Assembly (NCBI GenBank): GCA_965235115.1
Contig: OZ249436.1
Span: 26,848,001 to 26,912,000 of the forward strand
Origin: Laetmonice hystrix
Taxonomy: Eukaryota
Length of the DNA: 64,000 nucleotides
Direction: 5' to 3'
Below, in pieces: positions 1-64,000 of this stretch; the first letter of the stretch is position 1, and every line of letters begins with the position of its first letter. Position numbers and translations under genes: made by a program. The notes under the pieces were generated by a model. It worked only from the letters and a program-made list of their open reading frames with translations, made no database searches and had not been told where the DNA came from.

Positions 1-124
1 CTTGCAGGTCTTAACTATATAATGCTGCCACGAATTACATAATTTTGTGTATACGTCCTGACGAGATTTGGGGACCAACTCGGATATTCTTCATTGAATT
101 AACGGATTCACTAATTTCACCTTT

Positions 125-547
125 CCGCCACTGCCTATAGAATTGACTGCTTTAATTCATCAGATTTTCAACTGCAATCTATCAATGTACAATGTATTCT
201 GATGGGCCTACTAGGTTTTGTAAAAGGGTGGAAAAAAATGTCCTGTACAAAGTAATCTTTATGCTATTGCCTAGGGGACTTGATAAATATAATTGGCCTA
301 TTTAAGTCTTATCAATCCTAAAACCACGTGTATTAGGCATATATAGCGAGGCGCACTAAACAAATGCCCGTTCAGTGCCATCGCGTGAACTTTCGGACTG
401 ACTATAGGAAATCCTGATAAACGGAAGAAGGCAGCACTGTCGGCCATACGCCGCTGTGCGGCAGCACCACTGCGGAACCGCAGTGTCACTCGAGAAACCT
501 CATGTTGCCATACACCCGGCTGAGTCTGTGCTTCAAATATGCGCGTC
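125..547 (+). repeat. Dispersed ~420 bp repeat, copy 1 (direct repeat of 7242-7637)
   Basis: Shares colinear blocks with 7242-7637, e.g. CACTGCCTATAGAATTGACTGCTTT, GACTTGATAAATATAATTGGCCTATTTAAGTCTTAT, TGACTATAGGAAATCCTGATAAACGGAAGA and GCCGCTGTGCGGCAGCACCACTGCGGA, with indels between blocks. Confidence 0.85.
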
Positions 548-1216
548 TTTTGTATGAGAGGATTGGAGGCAAGCACTAGCCTCCAGAAACATCAAATTGC
601 GTTAGATTAAAATGCGAGTGTGTGTGTGTGTGTGTAGGCCCCCCCCCCCCCCATTCGGAAAACCTCGGCCCAACTTCCGGTCGCTTCGCTGTAGTCTCTA
701 CATCGTAAAGGGCTCGGTGTTCCGAATGGGGGGGGGTGCATGGCTGCGTGGGGTGGTGGCAAAGAAGTGTTATGGAAAAGAGCAACTTTAGGCCAAAATA
801 TATAGTCGAGTAGACGTCCTAACCATTTCTATTAGGGACCCGGAAATTTTTAGACCCGCAAGAGATTATGATTGATTTGTGTCCACATAGGCTCTGTGAA
901 GATTTTCAGCTTTGTTGGCCGAAGTTGGCTGTTGAGGAGTTTTTTTTTATAAGCTAATTTGCATAAATTAGCATAATTAATAACAAATCTTCATAAGCTC
1001 AGGTAACTTGAAAACCATTTGACCTAGAATCATATGTAGAGAATCTAATAGCACTTTTCCATACAATATCAACACGGGGAATCCATTTTTGACATTTGTT
1101 TTGTGATTCAAGGTCAAGGTCAAATATCAAGGTCAAGGCCAAAAATGGCAAAAAAAAAACTGGGGTTTCCAGGACAGTTGGCCTAAAATCACATTTAATG
1201 GCGCATTCCAGTGATA

Positions 1217-1509
1217 TCCGCGTGGCGGCAGCACTGTCGCCCCGGTCCTCTGGACTGCAAATTAGCATGACGTTATATAGAACGACGAAATGCTAATCTG
1301 TGGCAGGATGCATTTAGACTATTAATGTTATGAAAATTAATAACTCGATAAGCTTCGCCATGTTGAATAGCTCCTAAACGCACCATAATATTTCATAGCA
1401 AATAGCTCTACGGCACCCAGCTACAGATTAGCATTTCGTCGTCCTATCTAAAGTCATACTAATGTGTAGTCATACGGGACCGAGGCGATAGTGCTGCCGA
1501 CACTCGGGA
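1217..1509. mobile_element. Hairpin MITE-like element inserted in the left TIR of the 838-6667 element
   Basis: Imperfect inverted arms of ~125 bp (GGCAGCACTGTCGCC...ACGACGAAATGCTAATCTGT versus ACAGATTAGCATTTCGTCGT...GGCGATAGTGCTGCC). The sequence is absent from the right TIR copy. Confidence 0.75.
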
Positions 1510-1682
1510 AAGACGGGAACTCCATTATTTCGAGTCTCCCATTGTGGCATACGTCTTGTGATTCGACATTAAAGTCAAGGTCAAATGTCAAGGTCAAGAC
1601 CACAAAGGGCACAAATAGTCGGTCCGAAGTCCTTCCTTCCTGTAGTATCAGGGACATTTCAGCAGGAAACAAGCTCAAATTA

Positions 1683-3722
1683 CGGACTACATGACTGGGG
1701 CGGGGTGTGGGTGGGACTACATAACTGGGAGTGTGGGTTAGTGGGGTGTGGGTGGGACTACATGACTGGGGGTGTGGGTTAGTGGGGTGTGGGTGGGACT
1801 ACATGACTGGGGGCGGGGGTTAGTGGGGTGTGGGTGGGACTACATGACTGGGGGTGGGGGTTAGTGGGGTGTGGGTGGGGCTACATGACTGGGGGTGGGG
1901 GTTAGTGGGGTGTGGGTGGGACTAGGCCTACATGACTGGGGGCGGGGGTTAGTGGGGTGTGGGTGGGACTACATGACTGGGGGTGGGGGTTAGTGGGGTG
2001 TGGGTGGGACTACATGACTGGGGGTGGGGGTTAGTGGGGTGTGGGTGGGACTACATGACTGGGGGTGGGGGTTAGTGGGGTGTGGGTGGGACTACATGAC
2101 TGGGGGTGGGGGTCAGTGGGATGTGGGTGGGACTACATGACTGGTGGTAGGGGTTAGTGGGGTGTGGGTGGGGCTACATGACTGGGGCTTGGGTGTGGGT
2201 GGGACTACATGACTGGGGGTGAGGTGTGGGTGGGACTACATGACTGGGGGTGGGGGTTAGTGGGGTGTGGGTGGGACTACATGACTGGTGGTAGGGGTTA
2301 GTGGGGTGTGAGTGGGACTACATGACTGGTGGTAGGGGTTAGTGGGGTGTGAGTGCGACTACATGACTGGGGGTGGGGGTTAGTGGGGTGTGGGTGGGAC
2401 TACATGACTGGGGGTGGGGGTTAGTGGGGTGTGGGTGGGACTACATGACTGGGGGTGGGGGTTAGTGGGGTGTGGGTGGGACTACATGACTGGGGGTGGG
2501 GGTCAGTGGGATGTGGGTGGGACTACATGACTGGGGGTGGGGGTTAGTGGGGTGTGGGTGGGACTACATGACTGGGGGTGGGGGTCAGTGGGATGTGGGT
2601 GGGACTACATGACTGGGGGTAGGGGTTAGTGGGGTGTGAGTGGGACTACATGACTGGGGGTGGGGGTTAGTGGGGTGTGGGTGCGACTACATGACTGGGG
2701 GTGGGGGTCAGTGGGATGTGGGTGGGACTACATGACTGGGGGTAGGGGTTAGTGGGGTGTGGGTGGGACTACATGACTGGGGGTGGGGGTTAGTGGGATG
2801 TGGGTGGGACTACATGACTGGGGGTGGGGGTTAGTGGGGTGTGGGTGGGACTACATGACTGAGGGTGTGGGGTGGTAGGGGGTGTGGGTGGGACTACATG
2901 ACTGGCGGTGTGGGTTAGTGGGGTGTGGGTGGGGCTACATGACTGGGGCTTGGGTGTGGGTGGGACTACATGACTGGGGGTGAGGTGTGGGTGGGACTAC
3001 ATGACTGGTGGTAGGGGTTAGTGGGATGTGAGTGCGACTACATGACTGGGGGTGGGGGTTAGTGGGGTGTGGGTGGGACTACATGACTGGTGGTAGGGGT
3101 TAGTGGGGTGTGAGTGGGACTACATGACTGGTGGTAGGGGTTAGTGGGGTGTGGGTGGGACTACATGACTGGGGGCGGGGGTTAGTGGGGTGTGGGTGGG
3201 ACTACATGACTGGTGGTAGGGGTTAGTGGGTGTGGGTGGGGCTACATGACTGGGGGTGGGGGTTAGTGGGATGTGGGTGGGACTACATGACTGGGGGCGG
3301 GGGTTAGTTGGATGTGGGTGGGACTACATGACTCGGGGTGGGGGTTAGTGGGGTGTGGGTGGGACTACATGACTGGTGGTAGGGGTTAGTGGGATGTGGG
3401 TGGGACTACATGACTGGGGGTGGGGGTTAGTGGGGTGTGGGTTGTACTACATGACTGGGGTGAGGGTTAGTGGGGTGTGGGTGGTACTACATGACTGGTG
3501 GTAGGGGTTAGTGGGGTGTGAGTGGGACTACATGACTGGTGGTAGGGGTTAGTGGGGTGTGAGTGGGACTACATGACTGGTGGTAGGGGTTAGTGGGGTT
3601 TGGGTGGGACTACATGACTGGGGGTGGGGGTCAGTGGGGTGTGGGTGGGGCTACATGACTGGGGGTAGGGGTTAGTGGGGTGTGCATGGGACTACATGAC
3701 TGGGGGTGGGGGTTAGTGGGGT
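1683..3722 (+). repeat. G-rich minisatellite, 41-bp unit, ~50 copies
   Basis: Consensus GGGACTACATGACTGGGGGTGGGGGTTAGTGGGGTGTGGGT read directly. A pair of shortened variant units recurs at ~2171 and ~2932. Confidence 0.97.
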
Positions 3723-4475
3723 TGTGCTGCAAGGTGTGGGTGTGGGGTGTGGATGGGTGTCCTGCAGGGTGTGGGGTGTGGGGTGTGGATGGGTGTCCTG
3801 CAGGGTGTGGGGTGTGGGTATGGGGTGTGGGTGGGGTGTGGGGTGTGGGTGGGGGTCCTGCAAGGTGTGGGGTGTGGTAATGGGATGTGGGTGGGTGTCC
3901 TGCAGGGTGTGGGGTGGGGTGGGGTGGGGATGGGGGTCCTGCAAGGTGTGGGGTGTGGGTGGGTGTCCTGCAGGGTGTGGGGTGGTGTCCTGCAGGGTGT
4001 GGGGTGTGGGTGTGGGGTGTGGGGTGTGGGTGTGGGTGTGGGGTGTGGGTGGGGTCCTCCAGGGTGTGGGGTGTGGGTGGGGGTGGGGGTCCTGCAAGGT
4101 GTGGGGTGTGGGTGTGGGGTGTGGATGTGGGTCCTGCAGGGTGTGGGGTGTGGGTGTGGGTGTGGGTCCTGCAAGGTGTGGGGTGTGGGTGTGGGGTGTA
4201 GGTGGGTGTCCTGCAGGGTGTGGGGTGTGGGTGTGGGTGTGGGTCCTGCAAGGAGTGGGGTGTGTGGGTGTGGGGTGTGGGTGGGTGTCCTGCAGGGGGT
4301 GGGGTGGGGTGGGGATGGGGGTCCTGCAAGGTGTGGGGTGTGGGTGTGGGGTGTGGGTGGGTGTCCCGCAGGGTGTGGGGTGGGGTGGGGATGGGGGTGT
4401 GGGGTGTGGGTGGGTGTCCTGCAGGGTGTGAAGTGTAGGTGGGGCTATGGGTGGGTGTCCTGCAAGGTGTAGGGT
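3723..4475 (+). repeat. Second G-rich minisatellite: GTCCTGCA(G/A)GG core with variable (TGTGGG)n spacers
   Basis: About 20 recurrences of GTCCTGCA(G/A)GGTGTGGGG separated by GT-rich tracts of variable length. Confidence 0.93.
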
Positions 4476-4751
4476 GTTACTGTGATGCTTAAAGCCCATG
4501 TCAACACTAACACTACCTGGAGACCAAAAACCTCTATTGGGAGCCTCTCAAGACATTCCGGGTGTTCTAAGTCCTCCCTGACCCTCCCCCGCGTGGCAAT
4601 TAGCTTATCTGTAACCCGAGATCCAGTCAAGTCCCCTCACGCTCCCGCCAAGACCGTGACGTCATTTGTAGAACACACTGGTAGCACTGAGTGCTGTAGT
4701 CTATGCAGAGCTATACCAACACCATCATAGACGTATGCCAATACTCTCAAA

Positions 4752-4844
4752 ATGGTTCGTTATTGTGTAGCAAAGTTTTGTCAGAACTCCGACCTGACAG
4801 GCCACAGTATACACACGTTTCCGCGTGATCCTGCCATGCAGTAG
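4752..4844 (+). pseudogene. Truncated THAP zinc-finger N-terminus of a Kolobok transposase
   Basis: Hand translation gives MVRYCVAKFCQNSDLTGHSIHTFPRDPAMQ*. This fits the THAP pattern M-x3-C-x4-C-x-N...H-x-F-P-x-D and stops before the conserved Trp. It is too short for the ORF track. Confidence 0.8.
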
Positions 4845-5319
4845 GTAGCTTTTGAGAAACACAGTGTCGTGTACTACGGTAGTCAGGGTGACCCGGGCGC
4901 AGCGTGTGGGGAGGGGAGGCCATGCAAGCCGGGGTGGTGGGCAGCGGGCCGGGCAGGGAGCCGAGAAAGTGAGGGTGGTCCACCCTGGCAACATCTCACC
5001 CTATTTCCTCAGATGCTACTTTGTTTGGGTCGGCACTTTCTGCCTGCCAAGTTTCAGAAACCCCTCCAACTTAGATCTTTCTGAAATTGTGTATGGCAAT
5101 AGCGATGTTTGATGTTAAGGGTGGGGTGACGCGGAAAAGGTTAAATCTGCTTCGATGATATAAGTACAAATGTATATTGTGGGTACATTTCTGATAGGCC
5201 TACATGGCTTTCTCACTGCCCCCCCCCCCCCCCCCCGCCTATAGTTCAGTCCATAAGCATGGTTTTTGTACATAAGAATACTCAGAAAAGTATCCGACTG
5301 CTTTGATACTTAGGTCTAC

Positions 5320-5700
5320 TCATGAGGAGGAATCTGTGGATTATCATATTCTTGCTTGTATGCAGAGCCTGAGGAGCCAACCCCAAGCCCATATCGACAT
5401 ATTATAGGCCTAGGCCTACCTATATCAAGGCACGCAGACTTGAACAGCTGATGGTAACTCTGGGTCCTGAACACTGTCTGTGTCTGCATCAGCAGCAGCA
5501 GCAGACCCGTCACTGTAGGCACTACAACCCTACAACTGCCCCCTTCTTCACGCTCTGCAACAGGCTCATACAATGTAGGCCTGTGGTCCTTGGTAGGCAG
5601 AACAGCATTCACCACCTTCCACATCATCATCTGCCTCCTCAGACATAGATCACTGACCATTATATCCAAAACTTTGGTCGGATTCATCATGAGAATCAGT
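5320..5700 (-). pseudogene. Degenerate KolX / P2X7 ballast-like (ZCD) coding remnant
   Basis: The minus strand gives, with stops and frameshifts, an acidic N-terminal stretch (SEEADDDVE), a GPQAY/YEP motif, HQLFKSACLD and AYKQEYDNPQIPPHE ending at a GT. These resemble the PYxYEP, HPGFxxVCL and AYRQxY...PxHE motifs of invertebrate P2X7-ballast-like proteins. The Cys-rich core and last exon are missing. Confidence 0.6.
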
Positions 5701-6689
5701 TGAAGAACACACAGGGATATGCTATGCTGGCCGAGCGGGGTGCAGAACTGAGTTCTAAAAATGACGTCGCGCAGCCGGGTGACACAGATTCCAAGCGCGG
5801 TCGGGGCAGGGGGCAAATTGGTACTTTCTGATACCTGTCACACAGCGTGAGATAAGCTCTGGGGTTCGAGACTTGTTTACTTGGTCACTCTGTGGTTGAC
5901 TTCAAATGGGGAACAGAGTATTTCCCAAAAATTGTTACTGTTGACATGGACTTTAACGAGTAACGTGGTGACTAACGTAATTATTATAAGGATTAATGTG
6001 ATGCTTAACGAGTAACGTGAGGATTATTGTGAAGATGGCGATGAAGATCGTGATGTCAAATGTACTGATATTTCATCATTTCTGTACTGTAGTTAACTTT
6101 CTGTTATTCAATAATCAGTACGTTGTAACCCACAAATTTGTCCTAGAAATCCCGTTTTTCGACCTTGAATTTGACCTTTGACTTTGACCGAGCCTCTCAC
6201 AATATCCCAGTTGTGGGCCATTTGTGGCCTTGACCTTGACATTTGACCTTGACTTTAACGTCGAATCACAAGACGTATGCCACAATTGGATTGCCTGCCT
6301 CTATATTGTAAGGAAACACTCCATTAAATGTGATTTTAGGCGAACTGTCCTGGAAACCCCAGTTTTTTGGCCATTTTTGGCCTTGACCTTGATATTTGAC
6401 CTTGACATTGACCTTGAATCACAAAACAAATGGATTCCCCGTGTTGATATTGTATGGAAAAGTGCTATTACATATGATTCTAGGCCAAATGGTTTTCAAG
6501 TTACCTGAGCTTTGACGATTTGTTATTGATTATGCTGCTTTATGCAAATTAGCTTATAAAAAAAATTCCTCAACAGCCAACTTCGGCCAACAAAGCTGAA
6601 AATCTTCACAGAGCCTATGTGGACACAAATCAATCATAATCTCTTGCGGGTCTAAAAATTTCCGGGTTACCTGTGTTTACTTTCTGGTA

Positions 6690-7241
6690 AAATGTTAAGC
6701 CTCATAAGAATTACCATGTAAAATGAACTCATAACAGGGACCATAAGGCAAAAAAAAAAAAAAAAATTCCCGGTTTCTGGTCCGCGCGCGCGTCACTTCA
6801 GATGCTGCCCATCAGTGTTTTTTTTTCTTGGATGACTGTGAATTGTGCTGCCAACTAGCGGTAAGACTTAAAACTAACCATTGTTGTAATGGATACACGT
6901 ATTTCATTAACACTGCAACGGAAGTGTGTTTGTATTCAAAAATATGACAGTAAAGGTCATGGTCCTTATCTATGAGTTCATTTTACATGATAATTCTTAT
7001 GAGGCTTACCATCTTAGCCAGCTATCACCAAAAAAAATGTTTAAAAAAACCCCGCGTCACCGCACCACTTTTGAAATTTTCTTTGGACCAGAAACCGGGA
7101 ATTTTTGGCTGTCGTCGCTTTGACGCTTTGACGCTTAACTCTAGGTGGCAGCACAATCCACACATTCATGCCAGGTGAGGGCAAGAATAAAGCACGGATG
7201 CGCTGCTGAAGTGCTGAAGTGACACGCGCACATACCGGGAA
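6690..7241. mobile_element. Cluster of MITE fragments in mutually inverted orientation
   Basis: 6692-6743 is inverted at 6959-7011. AAAAATTCCCGGTTTCTGGTCC (~6762-6783) is inverted at ~7085-7106. About 6765-6866 has a degenerate inverted copy at ~7134-7240. Confidence 0.65.
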
Positions 7242-7637
7242 CCGGCACTGCCTATAGAATTGACTGCTTTGCTTTAACGGATTTTTAACTGCAACCTATC
7301 AATATATCCTCAGGAGTAAAAAAGAGATGCCCTGTACAAAGCAATCTTTATTCTATTGCCTGGGTGACTTGATAAATATAATTGGCCTATTTAAGTCTTA
7401 TAAATCCTCAAACCACAGGACACGTGTATCAGTTATATATTGTGAACTGTGGAGTGACTATAGGAAATCCTGATAAACGGAAGATGGCAGCACTGTCGGC
7501 CAAGCTTCTCGCCTCTTTTCATTCGGTTTTTAAACGTGCCGCTGTGCGGCAGCACCACTGCGGATTTGCAGTGTCACTCGGGAAAACTTTATGCTGCAAT
7601 GCGCCCGGCTGAGACTGTGCTGCAAATATGTGCGTCG
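7242..7637 (+). repeat. Dispersed ~400 bp repeat, copy 2 (direct repeat of 125-547)
   Basis: Colinear similarity with 125-547 (blocks listed under that feature). Confidence 0.85.
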
Positions 7638-10600
7638 TTCGCGCTAGATTTAAATGCTTGGATGGTCATACGCAGAGGTGCAGGCCGGGGGGGGGGGGGT
7701 TACAACGTGCAAGTCCGCGTTTAGGCGGGCCTAGAAGTAGGGGGCGAAGAAGTCATGGCTGCACAAGGTGTTTTTATCTACTTTGTTATTTTATTAATTT
7801 AAATTGTCTTCACAAGACGGACTTTCGCTGCCACTGTGGATAGGTAGGCCAACGAGTAACCCAAGTCCCCCCCCCGTCTACAGGCCTGGATTTTACCCCC
7901 GGCCATCACGTCCTAGCCGGGGGTCCAGGGCATGATTCTATATCTGAAATATTGGTCTGGCGTAGACTCTAATTTAAATCCGTTCCCCTACTGAACTTGA
8001 TAGCTTTTCAATATTTACAAAGAATCAAAATTCAGGCGAATCATGAACATCATGTCTGAACAGCTTCTAATTTTATCTACCGAATTATTGGATATTTTGA
8101 ACCCCCTAGCCTCACTCCGCCCAATCCGCGGGGAAAGGTGGAAGGCTTGAAAAAGCAGACGACTTTTAAGATGTTCGTGACGCGAGGTCTGCCAGAGAAT
8201 TCTCCATCGACAGTGGGTCCCGATATTTATGCTTGTCACATTAAATGAAGTTGGATCGGCAAAAGTTTATCCTGTGTCTACTGCATGGAGGCCATATACC
8301 TTTGTTGGGGGGTTGGTTCCAGCGAGCGTTGCGCCGTTGCCATTACGTCGATGACGAATCGCCAAATGTCGTCTGCTTCGGCGAAATGGCGTCTGTTATT
8401 TGCCGTCAATTTGTACAGTTTGCTAAACAGCCTGACACGAGGTTACCGTAAACAAGTCGGCCGAGGTAGGATTACTGTTATTTTGGGCGCAGGTAGCCAG
8501 TAAAATGTGCATTACTGAGCGAATCAAACCGGCGGCTCGCTAAGGGCTGCGTCGGGCACACATAAAACACTACTCCACACTTCCGGCCTCTCGCGTCACA
8601 ATTCGAGCCGTTCTCAACAAGTGACAAGTTTTCTTACACTGACTCAACATTCAGCAAGGAGAATAAGAAAGAAACATTACCCTCTCTCACTTGACGGATC
8701 GGCAGCGCGACCACAGCCACTCTACGGCTAAACATATTTTGACAACACTGGAAAACACAAAAGGCACTTTTGTCCGCGATCAAAGAAAACCAAGTGCACT
8801 TTCGTCGATGACGTTTCCCCCTTCAGCTTGTAATTCGTCTAGATGGATCGTTCACCTAGCGGTGCTCTGTGCAGTTTTATCATCTCGTACAAATTCGGAG
8901 ATCGATCATGGAAGCGGATCAAGGGACAAAATGACACGTCTTGGCCACGCACGAGCGGTGCACGGTCGAGGACGAGAAGAATCGTTCGCCATCCGATTGC
9001 GGTCGATTAATTCGACGCTAGATCCGGCAGGCCTCGCACCTCGTAGCCAATGCTGCCCGCCGTAGTCGTCGTTGATGCAATTTACGGATGCAAAAACCAA
9101 GAGAAGAAGCGACAGTAATGCCGAATTATCCTATTGACACTCGGCTGCTAATGCGTAAATTCCGGATCCATTGAACACCAGACAGACACCTGTCAGTCAA
9201 ATTAAGTTAGGGTTATTAATACCCACCAAACTCCCGCACTGTGGCGAAAATTACTCGTAGTTTGGGGACAAGTCTTAGCATGTGAATTTTTAACTAAGAA
9301 GTGCGCTTACAGGTATACCAAGAAGCAGGCCTCTTCCTGTAGCAAGTGGTTCCCTCAGCTATCAAAGTTTTCTGGTGGAACGCGTTAAGTTTGGCTCTGG
9401 AAGGTTCGTGTGGCTTCATTGACCTGAAATATGCTCAGAATTGAACAGTAAAATCCCGAAAAAGAACTGCCATACCGAAATTATCTATATCGGATAGAGT
9501 TAATCAACATAGGCCTACTTTAGAAAGCAAAATTAAGGTTACCACACCATATTAGATTTGACTTTGGCTTTACCTCGCAGACTATATGTGCCGGCATGTT
9601 GATGAAGAGTGCATAATAAACAAAATGGTTTGTTGTTGTTCGTCTGCGATGGGTGAGTGTCCGACGACGTTTATTGCCTCGGCTATAACTTTACACACAT
9701 CGACAGGGTCTTTGGAATGCAGATACTTCGGCTATATTAGAAATATGTTGGCCTTTATTAACCTCATATTATCGTCTTCAAATAATTTGACCCAATGTAT
9801 TTTCCATATGTAGATATGTTGAATAAATGATAAATTTTATGTGCCCATGTCCAATTTCCATATACTCTGCACAACCACGCAGTTTGCAAGTGTAAACCTA
9901 CAATGGACAAACTGTTTATGGCACAGAAAATGCGGTTCTGTCGTTTACTGATGAACTTGTGAACACATCCTTAACTTCACCTGATTGCCGCCTAATCGGT
10001 TCTCCTATTTCATGTGAATCAATGATATCTTAGCATTGATTGCTCTCAATTAGTCGCAATTATCGGTGCCGATCGTGTTGCGACCATCGCGTCAGTTCCA
10101 AGATGGCCGCCGCAATTACAACTGATAATGACAGTGCGTGGGGCCCATTACACCATTACGAGGCTCCAGTGGATCACGTGGCAACCACTTTGCGGCGTCT
10201 TATTCATAACAATACACTTAATTCATAACATTGATGCATTTTATCATCCAAATAACCATATCATTTTGTCCTAGCGCGGGGTATCAATTGCAGTGTATCG
10301 TTCTCGAGTGTGAGTGAAGTGGTTAGCATGTGTCATGGACTCGGTCACCTACGTTAATAATGTATGTATTATAGGACATTATATGTAATATTCTGGTAGG
10401 AACAGATGTCGGCCTATAGTGATACACAGATTTGCTAGGTCTCAGTGACTTTTCAAAATGTTTGATTCTCAAATTCATCTAAAATTTAAATTGAAAGTTT
10501 GGATCCATGAAAGATTAGAACTCTGCCCCCCCCCCCCCCAAGAAAAGTAGAGAAATAAGTTGTAATTGTTTCAAAATATGATTTCTCTATACTTCTTACC

Positions 10601-11846
10601 CATCTCCGAATCAGTCCCCAAACATTATACTATTTTTCTGTTTTCATTGACTTTTTATGACTGTATTGTTAAACCCTTAAGTGGATAATGAAATTGTTCT
10701 CAAAATCAATTTGTGCATAATTAATTATCAATAAGTTCATTTATCATTGCTTATCATTGCATATTCTTATGCCTCCCCCCCCCCTTTTTTTTTTTGCTGG
10801 TGGCCTAAAAAAGTCAAAGGCTCCTAGAAAATTAGGCCTATCTCGATCTAGGGGAAAAGGTAAAACACACTTGGGTCCCCCCCCCCCGCCCCCACCACCA
10901 CCATCACCACCACAAGTAGACAGCGGCGCCCCTACCGAGGCCCCATCCGTGATTCTCATGCCAGAGTTTGTAGAGTACAACTTGACCCCTAAATCTTCTA
11001 CTCCAACTCACCGCACGGATCTGTGTTCTTCCACGTGTCCCGTTATTCCAGCGTCTACTCGTATCTATATCCATCCGCCGACAACATGTCGCCCACCAAC
11101 TAGAGCTCATTTCCTCGCGGAAGGTTGTACGTCGGCAACCGCCGCACCGCTAATTGGATTCTTCTAGGCAAACATCTTGTCTGGCGAAGCAGCAAGACAG
11201 CTTGCAGTTTTGTTATGTTTAAAACAATGTTTGGGAAATCGGGACTAATTTCCTTGTGCTATTGAATGACGGGAATCGTTTTAGTTACCTCGGAGACTTG
11301 GTTCACCGAAAGCGCGCGTGTATACCTTAGGTTGTGGCCACATTGCCGCTGGTCTCTGAATACTCGTTACTGAGTTCTACGTTTTAAATTGAAACTGGTA
11401 TTTCTAACATGACCAATTGCGTATAATTATTTATCCAGGGCCGTAATTGCATCAAAACCTTCTAGGCAGCAGACCGAAGTTACGAGAGGCACTTTACTTG
11501 TGAATAAAAGCATCTTCTATCAACCTACTTGTCAAAAATGACAGAAATTATCGGATAGCAATTGTTCCCATCCCCGTTAGGTGCGGCCCTGGACTATCAT
11601 GTCTGTTATAAGGCCTAATATTCTAGGCCAGTTTTCATTGCGAGTATTTTTATGTGTGTACATTACCTTGTAAATTTGAATTTAAAGGTTTGAATCCACT
11701 CTGCACATTATTAGAACCCATGATTGTTTTTCATACCTGATTGTAACAAATAGGTTTCAATCAAAGTCAGCAACAATTTCAAAGTTGCAAGAAAATCGCA
11801 TGAAAAGTCGATAGGTGACCTCAGGTCAATATTTTTATTACTTATA

Positions 11847-12459
11847 CAGTGGCGGATCCAGGGGGTGCATGGGTGCGCACCCCCTCTGAATTTTCAATAA
11901 TAGTTATTCTCTGTTCTCACATGCCAGGCTTTTGCTTTTTTGAAGAGGGGGCAAAAAATATTGATAGGCTAGGCCTAAATGCTTTAAGAAACTTCACAAT
12001 TTCTATCTCCAGATGCCGGGAAATAGCGTTGTTTAGCCTTCTAAACAAAAAAATGCCCCCCGCATGTTACTGGTAGGTTATCCCTAGATGCGAAACGTGA
12101 CAATTTCTATCCTGATGCCAGGAAATACCGTCTTTTTGCCTTCTAAATTCAAAACTTTCCTGGGGGAGGACCCACCACCTCGTGCGCATGTTATTGGTAG
12201 GCCTAGACGCTTTGAGAAACTTCACAATTTCTATCTCCAGATGCCGGGAAATAGCGTGTTTTTTGACCTTCTAAATTCAGACATTTCTGGGGGTAGACCT
12301 CCAGACCACCCGCACATGTTCGCCTCGCGCCTTCTGTCCACGAGCCCCCCCCCCCCCCCCCCCCCGCCTTTCGTGCAGTGCTGGATCTGTGTCTGCTGTA
12401 TAGACCTACAGTTGGCCAAACTATGGATGCCCCCCTTGAACTTCCTGGATCCGCCCCTG
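11847..12459. mobile_element. Non-autonomous DNA element with CAGTGGCGGATCCAGG-type TIRs (hAT-like CAG...CTG ends) and ~110-120 bp internal repeats
   Basis: CAGTGGCGGATCCAGG at 11847 pairs with CCTGGATCCGCCCCTG ending at 12459. ACAATTTCTATC...GATGCC(G/A)GGAAATA recurs at ~11996, ~12100 and ~12224. No matching 8-bp TSD. Confidence 0.65.
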
Positions 12460-12783
12460 GTATATTACATATGTCTACATGTACTTATTATTATTATGCA
12501 TTGTCAGAATGTGATCAGCTTTGTCACAGATTGAACCTGAACTGTAACCTGTCCATACCTGATCGGGCCTAGTACACACCTAGCGCGCATGTCTGGATAA
12601 TAGTGCCCAGTGGGGCTCTAGATCAAGAGGGCATTTTTAGAAATTAATACGGCGACACTATAACTGCTACATTATGTGCGGCCCCCCTCCATGGTGGATT
12701 GGCCACTTTGGATGCCGTGAAACCAGCTGCTGACAGGTCCGATTATAGAGTGATGGATGACCGCCCCATGTGATTGTCACGCG

Positions 12784-12986
12784 CACGTGACGTCACAATA
12801 ATCACGTGGTTCCGGCGTGTGTCACGGCGCGTGCTCCGCAGAGCGCATGACGGGAACGATTGCACTCACGTGTGACCGATCAATGCGAGACGTATTGTAC
12901 ATTTCTCCGGCGCCCAGTCGGAACACGGCTATCATAAACCGGTCACCTTTTGTTTCCACTCGGCCAGTCAGATCTGAAATCACGTG
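12784..12986. promoter_or_regulatory. Cluster of four CACGTG E-boxes with an overlapping CRE
   Basis: CACGTG at 12784, 12803, 12867 and 12981; TGACGTCA at 12788. Function is inferred. Confidence 0.4.
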
Positions 12987-15714
12987 TTTGGATGAAAAAC
13001 ACCAATAACTGCCAGTGTTCTCTACCTTGCAACATCTCCTTTTATCTCTATAGTCTACCTGCCAGCTAATCAGGCTACTCAATGGGGTTATTGTCAAAGG
13101 CAGACGATTTTTACTGAACCGTGTCATTTGCAGAGGTCATAAAATGACTAGTGCTGTACCAGTGCCGACTATTGTCGTACAAATTGAGGCGGGGCTGTTC
13201 CATTGTCCTGTGCTCACCCCCACGTATCATGTCTCATAAATCTAAGAACCGAATGGAAGGATTATGAAAGCTCGCTTATCACATTATATTGATGAATGCT
13301 ACATTTTATGGACCAGCGCACCGGTAATGGACGGTATAAACACCGTATTGGCCGCAACAACGAGATCAACACGAGTGGAAAATCAGTTAACAGCACACCG
13401 TAATGAATTAAGTCTGAGTGTGTAGGAGGAAGGCAGCAATTACGTGAAGAACGGGGCAATATGTACTTATTAGGCGCAAAGGAAAGTACAGTTATTGCGA
13501 CATCGATTAAAATCGTTTTGCTGTGAAAGACACCATTAACGAAATTCGTGCTCTAAATTTTAACGACTGTTATTGAAAGTTCAATGGCATGATACGCGAT
13601 AGTGCACTATTGTTGGCGCGCGAATCGCTCGACTTTACTTTGGGCGACAACGGGCCTGTCGCCCACGGATACGAAGACCCGCTTACACGAAGGTTGTTTA
13701 ATCACTCGGCAGAGTAAGCATGCGTGAAGTCAAGTATTGCAGACACGCCGTCAAGAGAGGGGAGGGTGGGGTGGCTGTCGGCGAAACACGAACCGGACTC
13801 GTGGGACAAATACACCCAAACATGTACCCCTATACCCGCCGGGTATATATAGGTCGACGACCATCATTATTACAAATATTCCCCTCCAACGCTTGCTATA
13901 GTAAACTTCGGTGGGAAAGTTGAGTCTGCCCCCCCCCCGGCCTGTTGTATCCGTGAAAAGTTCTATAAAGACAACATGAAATTATCGGAACAATTTTCTT
14001 AATTTCCCAATTACCAACGCGTGAGCTAGCCCGTGAGTGGCATGTGAGGAGGACCGACCGCATGCCTACTGTACATGCTTTCCTGAAATTCTCAGGTGAT
14101 ATATAATTACATCTTTATTGTTTTCATAGATGCTGAGAAAATTAGAATTGAGGTTTGCGAACAAAGGCATTGAACCTGACATTTTGATGATACCACACTA
14201 GCCAATAAATTACTACTTTGCACGTTATTGTTTACTGAACAAAGTCGTTAGCTAAAAGGACATCTGTAATCTTCACAGACAAATAAAAATATCATAAAAG
14301 GTGTTGGAAAAAGGAAAGAATATTGAAAACAACTTTTATGATGATGATATTAAGGTTTCTTGGAAAGGTAACAAAAGCATATTATTTTGATTGGGCTTTA
14401 TAATAATGATGTATAAACTAGCGATCACCAAACATTGCTAGAATATCATACTTGTGTGGTCTGTTCTTTAGCATTTCGGCAGAATTTCGTTCCTGTTCGA
14501 ACAAATATACATGGACATATTATTAAACTAGATTATAATTCAGCAGCTAAAAATAACTAGAATGGTACCACCACTGTCTCCTAATTGCGTGGAGAAATAA
14601 AAGAGTAGTACATCAGATGGCAGATTCTTGCTGGCAAATTTCATTTACAGAATACACTTCTGTGTGGAATGGTAGGTAACTGCGCATTTAATCGTTCTGA
14701 AGTTTTGAAATCGTCACGTTCCAATTGTTCAAGAGACGACAATATTACAGAAAAAGTTTAACCCTCCCAAGACAAATTAACGTTGCTGCATAACATTGAG
14801 GATTCGCCTGTTGAAACATAAAAACCTAATATCCTAATAAACCGCATAATGCAGTCATTATGATATATATGAATGAAGTAATATAAGAGATTTGCATTAC
14901 TTTGTCTTTTTTGGATGGGTTCCATGGTACTAAAATGTTGAAGCATGGGACCTTTTGAGTGGCAAACTACCATCCTATGCCAAGACACATAGAGATTTAA
15001 AAGGCGACTTTCTTACAGAGAATGTATTAATGTGGTGTCACACGCTCACCGAATGAATAGAGCAGGTCAAAGAGCAGTCGTAGTCGGAGGTGCTTCTTTG
15101 ATGGACCATTCTAAACTATATCGATAACATTCATCTTGGCTGACCGTGTGACTTCGCATACATGTACAGGTGAAAAACATGACGCACTGATTTATGTATA
15201 AGGTATGCTTTAAGTACACATAGCTTTATAAACGCCGTAATCTATATACATGTATAACACGCTATTCATGGGTGTGTACTTCTAAAGATTCTCCTTGAGT
15301 ACTGCAAATTGATGTTCATCTTGACTCTTGGCAGAGTCAATGTAATTCTGACGATTTCGCACTCGCGGAGTGTCCAGTAAAGAGGTATAGTGTCATGCAG
15401 ACTTGTTATAGCACTCAAGTCTAACTATATAAGAGTAAGGATGAGTTTGTGCTGTAAAATTTTGCACTTGTCTAGAAGAAAGTCAGTCGAAGCTAGATGT
15501 AGAAATGCTGATAGGCTCTGGCGACGAGAGTGCTGCATCAGGGCTGGGAAGGCAGTCAGTCTGCATGGTTTAACACTTCTTAATAAGGAAAAGCCCATGC
15601 AAGAATTATGCCCACCCTGAGTCTATATAGATGACCTTTGAAATTGACATTTTATAGGATCAATGTACAGAGAATATAGGCCTGTACCGGTGTCCTATAT
15701 CGAGAGTCCAAGTC

Positions 15715-15945
15715 CCCTTGAAATGCAGGTCCGATGGACCTGCTATCATGAATTATAAGTCCGACGGACCTGCATTCCATGAACTTGATTTTGTAGTATT
15801 GAAATACATTTCTTCATAATCCTATCCCAGATCCTAACCTTAACCCTAATCCATTTGTATTTTTTTAATTATATTATCTTATACGACGAAGTTGATGACC
15901 TAGGACCTGCATAACCATGGAATCCAGGTCCGTCTGATCTCCAGT
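15715..15945. mobile_element. Small inverted-repeat element with a central CCTAAC-like tract
   Basis: GACGGACCTGCATTCCATG (~15764) is inverted at CATGGAATCCAGGTCCGTC (~15916). GGACCTGC/GCAGGTCC motifs repeat. The central tract reads CCTAACCTTAACCCTAA. Confidence 0.55.
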
Positions 15946-16480
15946 CCAGCAGACTTCCATTCCTTTCACATTGGCGTTTTAATAGTTCATCTTTGAGAAT
16001 CCACACTCCCTCTGTCATAACTTACTCATAGACTCCGTGGTGGTTTCTCAATGTCTGTAAATTTTGATGCTCCCCTCGAATATTCATGTTCCATTGAAGT
16101 CACAAGAAGTCTAGGCTTCAGTGAACACGAACAGATTCGCAACGCGGAACATTTACAACGGGAGATTTCTTTCAAATACTCGGTAGAAAACCAGTAATCA
16201 ACAACCCCCGGCGTCCTTAATATCTCATTATAATAGGATTCATAGGGTATATTTTCAGACCGTAGCCAGACCGTAGAAAAACAGAGTAGCGCCCCGTGTA
16301 AAACAAGACGCTCATTCTCCCGGAAATGTTCTCTTACCCCTATAACTTACCTACCATCAGGAGGATCGAGACTGCCTCATGTCCTTCGCGCTGGAGAGGG
16401 TTCTGTAGCCTATTAATAATAGACACTATCATTATGTTATTTTCATAGGATATGTTAGTTTTTACGAAGGGGGGGGGGGT

Positions 16481-16827
16481 CCAATCACGTCTTACAAATG
16501 TTGTAATCAATGCGGGTGTCTGCTGGGAACCAGGCAACCCCACATTGATTGCGTGCGAACAGCCGCCATCTTGGTGACGCGCCGTTAGAGGGCGCCCTCC
16601 GGTTGCCTTCCTTCGTCTTGGCACAGCGCTATCAGTTTATGCCGCTTGGTTTTTGTTTCTAGCCTGAAGTGTACTGATTAGGCCCTCAATTTGGCCGCGT
16701 CCCCTCAATTGGCCATAATTAAGAAGCTATAACGACCTTGGGTTTGAACGCGCCGTGCACGCCTCCCGGACTATCATTGATTTGCCGCGATTGTTGTCTT
16801 CGGTTCGGCCTACAGGCCACTTCCGGT
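16481..16827. promoter_or_regulatory. CpG-rich segment with CCAAT, YY1, CTCF-like and ETS motifs
   Basis: CCAATC at 16481; GCCGCCATCTT at 16562; GCCGTTAGAGGGCGCC at 16581; CACTTCCGGT at 16818. Confidence 0.35.
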
Positions 16828-19800
16828 CCGAAGGCACGCCAAAGTAGCACGGAGAATTGGCGGCGGGCGCTGCTTGAAAACACAGACCACCTACTTTTGG
16901 GCGTTTTCCGAGGGGGAGGGCGCTGTTTTGAAGCCACGGCCCTGCCGTCTATAGTTTGCCGTGGTAAGGTCCGCAGGGCGCTTGCGTGTCTTGCAAACGG
17001 GACCGCAGCACTATCGGTAAATAGTGACCATTAAATGCGGGCATTAAAGGACTAATGACACTTGAAACAACGAGGAGTGATGATTAGTGGGGCATTAAAG
17101 AGTAAAAATCACAATACCCGTCTCAGGTTGACGCCGACGTCGCCATTGCACGCGGTAATGAAGCGCGCCCAAACGACAGTGCCGCTCTCTGCCCGTGGAA
17201 CAGGCCAAGATGGACCTTCAAATTAGCCCGACAGAAAGTGAAAGTCCATTAAGTATACCTCAAGCAAATTAAACTCATCCGTGATCCATTTAACACATTT
17301 GCCAAATTTGTCGAAATATTGGACCGTGTGGATTATTTCCGGGTCAGTGGAACTTTTGCAGAGCGGTTGACTTGGCAGAAAAGGCGATCTTAAAGCAGCC
17401 GTGATATTGGACTGGTGGCCTGGAAAACGAGCATGCCTAATTACACCGCCTGTCGTGTTGATAAGTCAAGCACTAAAATGTCCACAGGGATCCATGCTTT
17501 AAGCAACTTTAACGGTGGTATATAATAACACACTTTGAAACACATCCTCTGTGGGGGTTTCTCGTGTCATGTCGCCTCCTGGTTCAGTGGTGGAGTTTCA
17601 CGGAGGCAAGATGTGAAGATGGTTATCTGAACAACCAGTGTTGATCAGGGGAGGGAGGAGTTTGTGTTAGGTCATCAGTGAAAAGGCATACGGAGGAACA
17701 ACGCCCATCAATGTCGTGTATGCAGAGGTGGACAATGCCTGCAGCTATGGGCATTTCTTTGTACTACTAAGAGCTGATATTTGCGTAGAGCTGGTAGCGA
17801 TATTTGCAGAAAACAAACATTTTCCCGTGAATCTCGCCCAGAGCCGCAGTGATTTGAGGTAGAATAGTTTAGGTTCTGCTCACAACCTGGAAAGTCTACA
17901 ACATGGAAAGATTCTGAGGTGAACTAGACCGTATTAAAGCAGGTACCTGTGTGTGTGTGGTACCAGCGTATAGGTTCACCTAACAACTCACAGACTCTGT
18001 AATTGTCACCTTCCGCTGTTCTTTGCTTGATGATGACGAATTAACCTTTGCTGTGAGTCATACCTCGTGTTGCCCACTTCGTGCATGTAGCGGCCATAAT
18101 TACCACTATGTCTTCCCCGATTACAGAAGCGGGCCAGAAGAAGTAAATGCTTTTAATTGTAGTCAATTACCCATCCAGGAGGCATTAAATGGGCCTGACG
18201 TTTGTTTTCTTTGTTCTTTGTCCGATTGTTGGGACGCGGGTATGTTGTGCGGAAAGGCTGGCCTTGGCCACTGTATCCACCTGTGATCTTTAGCCACGAC
18301 AACACGCATCGAGTGACGCGAGCCCAGCAAGGCGCCGGATCCGATCACGCCATTCAAGTATTTCAGGTAGACGTCTTCTTAGATCTAAGACAACAAAAAG
18401 ACTTGCGATCCCCCGCACCCCACCGTCTTGCCAACCACGTATATGTATACCTGAACTTTTGTCTTCGATCGAGCGACTAGTCAGTCTAGTATCGCCGCAC
18501 CCACAATCAACATCACTTTATGGCGATGGTAAATAGAGGGCAGCATAAATGGTTGCTTCCTTGTCTATCATGTTATTAATAGAGATGGGGGCGTTGTTTG
18601 TGTTTAATATTTTCGTCCACTTTCATTCTTTTTTCAAGACCAGTACGCGTTTGAGATGATCCCTGCATGAGTCAACTTGACACATAATTTTATTCAAGTC
18701 TCAAGTCAAACAGAACTTTTCGAGAATTAAAGAAAATACTAAAAAAAAGATATCAAGTCGACTGGAACTTTTGCTCTTAAGTTCGGACCTTAAGTGAGAT
18801 ACGAAAATCAATAATATGTTCCATTGAATGATGATTGATTCGGCAATGCTTCTCTCAACACTCAAACCCTATTCCCATTCACATTTGTCAAGGTGGCATG
18901 CTTCCGTTGAAAAGTGCGGCAGAGACGGCATGTACCTACATTATGTCCTTACTGACATTCATCAGTCGTATGTACAGAGTCCTTTTGCTTGAATCCCTCG
19001 CTCGTCGCTTACGCCTCTCCTTCAGGCGAAGGAGCTGGCACAAGATGGTAAAGTCGTGTAAGCGCCTCAGCGATGTAGTCTGGGCCTAATCAGTGACGGC
19101 CACTCGCAGATAAGGGGGTTGGGCTCGTGTTATTGAATGACAGTGATTTTCAATCGGTTGCGGCCTCAGATCCAACTTTTCCCTCTCCCACCCTCATCTT
19201 CTTTTGATTCCAGGGCCGGCATCTCCCTCGAACACCGTGGTCAATCATCTCAATTTGCCGCCGACTTCCTAGAACTTCCTTCCTAAATAATACCCTTCGG
19301 AGCGGCAAATCGAAGGTGTTGACTCGAGGGGTTTGCAAGCATAACAAAGGTTTATTCTGGTTTTGGACAGCGGTATGCAATTGTTTGGCCGTCAGCTATC
19401 AACGGGATTATCGACTCTCGCCATTCAGTCCCGGACCACTTCATTTTGGCTTTTTCAGAGCCATAAAAACAGTGCGTCTGGAAGCAGTCGTTGAACGCCC
19501 CATAGTCCATACTTTGCCAGCGGAAGCATAATCTGTTAATGGTTCCATCAATTTCAATTTTTTCTAATTGGTCCTGACACCTTTTAATCAGCTAACACGG
19601 TGCACGATGATTGGCCGGTCGATTTGGATGCTCATGCCTCAAGCATCAAAAGACGTTCATTAGAAGTGACGCTTGAAGCGCCACCGCTCTCGTATTGTGA
19701 TGACGCTGAATGCAAACCAATAGCGTATTTGTCTACTGGCCGCTAGCCTCCACAAACACTTTCCCTGGTGGAGTCTCACTTCGGTTCTTCAGGTTATTTC

Positions 19801-22800
19801 ACCCGTGTTTCTCGTTTTCTCTGGTCCTCTCAGTTAGAAAGATGACGAGTATTTTGCTGATTCTGCTGAACTACTTATAGAAACCCTGCTGTTTTATTTA
19901 CTGCTGAGAAGTATTTTACTGATCACTTGAAGAGATAGACTCTCTCTCTCGGACTATTATATAATAATTGTTGCATCATACGCAACTGTACAGATTGTAA
20001 TCAAGAGCATCTCACCTCTAGTGGCTTCTCAAAATAATGAGCCATAACAACTGCTCAACTCGAATAGGTTCATGTTCACCGCACTCGTAATAAATGAAAA
20101 AGTGCATATATGCATTGCATAGCGAATATGATTACGGAGAACGTTTTCGTGGATGTGGAAGTGGTGTTCAACCTATAGATTTGAAATGAAAAATGACAAT
20201 TCGCAAGAACATAAAGATTGTGGTCCATCCAGTCTTTCCAACATCCAAGAGGAAACCAGACTTCCGCCACGAAAAACAACAACAAACAACCTTGAAGTTA
20301 ACTTATTTGGTGTCTTCGGTATTGTTACAAGAAAATAAGCATAAAATGGAGTCAATGAAATGTTGTAAGATGCTTAACAAAGTCTACATACATTATAATA
20401 CATGATCATTGTCATAAACTAAAGTACCCAGTTTATGGAAACCATGATTGCTTTTGTAATCAGGTATTCGATAATTGCTTTCGTAACATACAAGGCCGGT
20501 TATTTCAAAAACTTGGCAGATGTAGACAACTATCACTTTTTTACAATGGTGATAATTGTAAAATCCTGCCTAGTAACTCGTTTTTCTTTGGGGTTTTTAT
20601 ACCCCTATACGTACTCTACGTATTCATATACATCTTATAGAACAGAGGCCGTGAATTTTAGCTTTGAGACTCTGACCACTACCAGCCCTTAAATAGTTTT
20701 TGAACACCAGTGAAATGAGTAAGGACTTTCGCCCTACTATCTAAAAAGAGTCGCAGTGATAAATATTCAATATGTCTTAATTCATCTCCGAAGAGAATAA
20801 AAGTAATATAGTAAAGAATATGACGAACACGACTGCAAATTTTGCCTCTGATGTACTGTTCAGGTCGGGTCGGTGCAGCTTCAGTTTCCCACCGAACCAT
20901 ACTCTACCACACGGTGCGCTGAGCTGCCACTTCGATGTTAATAACTTTGCTGCTGCTGTTTGTACTCCGACATAGCCCCCATTCCGTGTTGGTGCGTGCT
21001 AACCAATGTTTACATACGCCAGCTCCGTTTTCACGCTGTCAGGAAAACGCTGATAATAAACGTTTGGAATTTCAAATTCAATTTCCTCCCGGGACGAAGT
21101 CGCGCTGACGATTTGCTACAGATACACACGCGTACCGTGTATCGTGCGGACACCACCCTTGTCCGTGCATAATGAACACTTGACACAACGCCATTGAGAA
21201 GGGAGGAGAAATCAGGCGCCTACAACAATCATCAACCCAATGGAAATGTACTCTATGGATGCTAATGTGAAAATCGTCTTTTGATAATATCGGTTTCGCT
21301 CGAGTATAAACTTTCATGTTAGCATATTGTGTGGTCGATGTTATTTATACTAATGAGAAAACGAGAGAAATTCTGACTGGGTTACGATCAACTGATTATG
21401 TCCTCATCTGTTTACTTGTACGACCACTTGGATCTACTTTCATGTTGACTTTCATATTAAGTGCTTATACGCCTTGCTTTAGTGGAGTCCCTGGCTAAAT
21501 ATTTTGGAGAAGGCTATTCGATTTGAGGACCAGGCATTCTTTGTTAATGTACCCTTCCATTTGGATGATTTCAAGCGAGTGTTAATGTAGTTGTATGCCG
21601 CCAGGGGCTGAGGTCTGAGTGAGCCTCAGGCCCTCAGCGGGGGAGGAAAGCTCGCACATACGGCAATTAATTTGGACTGCATTGGGATTCATCGGGGTAG
21701 AAGTAATCGGATGAAATGAAGTTCGTCTGCCCAGAACGAGCCACGCGTCACGGACCCGACCGTGTTTCTCGTAATACGGACAAATATCGGTACAGCGACA
21801 ACAGCGGCATGTATTTTAGCCTCCTGCCTTTCAAACATTAAGGAGCCTACCGGTGAGGTCCATTTGAAGGCGGTTTCCCGCGAGTCCCCGTCTCAACCCT
21901 CGCCGTGTGATTTCGACTTTGATGTGAAAGGGACCAGATCCGTTTTGATCTCTGAGAGTAGAAAGCTGGGTCCATGGTGAGGAATGGTTGGTGTTGTGGT
22001 GTGTGTGTATTGAGAGGGGCTATGGTCGAGCAGACGTAGTTGTTTCCACAAGGAAGGAGAGTCGTACCACTAATAACCATCGCTCACCGTATCCCGACAC
22101 GGGACCACAAACTGTGAGCCCCACTTTGATCCCATTGGGAAACCATCTACGTGCCCCTTTTTTCATTCCTCCCCCGCGCCATCTCACAACCACATCCCCG
22201 ACAACACCGCCGCCGTCTTTAATGAAAACAAAATGAAAGCATACAAATGAAATCAAAGTGGAAAGATCTCGCTACCGTTAAGTATTTTCCGTCCATTGAC
22301 TTGCAGTTCGTCATCTCCTGCCTATATTCGCCCCCACTCCGCCCACCTGGCGGTCTCCATACACTTTATTAATGATCCCCACGACTATGCTCACAGGCAC
22401 TCCCGTTTTCTACAGCCGACGGAGAGCGTATGGACGGATAGTTCATTAATGACTAATTGGCAGACTTTGTGCCATGCTTTCCGTGTGATATAGGAAGTCT
22501 GCTTCTTAGACTCCATACTCTCTGCGGCACGTGCTCCTCGCAGGGGGTCCACGGCCGCCGACCCACACGCCGGCGGCAATATGTTCAAGGTTGCCTTAAT
22601 TATACGCCTACAAGGTGTGCTCGCACAATATTTGAACGGTGTTTTCCAAATACCTCTTCCTCAAAGCGCCTCTAGGCCGATCGGGGCATCAAGGATGTGA
22701 CAATGTGGAAGAATACCGTGCGATTGTCGGCCGTGTCTGCTTTGATTAGGTCGGATTCGGAGGCCAATCAGTTATAGGGGGAGGGGGAGGAGGGAGGGGC

Positions 22801-25800
22801 AGTGGGAGAGTGGACGACTTGCCGGCGGCGACCTAGGTATAGCAGCCGCTGAGACTCACTCACCGCACGTTTACGAGCCTCGGCCCACTGCTCACTCCTC
22901 CCTCAGCACCCGGCGCCGCAAAGCTTCACGCTAACCCGAAGCAGATTACCTCTGCGCAAGAAATGAGTTTCACAATATTTTGGCCCGAGTTCTAATAACG
23001 GCACCGCGACATCAATGGGCTGAGTAGTCGCAAATGAATTACGCACATCGAGCCTCATGTCAGCGCCTTTCCGTCAGCACCGTCGGTAAGCCAGACGAGA
23101 AAACGGGAGATGGGCAGCGGCTAAGCTGGTGTGAAATGAATTACATCGGCTGGCGAGGGCTTTCATCTGTCTGAATGCGACCATCCAGAACACACGCTAC
23201 AAAGTACGCGTACAAGCCGGATTGGCAACGCACGCAGTCGAACGCATTTCAGATATGAACATCTTGCAAACGAACGTGTTTCATTTTACCACATCTCTTT
23301 TATTGATTCGTCGGTTGGCCTGATAAATCTGTCATCAAAAGGAATTGCCACTGCTTAGCAAAGCTTCTACAAAGTTTGCTCTGCGGCTCCCAAATGTTGT
23401 TACTGTTCGTTCTTGTTTCAGAACAACCACATGTAGGAAAAAAATGTTCAACCATTATTTTTGTTTTTACTCATCATTATGATACAGATACCTGAATGAA
23501 ATTGTTCTGAGCATATTGTCATACTGATTTCTGAGACAAAAGGTGACATCTATATACACTATAAAGAGGTCGTGCTACAGGTCTCCAGTATTGACATGGT
23601 GTCAGCATCATGGGCACAGGTGTGCTCGAATATAATTACCACCACTACATTTCAACAGATAACTTGTCAGCACTTTCTGAACTACCTTACTCGCCCGCCT
23701 CAGACTATAGATGCATTATAATTTCACCTTACCTCAACTGGCTACTTGAGAAACCATTTGGACAATTCTACTTTATCAGAAACGCCTGACTTTGACCAAT
23801 ATTTCCATGTACTACTTACTCTCAACTGTCAGTCGGCCCAACCCTATAGGCTTATAGCTTTTTTGTTTGGGAGAATTTTATGTACCAAATAGTATTCACG
23901 AAGATGGTCCATCCGATAAAAGGACAAACAAGTAGAAAACACGTTGACCGTATTTTCTCTTGGATCATGTGAGGAAAAATACCATCAGAGTAAGGCCTAA
24001 ATATGTCTATTGCTTTTTGTTAAACTAATTCTGATTCAGTAATCGCGTGCGGGTCGAGTTATTATCAACGAGTATTGTTATAAACATTCAGCATACATCC
24101 CAATCTCCCCTTATCCCAGGTATCAAAGCAGCAGGTCCATTATAATCAGGACGACTTGGCCTTTTACTTTGACAGTTTGAACAATGAAACTAAATGATAG
24201 AGTACAGCCATTCAGTCTTGCGGGGTCTGGTGAGCACTGGGAAATGCACGAACATGCAACACGTACTCAGTAGCCGTCAAACCCGAGCTGGGTTTCACGG
24301 AACCCCCGCTGTTCCATTTTGAAACATTCTAATGTTTCGGCCGTCTGTCAGTTTCTGTATTCCCACACACAAATTCAACAAGAGTTCGCGTGGTCGAAGT
24401 CATGTGCAACAATTTTCATTTCCCGTTAAGCCTTGCACCCCTCGATCTTTCCCCGGATTCGTGCGTGAGCACCATATTTTCAAACAGAGACTTGATGAAG
24501 GGGATAATTAGTTTGTTAATGACTGCTGCACGTTGGCTGTGACGAGGAAGCCAATAAGGGAGTTCGGATACGTTGGATGTTGTGCACATTGCGTGACTGG
24601 CGGTCGCCCCTCGCCGGGATGCGCACGGCAGGAGCCCGGCGTGCCAGCGTCAGCCTCTCCATTTGCAACTGTTTGAAGTTAACGCAACTAGCGCACTTTT
24701 GTCTCATGAGTGGCTTTAAAGCCGTGTTGGCAAAGCTTGTCAAAGACTCATATAAAGACGCCCCGCCTGGAAAAGAAGCTGAAAGAGCCCTGCTCACGAG
24801 ACGAGCGGGGGCCCTTGTTGTCTGCTCTGACGCTGCCGACGCTGCGACGTTACGTTTGAAGCTCGCTGTGTTCTTCTGCTACGGAACGTGTTTGGTGACG
24901 TCAATGCGAGTCTTGCAACGAAAAGCTGATGTAGAAAACGCGCACAACAACGCCCATTAGATCTGTTTGGGGAGACCCTTCAAAAAGGCCGTCGATGTTG
25001 TCGCTGTTGTGGTGGTGTGATAATCTTAGAAAGAGGCAGGTGTGTAGGTGGATCTGGAAGACGAGGAGCCATGTAACAGAGGTTTACAATGACCAGTCTG
25101 AAGGCAGTTGTGAGGCGATGGAACAGTGGAATTACGTCAATAAGGCCATATTTACTCCTATAATATTATTATTGCAAAGGAAATAAATAGTCTACTTATT
25201 TGTATACACGCATATATACACATGGATTTACAACGAAAACATAATGATACGAAACCTGGTCAAAGCCATGAGGTATAGGCAAAATTCATTATGGGGAAAG
25301 TTCTTCTCACGGCCAGAAGCTACAATTATATAGGTAATAATAGGCATGATAATGTACTCATTATAGTCATAATGTAGCATTGGGAATGAGGCATCAGGAG
25401 ATACATAAGAAATACATCTGAAATTGACGCACCTGCTTAAATATTATTTAATCATGTTCATCCCTTACCTAAATTTAGCATTTAATGCACATTGCATAAC
25501 ACAATGTTCACACCATTATTACATATAAAATTATATAAATGCTTATTTGTAATTTATTCATCTTGCACATGCACTTCATGCCGTCATTAAGTTGCAGTCC
25601 CGCCATGAATATGTAATATAATACGTGGTATGGTTCCAGCAGATGGAATACCTTTCCCGTATCTGATCGGCTTATTATATTGTCAAATCTGACCAATCCA
25701 ACCGATTCGATAATCCCCTTAGCCAAGGGCCATCGTGAGTCCGGATTACATTATTTCGCTAATGTGACATATTGGTCGGCTCCCCACAGAGGCCATGAAC

Positions 25801-28507
25801 CTCATTCAGTTTATCCCTGCCCTGTCCGTGAGAAGATTTTCTCAATGGTTGAGAACCCCCCGAAGCAAGGCCTCCATGTTGACGTGTTGAGAAGCCAGTC
25901 TACCGTGTCGACCATAGAGACACCCGAGGAAGGTTGGAGGTGTCGGGGTTGGTGTGCCAAGTCGGTTTGCTATCCCTCCATCGTGCCCGCAGGCTCAATG
26001 TTATTATCTGGTCTTAGGGCAGCTGACTGACAGCACTAACCAGGCGTTCTGGCTTGCCCAGGTCTGCCCCAGGTGCAGGTCAATATGTCACAAATCCAGG
26101 TAAAGCCCGTCCGGCACACCTGCCTCGGCGATGAGCGCTCATCCCAAGCAGTGTTTACGTACAACCCTGCCACGCTGACAAGATAATTACCGGCTTAGAA
26201 ACGGGAGACCCCGTCATTTACATCTACATGTCGCATTTCATCTGAAAGTATGTTGGTAAGGGTGGGGTGGGGGGCACGGGGGGTGATACGGGGCGGGGTG
26301 TTTTATCTGTCACCAGAGGAGGTTGGGGTGGGCCGCTCACGGGTAATCCAAGAGACAAGGAGGGAGTGAGGATGTGGGTGACAGTTGCCATTTATGTGGA
26401 TAAGCCGACACGGATATCGGCTACAATGCTTACCATTCATTTCTCTATTGTATTGTCAAAGCTCCGATGCTTATCTCTTCACCCAAAACACGCCCTTAAT
26501 AAGCGATGACAAATAAGTCCCGGGATAACGTCTCTCCCCCGCCCCAAAAGTTTGCGTTTTCAATACGGACTTTTCCTTATAGAAATAAGGCGTCCCGTGG
26601 TTGTGATATTATGTGATGTCGTTTACGGCCTGTCACGATTCCAGACGCCACACGATAGTTATACGAACCGCACTGTGTATGGATTAGTAACTCGGTAAGA
26701 TAAATGCGTTCTCCATCTGAGCAGTGAATGGCGTTTTTATCAGATCGCTGAGAGACATGGAGGTATCGAGTGTGACACACAGGTATGTGGTGTAATAGTT
26801 CTTGGTCATGAAGTGTCACCCCCAAACGCTGGGGACTGGCGCGGTTAAGTAATAATGTAAACTATAGGAACGGGACATGAGAAGAAAAATTATACGGCGC
26901 TTTTGTGGACCGCTCTCTTTGGGGTCGTTATGGACATATTATATACTAGTACATCTAAGATTCCTATATATGAGGTTCAGAGAAACGTTGCTGACCCGGA
27001 ATATAATGTTTTTGACACTCGCGTGTCATCGTTAAGTGTGTGTATGGCTCCCATTCGCTGTGTAAAGACATTCGTGAAGTGATAACCTTGCCAATACACG
27101 AAACAAGGCAAACATCTTGGAATACTACCTACAAAGTTTTCTCCTGACCTCCAGGTCATTAAGATCCCAGAGATCGACCCTTCAAGTATACTTGTGGTCC
27201 TAAAATAACACGCAATTTGTCACGATCTGAATGCCGCTAAAATAGCTGTGGTCCCGCGACCCCCCACCCCTACACCCTCCCACACCGCACCAGCCGTAAC
27301 TATATATACAGTTTGGTGTGAAGACTAGGTGTTCAGCCTTGTGTCTGGGGGAGCTGGTAACGGTAGGTATATATATACTGAGAGGTTATAGGTCTCGGTG
27401 GGTTGATGCCCAAGTCAGCAGGCGGGGGGCTTGGCCAGGCCGATCCGAGCCAAACGCTAATTGATGTTGGGCACGCTCGTCATACAAAGACAGCTTGAAC
27501 TGAGAGCAAACGTTAGGCGCCGGGTCAGGAGAAGGTGGCGGCGTCTCCGTACTCCGTCACCCCATCCTACTACCTCTAGCACTGGTTCGGCAAACGATAC
27601 ACAGGTGGCGCTATACTCGTTTCTAACTGTTCCTATGACGTCCGTATGACGTATATTTGCTATATTACTCAGGGTTGCCCTGCAGTGAAGATCAAAATGA
27701 CGTTTGAAGAATAAGTAATTCCCATTCTCCGGTGTCTTTAAAGTGTAGGCCTACATACTGAAAGCAGACAGGGTCTAAGGTTGCATACCTGTCAGAGTTT
27801 TAGAGGGGGAATTATGCGCTATACAGAAAGATATACACCACCAGTCATATAGATGCACTATAAGCCTTCATGCATACCTCTTCATATACCATACGACACA
27901 TAATATATAAACATAGATAAGTATAAATCACATATCTATACATTCCCCAGCACCCATATGTATCAATATGCCCATTATAAATACATAATAAATAATGTAC
28001 ACGAATACGTATGCCTACACAGTATCGGGTCCAGGGGGCTCCTGGGGGCCCTGATCCATGTGTGACACACAACATGGGGTGGAGATCACAGTGTGCAGTC
28101 ACCAGCACAGTTCTAACAACGACAGAGGTTGTGGTTGTGGTGATGTTTGGGACCGGGCACCTACAGGATCCACGGATCAAAAGGTCACGTTTGTGGCCAG
28201 CTGGGTCAAACAAGAAGGTTGCGTGTTCCGTATAATTACCGCTACTATACATATAGTACTTATACAGGTGTACTTGCCCAAGTACCTACATTATACCTGT
28301 TTCCCTGGAGGTGTCCATCCATCAACTGCTTTCCCAGGCATCTGTTCATCAAGTACACACGTCTGATATGTAAGTGCATTTGTTGTTTTCAGTGTCATTG
28401 AAGGGACTTCTATCTGAGTAAAACTTGGGTCCGTGAGGTACCTTTACACGTTAAGTTAAGTGTAGGCCTAGGTGCAATGTCCAACGACATGTTACATAGA
28501 GACCAAT

Positions 28508-29231
28508 AATTTCATTGATTCTCATCTCTGTGTGATAAATTTTAGAGAAACTCATCTCTGGGTGATGATTTTCATAGATTCTCATCTCTGTGTGATAAAT
28601 TTCAGAGAGACTCATCTCTGTGTGATGAATTTCAAAGAGACTTATCTCTGTGCGATGAATTTAATAGATTCTCATCTTTGTGTGATGAATTTCATAGATT
28701 CTCATCTCTGTGTGATGAATTTCATAGCTTCGCATCTCTGTGTGATGAATAGATTCTCATCTCTGTGAGATGAATTTCGTAGATTCTCATCTCTGTGTGA
28801 TGAATTTCATAGATTCTCACCTCTTTGTGATGAATTTCATAGATTCTCATCTCTGTGTCATGAATTTCATAGATTCTCTTCTCTGTGTGATGAATTTCAG
28901 AGAGATCCATCTCTGTGTGATGAATTTCATAGATTCTCATCTCTGTGTGATGAATTTAATAGATTCTCATCTCTGTGTGATGAATTTCATAGATTCTCAT
29001 CTCTGTGTGATGAATTCCATAGATTCTCATCTCTGTGTCATGAATTTCATAGATTCTCATCTCTGTGTCATGAATTTCATAGATTCTCATCTCTGTGTCA
29101 TGAATTTCATAGATTCTCATCTCTGTGTCATGAATTTCATAGATTCAAAGAGACTCATCTCGTGATGAATTTCAGAGAGACTAATCTCTGTGTGACAAAT
29201 TTCAGAGAGATGAAAAGAGTCTATGAAATTT
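28508..29231 (+). repeat. 30-bp minisatellite, ~23 copies, ending in an inverted unit
   Basis: Consensus GTGATGAATTTCATAGATTCTCATCTCTGT. ~29205-29231 (GAGATGAAAAGAGTCTATGAAATT) is a reverse-complement unit. Confidence 0.96.
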
Positions 29232-29297
29232 GAGGAATATTGGTTGAGTTGAAGGGATCAAACAGTAATTTCCTCGGTCCCAAGGCCTCGCAAAATA

Positions 29298-31007
29298 TCA
29301 TCGATAGCCAACCCTTAACCCCTCCCCCCTCCCGAGACCCCCAAAATGTCACCTATATCCCAACCCAACCCCTAACTCTTGCCCCCGTCCCCAGACCTCC
29401 CAAATCTCACCGATATCCCTAGCCAACCGTTAGCCCCTACCTCCATCCTCAGACCTCCCAAAACCACCTCGATATCCCTAACCAACCGTTAACCCCTACC
29501 TCCGTCCTCAGACCTCCCAAATCTCACCGATATCCCTAAACCAACCGTTAACCTCTACCTCCATCCTCAGACCTCCCAAAACCTCATCGATATCCCTAAC
29601 CAACCGTTAACCCCTACCTCCGTCCTCAGACCTCCCAAAACCCCAGCGATATCCCTAACCAACCGTTAACCCCTACCTCCATCCTCAGACCTCCCAAAAC
29701 CTTATCGATATCCCTAACCAACCGTTAACCCCTACCTCCGTCCTCAGACCTCCCAAATCTCACCGATATCCCTAGCCAACCGTTAACCCCTACCTCCGTC
29801 CTCAGACCTCCCAAATCTCACCGATATCCCTAAACCAACCGTTAACCCCTACCTCCGTCCTCAGACCTCCCAAAACCTCATCGATATCCCTAACCAACCG
29901 TTAACCTCTACCTCCATCCTCAGACCTCCCAAAACCTCATCGATATCCCTAACCAACCATTAACCCCTACCTCCGTCCTCAGACCTCCCAAAACCTCATC
30001 GATATCCCTAACCAACCGTTAACCCCTACCTCCGTCCTCAGACCTCCCAAAACCACACCGATATCCCTAACTAACCGTTAACCCCTACCTCCGTCCTCAG
30101 ACCTCCCAAAACCTCATTGATATCCCTAACCAACCGTTAGCCCCCATCTCCGTCCTCAGACCTCCCAAAACCTAATCGATATCCCTAACCAACCGTTAAC
30201 CCCTACCTCCGTCCTCAGACCTCCTAAAACCTCATCGATATCCCTAGCCAACCCTAACCCCTATCCCCGTCCTCAGACCTCCCCAAACCTCATCGATATC
30301 CCTAACCAACCGTTAACCCCTATCCCCGTCCGCAGACCTCCCCAAACCTCATCGATATCCCTAACCAACCGTTAACCCCTACCTCCGTCCTCAGACCTCC
30401 CAAATCTCACCGATATCCCTAGCCAACCGTTAACCCCTACCTCCGTCCTCAGACCTCCCAAAACCTCATCGATATCCCTAACTAACCGTTAACCCCTACC
30501 TCCGTCCTCAGACCTCCCAAAACCTCATCGATATCCCTAACCAACTGTTAACCCCTAACGCCGTCCTCAGACCTCCCAAAACCTCATCGATATCCCTAAC
30601 CAACCGTTAACCCCTACCTCCGTCCTCAGACCTCCCAAAACCTCATCGATATCCCTAACTAACCGTTAACCCCTACCTCCGTCCTCAGACCTCCCAAAAC
30701 CCCAGCGATATCCCTAACCAACCGTTAACCCCTACCTCCGTCCTCAGACCTCCCAAAACCACACCGATATCCCTAACTAACCGTTAACCCCTACCTCCGT
30801 CCTCAGACCTCCCAAAACCACACCGATATCCCTAACTAACCGTTAACCCCTACCTCCGTCCTCAGACCTCCCAAAACCTCATCGATATCCCTAACCAACC
30901 GCCCTACCTCCGTCCTCAGACCTCCCAAAACCTCATTGACATCCCTAACCAACCGTTAACCCCTAACGCCGTCCCCAGACCTCCCAAAATCTCATCAATA
31001 TTCCTCA
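29298..31007 (+). repeat. 59-bp C-rich minisatellite, ~29 copies
   Basis: Consensus CGATATCCCTAACCAACCGTTAACCCCTACCTCCGTCCTCAGACCTCCCAAAACCTCAT, with degenerate edge units. Confidence 0.97.
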
Positions 31008-31836
31008 CCCTGACCGTAATTCTAAGGTTTACTCATAGCGTTATCATTTCATTTGGGAATAAAGATTTTTATGAGATTTTTTATGAGATTTTTAAAAAAG
31101 ACTCCGCGCAGCAAGCTGCTAGTTTGCCGCCCCCATCCCCCTTCCAAAATCTTGAATCCACCCCTGGTTCAGAAGTTGTTATCCAGAAATAGAACAAATG
31201 ATTCCAGTAAATTGGAAAATAACCAATACCATGGAAAAGGGGTGCAGGCACAGAGCCATGATCGAACTTGGTTCTATTGACCATTGTACTTCTGTCATGG
31301 GGTGTGGGGACACATGCATTTCCCAACGGAACCTATTATACTCGGGTAACATGCAAAACTGATCACTATGCATGCAAACCCTCGGTTACGCCTCTGCGGT
31401 TTCCACCAACGTTTGACATGGCGCGCTTCATCCTTCCGTGAGCTCATATTGGCTGTCGTCTTGAGCTTCCGACCACAGGTGAAAGTAAAACACCTGCTAG
31501 TCTTGTGATGGGTGTATTGCAGATGTCAGAAGAGCGATAAACCAAGGCAAACTCGGCCCTGTCACAGAATGATATTTTGGCTCAAGCGCTCCCTGTCTTT
31601 ACATGAAGGCATGGGCGCTGTCTTTCGTTGACACTGAACATGTCATTATAGACCAACAACAACAAAGGAGATAATCACTCTTGGCATGGAGACTTTCTGT
31701 CAGGCTTGTTGACCTTGGGCCGCACACATGACTAGATAGTAAACCGTTTACTTGGATATACACGTTTTCCAGCTGCAATGGCGCAGATTGAAAAGCGTGA
31801 GTGCAGGCGTGTTAAAAGTCAGTTATATTCTCCGGT

Positions 31837-31903
31837 TGTGTGCCCTGCGCTTTGTGTGCCCTGCACTTTGTGTGCCCTGCACTTTGTGTGCCCTGCACTT
31901 TGT
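31837..31903 (+). repeat. 16-bp tandem repeat, 4 copies
   Basis: TGTGTGCCCTGC(A/G)CTT repeated. Confidence 0.9.
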
Positions 31904-33834
31904 ATGACGGACAGAAGTACGTCGACCTTGTGAACGGAGTACCTTGCGACACAGGGAATGAGGTCAAAGTTCAAACGGAGCATGTGGAAATTGAGATATT
32001 CCATTGTAATGTGCCAAGCGTCTGTTGTTGGCCTCAAGGAATTACAGCTGCGAAGGAGTTGCCAAATATTTGGCAAATTGGCGGTTATGACCGGTGCATG
32101 TGTTAGGACAAGAACACCAAGTCATGCACTTAGGATCATAGTGAATATACACTAAACATATTCAATCTTTGGATGAAAAAGCCCATCATACATTTGGCAT
32201 TTCCCCCTGCGTGTACGTATAAAATCTGCATTGAATATTCAAGTGCTTCCAGAAACGTTAAATGAATCATGTCACTTATTTCATATAGATTTTACAAATT
32301 GGCGAAAATACTGCTTGTAGCCTGGTAATTATGTTCCATAGCACTCCCTACTTGCCTGATTGGATTTCATGCCTATTTTTTAAAAATATTTAAACCAGAA
32401 AATTTGGAATGACGCACGTCTTTTTCTAGACCTGCAGCCCACAGGCTACGCGATAGAGTTTTAGCCGGGTGACTTTACACTCTTTTCACAGAACGCGAGA
32501 CTATAGCCACAATCACGTGATCTTCTCACCCGTTGCAACGCTATGCCTGCAGGTCAGACATTCCCGATGGGGGAAGGCAGCGTTGTTTCTGAGTGTTCTC
32601 GACAAGAAATGTGAAATGTGAAGGTGACAGTGCATTTCGCTGCTGTCTGTTTACAATACATAATGTATATTAAACATAGGAAGTAGACTCTCTATCCTCG
32701 GGACAGAAGGTGCATAGATTTTGACGAGGTAAGCGTGAAACCAGGTCGAACTGCATGGCTTCCCAGAACCCTCAACCAGGGTGCCATGATTGCTTTAATG
32801 TGTGTCCAAATCTTTGTCCATTAACTTTTTGTTCGACGTTTATTAATTTTGATTAGTCAGTCTTAAGAGACCTCAACCAGTGATATACCAGAAACTACAT
32901 ATCCATGGTCTCCTTTCAATGTGAACTTTCCATCTGTCAGCGAGTCATAGAATGGCATTCAGGCTTGATTTGAGAATCTTGCTTGAGAGTAACTGTGAAG
33001 TCTGATACAATGACAAAACCCGTGATTTACCAGAATACGAGTGTTTGCGACTTTCTTTCATTTGCTTAATGGTTGAAACACATTCTTCGGGACCGCATTA
33101 AATACCTGTAATACTGTAGTGTAATACTGTAATATATTCGTCTTTACGATCGGCGGTTTGAATGGTTGCCCTGATCCACACGCTCCTCAAATTGCAATGA
33201 GTGGAACCAAAAGTTGACTTGATTTTTTTAATATTTCCCATAATCTTTTTCTTCAGAGATCAAATATAGTCCTTTTCCTCAAAGATGTGAAACCGACTTA
33301 CAAGATTTATCTCTGAAACAAATCGCAAAACGCACAATGAGGTGACCGTCTTTATTTCTAAGAATCACGAGAAAATCGCAGGGTTTTATTTTCTAAAGGT
33401 CCACATATTTCAGGATTTAGACAGGAACTAAATCAAGCCAGGAAAGATTTTTACAGTTTTACATATAATTACATATAATTAGTCCAAGACATATCATCTT
33501 TAAAAATGACTGCGCCATACAACACATAGCGGTAATGATCTATATTCTGGCGGAGACCCATCTCTCACTAGTCAGATAATGACCCAAATCACGGGCTGCG
33601 AGTGGCACACTCCAAGTCATAGAAGGTTCTGACTGCATGCGACCGTCTGCAGCCATCAGGAACAGGGCCCGGCTCATTTTAATTATCGAAGTGTCTACTG
33701 CCAAAGTACTTTGGGTGGAAGACGACCAAAACGCTATTGTCAAAGTACCAATCAGAAGCTTTGTTACATATGACCTAGATTTTTTGGCGCCAAAACTAGG
33801 ACCAGGAGGTGCCATCTTGACTAGTCCTGCTATA

Positions 33835-34001
33835 ATGAAGCTAGGTGACACGTTTCCGACGGACCATAGCTTTTCTGAGGCATTTGACCAGTACAAACAG
33901 GGTCAGAATGTTGTTTATCACATATACGCCCCAGAAACTGTGAAGACGTATCTACAAAAACATCCAGGAAGACAAGACATACGGATCCCAGAGGGGATAA
34001 G
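33835..34001 (+). pseudogene. First exon of a ZSWIM3-N-like / MULE transposase
   Basis: MKLGDTFPTDHSFSEAFDQYKQGQNVVYHIYAPETVKTYLQKHPGRQDIRIPEGI is followed by an AG|GTTAGT donor. It fits the LGxxF...FxxAxxxY...V...TV...IP pattern of ZSWIM3/MULE N-terminal domains (by eye). It starts ~80 bp inside the left TIR. Confidence 0.55.
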
Positions 34002-34182
34002 GTTAGTTCATTTCTACATTATTTGACATAATTAACGGTAACTCAGAGCGAGGTTAAAATCATTTTGCCAGGATTGTTACAGGGCTGCAACAAGGCCAGA
34101 CCTTAGCTATTACAGAGGTGATTATGATATCACCTTATGATATTTATGTAGGCCTACCGGGTACCATAAATATTATCGACCC

Positions 34183-35036
34183 TGTCTAAAACCCTGCTGC
34201 TTGCTGCCACAGTACTTTGACAATAACCATGCAGCATTGTTATTGCCAAGGTACTGTGGCAGCAAGGCGTAGGGGGTTAGGCTGTATTGTTATTGCCAAG
34301 GTACTGTGGCAGCAAGGGGTAGGGGCTTAGGCTGCATTGTTATTGCCAAGGTACTGTGGCAGCAAGGGGTAGGGGTTAGACTACATTGTTATTGCCAAAG
34401 TAATGGTGCAGCAAGGGGTAGGGCGTTAGGCTGCATTGTTATTGCCAACGTACTGTGGCAGCAAGGGGCAGGGAGTTAGACTGCATTATTATTGCCAAAG
34501 TACTGTGGGAGCAAGTTGCAGGGGGTTAGGCTGCATTGTTATTGCCAAAGTACTGTGGCGGCAAGGCGTAGGGCGTTAGCCTGTATTGTTATTGCCAATG
34601 TACTGTGGCAGCAAGGGGCAGGGGGTTAGGCTGCATTGTTATTGCCAAAGTACTGTGGCGGCAAGGGGTAGGGCGTTAGCCTGTATTGTTATTGCCAATG
34701 TACTGTGGCAGCAAGGGGCAAGGGGGTTAGGCTGCATTGTTATTGCCAAAGTACTGTGGCGGCAAGGGGTAGGGCGTTAGCCTGTATTGTTATTGCCAAT
34801 GTACTGTGGCAGCAAGGGGCAAGGGGGTTAGGCTGCATTGTTATTGCCAAAGTACTGTGGCGGCAAGGCGTAGGGCGTTAGCCTGTATTGTTATTGCCAA
34901 TGTACTGTGGCAGCAAGGGGCAGGGGGTTAGGCTGCATTGTTATTGCCAAAGTACTGTGGCGGCAAGGGGTAGGGCGTTAGCCTGTATTGTTATTGCCAA
35001 GGTACTGCCGCAGCAAGGGGCAGGGGGTTAGGCTGC
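34183..35036 (+). repeat. 50-bp minisatellite (~16 copies) with 100-bp dimer periodicity, preceded by one inverted unit
   Basis: Consensus GCATTGTTATTGCCAAAGTACTGTGGCAGCAAGGGGTAGGGGGTTAGGCT. From ~34530 two variants alternate. ~34183-34235 is a reverse-complement unit. Confidence 0.95.
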
Positions 35037-35641
35037 TTTGCGATTACCAATTACTCTTGCCACTGGTGTCCACTTTTTCCAAGTGTTCCATATTACTATA
35101 CAGATTCAGACCAAATTACCGCAGGCTGTTTTACTGTAACTCTCGAAGGAAGTTCTTAAAGGCTTTTTTTCAGGGTTACACAGTTTTGCATGTTAATTGG
35201 CATCTTAAAATTATATAGGCCTACATGTATATAAGTAGGCCTACATTACCTTGACTACGTCAGCAAACTACGAGTATACCTTCTGTTTTTACACCTAAGA
35301 TTTTCTCCACACCGACAGTTGTAATTCTCTATGTTCAATGTGAAGGGTCGTTGACAATAAAGCTCATGTTCAAAATATAGTACCACTTGACTTCCTGACT
35401 TTATTCTGTCAATAAACGTCATGTTCAGACAGCGTCACCTGACAAAGTACTTCGCCATCGAAAATGTCCCTGTGTGTCATGAAAAAGTGTGTCAAGACTA
35501 AATCTCAGGTCCAGAGATTTCATGTTTCCAGACAAAAAGGACGTTGGCTCAGTAGGTCATGCTTAGAAATTGTAGTATAGGCTTAATCACACTTTTTCCT
35601 GTCAAAGTAGGCCTACTTTGGTATTAAAAACCGTATTGATA

Positions 35642-35793
35642 CAGGGCGGATCCGGGATTTGGGAAGGGGGTGGGGTTAAAGGGAAGAAATTTCTCGGGGA
35701 GGGGAGTAGTCATGGACAATTAAGACCGTTCAATGGTGAAAAAAGACAAAATTGGCTACGGGGGTTAACTCCCTACCCCCGGATTCGCCACTG
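35642..35793. mobile_element. 152-bp MITE with CAG(T)GGCGGATCC-type TIRs nested in the MULE-like element
   Basis: CAGGGCGGATCCGG ... CCGGATTCGCCACTG; same terminus type as 11847-12459. Confidence 0.55.
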
Positions 35794-38104
35794 ATATTCT
35801 GAACGTATCCTAACAACTTTTGTGCTTTCACACTTCAGTGCATGTAGATCTCTACCTATAGACTTTGGTAACAGCGCTTCCAGACAAAGTTCTTCGTCCA
35901 CATGTGCAATAAGAGTTCCTGACAAAGTTGCTGACAAAGTACTTTGATACTGAAGCCCACGGTCTTCTGCACAATCGTGTGGCTTTATAATGCGGACACA
36001 CTACTTTGTTACATGCATCAACCCCGAGTTGACCGTATACATGTTTCTTGCTTCCAAAGTACTTTGGCAGGATCAGGCAACAAGCAGTTTGTAAGCCAGT
36101 CGCCCATTGGTACTTTGGCAGCAATTACCCTGGCTTGTTGCTGCCAAAGTACAAATACTGTATTTTGATTGGTACTTTGGCAATAGCCTCTTGGTGGTCT
36201 TCCGCCCAAAGTACTTTGGCAGCAGCCATTGCCTTTAATTATATACAATAGTTTATAACGACTCGACCACTGTCAATAAAGATTGTTGCATAATATTTCT
36301 TGTATTAGGAACAGAGCACTCTTGCACTGGGTACAAAGGATCATCGTGACGTCACGAAATGAGCGATAATGAAGGTTAGAATAACATTAACGTCCCGTGC
36401 AACTATTGAACGAACATCTTTTCTCCCCTAAATGATGACATCACGGCAGTTTGGTGACTTGGGCTTTGAACTCTGCCCATCTCAGAATGAACTACGTATT
36501 TTTCAACATTGCTACATAGATTCTCTATAATTATCTTTCAGGGATTCGGTGTTTCAGCGGTTATTGCCGTAAGGTTGCTAATAAACAAATAAACTTCAAT
36601 GAAATGCACAGTCCAGCCGAACCTGTTATTTTCATATGGGCGGAACAGATCTTCGGAAACAAACACACACGTGTTCAATATATTGATCCATTGAGTTAAT
36701 TGCGGTTTAAAAGTGTTTATAAATTATGTATAAATCAGAAAAGCTACTAAAGACGAAGTGGCATGTACCGGAAGCCTGAGATCCGGGCTTGATGCCATCG
36801 TTGTAAATATCTGCCTAACGTCTCGTAGTGACTATCAGCATGCGTGTGAAATTAGTATTGTACAACATAAGAATATGACGTTACTAGTCATAAAAAAAAT
36901 CTGGTTTCGATCTCGACGACATCCCATGCAACCCTCTCTGCCATTATAGATGAACTCAAGCGCTGATTGTGCTGGACGAGGAACAATATTATACACGCAA
37001 CGGTTCTTGGCGCTGGAGATTGTCTGGCTTGGGTCTGGCACTGGTTTGGTGGATCCCAACCCGCCCATTGAATGCTCGGTCGGCGACCATTCAACCTGCC
37101 GATCGTAACTGCTTCTGATTGAAGGTTTGCGTGTTAAGTCGGGTTCAGAATGAAATCACAAAGTCTCATTCAGTGGACCACAAAGAGTTTATTCATGACA
37201 ACTTATCATATTTGTACAAATAATCGGCAAATGATTGCGCGTTAGGACCTTAGCGGCAGCGTTTATTACTCGTTTAGAGGCGCGCTGCGTATCAAATGAG
37301 CGAAAACAATATTTTAATTTAGCGTCTGATTACAGCAATTTGTGTGGGGAGAGTATTTCCATTACGAGCTCAAAATCTACTTCCTCTCCCGCCAAATTGG
37401 GAGAACAATGCAGCAGTAGGGTGGCAACTCCTTCCTTTAAAAGAGTTCCCACCCTCTATACTATAGTGAAAGGCACCAAGTGAATGCCAAGCATATACAT
37501 TTGTATACCGAACCTCAAGGATCAGAGAAAGCTGCATGCAGACCACCACACCATCTTATTTCAACTGGCCAGCTATAAAAGACTCTTTATCCAATTTGCC
37601 GCAGAATTTAACCAGAATTCTTCCAGCTAGATTTTCAAGAAAGCGCACGCGTCCATAACATGAGGAATGTGTGAGAATGCAAGCATGGGAGAGGGGGGAG
37701 GTGGGAGGGTCGGGCAGGGTGACAATTTGTTCTGATTACATTGCGGGTAGCGCTCGTTGGTTATTGTCACTGACAGCCAGAGATCTGGGTGGGGGTCGAC
37801 TCATGGGAACGCACCCGGCCTGAGCTGGCTGGTACGGCCGGACAATGAACCAGCAGGCGAAGGCCGGCCAAAACCTCAACCCTCCCCACACGGCCGCCAC
37901 CGACAGCGTTGACAGGCCACGAATTCCAACATGACATTTGGTGACAGTCAAACCGTGCTGTGATCATTATGTTGTGAGACGTCCTGTATAAGTCGACTAA
38001 TCCGTGCTGTTTGTATGTATATACATTATACGGTAATGGGAACGGTAAATGTTGTAGTGGTAGGAAGGTAAGTGGGTAGGTAAATATGTATGTATAGGTA
38101 ATTC

Positions 38105-38170
38105 GGTAGGTAGGTAGGTAGGTAGGTAGGTAGGTAGGTAGGTAGGTAGGTAGGTATAGTAGGTAGGTAG
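38105..38170 (+). repeat. (TAGG)n microsatellite
   Basis: Direct reading. Confidence 0.95.
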
Positions 38171-39373
38171 CTATACATAGATACATGTACATGTATGTGC
38201 ATATCATTATTAGTGTGCATGTACAATGTATGTATCTACACTAGAGAACTTGAGGGAGGGGACATTGGGCCATGCCCCCGGGATGCCAATGATGGTCAAA
38301 GATATCGGTATTATGCCACAGTTAGAGTTCATCCCCGTCCTTCGGAAATATTGCTCCGACCCCCCCCCCCCCTCCCCCGCCCCCTTTCATGTGATCGATT
38401 TTGTAACTACGTCACTGCACATCCGTTTGTGCATGTATGCTGTATAGGCCTATACGAATATATATGTATTGTTGTAAGTATAGGAAGGGAAGAAGTCATA
38501 GCTGCAATTAAAATTATGCATGGATGTATACAGCAACTTTCGGTTGTAGTAGATGAACTGTTTGACAATAGGCCTACACCCACATGTATCACACACCAAC
38601 ATACACCACACACGTCATATCTGCAACTCTCTATAAGTTACCATCGTTGTCAGTCCAGGTGTTGGACCATTTTAATCTACGCACGCATGTATCCATTCAT
38701 ACCTGATAGTACGAGGTGTAATTATTCAATATAACACATGGTTTCATAATAACCATATAATAGAGCGGTAAATACGGTATAATAACGATAAGTACACCAT
38801 AACTTTTGCTTGTTACGCAGTTACTATACCAGGTATAGCAAACATGTATACCCACAGACACATAATGATTTGTTAAGAGCGATAAGTGAGTTTCCATTTA
38901 TGCTCACATTTTGATAGCATAATATAATGAGGATGACATTAATAGTATCACTGTCTGAATAATCTTGATGAAGCGTCACGTATCTATCTAAACTGATATT
39001 GGCAGCTATTATTATGATATACTGAGAAAGGATACATATTATGTCGAATTCAGAATTCCAACTTGACTTTTTTTGTACTGGGATGTTTTTGGTCTCTCAT
39101 TGTAATGACACCTGTTGTATTGCCTAAATGTAATAAATGCATTTATTAACCTCTGGGATTACTTAGACACGATTGTGCACCGTTATCGTGCTGGACAGGG
39201 TTGTTATACGTTTGGCCACTGAGTTTATACACTCTATATTAATGTTTTTTTTTAAATGTGATCGCTGATCTTTTTTGGTGTGTGAGTAGCAGGAACGAGT
39301 CGTACAAAAATATAACATGCAGACATTGAGATACTGTTATATAATGTATACATCCTGGCAAGCAAACTTTCCG

Positions 39374-39508
39374 TCTCTCTGTGTATCTCCCTCTCTGTAT
39401 CTCCCCCTCTCCGTCTCCCTCTCTCTCTCTCTCTTCTCTCTCCTCTCTCGCTGTCTCTCTCTCGCTCGCTCTCTCCCCTCTCTTCTCGCTCTCTCTTCTC
39501 TCTCTCGC
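39374..39508 (+). repeat. Degenerate (CT)n tract
   Basis: Direct reading. Confidence 0.9.
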
Positions 39509-40548
39509 TATCCATTAGCAATGTTCTATAATTACCCTAGGAGCCTCATGGGACTTGATATGTAATACACATACTATACATTTGTACACATGCAGTAAAG
39601 GTTAGATGTGCGAGCTAGACGCGCCCTCAGCCGTGACCCGTAAGTAGGAAGAGCACGCGGCACGCAAGCCGCCATTGACAGATTGTCCTTGAATTCCCTC
39701 CTCCTTCCTTCATGATGAAGAAACAATCCGGTAAGACTAGCGGCGACGTTTCGCCTGGCCGTGCCAACTCCGTCACATTAGACCGCATTAGGTTGTGCCT
39801 TTCGGGAGAGAGGGTCAGAGCTTAAAGTCCGGTTGGACCATTTTGTTGAAAGCCCGCGTCACTTCGGCGGTGTCGGTCGGTAATGGGTTATGTAGTGTTT
39901 ACGTCCTGGCATAAAGGGGGGAGGACACGGGTGCTACTTATCCTACACACCATCAGTGCGTGCTAATAGAATTTGTACACATTTTACAGGTTGGACACCC
40001 CCCCCCCCTCCCCTTTTACGTACTTCCCCCAACGGCCCTTTCCTCCCCCCGGTGCCTCCGCAGGATGGACCCCCCCATGGTCGTATCTAACCTCACGCAT
40101 TGTCCGACGCTGCTGCAGACCAGCCAGGCGAGGCGCTCGGGTTTTTCAATGCGAATGTCAGTTTATAAATACGAAGGTGGCGACTGTCAATCAACCTCAA
40201 TTAGTGCATGTTAATTAAGCTCGGTTCAGTTTGGGGCGGGCGGTGCCAGGGTCGGTACGGTCTGTGCACACTGACGAAAACATCTCATTATCCCGGTTTG
40301 AGTACATGTCAGAGGCGGCCAACATCTTGCCAGCGCCCGACCGAGCCGAAACCAAACTGTCAACCGGGGCCACATATAGGCTGTACAATCGGGAAAACTC
40401 GTCGTAAATAACCTTCCAACCTGTGAAACAATATACAACACGGGGGGCTTCTGTATTACTCACCTTGAGAACGCTATATACCAAGGACGCGCTCCCTGGC
40501 GCTCGAGGTAAATAACTACGATTGTTTGTGATGCGCGTATTGTTGTGA

Positions 40549-40599
40549 GCAGACGACATTCAATGTTAGCAGACGACATTCAATGTTAGCAGACGACAT
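40549..40599 (+). repeat. 20-bp tandem duplication, 2.5 copies
   Basis: GCAGACGACATTCAATGTTA repeated perfectly. Confidence 0.9.
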
Positions 40600-40914
40600 C
40601 CGGCGTGAAACCCGCGCTCAATGCGAGTTTGCTTTTCTCAGTCACAGCACATTGAACCTAGAAGAGAAACAAACGTGTCAGCAGACTGGAGCTCACAAAC
40701 AGGATCTGCGTGCCCTGATCAAGCCGTGCCAATCTACAAAAAGAATCGCCATTATAATTTTTCTTTCTTTCACAGGGGGAAAGCACCCGCAATCCTGCAA
40801 CGAGTCACGTATCTACTGAAAACCTGCAGGTTGAGACTCTCGCGGTGAACCCACTGCATGGATGGATATCCCCGCTTCGCTTGACGAGCTGTCGGCTCGT
40901 GAATATTACAGCCC

Positions 40915-41095
40915 GGCCGACCAATCAGCGGCAAGCTCGGGATATCGGGACAAAAGAGGGGCGTGGTAAGCTGTTTGCGCCGTGTGAGTACACTCCTCTC
41001 ATAATATTTGACAACACCGACAACACGCGCATATGGTCAGGTGCGAGGCGTGGGTGAACATCAGCGGTACGCCGCGCTCACATTTATATCCTACC
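40915..41095 (+). promoter_or_regulatory. Candidate proximal promoter of foxQ2
   Basis: GACCAATCAG (CCAAT box, ~40919), GGGGCGTGG (Sp/KLF box, ~40958) and a weak TTTATAT (~41083), lying 350-500 bp upstream of the ATG. Confidence 0.35.
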
Positions 41096-41432
41096 CACAG
41101 ACACAGATTGTGTGATCACCCTCGCTTCACTCGTACTGCATGCATGCATGCATGCTGCAGCCAACCACCCTTCATCACAACGTCGCGAGATCCTGTCTAC
41201 ATACACGCAGAGGGCAAGTTGAGGTTTAAGAAAATAGACTCTCATGCAGTACTTCTGATGCTGATTTACTGCGAAGTTTCTACTTTATAACAACGGTACT
41301 ACCACGGGGCAGTACAACCTCAGATACTGCTCCACAAAGACAGAGAGAGATATCATCGCTCTCTCTCTCAGGTTAAAAGAAAAAAACATCGGAACTCCAG
41401 AGACTTTGAGTTGGCCGATTGCAACCCACACC

Positions 41433-43187
41433 ATGTGTAGTCAACAGCCGAGTAATGCTCTAGTGAGCCCGTTCGGTCTCAAGGTGCCCACCCCTGCCAA
41501 CCCGTTCGCTCACTACCATCCATCGATGACGCAGGCGGCCTTCGATTTCCACCGGGCCCAGCTGTACGACTACAACGCTCGCCTCCACTACGGGATCCGA
41601 GCGTATCCCGGGTCAGCGGCGACTGGAGCCGGGCTGACCGCCTACCACCCACACCCACACGACGCCCTCGCCCACTTCTACCAATCCAAATACGACCCAA
41701 GGGCATGTACGAGGTTTGTTCACGAGGAGCCCAAGCCGGCCCACTCTTACATTGGACTCATCGCTATGGCAATATTACAATCCAAGGAAATGAAATTAGT
41801 GCTCTCCGATATCTACCAATGGATCCTGGACAATTACGCTTACTTCCGAACCCGCGGCCCCGGATGGAGGAATTCAATACGGCATAATCTCAGCCTAAAT
41901 GACTGTTTCATCAAATCGGGCAGGTCGGCAAACGGTAAGGGACATTACTGGGCCGTACACCCTGCGAATGTTGAGGATTTCAAGAAGGGTGATTTTCGCC
42001 GACGTAAGGCCCAGAGGAAGGTGAGGCGACACATGGGGTTGTCTGTGCCGGACGATGAGGACTCCCCTACCCCGCCTCCCCCGGCCAGCACTGACGCGGC
42101 CGACTGGACGGCCAAGGTGCTGGGCGCCGGCCGGGACGACGGCCGGGTATCGCCGCCCGACCTACATGAAGTCCCGCGGACGTCGGACGGCCGGCCCGGG
42201 AGTGCCGACCCCACCACCACCACCACTACCGGCACCACCACCGGCACCACCGGCCGGAGGAGTCCGTCTGCGGGTCCCGAGGGAACGCTAGCCAAACCCT
42301 TACCTCTACCCCCCAGCAGCACCGGTAAGAAACGCTTATTCGATGTTGAAAGCTTATTAGCGCCCGAAACTAACGCCAACCAACATCATTTTGAACTGCA
42401 CATCCAACCATGTAAAATGCCCAAGACGATTATAATCGCGCCCAGTGCTAGGCTGGGTCCGTCCTCAGTCACTGAGACCAACACTGGAGGAGCAGACTCC
42501 AAGGGGTTGCCAACTGAGGAGATAACAGATGACATCGACGTGGAGGACTTGGGAGAGGGGTCGGAACGTAACGTCGATTCTCCCGACCCGTGCATGTCTT
42601 CCCGGATATCGGCCAGCCCCAGGCCGGGGTCAAGGGCCGGGAGTAGCCGGTCGGAGCCCACTTCCCCGGTCTCGTCGACTGCCAACGCCCCCCACACCGG
42701 CACCTCGACGGCCGCCTCCTCCCCGGCCTACCGGCCCGTGTCCCGCGGCCCAGGCTCGCCCTCGTCGCCGGTGTCGGACGCAGACCTCACGGGTACCCCC
42801 GGTTCGTCGTTCACCAGCACGGCGTCTCCTCCGCTCCATCACCCGGTAAAGGGCTCGTGGACGTCGCCGATGGTGGTGGCGCCGAGCGGGGCTGTGGGGT
42901 TGGGTGTGTCGTGGCGGGACCACCACCCGTCCGCCTTCCACAGTACAGGTACAGCGGCAGCGGCAGCAGCGGCGGCGGCGGCAGCAGCGGCGGCAGCCAC
43001 CCCGACCACCCTGACGGCCTGGAGCAACCTGCCCCCGCACGGCTACCCGATCATGTCAGCACCATTCCCCATGCCTGCCCCGGGAACCTCGTCGGCCGAG
43101 GCCATGGCCGCGCAACAGCGGTGGCAGGAGACATTCTCGAGAATCATGGCAAGATCGTATGAGAAAAATGTCAAACTGGAAGTATAA
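41433..43187 (+). CDS. foxQ2: Forkhead box transcription factor, FoxQ2 class (fd102C-like type with Eh1 C-terminal to the forkhead domain), 584 aa, apparently single coding exon
   Basis: Complete forkhead domain at ~41733-42009: EPKPAHSYIGLIAMAIL...LVLSDIYQWILDNY.YFR.RGPGWRNSIRHNLSLNDCFIKSGRSANGKGHYWAVHPANVEDFKKGDFRRRKAQRKVR. These residues are diagnostic for FoxQ2. The Eh1-like FDVESLL lies at 42339-42359. The first ATG (CACCATG) is at 41433; the track's 41406 start is a TTG. Confidence 0.95.
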   Translation: MCSQQPSNALVSPFGLKVPTPANPFAHYHPSMTQAAFDFHRAQLYDYNARLHYGIRAYPGSAATGAGLTAYHPHPHDALAHFYQSKYDPRACTRFVHEEPKPAHSYIGLIAMAILQSKEMKLVLSDIYQWILDNYAYFRTRGPGWRNSIRHNLSLNDCFIKSGRSANGKGHYWAVHPANVEDFKKGDFRRRKAQRKVRRHMGLSVPDDEDSPTPPPPASTDAADWTAKVLGAGRDDGRVSPPDLHEVPRTSDGRPGSADPTTTTTTGTTTGTTGRRSPSAGPEGTLAKPLPLPPSSTGKKRLFDVESLLAPETNANQHHFELHIQPCKMPKTIIIAPSARLGPSSVTETNTGGADSKGLPTEEITDDIDVEDLGEGSERNVDSPDPCMSSRISASPRPGSRAGSSRSEPTSPVSSTANAPHTGTSTAASSPAYRPVSRGPGSPSSPVSDADLTGTPGSSFTSTASPPLHHPVKGSWTSPMVVAPSGAVGLGVSWRDHHPSAFHSTGTAAAAAAAAAAAAAAATPTTLTAWSNLPPHGYPIMSAPFPMPAPGTSSAEAMAAQQRWQETFSRIMARSYEKNVKLEV

Positions 43188-46100
43188 TTAATTGACTTTT
43201 AGTAATATTACATCCACGTTACATCCTAGCTCTCCCTCAGTAGTGTGAAGGACAACGATCCAAGGTCAGCCGTGTGAAGGATCTACATGCCTCGTCAGGC
43301 ATGCAGAGGTCTCCTTCCCATTGACACTCCTGAACAGTGAACATGCAAGTCCGTACATCATCTCCAGAATCTGACTGACAAACCTCACATTTTGTGAGTG
43401 CGGTGATCAATGTCTCAACAATAATTTTATTATAACAATGTGATGGACATACAGTATAAAGAAAGACTTGAATACCATCTGGTGCTCTCTTCCCTGACTT
43501 AGCGCGGACGAACGCCATAGATTCTTATATAAATATGGGAACTCTACAATATACCACGCTGTTCATAAATAGCTGAGGACTTCATGCAGATACTCCTTTA
43601 TAAACTTTCTTCGCATTGAATGTAACTTTTCTCGAGATGTATATGATATAAAGTGACAACGCGTCTGAATGAGTATAGGACCGCCTCGCGTTCAAATATA
43701 AGGTGAGAACTACACAACCTTTCTCAATATTGTAGTGTACTTAGATATACTGCGTCTAGTTTCTATATATATATACCATCATTTTAGCTCTTAAAATTAC
43801 TTGTGGTTGTACAAAATTTGACACACACAATATTATTGTTATGCTGCGTGCACACACGCGTGTGTGTTTAGATTTACTGGACTTAACGTTTTTGGTAGGA
43901 TATAGCAGATGGAATGATAAATAATTAATTCGATCGCATTCTGACTACTGTTTGCAGCCATGCAGTGTCAAAAAGAGTCTCTATACAGGCTTATAATATC
44001 GGTCTATATAATATAGTCAGCAGAAGTTCTGGACATAGTCTCATCAACCCACCTTTGACATCATGATTTTGTACATAATGGCATACATCATTTTTATTAT
44101 AGTATATTGCCACAACCTGCATAATAGCATATCTTGGGAGTATACATGTCTATACATATAAAAGACAGATGTGCATTTTGCATATACAGCGTGTATATAA
44201 TTATTATATACTGCATTGGTGTACGTGACACAAGGTCGTTTGAAACTATTGTACATAACGGAATATAATGTCTCATCTTATAGAGTTTGCATGCATGAGT
44301 GGCCAAGAATTATATTGGTGTTATTGCTGGCGTTATTTCGTACATGTATTTATGTTACGTGATCAGTTATAACTGGCATATACACGTGCAAATAGCACAG
44401 AAAGACAATGTTGCCGTTTACTGACAATCAACGAATGTTATACTTTTCGTATGATATACATACGATGCTATACATGGATTTTGCATTAAACACAAAATGA
44501 AGCCCCATGAATTTATGAATGTGTCATCTTTTTTCCACCATCCTTATCTGATTACGACGAGTGGACATGTAACGTCCAGTAAATTTATTCATTAAAACAC
44601 TTTTATTCGCGTAAATCGTGTATTTTTGACCGTTTCTCTGTTTTAATATTTTTTGTAAATGTAAATTCAAACATCCTCTCATACATTTAATACACTGTTT
44701 ATGCAATTTTTTTTTAAATGCACGAGTATAGCCTATAGCTAACCTATTAATATATAGATCACGTCATACGCGGTGTCTTAAAGAGGGTAGGCTTACATAC
44801 GTTAGCCGGTTTGCATGGAGCAACAGCAGACCGTTGGCCACCGACAGATGTTAAATATAATCGAGTTATATACGAATTTATTTCTATTCGATTCCCATTC
44901 TAAATGAGCCCAACAATTCTATCCGCGGTATAGCGTTACCATTATAGCAATATCATACCCATTTCTTTCATGTATCAATATCCTGTTGCAAAGGAAACTG
45001 TTTTCTTTATAACATTTTAACTCTGCACAATAGCATGCCATTTGACCGCATGTCGGCAATAATATACGCGAGTGGATGTGGCGCACGATGACAACAACGG
45101 CCCAGTCTCTTTGTCTTGCGTGTTGGATAATTGCGTGGTGACCACTGCGGTGTTGGTGGTCTGGGTCGACCAACACGTCCGACGGCTGATGTCGGGAGGG
45201 GTGGAGGGTACCGGGCCGATACGTCCGGAGGCCCGGGGTGAGTACAACGCCGTGACCCGCCTCGACCACCGCCCCTTCCTGACACCTTTATATGCCAGGC
45301 TCGACCACGGCCTCTATAGATACAGGCGTGTTTCTTAACCAAGCAATAGGTGTTCATTATACGCATTGATTTAACCCCGATTTTATCTCACGGGATTACG
45401 GAACTCACTTCCGTAACTTATATAGGGCCAGGGTTCATCTTCTCACGGTCTATAGAGGGAGGGTCATTTGGACGCGGGAACTGGCCATGATTATATAGTG
45501 TAAAAATTTAAGAAGACGTCATGATTTCTTATCGAGTTCTATATAGGTTTTCACATCAGCCTTATCTTCCACGGATTATTCTTCATCACCATACACGTCC
45601 ATAGTTTTCGCAGTTCCTTAACAATTATTTGTAACCTAGGCCTATAATGTACAAAAAAGAGAACCATATATATAAAACGATAAATCCACGGCATCTGTTG
45701 TGAATGTGAAATCGACAAGACATGCTATAATATATTATGTGCACCTGCATATAGGAATGTATCTATACTGTGCAGTGGGTGTATGTTAATTTATGAGATA
45801 AAGAGAAAGAACAAAAGTTACATATATATATAGGCCTACGCCTACTGTTATATAAAGAAGGTCTATATGTCATGCGCTATACACGTAAACATTTTACATA
45901 TACATGGGTGGTGTGGTTTTTAACCTTCTCATTATCGAGGTGTTGTATATTTTTCGATATACCATTACCGTTATAACATGCAGTTGTTATAACATTATGA
46001 AATAATACTCTTTTTTTATTTGCCAATACAACAATGGCCTTATCACATAATAAATATTTCATCTTAATTGATGTAAATAAATATACAGTACCAACTTTAA

Positions 46101-47252
46101 TTCGCTTAGCAATAAATATTATGAAAACTATAATATTATATAGTACACATTGACAGACACAAAGACCATGACGATATGTCAATCACACATGGACATTCAC
46201 AGCGATCGTTTCCCACGTCCATGTGGACTTCATTACCACCAATGTCACTGGCTGCCGACAGTTTGCCTGCTATGGTGTGGGGTAAAACTGTAAAAGGCCA
46301 CGTCAAACCTGGTATCTTTTCCTTGGCTGCAGCTCTCTGCATGAGGCATTCTATCTGTGAGACAAAGAGAAGTAAACGGTCGATGGAAACAGGGGGACCT
46401 GACAGAAATAGTCGATACACTTTGAGAAATAAAATGTATATTATGCGAGGGAAAGGGGGCGGCGGAGATGGCGTTAGCAGATGAAAGGATATCTGTGTAA
46501 CCGATTCTCCTAGTGTGAGAATAAACTGAACGGGTAGATGAAGACAGCCTCAGGCATGCCGACCTTCTACTCGCGCTGGTCACAGAGGCAATGAGGCAAC
46601 CCGAGTCGTTGCAATTATCACTAACACAATGGCCGTATGAGCAAACTTCCCCGAGGCCATTGTCTTAGCTTCCCATGTGTTCACCAACACGGCATAAATA
46701 ATCGAATTGTCCTGTAACAATAAAAGATCGGCGCAGCAATCAGCACCTATTTATTCCCATTATTGGCTCTAATGTGTCCAGTGGGTGGGTGGCAGGGCCA
46801 TAGATTATCAAGGCAGCGTTGTCGGGCACCAACCACTCCGTCCCCCCCCCCCCCCCCCAACGCGACACATACGGCAGACTGCACAGTTTGCGTCCTAATA
46901 TGCTACATAATTAGATTAGAAATTGGCCATGTGTTTTTTGTCACAGCTCAAACGATGTTTGTGGTGGCCCTATATACATACATGTATATGAGCTATGGGT
47001 GTAGATTATATTATAGTACATCGGTGGATATACATCTTATATTCCATTTGGCATTATCCTATTTGTGTATACTCCTCATGCATTCTACATCTTGAGGTGG
47101 GGTGTATTTTTACATCGAATTTTAACATTTTGAATAGTATAACCATTTCATAAAGAGCCACACTTTCAATGTTTTTTCTTGCTGTATAGTTAACACTTCA
47201 CATTCCTCAATATACTGATATAATATACGTATACCTAAACCTCCATAATAAT

Positions 47253-47795
47253 ATATTATACACCTGGCCCAGCTAAGCAATCTGATTGGTCCATTTGTAC
47301 CACGTGACCGTCCCGAAAATTTTGATATTGGACGGTAAAATACGATATTGGACGGTTCGCTCTGGAAACCATAGAGACGAAGATGATACGATGGATAAGA
47401 TAAGATGAATTTAACTATAGTAACTAGTTAATGGGGTTTTAATGTGTCCAATTGTCACATTGACCATGGAACCTTACAGAAAATATGTTCATTAAAGTTT
47501 ACATTTTCATATTACAGCAATGACCCTGGTCGATGTGTTGGTTCTTGTAGGCCTAATCCAAGCTGATACCTAAGCAGGTCTTCTCGACTTTATTTATATG
47601 GGATTATCAATATTTTACTTATATAGGCCTATAGGTGTATAATATAGCAAGTGTTGGATGGCAGCTCGTCCACTATACAGTTTACGGGACTCTGAAAAGC
47701 GATAATGGACTCGGCTTCGCCTCGTCCATTATCGCCTTTTCTTCGTCCCGTAAACTGTATAGTGGACTCGCCGCCATCCAATATTTGTATAATAT
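47253..47795 (+). mobile_element. Non-autonomous element with a long 3' hairpin (Crypton-like architecture)
   Basis: A ~57-bp stem spans 47654-47781 around the loop TCGGCTTCGCCTC. The 5' end ATATTATACACCT (47253) is inverted at 47633-47645. TGTATAATAT is repeated directly at 47786-47795. CTGATTGG lies near the 5' end. The family is assigned from recalled resemblance only. Confidence 0.6.
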
Positions 47796-48460
47796 GCCAA
47801 TACATGCACATGCATAAGACATACATTAAATTACATCAGACGAAGGACAGTTTTCATAAATTATATTTATATTAAACCTAATAGTATATCATAGAAGGGA
47901 TATTCATTGATGGGTATTTATTTCTACAATGCTGAGGTACATGTTCATCTTTCGATACAAGAATCACGCATCCATTTACTATATATTACATACCATGCAC
48001 ATGCAGTATACGTCGGGTTGTATAGACATAATGACGCACGTGTTCCAAAACACATGCGATATTTATTCACACCCTATATTCTTAGATTAAATTGTTTGTG
48101 TTTTGGGGGTATTTTTTAAAACTATAACAGAGATACATTAAAATCATTTTACAAGTAATTAATGTTCACGTTTGTCGTTGGATACTGTTATAGTATACAT
48201 TATAGAACATCTGGGGCGCTAATATAGGTTTCCCGTCAAAGTGTGTACGTTGCTATGTTTTGTTCAGTTGATCTCGTATCAATGGACAAGCCCTGTTTGT
48301 AGGTCAGGGACAGGAATTTAGCACCGATTTCACGACGTAAACAACAACATTAACTGGGGTAAATTATTATTAAAAATATAGCAAGGAACAAACTATAACC
48401 CAAACAAAACAACATTCCTTCCGTGAAACAACGATCCTCCTTGTAGTGTCGGTTGGTTAA

Positions 48461-48485
48461 CTCCCTCTCTCTTTGTATCTCACTT

Positions 48486-48581
<96 letters not shown>

Positions 48582-48696
48582 TCTCTCTCCCTCTCTCCCC
48601 CTCTCTCTCTCCCTCTCTCCCCCCTCTCTCTCTCTCCCTCTCTCCCCCTCTCTCTCTCCCTCTCTCCCCCTCTCTCTCTCTCTCTCCCTCTCCCCC

Positions 48697-48753
<57 letters not shown>

Positions 48754-48921
48754 CTCTCTCTCTCCCTCTCTCCCCCCCTCTCTCTCTCCCTCTCTCCCCT
48801 CTCTCTCTCTCTCTCTCTCTCTGTATCTCCTCTCTCTCTGCCTTCTCTCTCTCTCTCTCTCCTCTCTCTCTCCCTCTCTCTCTCTCCCTCTCTCTCTCCC
48901 TCTCTCTGTCTCTCTCTCTCC

Positions 48922-48966
<45 letters not shown>

Positions 48967-48983
48967 CTCTCTCTCTCTCCCTC

Positions 48984-49049
<66 letters not shown>

Positions 49050-49065
49050 CCTATCTCTCTCTCCC
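48461..49065 (+). repeat. Long (CT)n microsatellite / polypyrimidine tract
   Basis: About 600 bp of CT/CCCT repeats. Confidence 0.97.
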
Positions 49066-50124
49066 TGTATATAGAAAGAGTTGCCATATTGAGTATGGCC
49101 TTTCCGTCAGTCTGATACGACGTCCCATGAGTCTGCAGCCACGCGACCCTGACGCTAGATCAAGCCGCCAGTGTAGCAGTAATGGGCCCCGCGAGAGACA
49201 CTCCAAATAGATATCTAATCGTCGGCAACTGATTAAAGATATTACTTTCAAGTATCTAGCAATCATCCAGTCGACCAAGAGGCAGGCATTAAGGGGCCGC
49301 ACACAGTGACGTGGCTGCCTTCCTTCCCCCTACAACTCCCGGTTAACAGGATTATAGGATATTACCGACCGTTTGCTTATTTTGCCCGATCGAGCTAGTG
49401 ACAATAGCTTTATAATCAACAGATAACTCGTCGATCCGTTGTGTATGGATAATTGGGGCACTGGGGAAATCTTGACTTTTCAGTGCCACTGCTGGCCGCG
49501 GACGATGTGGTAATGACTTGGTGGCTCGGGAACCATAGCCTGTAGAACGCTGACGTTGGCAGGTTGACATTCAGGGGGGTATAACGAGGGAGATGATGAT
49601 CTGGTCTCTGCCTGCTGTCCGGGCGGGGGCCGCGGCGGTACCCCCCCCCCCCCCTCGCCCCCCCGGGAGGATTCCGTGCCAGGGTATACGTATAATTGGT
49701 CCGTTTCGTGCCACTCGCCCCAATCACGGGTCCACATGTTTGTGAAAACAATCCAAATGTTTGTTTTAGGTGTTCAAACAAATTTATATAAATGGTGTTT
49801 ATAATATAAAGCACCGAAAGATATAATACAAATAATTCATAAAATCCGTATGGTCTCTTGATTTATAATATAGGTTAGGCTATACATGGTACATGTTAAC
49901 GGAATTATTTATACAAGTAATTAACGCGATAATGCCGTGGAATGATGCACATGAAATCCTCTCATTTAACCTTACATATCTTTTGTTCCCCTCCATTATT
50001 TAAATATTTCATTTACGCCATCAGCATGTTGTTGCTGTCGGCGTCCAATCGATGTGGACGGCAGGGGAGGCCGCATGCAGGTTATATACAGACCGGGGTC
50101 GGCCTGCCGCAACCCCGGTCACTG

Positions 50125-50930
50125 TATCCCGGCCCGCCTCCCCGGTCAGGGTGCCCCCCCTCCTCCCCGGTCAGGGTGTCCCCCCCCCTCCCCGATCAGG
50201 CTGCCACGCGACCCGGCCAGCCTAGCCACCTCGCCCCGGTCAAGGCTGCCCCCGCGACCCGGCCAGGCTAGTCACCCCGCCCCGGTCAGGCTAACCACCC
50301 CGCCCCGGCCAGGCTATATATCCACACCGCCCCGGCCAGGCTGTCCCCCCGACCTAAGGCCAGGCTAGTCACCCCGCCCCGGTCAGGCTAACCACCGCGC
50401 CCCGGCCAGGCTATAGCCACACCGCCCCGGCCAGGCTGTCCCCGCGACCTGCTTGTCGCCCCGCCCCGGTCAGGCTAACCATCCCGCTCGGTCAGGCTGG
50501 CCCCGTCGGCCGGTCCGGCTATAGCCACGCCACCCCAGTCAGCCTGCCCCCGTCGCCCGGTCCGGCTATAGCCACGCCACCCGGGTCAGGCTGCCCCGTC
50601 GACCGGTCCGGCTATAGCCACCCCACCCGGGTCAGGCTGCCCCGTCGCCCGGTCCGGCTATAGACACGCCACCCGGGTCAGGCTGCCCCGTCGCCCGGTC
50701 CGGCTATAGCCACCCCACCCGGGTCAGCCTGCCCCCGTCGACCGGTCCGGCTATAGCCACGCCACCCGGGTCAGCCTGTCCCCGTCGACCGGTCCGGCTA
50801 TAGCCACCCCATGCACCCGGGTCAGGCTGCCCCCGTCGACCGGTCCGGCTATAGCCACGCCACCCGGGTCAGCCTGCCCCCGTCGACCGGTCCGGCTATA
50901 TAGCCACGCCACCCCGGTCAGGCTGCCCCT
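50125..50930 (+). repeat. GC-rich minisatellite: degenerate ~23-bp units grading into ~46-47-bp units
   Basis: CCCCGG(T/C)CAGGCT-based units at 50125-50500, then ~9 copies of CCGGTCCGGCTATAGCCACGCCACCCGGGTCAGGCTGCCCCGTCG(A/C). Confidence 0.9.
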
Positions 50931-53900
50931 TTCCGCTGCTGCCGCCCCCAATCGCCGCCCCTCCCGTCTCGCGTCCCCACGGACTGTGCCTTCCCTACTC
51001 CGACGTGCCGCTGGGCCCCCTCGGGTCCCTGCCCGCCCCATCCCCGTCTCTCCCAACCTAAATATTGTGATCGTTTTATTCAACCAACATTCAGCGTCAT
51101 CGAAGCATTTGAACTGACTCCAAAGAACACACATCATTCTATACCTAGATGTCCGCTTAATTTGTTCCCTTATCGTTATCGCATTGTATCGGATACTTTG
51201 GTCGCTATACCTGCCCTCTCACGTCTGAAAGCCAGCCGGGCAGTGAATTGGACAAACATATGTTCTACTCTGTCGGTGGTGTGGTCCGTTTTCTGCCTCC
51301 GGGGTAAATTCGCGCCCTGTGGTCTCGAAGGGTGGAGCACCTCGTACTCACGCTGAACATGAGAGGTAATTTATACTGCTGCAGCCTCTGTAAGCACACG
51401 CCCCCTAGACTTAACCTACCGTTAAACCTGCTGGACATTTCTATCGGGATTTCACCAACGTTCATTAACAAGTAACTCGATAGCGGTTTCGGCGAGGGTT
51501 ATTGCGCGGTGTGTGGAGGACTGGGGTGGCTCAGGACGGGTGGGGTTTGCGGCGGCGGGGGAGGGGGTATTTTCGGATATTCCCTTCAGCAGGAAACGGT
51601 CGTCGTGAGGCAGGTGATTGGGTGCCGGGGAGGAGGTGGTCGGTGTCGGGTGTCCAGGCCCGTGGGTCCCGGCGACAAGCCGATTGCTGGGTCTCTTCTC
51701 ACCTCGGCTAGCAACACGATCCACAGAAACGGCGGCTTAACCGCATTATAATCCGAAAGATATTTCCTTAAGTTGCATGTTACAGTGACATCCCATTTCG
51801 TTTGAATGGTGTAACGGCAGAGGGGCAGCTGGGGTTGGGTATTTTAAACCCACGGTGCCCAGTCGGCTGGTTCCCACGCTTTCCTATATAAAGGCCTATA
51901 TTATATATACGTATATATTATCAAAGCACGCATATATAAATGAAGGGCCATGTAATATATTAGCAAATATTATGTCATGCAGCACTTACAGTATTAACAG
52001 GGTTTCAAGCAGAATGCAGTAGGCCTATCCAGGTATAGGTCCCATCTCTGCCGTATATACCTACTTTGTTATAACTCCGCCGGCTATATATGCATGAAAA
52101 ATAACATACATACAAGCTCCTTCTTGTTTTACTCCCCCTTCTTTACATTAATTGTGTTAAAATTGATGATTTAACAATATGTTGAGGCATCAAATAAAAG
52201 GGATAGGCGAAAGATAAAACACCAGTATGGATTAAGATTGAGGGAAGGCGTTGAGGCCGTGGTAGCAATGAACGCGGCAATATTTCCTCTCTGAGGGAAG
52301 AAAATTGCCGACTTTGTCATTATGATTTCATATACACACAGCAATTTGCCCGCCAGCCCGGCGTACTTACGGTGATTAGAAACGGCGCTTGTATCCGACT
52401 CCCACAAACAAAGCCATTTTTCATTGATAAACCGAATCCCTTGACACCAAACATGGCGATAATTAATGGTACCGATCTCTGCGGTTACTCCACTAAACTC
52501 ATATGTTTGCTAAGAGCGCCTCATTTTTAGTGGTATTAAAAATTGCTGGCTGAGCTTGTGCCTCCGGTGCTTATACAAACACGGGTGCAGGAATTCATAT
52601 ATGATATATATACATAGTATGATATATTCAAACAAAAGTTATCATATTATAGTATAATACTTTTTTCATTTATTTATGTTATGTTTCTCATAATGACAGT
52701 GATGTGAAATTATTACAGTCCTTTCATTTCCACGACTCTGTACCTCTGTAATCTTCTTGCTACACGTATAATATAGGCCTATATGTAATACTGTTGATGG
52801 TGTTTTGTGCAAATAACCAAATGTGTTGGCGCCCAGTGATATCAGTCTTTTTATGTTTCCTTTAGTTGCCAGCAAACACGCAAGGCCAGACAAGTAGGCT
52901 TTCCAAACATTTATATCTGGAATAATAGAGGCGGCGACAACGCCATTGGTTGCGATGCGCCCTGTGGTCGAAAGGGGGGAAGGGCAGACAGAACAGAAGT
53001 ACAACTGTTCGATTGGGGCAATTTTCACCCATCCCATCTGTCAGTGTAGTTCACAGTGTGCTAGAAAATAATCCCGAAATGGTCTCTACATGACAATAGG
53101 CATTCTGCTTGAGTTCGCCACCCACCGAACCACACCAGCCCGCTCCGTAGCGGGTCCATCGTTAAAAGTCGAGCCGCCTGTCATTGAAGACTTTCACGGG
53201 GCCGCCTGGCTGAAACAGTTTTCAATGTGGTGGGTTTTTAATGGAGAGATTAAAAATGGGCTGGCTGCGCGATGACACACTGCGAGGGCCAATTTGGACG
53301 CGACGTGCGCCAAACGCAGCAGCAGACGACTGCAAGCGTAGCGCGTTCACGTCTGTTCAAGGACGTCGACGGCGGCGCGTTCAGACACGTTATCTGTCGT
53401 CTGCTCATTGATTTTTCACGTGGTGCTAGAAACGTCGCTACGTTTGTGTATGGAGAGTGGCGTAATGGGGGCCGGCATGTGTCGGTGCGGGAGGGGGTAC
53501 CTGAAATAGCTGACTCGGATCCAACGTGGCTATGGTCTCTCCACAAGAAGTTTAGGTCTAGAGTCCCATAGAAACATACATTTTAAATTAGGGCGAAGTC
53601 GGAGTCCTCGAATCTCAATGAGCATGTTTGGCACAAACATGGTGTGCTTTTCTGTAAGCCGGCTGTGAAACGTTGTTACTGAGAAAGCAATAACAATGGT
53701 GATCACAGCAGCAGACTGCTTCTCATACTATATAAGTCTACCCCTTAATTTCCTTTGTATATCGCAACAGCTTAGATCACGAATGGTACATGAGGCCTCT
53801 TGCATGAATAAGCAAAGGTTATATAGATCTATACATCATAGTGATTTATAGTTCCCCCGAGGAGTTGAGAAATAAACATTGCTTGCATGTCTAAAACATT

Positions 53901-54209
53901 GTTCTCGCAGCCTTATTCATCTTCGGCCTCGCAGAGGGACACTATACTTGTACTAAAACATGATTTATAAACTTAGTACAATATGCAATATGAAAGAGGT
54001 GGGATTGTTTTCAATGGTAATACTCTGCGACTTCTGACACGATATCAAGATATGGAGCAGAAGTGTTAGAAACCTAAGGCGAACAGCCTGTAATTGGCCG
54101 CTATATAGACGAGACGACTATAGATTGACAGATCTCCCGAGGCGTTCTTTATGACTATTGCGATGGTTGACCTTCATGCGGTATCGGGATGCGACTGAAG
54201 AACGGAAGC

Positions 54210-54835
54210 AGGGAGGGAGGGAGGGAGGGAGGGAGTGAGGGGGAGAAGGGGAGGAGGGGAGAGAAGGAGGGAGGGGAGAGAGGGGAGAGAAGGAGGGAGG
54301 GGAGGAGGAGGGAGGAGAGAGAGGGAGGGGAGGGGAGGGGGAGAGAAGGGGAGGAGGGGAGAGAAGGAGGGGGAGAGAGGGGAGAGAAGGAGGGAGAGGA
54401 GGGGAGGGAGGAGAGAGAGGGAGGGAGAGGATGGAGGGAGGGGAGAGAAGGAGGGAGGGGAGGGGAGAGAAGGAGGGAGGGGAGAGAAGGAGGGAGGGGA
54501 GAGAGGGGAGAGAAGGAGGGGGAGGAGAGAGAGGGAGGGAGAGGAGGGGGGAGGAGGGAGGGAGGGGAGAGAAGGAGGGAGGGGAGAGAGGGGAGAGAAG
54601 GAGGGAGGGGAGGGGGAGGGAGGAGAGGGAGGGAGGGAGAGGAGGGGAGAGGAGGGAGGGAGGGGAGAGAAGGCGGGAGGGGAGTGGGGAGAGAAGGAGG
54701 GAGGGGAGGGGGAGGGAGGAGAGAGAGGGAGGGAGAGGAGGGGAGAGGAGGGAGGGAGGGGAGAGAAGGCGGGAGGGGAGTGGGGAGAGAAGGAGGGAGG
54801 GGAGAGAAGGAGGGAGGGGAGAGAGGGGGATAAGG
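54210..54835 (+). repeat. Polypurine (GGA/GA) low-complexity array
   Basis: Almost exclusively G and A over ~620 bp, with GGGGAGAGAAGGAGGGA recurring. Confidence 0.95.
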
Positions 54836-55328
54836 AGGTAGGGGTGAGGAAAGGAAACTGGCGCTATCATGAGACGTTCTCGTGTTGCAGCAGCTGCACA
54901 CGGTGGATAGCGGCTAACACTTGGCGCGGTGTTAGCGAGTTGCGTGTCGGTTAATGCCCCTATAACGGCGACCAATTAGCGGCGACGTCTGAAGACAAGG
55001 CATGCGCCGCCGCACCGTGTGTGTGTGTACGTAAAACGTCACTATGTTGCTTTCTGTTGGAGGCGGCGGCCGATGTGAACAAGGTATGCCTACATAAACA
55101 CGTCAAATAACCGACCATCCGCTTGTGTTGGTTTGTAGGAAATGGACATTGTGTTGCGTTTTCTATGTTATTATAACGTATAATTTATGTAGGAATCCGA
55201 ATTTGTGTTGACTTCGGAAAGGTAAAAAGGACTGTATACTTTTTGAATTCGGGATGGTATTGTTTTCTGCCCGAGTTGTATGGATTGCTTCAAATAAAGA
55301 TATATATATATATATACGGCTCAGTATT

Positions 55329-55395
55329 AACGATTTATGTGTTACTTCTCGTTTCGAATAAACGATTTATGTGTTACTTCTCGTTTCGAATAAAC
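55329..55395 (+). repeat. Perfect 32-bp tandem duplication
   Basis: AACGATTTATGTGTTACTTCTCGTTTCGAATA twice. Confidence 0.9.
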
Positions 55396-58300
55396 TGTAT
55401 GTAAAATTTGTAGTTAGAGAAAAAAAAGTCTGGTGAATGAATACGGTATGGTGGGAGGTGTGCGAAACATCATATACACGTAGTCCTTATAGTGCATGAC
55501 TGTCATCTTTCTAAAGCCAACTTGTCCATGTATAATGTCTATCAGGATTCCGTGGAATCAGGGACAGTAGCATGTCTTTAGCAAGAGATATAACATGACG
55601 AAATGTATGTGTAATGTGTTATTCGCATGTTGTTCAGCGTTGTTAGATGTTCTGGAGACACATTGTCCAGAAAAATAGGTACATGGACCATGTATATAGG
55701 CGTATCGGCAGCTTTAAGTATCAAAGCAGAATCCGTTTTATATAATATTCAGAACAATTCTATTCTAAAATTAGTATACCCTATGTATTATTATAGGCCT
55801 ACAATAAGTAGGCCTATTGTAGCCCTCTCCAACCCTCCCCGGACCCCTACCTTCAAGAGTTCCCACCGGCCGCCAGGTGAGTTGAACTCAGATGAGGTGG
55901 GGGTAAGACCACTCCACCCCACCCCTCCGACACACACACCTGTGGGCTCACCGATTCCTTATTCCAGACAAGTTCCTGCTGGCGGTCGTTGCATGCCATC
56001 GATCTGCCATGAGACCCGCCGGTACATAACGCCGACACCCGCCGGAGATGATCACCATGTCCCCCGGCCCGGACCGGGCCCCTGCCCGGCCCCCGCCCGG
56101 CCCCTCCCCGTCTCGATCCCCGGGCCACGTACAGCCCGCACAACCCGACCACGCCGCTAGCAATTACGAGAAGAATATGAAGACGAACGACAATGGCACT
56201 GATGGTAATCGCCGACCAGCAGGCACCGCCAGTCCCCATGTGGGTCGTCCGATTTAGACTACTCCAAGGCAGGATCGAATACAGTTCATGGATTCGTTTA
56301 ACCAAATTGCCGTCACTATTCTTTAGCCACGCGGCGCGCCACAAAATGAGGCGGGCCCGTTAAATGAACGCTAGCGGCGTACCCGCCAGCTTCTTACAAC
56401 GTGCCCCGGGTAGCGTTCGTGCATGGACCGCACGTTTAAAGGAAAGATTAACATTTCAACGTATTCTCGTAATGAGCTCCATTCACAAATTTCCGTAGGC
56501 AGCTCGTTCGTTTTCCCCTCTTCATTCTTCTTATCTGACACGGGCCGGGGACATGCTCGGAGGAATTAAGGCTATAGAAGCACACACCCTGAATATAAAA
56601 AAAATAATTGTGCCCCTCGGGTGATAATGTAAGATTTGATCATAATGTGTGACGGCATGGTGGGCTGTGGGACAGTGGAGTTAATGTGACCACACGGAGG
56701 CTAATGGTCACATGGCAACAGGTCACACTCTGTTCACAGGCAACTCCTCCTGGCTGTGCACATGCACGCCGGCCAATGTTAACATTATAGGATAACGTAA
56801 TTGTTCAGTTGATATTGATTGGTTACTGTTTATCCCGATCCCGACACAAGTCCGCAGACTTATACATGGAGGTGTGTTCTCTCTCGCTCATCTATATACA
56901 GACATATCTTTAAATTGTTTATATAATTATGGATTATGAAAGTAACTTTAGGTTCGCTTTGATTTGTATGTTGGTATAGCGTTTTTGACAGTGCAGACCG
57001 GATCAATTTGTTATGGCTTATATTCGGTACCTAAGACCATCTGTTGTATATACCCTTGTAGAGATACAAGAGAATCGATCGAACAAAGACCATGTCACAT
57101 ATATGACATGTGTTGATTGTATTTAAAACTTATAGGTTTAAAACTTAGGTGATCAATGCATATTTTTGTGGTCTGTATACTCTATACATATACATAGTAC
57201 TATTTGAGAAATCTTTGTATTACTGTGTCTGGTTGTGGTTGTGCATCAATATGCGGGAGCGACTTTACACAGTGACTTAGTCATGATTGAGGTTCATGAT
57301 ACACATTTGAGAAAAAAGATGAAAGCCAAATGAACAAATCGTCCACATCATGCGACGACTTCCAGAATAACGTCAAATAAAACAAAGAAATCTATGGTAA
57401 ACTTTATGTATCCATACAATCATGGGACTGGGAAAGAGAGTATGATCATGAGGGAACTCATGAATACCTTATGTTTCACAAAACGAACCACATCAGCCTG
57501 GACATAAAAAAACAACCTTTCAATAATCGTTGTAGCTCAATGTTATATAATGGGCAAATGTATACACAAAGGAAAGCTTTTTAACCCCGATTATCAAAGG
57601 TATTTTACAATCGGCAGGGGAATGTAAATATATAACGTGCACATTATTTCCTCCATATACCAATGCAGATTTCCAGCTGTTTCATCCGGCCCCGCCGCCC
57701 CTCAATATAGCAAAGTTTTCGGTGTAAAAGCCCACCGTCCCAATTACTTGTTGCACACAGGACTCTGTGGCATCTGATAGACATGTCGGTGGTCCGCGTT
57801 ATTGGGAAGATTTGTGCCCTGTTTGAAAACCCTTTGCAAGCAAGGACAACTAGTTTGAAAATAGGAGCACAAAATAATCCACACACAGCGGAGGTGGCGT
57901 GAATGGGCTTGATATTCGTGCGCGACGGGGCGCTTGTCCCATTGTATGGGGGCCGTTTAAAAGGGGAGGGTGAGAAAGGTCCCTAGGAGGGGCCCCCACC
58001 CGCTGGGCCCGGACCGACAGAGGTGGGCCCCCGGTACCGGTCACTGTACCTCAATACCGAGTGTGCGTGCGCAGAATGTGCGCGCATGGAACCCGTCTTT
58101 TGGAGGCGTTCCACTGGCCTGTCAATCACCCCCCCCCCCCCGGTCTCCCTCTCACCTCTCTCTGTCTCTCCCTCTCCTCCCATCCTGTATATCTTCCCAC
58201 ACGGGACGCCCGACTCATTCCGTTTTCAATGGCCGACCCTCCTCACGATTCACAGCTATTCCTTATTTTCAATGACATTTTCCGAAGCGGTGGGAACCGA

Positions 58301-58605
58301 GCATAAGGATACAGACAGTTGGCCGTTGTATTCATTCCAAACTTGTTACCCATGGAAACTCTATCAACATGTTTCTTTGCTTTGAAATAAAGGAAAAGGT
58401 TGGCTGCATATCAACAATTTTTGAATGAGTATTTGAGAAATATAAAACTGTCAGCTGTTGGAAAATGTTTATCTACTTTATCGGCAATAATGTATCATGC
58501 ATGCATTGCCTTTGCGACCATGATAGAGTTACTCCATAAAACCCTTCTACGAGTGTTGGGCATGTCAAGTCTCAATAGTTTGCCTTCACTGTCATATAAT
58601 ATTAA

Positions 58606-58979
58606 AGTAATCACGGAGTACATATCTTTCATTTCAATGACCCCAAAATGCAGACATAGGTTGTTAGGCTAGACAAGACCTAAGACTACATAAATCAATT
58701 AATGTTTACCCACAGAAATGACTTGAACAACCAATGAAATTCATCGGGCGATGAACCGATGAATTTCATTGGCTGTTCGCGTCAATGCGAGGTCAACAAC
58801 CAGCCATGAGACGATCGCTTCATAGCAACAACAGGCAACTGGAATATTGAATTTCATTAGAGTTTTCTATTGCTGTGGTTAAATATTTATGGAGTTATGT
58901 AGTCTATTGTTATCTATATAACCTAACAGCCCATGTCCGCATTTTGGAGTCATTGAAATGAGAGATATCGGTGATTGCT
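58606..58979. mobile_element. 374-bp TTAA-flanked palindromic MITE with Kolobok-type ends
   Basis: TTAA at 58602-58605 and 58980-58983, with AG...CT termini. Imperfect inverted arms of ~110-130 bp (ATATCTTTCATTTCAATGACCCCAAAATGC versus GCATTTTGGAGTCATTGAAATGAGAGATAT). An internal hairpin with a 23-bp stem lies at 58725-58778. Confidence 0.8.
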
Positions 58980-61900
58980 TTAAGACATATATCACCGTCG
59001 TCATACATTACCTTTCTTTCTAAATGAATATATAGAGGGCCGGTTAGTTGCTTATTCTACTATTCATCAGTCATTTGACTAAACCTTGACTATATGTGCT
59101 ATTTAGCAGTCAAAGACCGTGTCTCATTATACTGGCCTTAATTACGTACACCCCCCCCCCCTCTAAAGCATGCTGTTGATATCTACCCTGGAAAGTCGAC
59201 CTAACGTTTGAATATCCTGCCCGAGATGCTTTGTAATTTGAGAATTTTGATTGGAAAAGTAGAGACGGATGACTGAGGCAGTCAATGAATTAGCCATTCG
59301 GTGTCTTGAAAAAGTTATCAGCCGCCAAATCAGGGTCACGTTCATCCGACTAATTGTAGTTATTTCCGAGTACAGGTGGTAGTTGTGGCTCTCTACCCTA
59401 TCGGGATGTGAAAGGCGCCACATCTGCCCGACATACACATCATGTCACTTCAATCGACCTGAGGGATAGCAACACAAAACCCCGGCTTTCTCAACACGCA
59501 AAGCTCATTGATACTTTCACACTTGGAGAACAAAGCGTTGAAGGGGACGTTACACTAGAGACCCATCAAAACATCCACGCCATCAGATGGATCGTAAACG
59601 CTGTCAAAGATGGAGATATTTGAAAAGACTAATCTTGTTTTGGGTGACGTCGTCTGCATGAAGAACAAAGTAACGAGGCAAAAAGTCCGGGACATGCAGA
59701 GTCACTCCACACCCACGCTCTACGCTCTACGCTCTACACCCACCCCGATCTGTTTCACGTTGTTTTCGATGCCCTGGAACAACCCAAAAGTTTAAGATAC
59801 ACTTTAATGCCAAATTCATACCCACTGAGCCGCTTGGTCAATTCTGACATTAAATAAGCTTTCCCCCATTTGGTTTAGTGAGTTTTTACGGATACCAAAA
59901 TAGTTCACAGACGAAGACAGACGGGAACGTTGACGGTATACAACTCAGCCTCGTTCACACCAACATGTATACAACTACATTATATTACATATAATCATCT
60001 AAGATAATAATGTCAGGGATTATAAACATCCTCACCATAATAAGATAACTCTAATAGTACCGACAACAACGCTAATCCTTACAAAGCATTAATCCTAAAT
60101 GAACGTAACATTCGAAATCCCACTGCTTCTGTCACGTTGGTGCGCGCTTTTTGTTTCAAAGCCTGAGCTGAAATCATCAATAAATCATTTCTTTCATTTC
60201 GGCATTTATAACAATTAAATTGATTTGGTCAGCTGTCCGGAACATCGCGGAACAGCAAACAAGATTATAGCCTCTTTTATTTAAACCAAAAGCAAAAACA
60301 AGTTCTTTGATTCTCATTTCCTCCTGATTGCAGTCAACTCAATCCATTTGCAAGCAACCGCTTTCGACGTGCGGTCTCAGTGGATAGACCGAAAACGTGA
60401 GTTTGTCATCACCAGTGCTTCATATGTAATTCATGATATCAAGTGAGGTTATACTGATAAACAGGAGTGTTGACAGCTTAAAATACTCCTGTGACATTTG
60501 TTGCGATAAGACCATAAATATCTGAGACCAGTGACTGCCTTGGCGTGTATACAAACAGTGAAGTTGATTAAACATGAATACACTTCCACAGCTATGGATG
60601 TGATCTACCACCTGGGTCCTCTTTATAAATACGGGACACAACATGGTGATTCTATAGGCCTTGAATTCTCCAGTGGCTAGAACTTTTTATACTTTTCGGT
60701 GTCTTTTCTCTTTGGTGAATGGCCAACGTTTTCCAGAAGGCGTGCAAGACCTTGCCAAAACAATCACGTAAAATTAATTGATTAAAGAAATGTATGTCTG
60801 ATAAAATCTAAAATCATAAGGAAATTCTGTTAATATACGTTATCTTACACCAGTGAGATAGTTCTCCTGTTGGCCGTTGGGGCTTGGGCATAATACACAG
60901 ACAACCTGATAGACCAACAATAAGACACTCATAAAATACAATATATGCCAAAACCATCTACACTATTTTGTTATGCATATTTACGTGCGCGCGATCTGGT
61001 ATTTGATATAGCTATTGTCTCACCGTGGAAATAGTAGACAATACTGCGTAGACAAGAGTATGTCAGCACTAATGAAAATATCACATTTATATAACAGATA
61101 CCAGGATCATGTGCGCCTGCTATAATAACTTCACATTTCAGACTGCTATGAATATTTTCACCTATCATAAAACAGTGACGATTTTCTTCAGCGGTGTCTT
61201 GGTTTCAACAATTCAACAAATTCAACTTGGCTATAGTATAGAGCAGCGATGGAAACTGCCACCAACTGGTGCTGTGCATACGAACCAGTTGGTCAGTGGA
61301 ATGCCAAACAGTTAGGTTGCTGGCTAATCGCATTGCCAGCCGGCCGCTATGCCTTGTTATAGAGCAGGCGCCCGATGGAACTGGACACAAATATCATTAT
61401 ACCGTCTGGGGAAATTCACAGCAGACGTTCGAGTCCAATGCGTCAGGCCAAATTACGAGGTCAACGCTCACGGATACGGCCGAACTGTTGCTGGTCCTTG
61501 CTCCCCCCCGTCCCGTTTTTTAGGGGGAGGGGGTTACCCGGCAAACAAAGGTGTTTCCTCTCTGGCTGCAAGCAGTCAATATTATCTTGGATGATAAAGG
61601 AACATAATCTGCCGTGGAAACAATCCGACATAGGACTATATTTTATACTACTATACTACTATACTACGGGGCGTAAAAAGATTGAATTCTTTCTTATCAT
61701 TTCGAATATAATTTTTCATATATGTGTCTATTTGGACTGCATGCATGGTTCGGTAAGTTTAATTAAATACATGTATATTGTATACTAGGGGTGTTATCAT
61801 GCTAATGTATACGTACGTGTATACGCCATGTATAATGAAAGACATATTATTGTGCACCCACCTCTGGTTTATGGCATTACCTGTACTTACACCCTATATG

Positions 61901-62727
61901 TATAATATATCTGTATACAGGTATATGTATATAGTGTGTTTGTGTGTATGACTACATGCCAAGTGTACATAAGCGGGAGGGTGTATTACCTACGTGTATA
62001 ATGTTATTACTAAAGTGCCCGTTTTTTGTGTTACAATACCCTCGGCACACCCGTCTGAAATCACACGCAGAGAATTGATGTTAGCACTGGCGGCGCTGTT
62101 TTATAGCCGTTCATGACAAGGATCCTCGAGGATGGAACAGGAGGCCCTCATAATCCTCCACGATCAGCATCTCGGGTACCATTCGTGATGGATCCCCGCA
62201 CTCGCAATCCAATGGCCATTTATCTGAGGACCGTCCTCATCCTGCTCCGGAGTCCTCGTCTGAGTCCTTGTGGGATTAGAGGGACTCAATCAAGGTCATT
62301 AGATTAGGGGCATTCCCTTCTGTCGCCGCATGACGAGAAAGTACTTGAGGTCATTGATTAGCTATTCCTACTTCTGAAAGTGTGATGACGTACCGCATAA
62401 TTACGATTCTTGTGGCCCAGATTGGATCAAATCATATTCATAATTCGGGAGGAAAATGGATCAGGATACCTTCATGTTTAATGTTTGACTGCCCTCTGAT
62501 TGACGTCCGCACGATGGCGCTCGCGGGGGGACAGGGGACAGGGGGCTGGGGACTGGGGACTGGGGACCGGGAGGCAGAAGGACGGACTAAAATAATAATT
62601 CATGAATGATTTTCTTCGAGAGCGTTTAGGGTCGTTTCTTTTTATTTAGGCGATTTCCGGTGTTACTAAAGTTGTTTCGGATGGGTCCATTTGTAGATTC
62701 TTGTCTGCATGTGTGTGACTTGGTGTG

Positions 62728-62831
62728 AAGAGAGAGAGAGAGACAGACAGACAGACCGGCAGAGAGAGACGGAGAGAGGGACAGACAGAGAGAGACAGAG
62801 AGAGAGACAGACAGAGAGAGACAGAGAGAGA
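62728..62831 (+). repeat. (GA/GACA)n microsatellite
   Basis: Direct reading. Confidence 0.9.
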
Positions 62832-64000
62832 ATGCCTTCTAACTGGTCCATCCCACATTGACCCGCATGTTGTGAACGTGCACGGTATACCATCCGTACT
62901 ATAAAGGTCCATGCACGGACCCCCAGAATGTTACCAACTTATATTTTCCCCCTAAAGTTTGCAACCATATTTGGCAGAGTTATATGACGTCATTTGGCGG
63001 CGGAGATCAGCTCGATTGTTGCCCAATTGTTTGCAGGCGTTTGCCGAACAAGGCGCGCCACTGCCCGCGCTGCCCTCCTGCCCTCTGGCGGGCATGTTTC
63101 TTTGTCTTACCTCCCGCCACAGACCCACCAAGGGAGCGGCTGATACGATTAGTGCAAACTCGGCCGACCCAAAGGTTGGCGCACTGCACCAGCAAATCAA
63201 CTGCTTTTAAGCTTTTATTTCTTCATGGGAAAACATTAAGCAACATAACCCAATTTGCCCCCGCAATTTCACTTGACTCTTAAATTATGCAATATGTTTG
63301 GGCAATTCCTCAGCGCGAGCTGTCAAGGTTGATTTTCGCCTAGTCTTTCTTAGCAATTGAATTTTCTGTCGAGGCCGGCTTACAATGGGATTAAGCGAGT
63401 GCCGGTGGAGCTGCGATGAATAATCATTCTCTTAAGGGGCGAGTGATAATCTATGACGGGAGGTGCGGGGCACGAGAGCCGTGTCAGGGGAGGCATTTAG
63501 AGCGGGGTTGTGTCGGGCGGGCGGTGGGCGGCGGTGGCACCTGGCCGGCCGGGCAGGCGTCACCTCGGCCGCCGAGTCCGGCCGCCCACGGTGATGTCCG
63601 TCGGCACCCTCGACCTGACCGAATCCATCCATCCTATACGGCGGCCACCGGTCGGCTGGACGGCCACACATATACACTCGGTAATAGTCCTCTGGCCGTA
63701 TGGGAGGCTGGACCAGGAGTGAACTGCCGGCCACGGGTGTGTCAGGAGCCATCAAACAGCAAGGCTTCCAATAACCAAGGACGTGGGATAGCCACCACAA
63801 CAAGCCCGCAGACCACAGGACCACGCAGGCAGCCAAGCAGGCGCCCCGACTGCTTACACAGAGAGAAGTGCCATGAAAACGTTTTATACTTTCTTTATTA
63901 TCATTTATGTCCATTAACGTATTCAAGGCTAATGTTCCTTACATGTATCCTGCTGCTCGAAAATAAAATTATGAGATATTGTTGTGAAAACGGCATAGAC

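What the first reader, a model, noticed from the sequence alone, without database searches (positions are those of the whole stretch)
1923..55816. TAGGCCTA is about 20-fold enriched and visibly arises by GGCCTA insertion at TA sites
Seen: about 24 hand-counted copies of the palindrome TAGGCCTA (1923, 5195, 5405, 5411, 9510, 10833, 11970, 12198, 27746, 28463, 34149, 35216, 35236, 35608, 38445, 38569, 45637, 45831, 47548, 47624, 52020, 52774, 55794, 55809). About 1 is expected for an 8-mer in 64 kb. Two copies fall in repeats whose ancestral state is readable. The satellite unit GGGACTA|CATGACT becomes GGGACTA-GGCCTA-CATGACT at 1923, and the motif CAAAGTA|CTTTGG becomes CAAAGTA-GGCCTA-CTTTGG at 35608. 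5405-5418 is a tandem double. None was seen in the foxQ2 CDS. Inference: a stereotyped TA -> TA-GGCC-TA event, either the excision footprint of a very active TA-targeting transposon with GG...CC ends or a templated repair signature, acts as a pervasive mutational process in this genome.
Basis: partly seen in the sequence, partly recalled or inferred. Interest (0 to 1): 0.75.

Follow-up and report, generated by a model that had tools for sequence, protein, structure and literature searches.

The report
Transposon exit scars at TA sites
The eight-letter word TAGGCCTA is at least 25 times too common in this invertebrate's DNA and, where sister copies allow a check, arose by six letters being added at a plain TA, most likely as the scar left by a cut-and-paste jumping gene that was itself not found.

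Summary
All 24 copies are at the stated coordinates; about 0.5-1 are expected. Insertion at TA is shown at 1923 (1 of 49 satellite units) and at 47624, where contigs of other repeat copies lack the 6 letters. It is likely at 35608. The pair 11970/12198 is one duplicated site, and absence from foxQ2 is uninformative (0.34 expected). Sites prefer R-TA-Y and cluster. Animal-type metagenome contigs show the same word, empty/filled pairs, and two sister words, TAGGCTA and TAGGGCCTA. These are the 3-, 2- and 1-base overlaps of two GGC overhangs. Best reading: excision footprints of a TA-targeting, Tc1/mariner-like element with GGC ends. No such element or transposase was found, and current activity is not shown (0 of 2 testable sites heterozygous). 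The chemistry is textbook; I found this word in no paper as a footprint. The scan already reported this motif in this genome (e1-7908793) and similar scars in other genomes.

The parts
1923..1930 (.). TAGGCCTA in one unit of the 41-bp satellite; clearest 6-bp insertion at TA
   Evidence: 1 of 49 units
1702..3722 (+). 41-bp satellite that shows the empty state; its unit holds no GGCC
5195..5202 (.). TAGGCCTA, ancestral state not readable
5405..5422 (.). tandem double TA-GGCC-TA-GGCC-TA followed by CC-TA; repeat hit or slippage
9510..9517 (.). TAGGCCTA
10833..10840 (.). TAGGCCTA
11965..11977 (.). compound TA-GGC-TA-GGCC-TA; paralogue of the 12198 site with 5 extra letters
12198..12205 (.). TAGGCCTA in a second copy of the same short repeat as 11970
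27746..27753 (.). TAGGCCTA
28463..28470 (.). TAGGCCTA
34149..34156 (.). TAGGCCTA
35216..35243 (.). two TAGGCCTA 20 bp apart, the first overlapping TACATGTA, in a high-copy repeat; state in other copies not resolved
35608..35615 (.). TAGGCCTA splitting the local palindrome CAAAGTACTTTG
   Evidence: four intact copies of the palindrome nearby
38445..38452 (.). TAGGCCTA, single-copy DNA; heterozygosity undecided
38569..38576 (.). TAGGCCTA, single-copy DNA; heterozygosity undecided
45637..45644 (.). TAGGCCTA, single-copy DNA; no 6-bp deletion possible in the three spanning contigs
   Evidence: table 8
45831..45844 (.). TAGGCCTA followed by CGCCTA, a double with one mismatch; not heterozygous in the contigs
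47548..47555 (.). TAGGCCTA in a 69-bp stretch that other copies of the repeat replace
   Evidence: tables 5 and 5c
47624..47631 (.). TAGGCCTA in a high-copy repeat; contigs of other copies lack 6 letters here
   Evidence: table 4: X1 depth 624.5 of 931.9, X2 101.5 of 1101.5, X3 0
52020..52027 (.). TAGGCCTA
52774..52781 (.). TAGGCCTA
55794..55816 (.). two TAGGCCTA 15 bp apart

Best explanation
TAGGCCTA here is a 6-letter insertion at TA, shown directly at two to three sites and likely at most others, and is most likely the excision footprint of a TA-targeting cut-and-paste transposon of Tc1/mariner-type chemistry whose ends are predicted to begin GGC. Inferred steps: the element inserts at TA, preferring R-TA-Y, and duplicates the TA. 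On excision it leaves a 3-base 3' overhang, GGC, on each flank. The last two bases, GC, pair perfectly with their partner, so end-joining gives TA-GGCC-TA as the main product. A 3-base overlap with a central mismatch gives TA-GGC-TA or TA-GCC-TA, and a 1-base overlap gives TA-GGGCC-TA or TA-GGCCC-TA. Scars outlast the element and have built up to about one per 2.7 kb (23 words for 3858 unmasked TA occurrences, about 0.6%).
For: Enrichment 23 vs 0.45-0.49. Empty and filled states at 1923, 47624 and 35608, and in L036 vs two copies in L016 and L014 vs L107. The insert is the same whatever the flanks, and GGCC is not nearby (3 of 24 vs 19%). Flank bias is symmetric: base after the word C21 T17 G7 A3 of 48 half-sites, chi-square p=1.7e-4, repeated in the outside loci (A 0.17 vs 0.30, C 0.36 vs 0.21). 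In 64 of 116 outside loci (225 kb) TAGGCTA is 79 vs 20.9 and TAGGGCCTA 14 vs 0.91, while TAGGTA (56 vs 67.6), TAGCTA (55 vs 53.7) and TAGGGCTA (1 vs 3.7) are not enriched, as overlaps of GGC predict. L025 vs L047 shows the 7-bp form as an indel. Tc1/mariner excision leaves 3' overhangs and footprints made of the first or last 2-4 element bases between two TAs (PMC6943129, passages). TACATGTA, recalled as the Tc1 footprint, is also enriched (10 vs 2.3).
Against: No TA-flanked element with GG ends in the window or in 372 kb of outside loci, and no transposase among 126 ORFs. No locus with full, empty and scar alleles was seen. In the window the sister words are not enriched (TAGGCTA 5 vs 2.9, TAGGGCCTA 0), so the GGC inference rests on pooled DNA of other, unnamed animals chosen for holding three copies of the word. 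TAGGCCCCTA (3 vs 0.26) is not a GGC overlap. The third copy of the 11970/12198 repeat is not an empty TA. TAGG or CCTA lies near 15 of 24 sites vs 38% of background. The insert made only 2 of 25 clean 6-bp indels in the outside set. No TA-duplicating family with GGC ends turned up in the passages and supplements searched.
Confidence: 0.7

Rival explanations
1. Still a transposon footprint, but of other geometry: either GG ends with 2-base overhangs joined end to end after fill-in, or an element with AGG ends that inserts between T and A without duplicating the target.
For: Both give exactly TAGGCCTA from TA, so the shown indels cannot tell them apart. TAGGCCCCTA (3 vs 0.26) fits G-run ends better than GGC. 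No-duplication elements exist (Spy; PMC4482050, passages).
Against: Independent trimming of GG ends should also enrich TAGCTA, TAGGTA and TAGGGCTA, and none is enriched. Spy targets AAATTT, not TA.
Confidence: 0.12
2. A break at TA is extended by a host enzyme that adds G without a template or from a telomere template (terminal transferase, polymerase theta or telomerase), and the two ends are then joined; no transposon is involved.
For: No source element was found. TAGG and CCTA resemble the telomere word TTAGGG (recalled).
Against: Telomerase priming would favour T before the TA, but that base is seen in 3 of 48 half-sites vs 27% background. The product is too uniform for untemplated addition. 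The route would need a nuclease leaving TA on both ends, and none is known to me.
Confidence: 0.08
3. The word is a functional binding site kept by selection, or part of a few dispersed repeat consensuses.
For: 11970 and 12198 are paralogous. 35216, 35236, 35608, 47548 and 47624 lie in high-copy repeats, and the first three were not listed as indels (39 rows hidden). Sites cluster: 8 gaps of 250 bp or less vs 2.3.
Against: Most sites have no flank match elsewhere in the window. One site sits in a satellite unit where the other 48 delimited units lack it. 38445, 38569, 45637 and 45831 are in single-copy DNA. Selection does not explain arrival as a whole 6-letter insert.
Confidence: 0.05
4. Local templated repair or slippage builds the palindrome from nearby sequence.
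For: TAGG or CCTA lies within 40 bp of 15 of 24 sites vs 38%. The doubles at 5405, 11965 and 45831 are what slippage on an existing copy would give.
Against: GGCC is near only 3 of 24 sites and absent from the satellite unit. Templating should vary with the flanks, yet one word dominates 136 TA-NNNN-TA words.
Confidence: 0.05

Closest known systems
Canonical excision footprints of Tc1/mariner elements, e.g. Sleeping Beauty TACAGTA/TACTGTA (PMC6943129 and PMC8151067, passages)
   Same: TA on both sides of a few fixed letters; read as element-end overhangs joined by end-joining repair.
   Different: Core is GGCC, not CAG/CTG; main product is a perfect palindrome; seen as a standing genome feature at one per 2.7 kb, not in a transposition assay; the element is unknown.
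Tc1/Tc3-type footprint TACATGTA (recalled; one search found no paper describing it as such)
   Same: 8-bp palindrome made by a 6-bp insertion at TA; also enriched here (10 vs 2.3).
   Different: CA...TG core instead of GG...CC; Tc1 elements are known, the GG(C)-ended source is not.
ISL2EU (PHIS superfamily; PMC4482050, passages)
   Same: 2-bp target duplication in AT-rich DNA.
   Different: Target is A|AT|T with AT duplicated; none of the 24 sites has AA before and TT after the word.
Zator (3-bp duplication per PMC10045372; GG...CC ends and TWA target recalled)
   Same: Related to the IS630/Tc1/mariner group (PMC7386202); GG ends would give a GGCC core.
   Different: A 3-bp duplication would give a 7-bp insert such as TAA-GGCC-TAA, whereas the readable sites show 6 bp at TA.

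Membership tests
IS630/Tc1/mariner excision footprint | TA target duplicated around a short insert | tested here: met
   TA to TA-GGCC-TA at 1923, 47624, L036/L016 and L014/L107; a no-duplication reading (T-AGGCCT-A) gives the same letters
IS630/Tc1/mariner excision footprint | Insert is fixed and independent of the flanks | tested here: met
   one word in unrelated flanks; GGCC near 3 of 24 sites vs 19%
IS630/Tc1/mariner excision footprint | Insert equals the first and last 2-4 bases of a real element | tested here: inconclusive
   no TA-flanked GG...CC element in 64 kb plus 372 kb; whole genome not held
IS630/Tc1/mariner excision footprint | A DDE transposase of this group in the genome | tested here: inconclusive
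   none among 26 window ORFs and 100 of 140 locus ORFs scanned in Pfam; far too little DNA to exclude one
IS630/Tc1/mariner excision footprint | Full, empty and footprint alleles at one locus | not testable with these tools
   only one sample is served, as contigs
IS630/Tc1/mariner excision footprint | Symmetric target preference around the TA (recalled for Tc1 and Sleeping Beauty) | tested here: met
   R-TA-Y bias, p=1.7e-4 in the window and the same direction in outside loci
ISL2EU footprint | AT duplication at an A|AT|T target | tested here: not met
   0 of 24 window sites read AATAGGCCTATT; 2 of 109 outside sites do, about what the flank frequencies give
Zator footprint | 3-bp target duplication | tested here: not met
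   readable indels are 6 bp at TA; two separate TAAGGCCTAA words exist at 11609 and 23991

The most novel reading that the evidence does not exclude
An uncatalogued, widespread family of TA-targeting transposons with GGC ends has hopped so often in several animal lineages that its scars, not its copies, are its main legacy. Because its overhangs are self-complementary, repair funnels into one palindrome, so short-word counts give a direct, datable record of past cut-and-paste activity and of end-joining choice in any genome.
Probability: 0.35. Interest if true: 0.65.

Novelty: new variant of a known kind. Interest (0 to 1): 0.42.

Why it matters
If right, excision scars are a steady source of small insertions (144 of 64,000 bases here, about 0.2%). 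They record transposon traffic that copy counts miss, because the element leaves. The scar series predicts the ends (GGC) and cut stagger (3 bases) of an element nobody has yet tied to it, which makes the search direct. It also warns that this 'enriched motif' should not be read as a transcription-factor site. The mechanism itself is established and the scan has met such scars in other genomes, which caps the surprise.

Tried and rejected
Whole genome: not held, so no genome-wide count. Source element: TA-flanked inverted-repeat scans of the window and of 116 outside loci gave none. Candidates were internal to longer repeats, telomere-like arrays or single weak pairs (L016 8627-9896, L020 1245-1404, L058 7046-7274), and a shared TTA-GGCCGCCC start in L014/L075 had no matching other end. 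Pfam scan of 126 ORFs: no transposase. Heterozygosity: one search hid 39 indel rows, so 35216, 35236, 35608, 38445 and 38569 stay open. ISL2EU, Zator and Sailor (TATA target, GT or CC ends; PMC8533490) do not fit. Telomerase addition is disfavoured by the flank bias. Literature: ten searches listed no paper treating TAGGCCTA as a footprint or an enriched genomic word; I saw only listings for these, and only 30 of 283 hits. Supplements: one search found 5 'GGC' word starts in the pogo tables, of which I saw 2 (one single-copy primate Tigger entry); one search found none. The FASTA supplements of PMC7325037 could not be read and may hold a GGC-ended element; Repbase was not available.
Full report
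Observation. TAGGCCTA occurs 24 times, at exactly the listed positions. Expectation from Markov orders 0-4 is 0.64-1.90. With ten tandem-repeat blocks masked and the word removed from the background it is 23 against 0.45-0.49, the strongest of 136 TA-NNNN-TA words. One-mismatch neighbours number 30 against 12.5-14.5, a modest halo of older copies, some of them inside repeats. No whole genome is held.

Does it arise by insertion? At 1923, 1 of 49 delimited satellite units carries GGCCTA after the TA, as a clean 6-bp gap. At 35608, removing six letters restores a 12-bp palindrome found four times nearby. I laid the three available runs, all contigs of one sample, on 35060-48440, which holds 9 of the 24 sites. 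At 47624, inside a high-copy repeat, one contig in X1 (depth 624.5 of 931.9) and one in X2 (101.5 of 1101.5) lack six letters. X3 shows other differences there, so the family is mixed at this spot. Against a simple picture: 11970 and 12198 are paralogues, and their third copy reads TAGG-TTATC-CCTA, not TA. The sites 35216, 35236 and 35608 lie in another high-copy repeat and were not among the 12 indel rows shown (39 hidden), so they may be inherited from that family. The absence from foxQ2 is uninformative (0.34 expected).

Is it active now? Not shown. Contigs spanning 43004-46077 carry other alleles but cannot hold a 6-bp deletion: X2 has 6 gap letters and is 2 shorter, X3 has 1 gap and X1 none. 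So 45637 and 45831 are not heterozygous as far as contigs tell. For 38445 and 38569, X3 excludes a deletion and X2 leaves it open (gap counts read as letters, my inference).

Site choice. Rebuilt empty sites are symmetric R-TA-Y: the base after the word is C21, T17, G7, A3 of 48 half-sites against 0.21, 0.36, 0.16, 0.27 (p=1.7e-4; half-sites not fully independent). Sites cluster: 8 gaps of 250 bp or less against 2.3 (p=0.0006) and 3 of 25 bp or less against 0.27; one of the eight is the paralogous pair. Compound sites at 5405, 11965 and 45831 could be repeat hits or slippage. GGCC lies within 40 bp of only 3 of 24 sites against 19% of background, so the core is not copied locally. The shorter words TAGG or CCTA are near 15 of 24 against 38%, which cuts the other way.

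Other DNA. A scan of metagenome contigs for three close copies returned 117 stretches from 3 of 64 parts of the collection; 116 loci were stored. Several carry animal-type domains (rhodopsin-type receptor, SOCS box, matrixin, SRCR). I kept 64 of 116: at least 1 kb, GC 0.36-0.50, two further loci and six TAGG-rich or tandem loci dropped, tandem repeats and 300 bp around the seed masked, 225,395 bases. There TAGGCCTA is 109 vs 2.55 (49 loci; biased by the selection), TAGGCTA/TAGCCTA 79 vs 20.9 (36 loci) and TAGGGCCTA/TAGGCCCTA 14 vs 0.91 (13 loci). TAGGTA, TAGCTA and TAGGGCTA are not enriched, TAGGGCCCTA and TAGGCGCCTA are absent, and TAGGCCCCTA is 3 vs 0.26 (a looser set of 70 loci gave the same pattern). 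The flank bias repeats. Aligned repeat copies give clean empty/filled pairs: L036 vs L016 and L014 vs L107 for the 6-bp form, L025 vs L047 for the 7-bp form (one search placed the last gap differently). The 6-bp form made 2 of 25 clean 6-bp indels and the 7-bp form 1 of 10, so it does not dominate that small set.

Mechanism. Tc1/mariner transposases cut a few bases inside the element, leave 3' overhangs, and end-joining then yields footprints made of the first or last 2-4 element bases between two TAs (PMC6943129 and PMC8151067, passages). The group duplicates TA (PMC10045372, passages). I infer two GGC overhangs. Overlap by two bases pairs GC with GC perfectly and gives TAGGCCTA; overlap by three gives TAGGCTA or TAGCCTA; overlap by one gives TAGGGCCTA or TAGGCCCTA. 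These are the three main enriched words, and the words expected from independent trimming of GG ends are not enriched. The inference rests on pooled DNA from other animals: in this window TAGGCTA is 5 vs 2.9 and the 9-mer is absent. Shown: enrichment, insertion at TA for a few sites, flank bias. Inferred: the transposon, its ends, the stagger and the repair route.

What was not found. No TA-flanked element with GG ends in the window or in 372 kb of loci, and no transposase in 126 ORFs, being 26 from the window and 100 of 140 listed from the loci. ISL2EU needs A|AT|T (PMC4482050, passages) and Sailor TATA (PMC8533490, passages); Zator duplicates 3 bp. Passages of PMC9179366, PMC10379824, bioRxiv 10.1101/656579, PMC7325037 and PMC7386202 and two supplement searches named no GGC-ended TA family. 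Unreadable FASTA supplements may bear on this.

Novelty. Ten searches (listings only) showed no paper on TAGGCCTA as a footprint or an enriched word; subscription journals and Repbase are not covered. The scan itself reported the same word and reading 21 Mb away in this genome (e1-7908793), a TA-GGC-TA scar in another animal (e1-7884265, seen after I had reached the GGC reading), and analogous words in urchin, placozoan and diatom DNA. These notes are unchecked and are not independent support; one gave me the lead to PMC6943129. Verdict: a real feature, a new variant of a known kind of scar, source element unknown. Interest 0.42.

Noticed in passing
window 47238-47791: A high-copy element of about 550 bp with a long internal palindrome (47639-47795) is missing from contigs of the other haplotype, which have 13 letters in its place. 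ATAATAT stands near both ends; this recalls Crypton-type elements (label from memory).
   Followed up: partly
window 1037-1047 vs 6461-6500: The two arms of a long inverted-repeat element (838-1201 and 6321-6667) differ by a 9-bp insert that reads TA-GAGAATC-TA, another TA-bounded insertion, resembling nearby sequence.
   Followed up: no
window 12476, 15159, 15247, 35222, 38182, 38188, 44341, 46979, 61768, 63940: TACATGTA, a second TA-bounded palindrome, occurs 10 times against 2.3 expected; probably a second scar class.
   Followed up: partly
window 11609-11618 and 23991-24000: Two TAAGGCCTAA words could be read as TAA-GGCC-TAA, the form a 3-bp-duplicating GG-ended element would leave.
   Followed up: no
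window 33145-37108: A 24-bp inverted repeat starting CGATCGG and flanked by TA on both sides brackets 4 kb that holds a high-copy element rich in CAAAGTAC motifs and a 50-bp satellite.
   Followed up: no
window 41430-43187: Single open frame for a forkhead protein; most named hits near the top are from ribbon worms, molluscs, annelids and hemichordates, some labelled FoxQ2.
   Followed up: partly
window 47621 (run X3 contig): One high-depth contig has GGCCC put in behind 47621, giving TA-GGCCC-TA, the 1-base-overlap form, though the alignment there may be forced.
   Followed up: no
64 outside loci pooled: TACCGGTA is also enriched, 10 vs 1.5 in 10 loci; it would be the matching product of CCG overhangs.
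   Followed up: no
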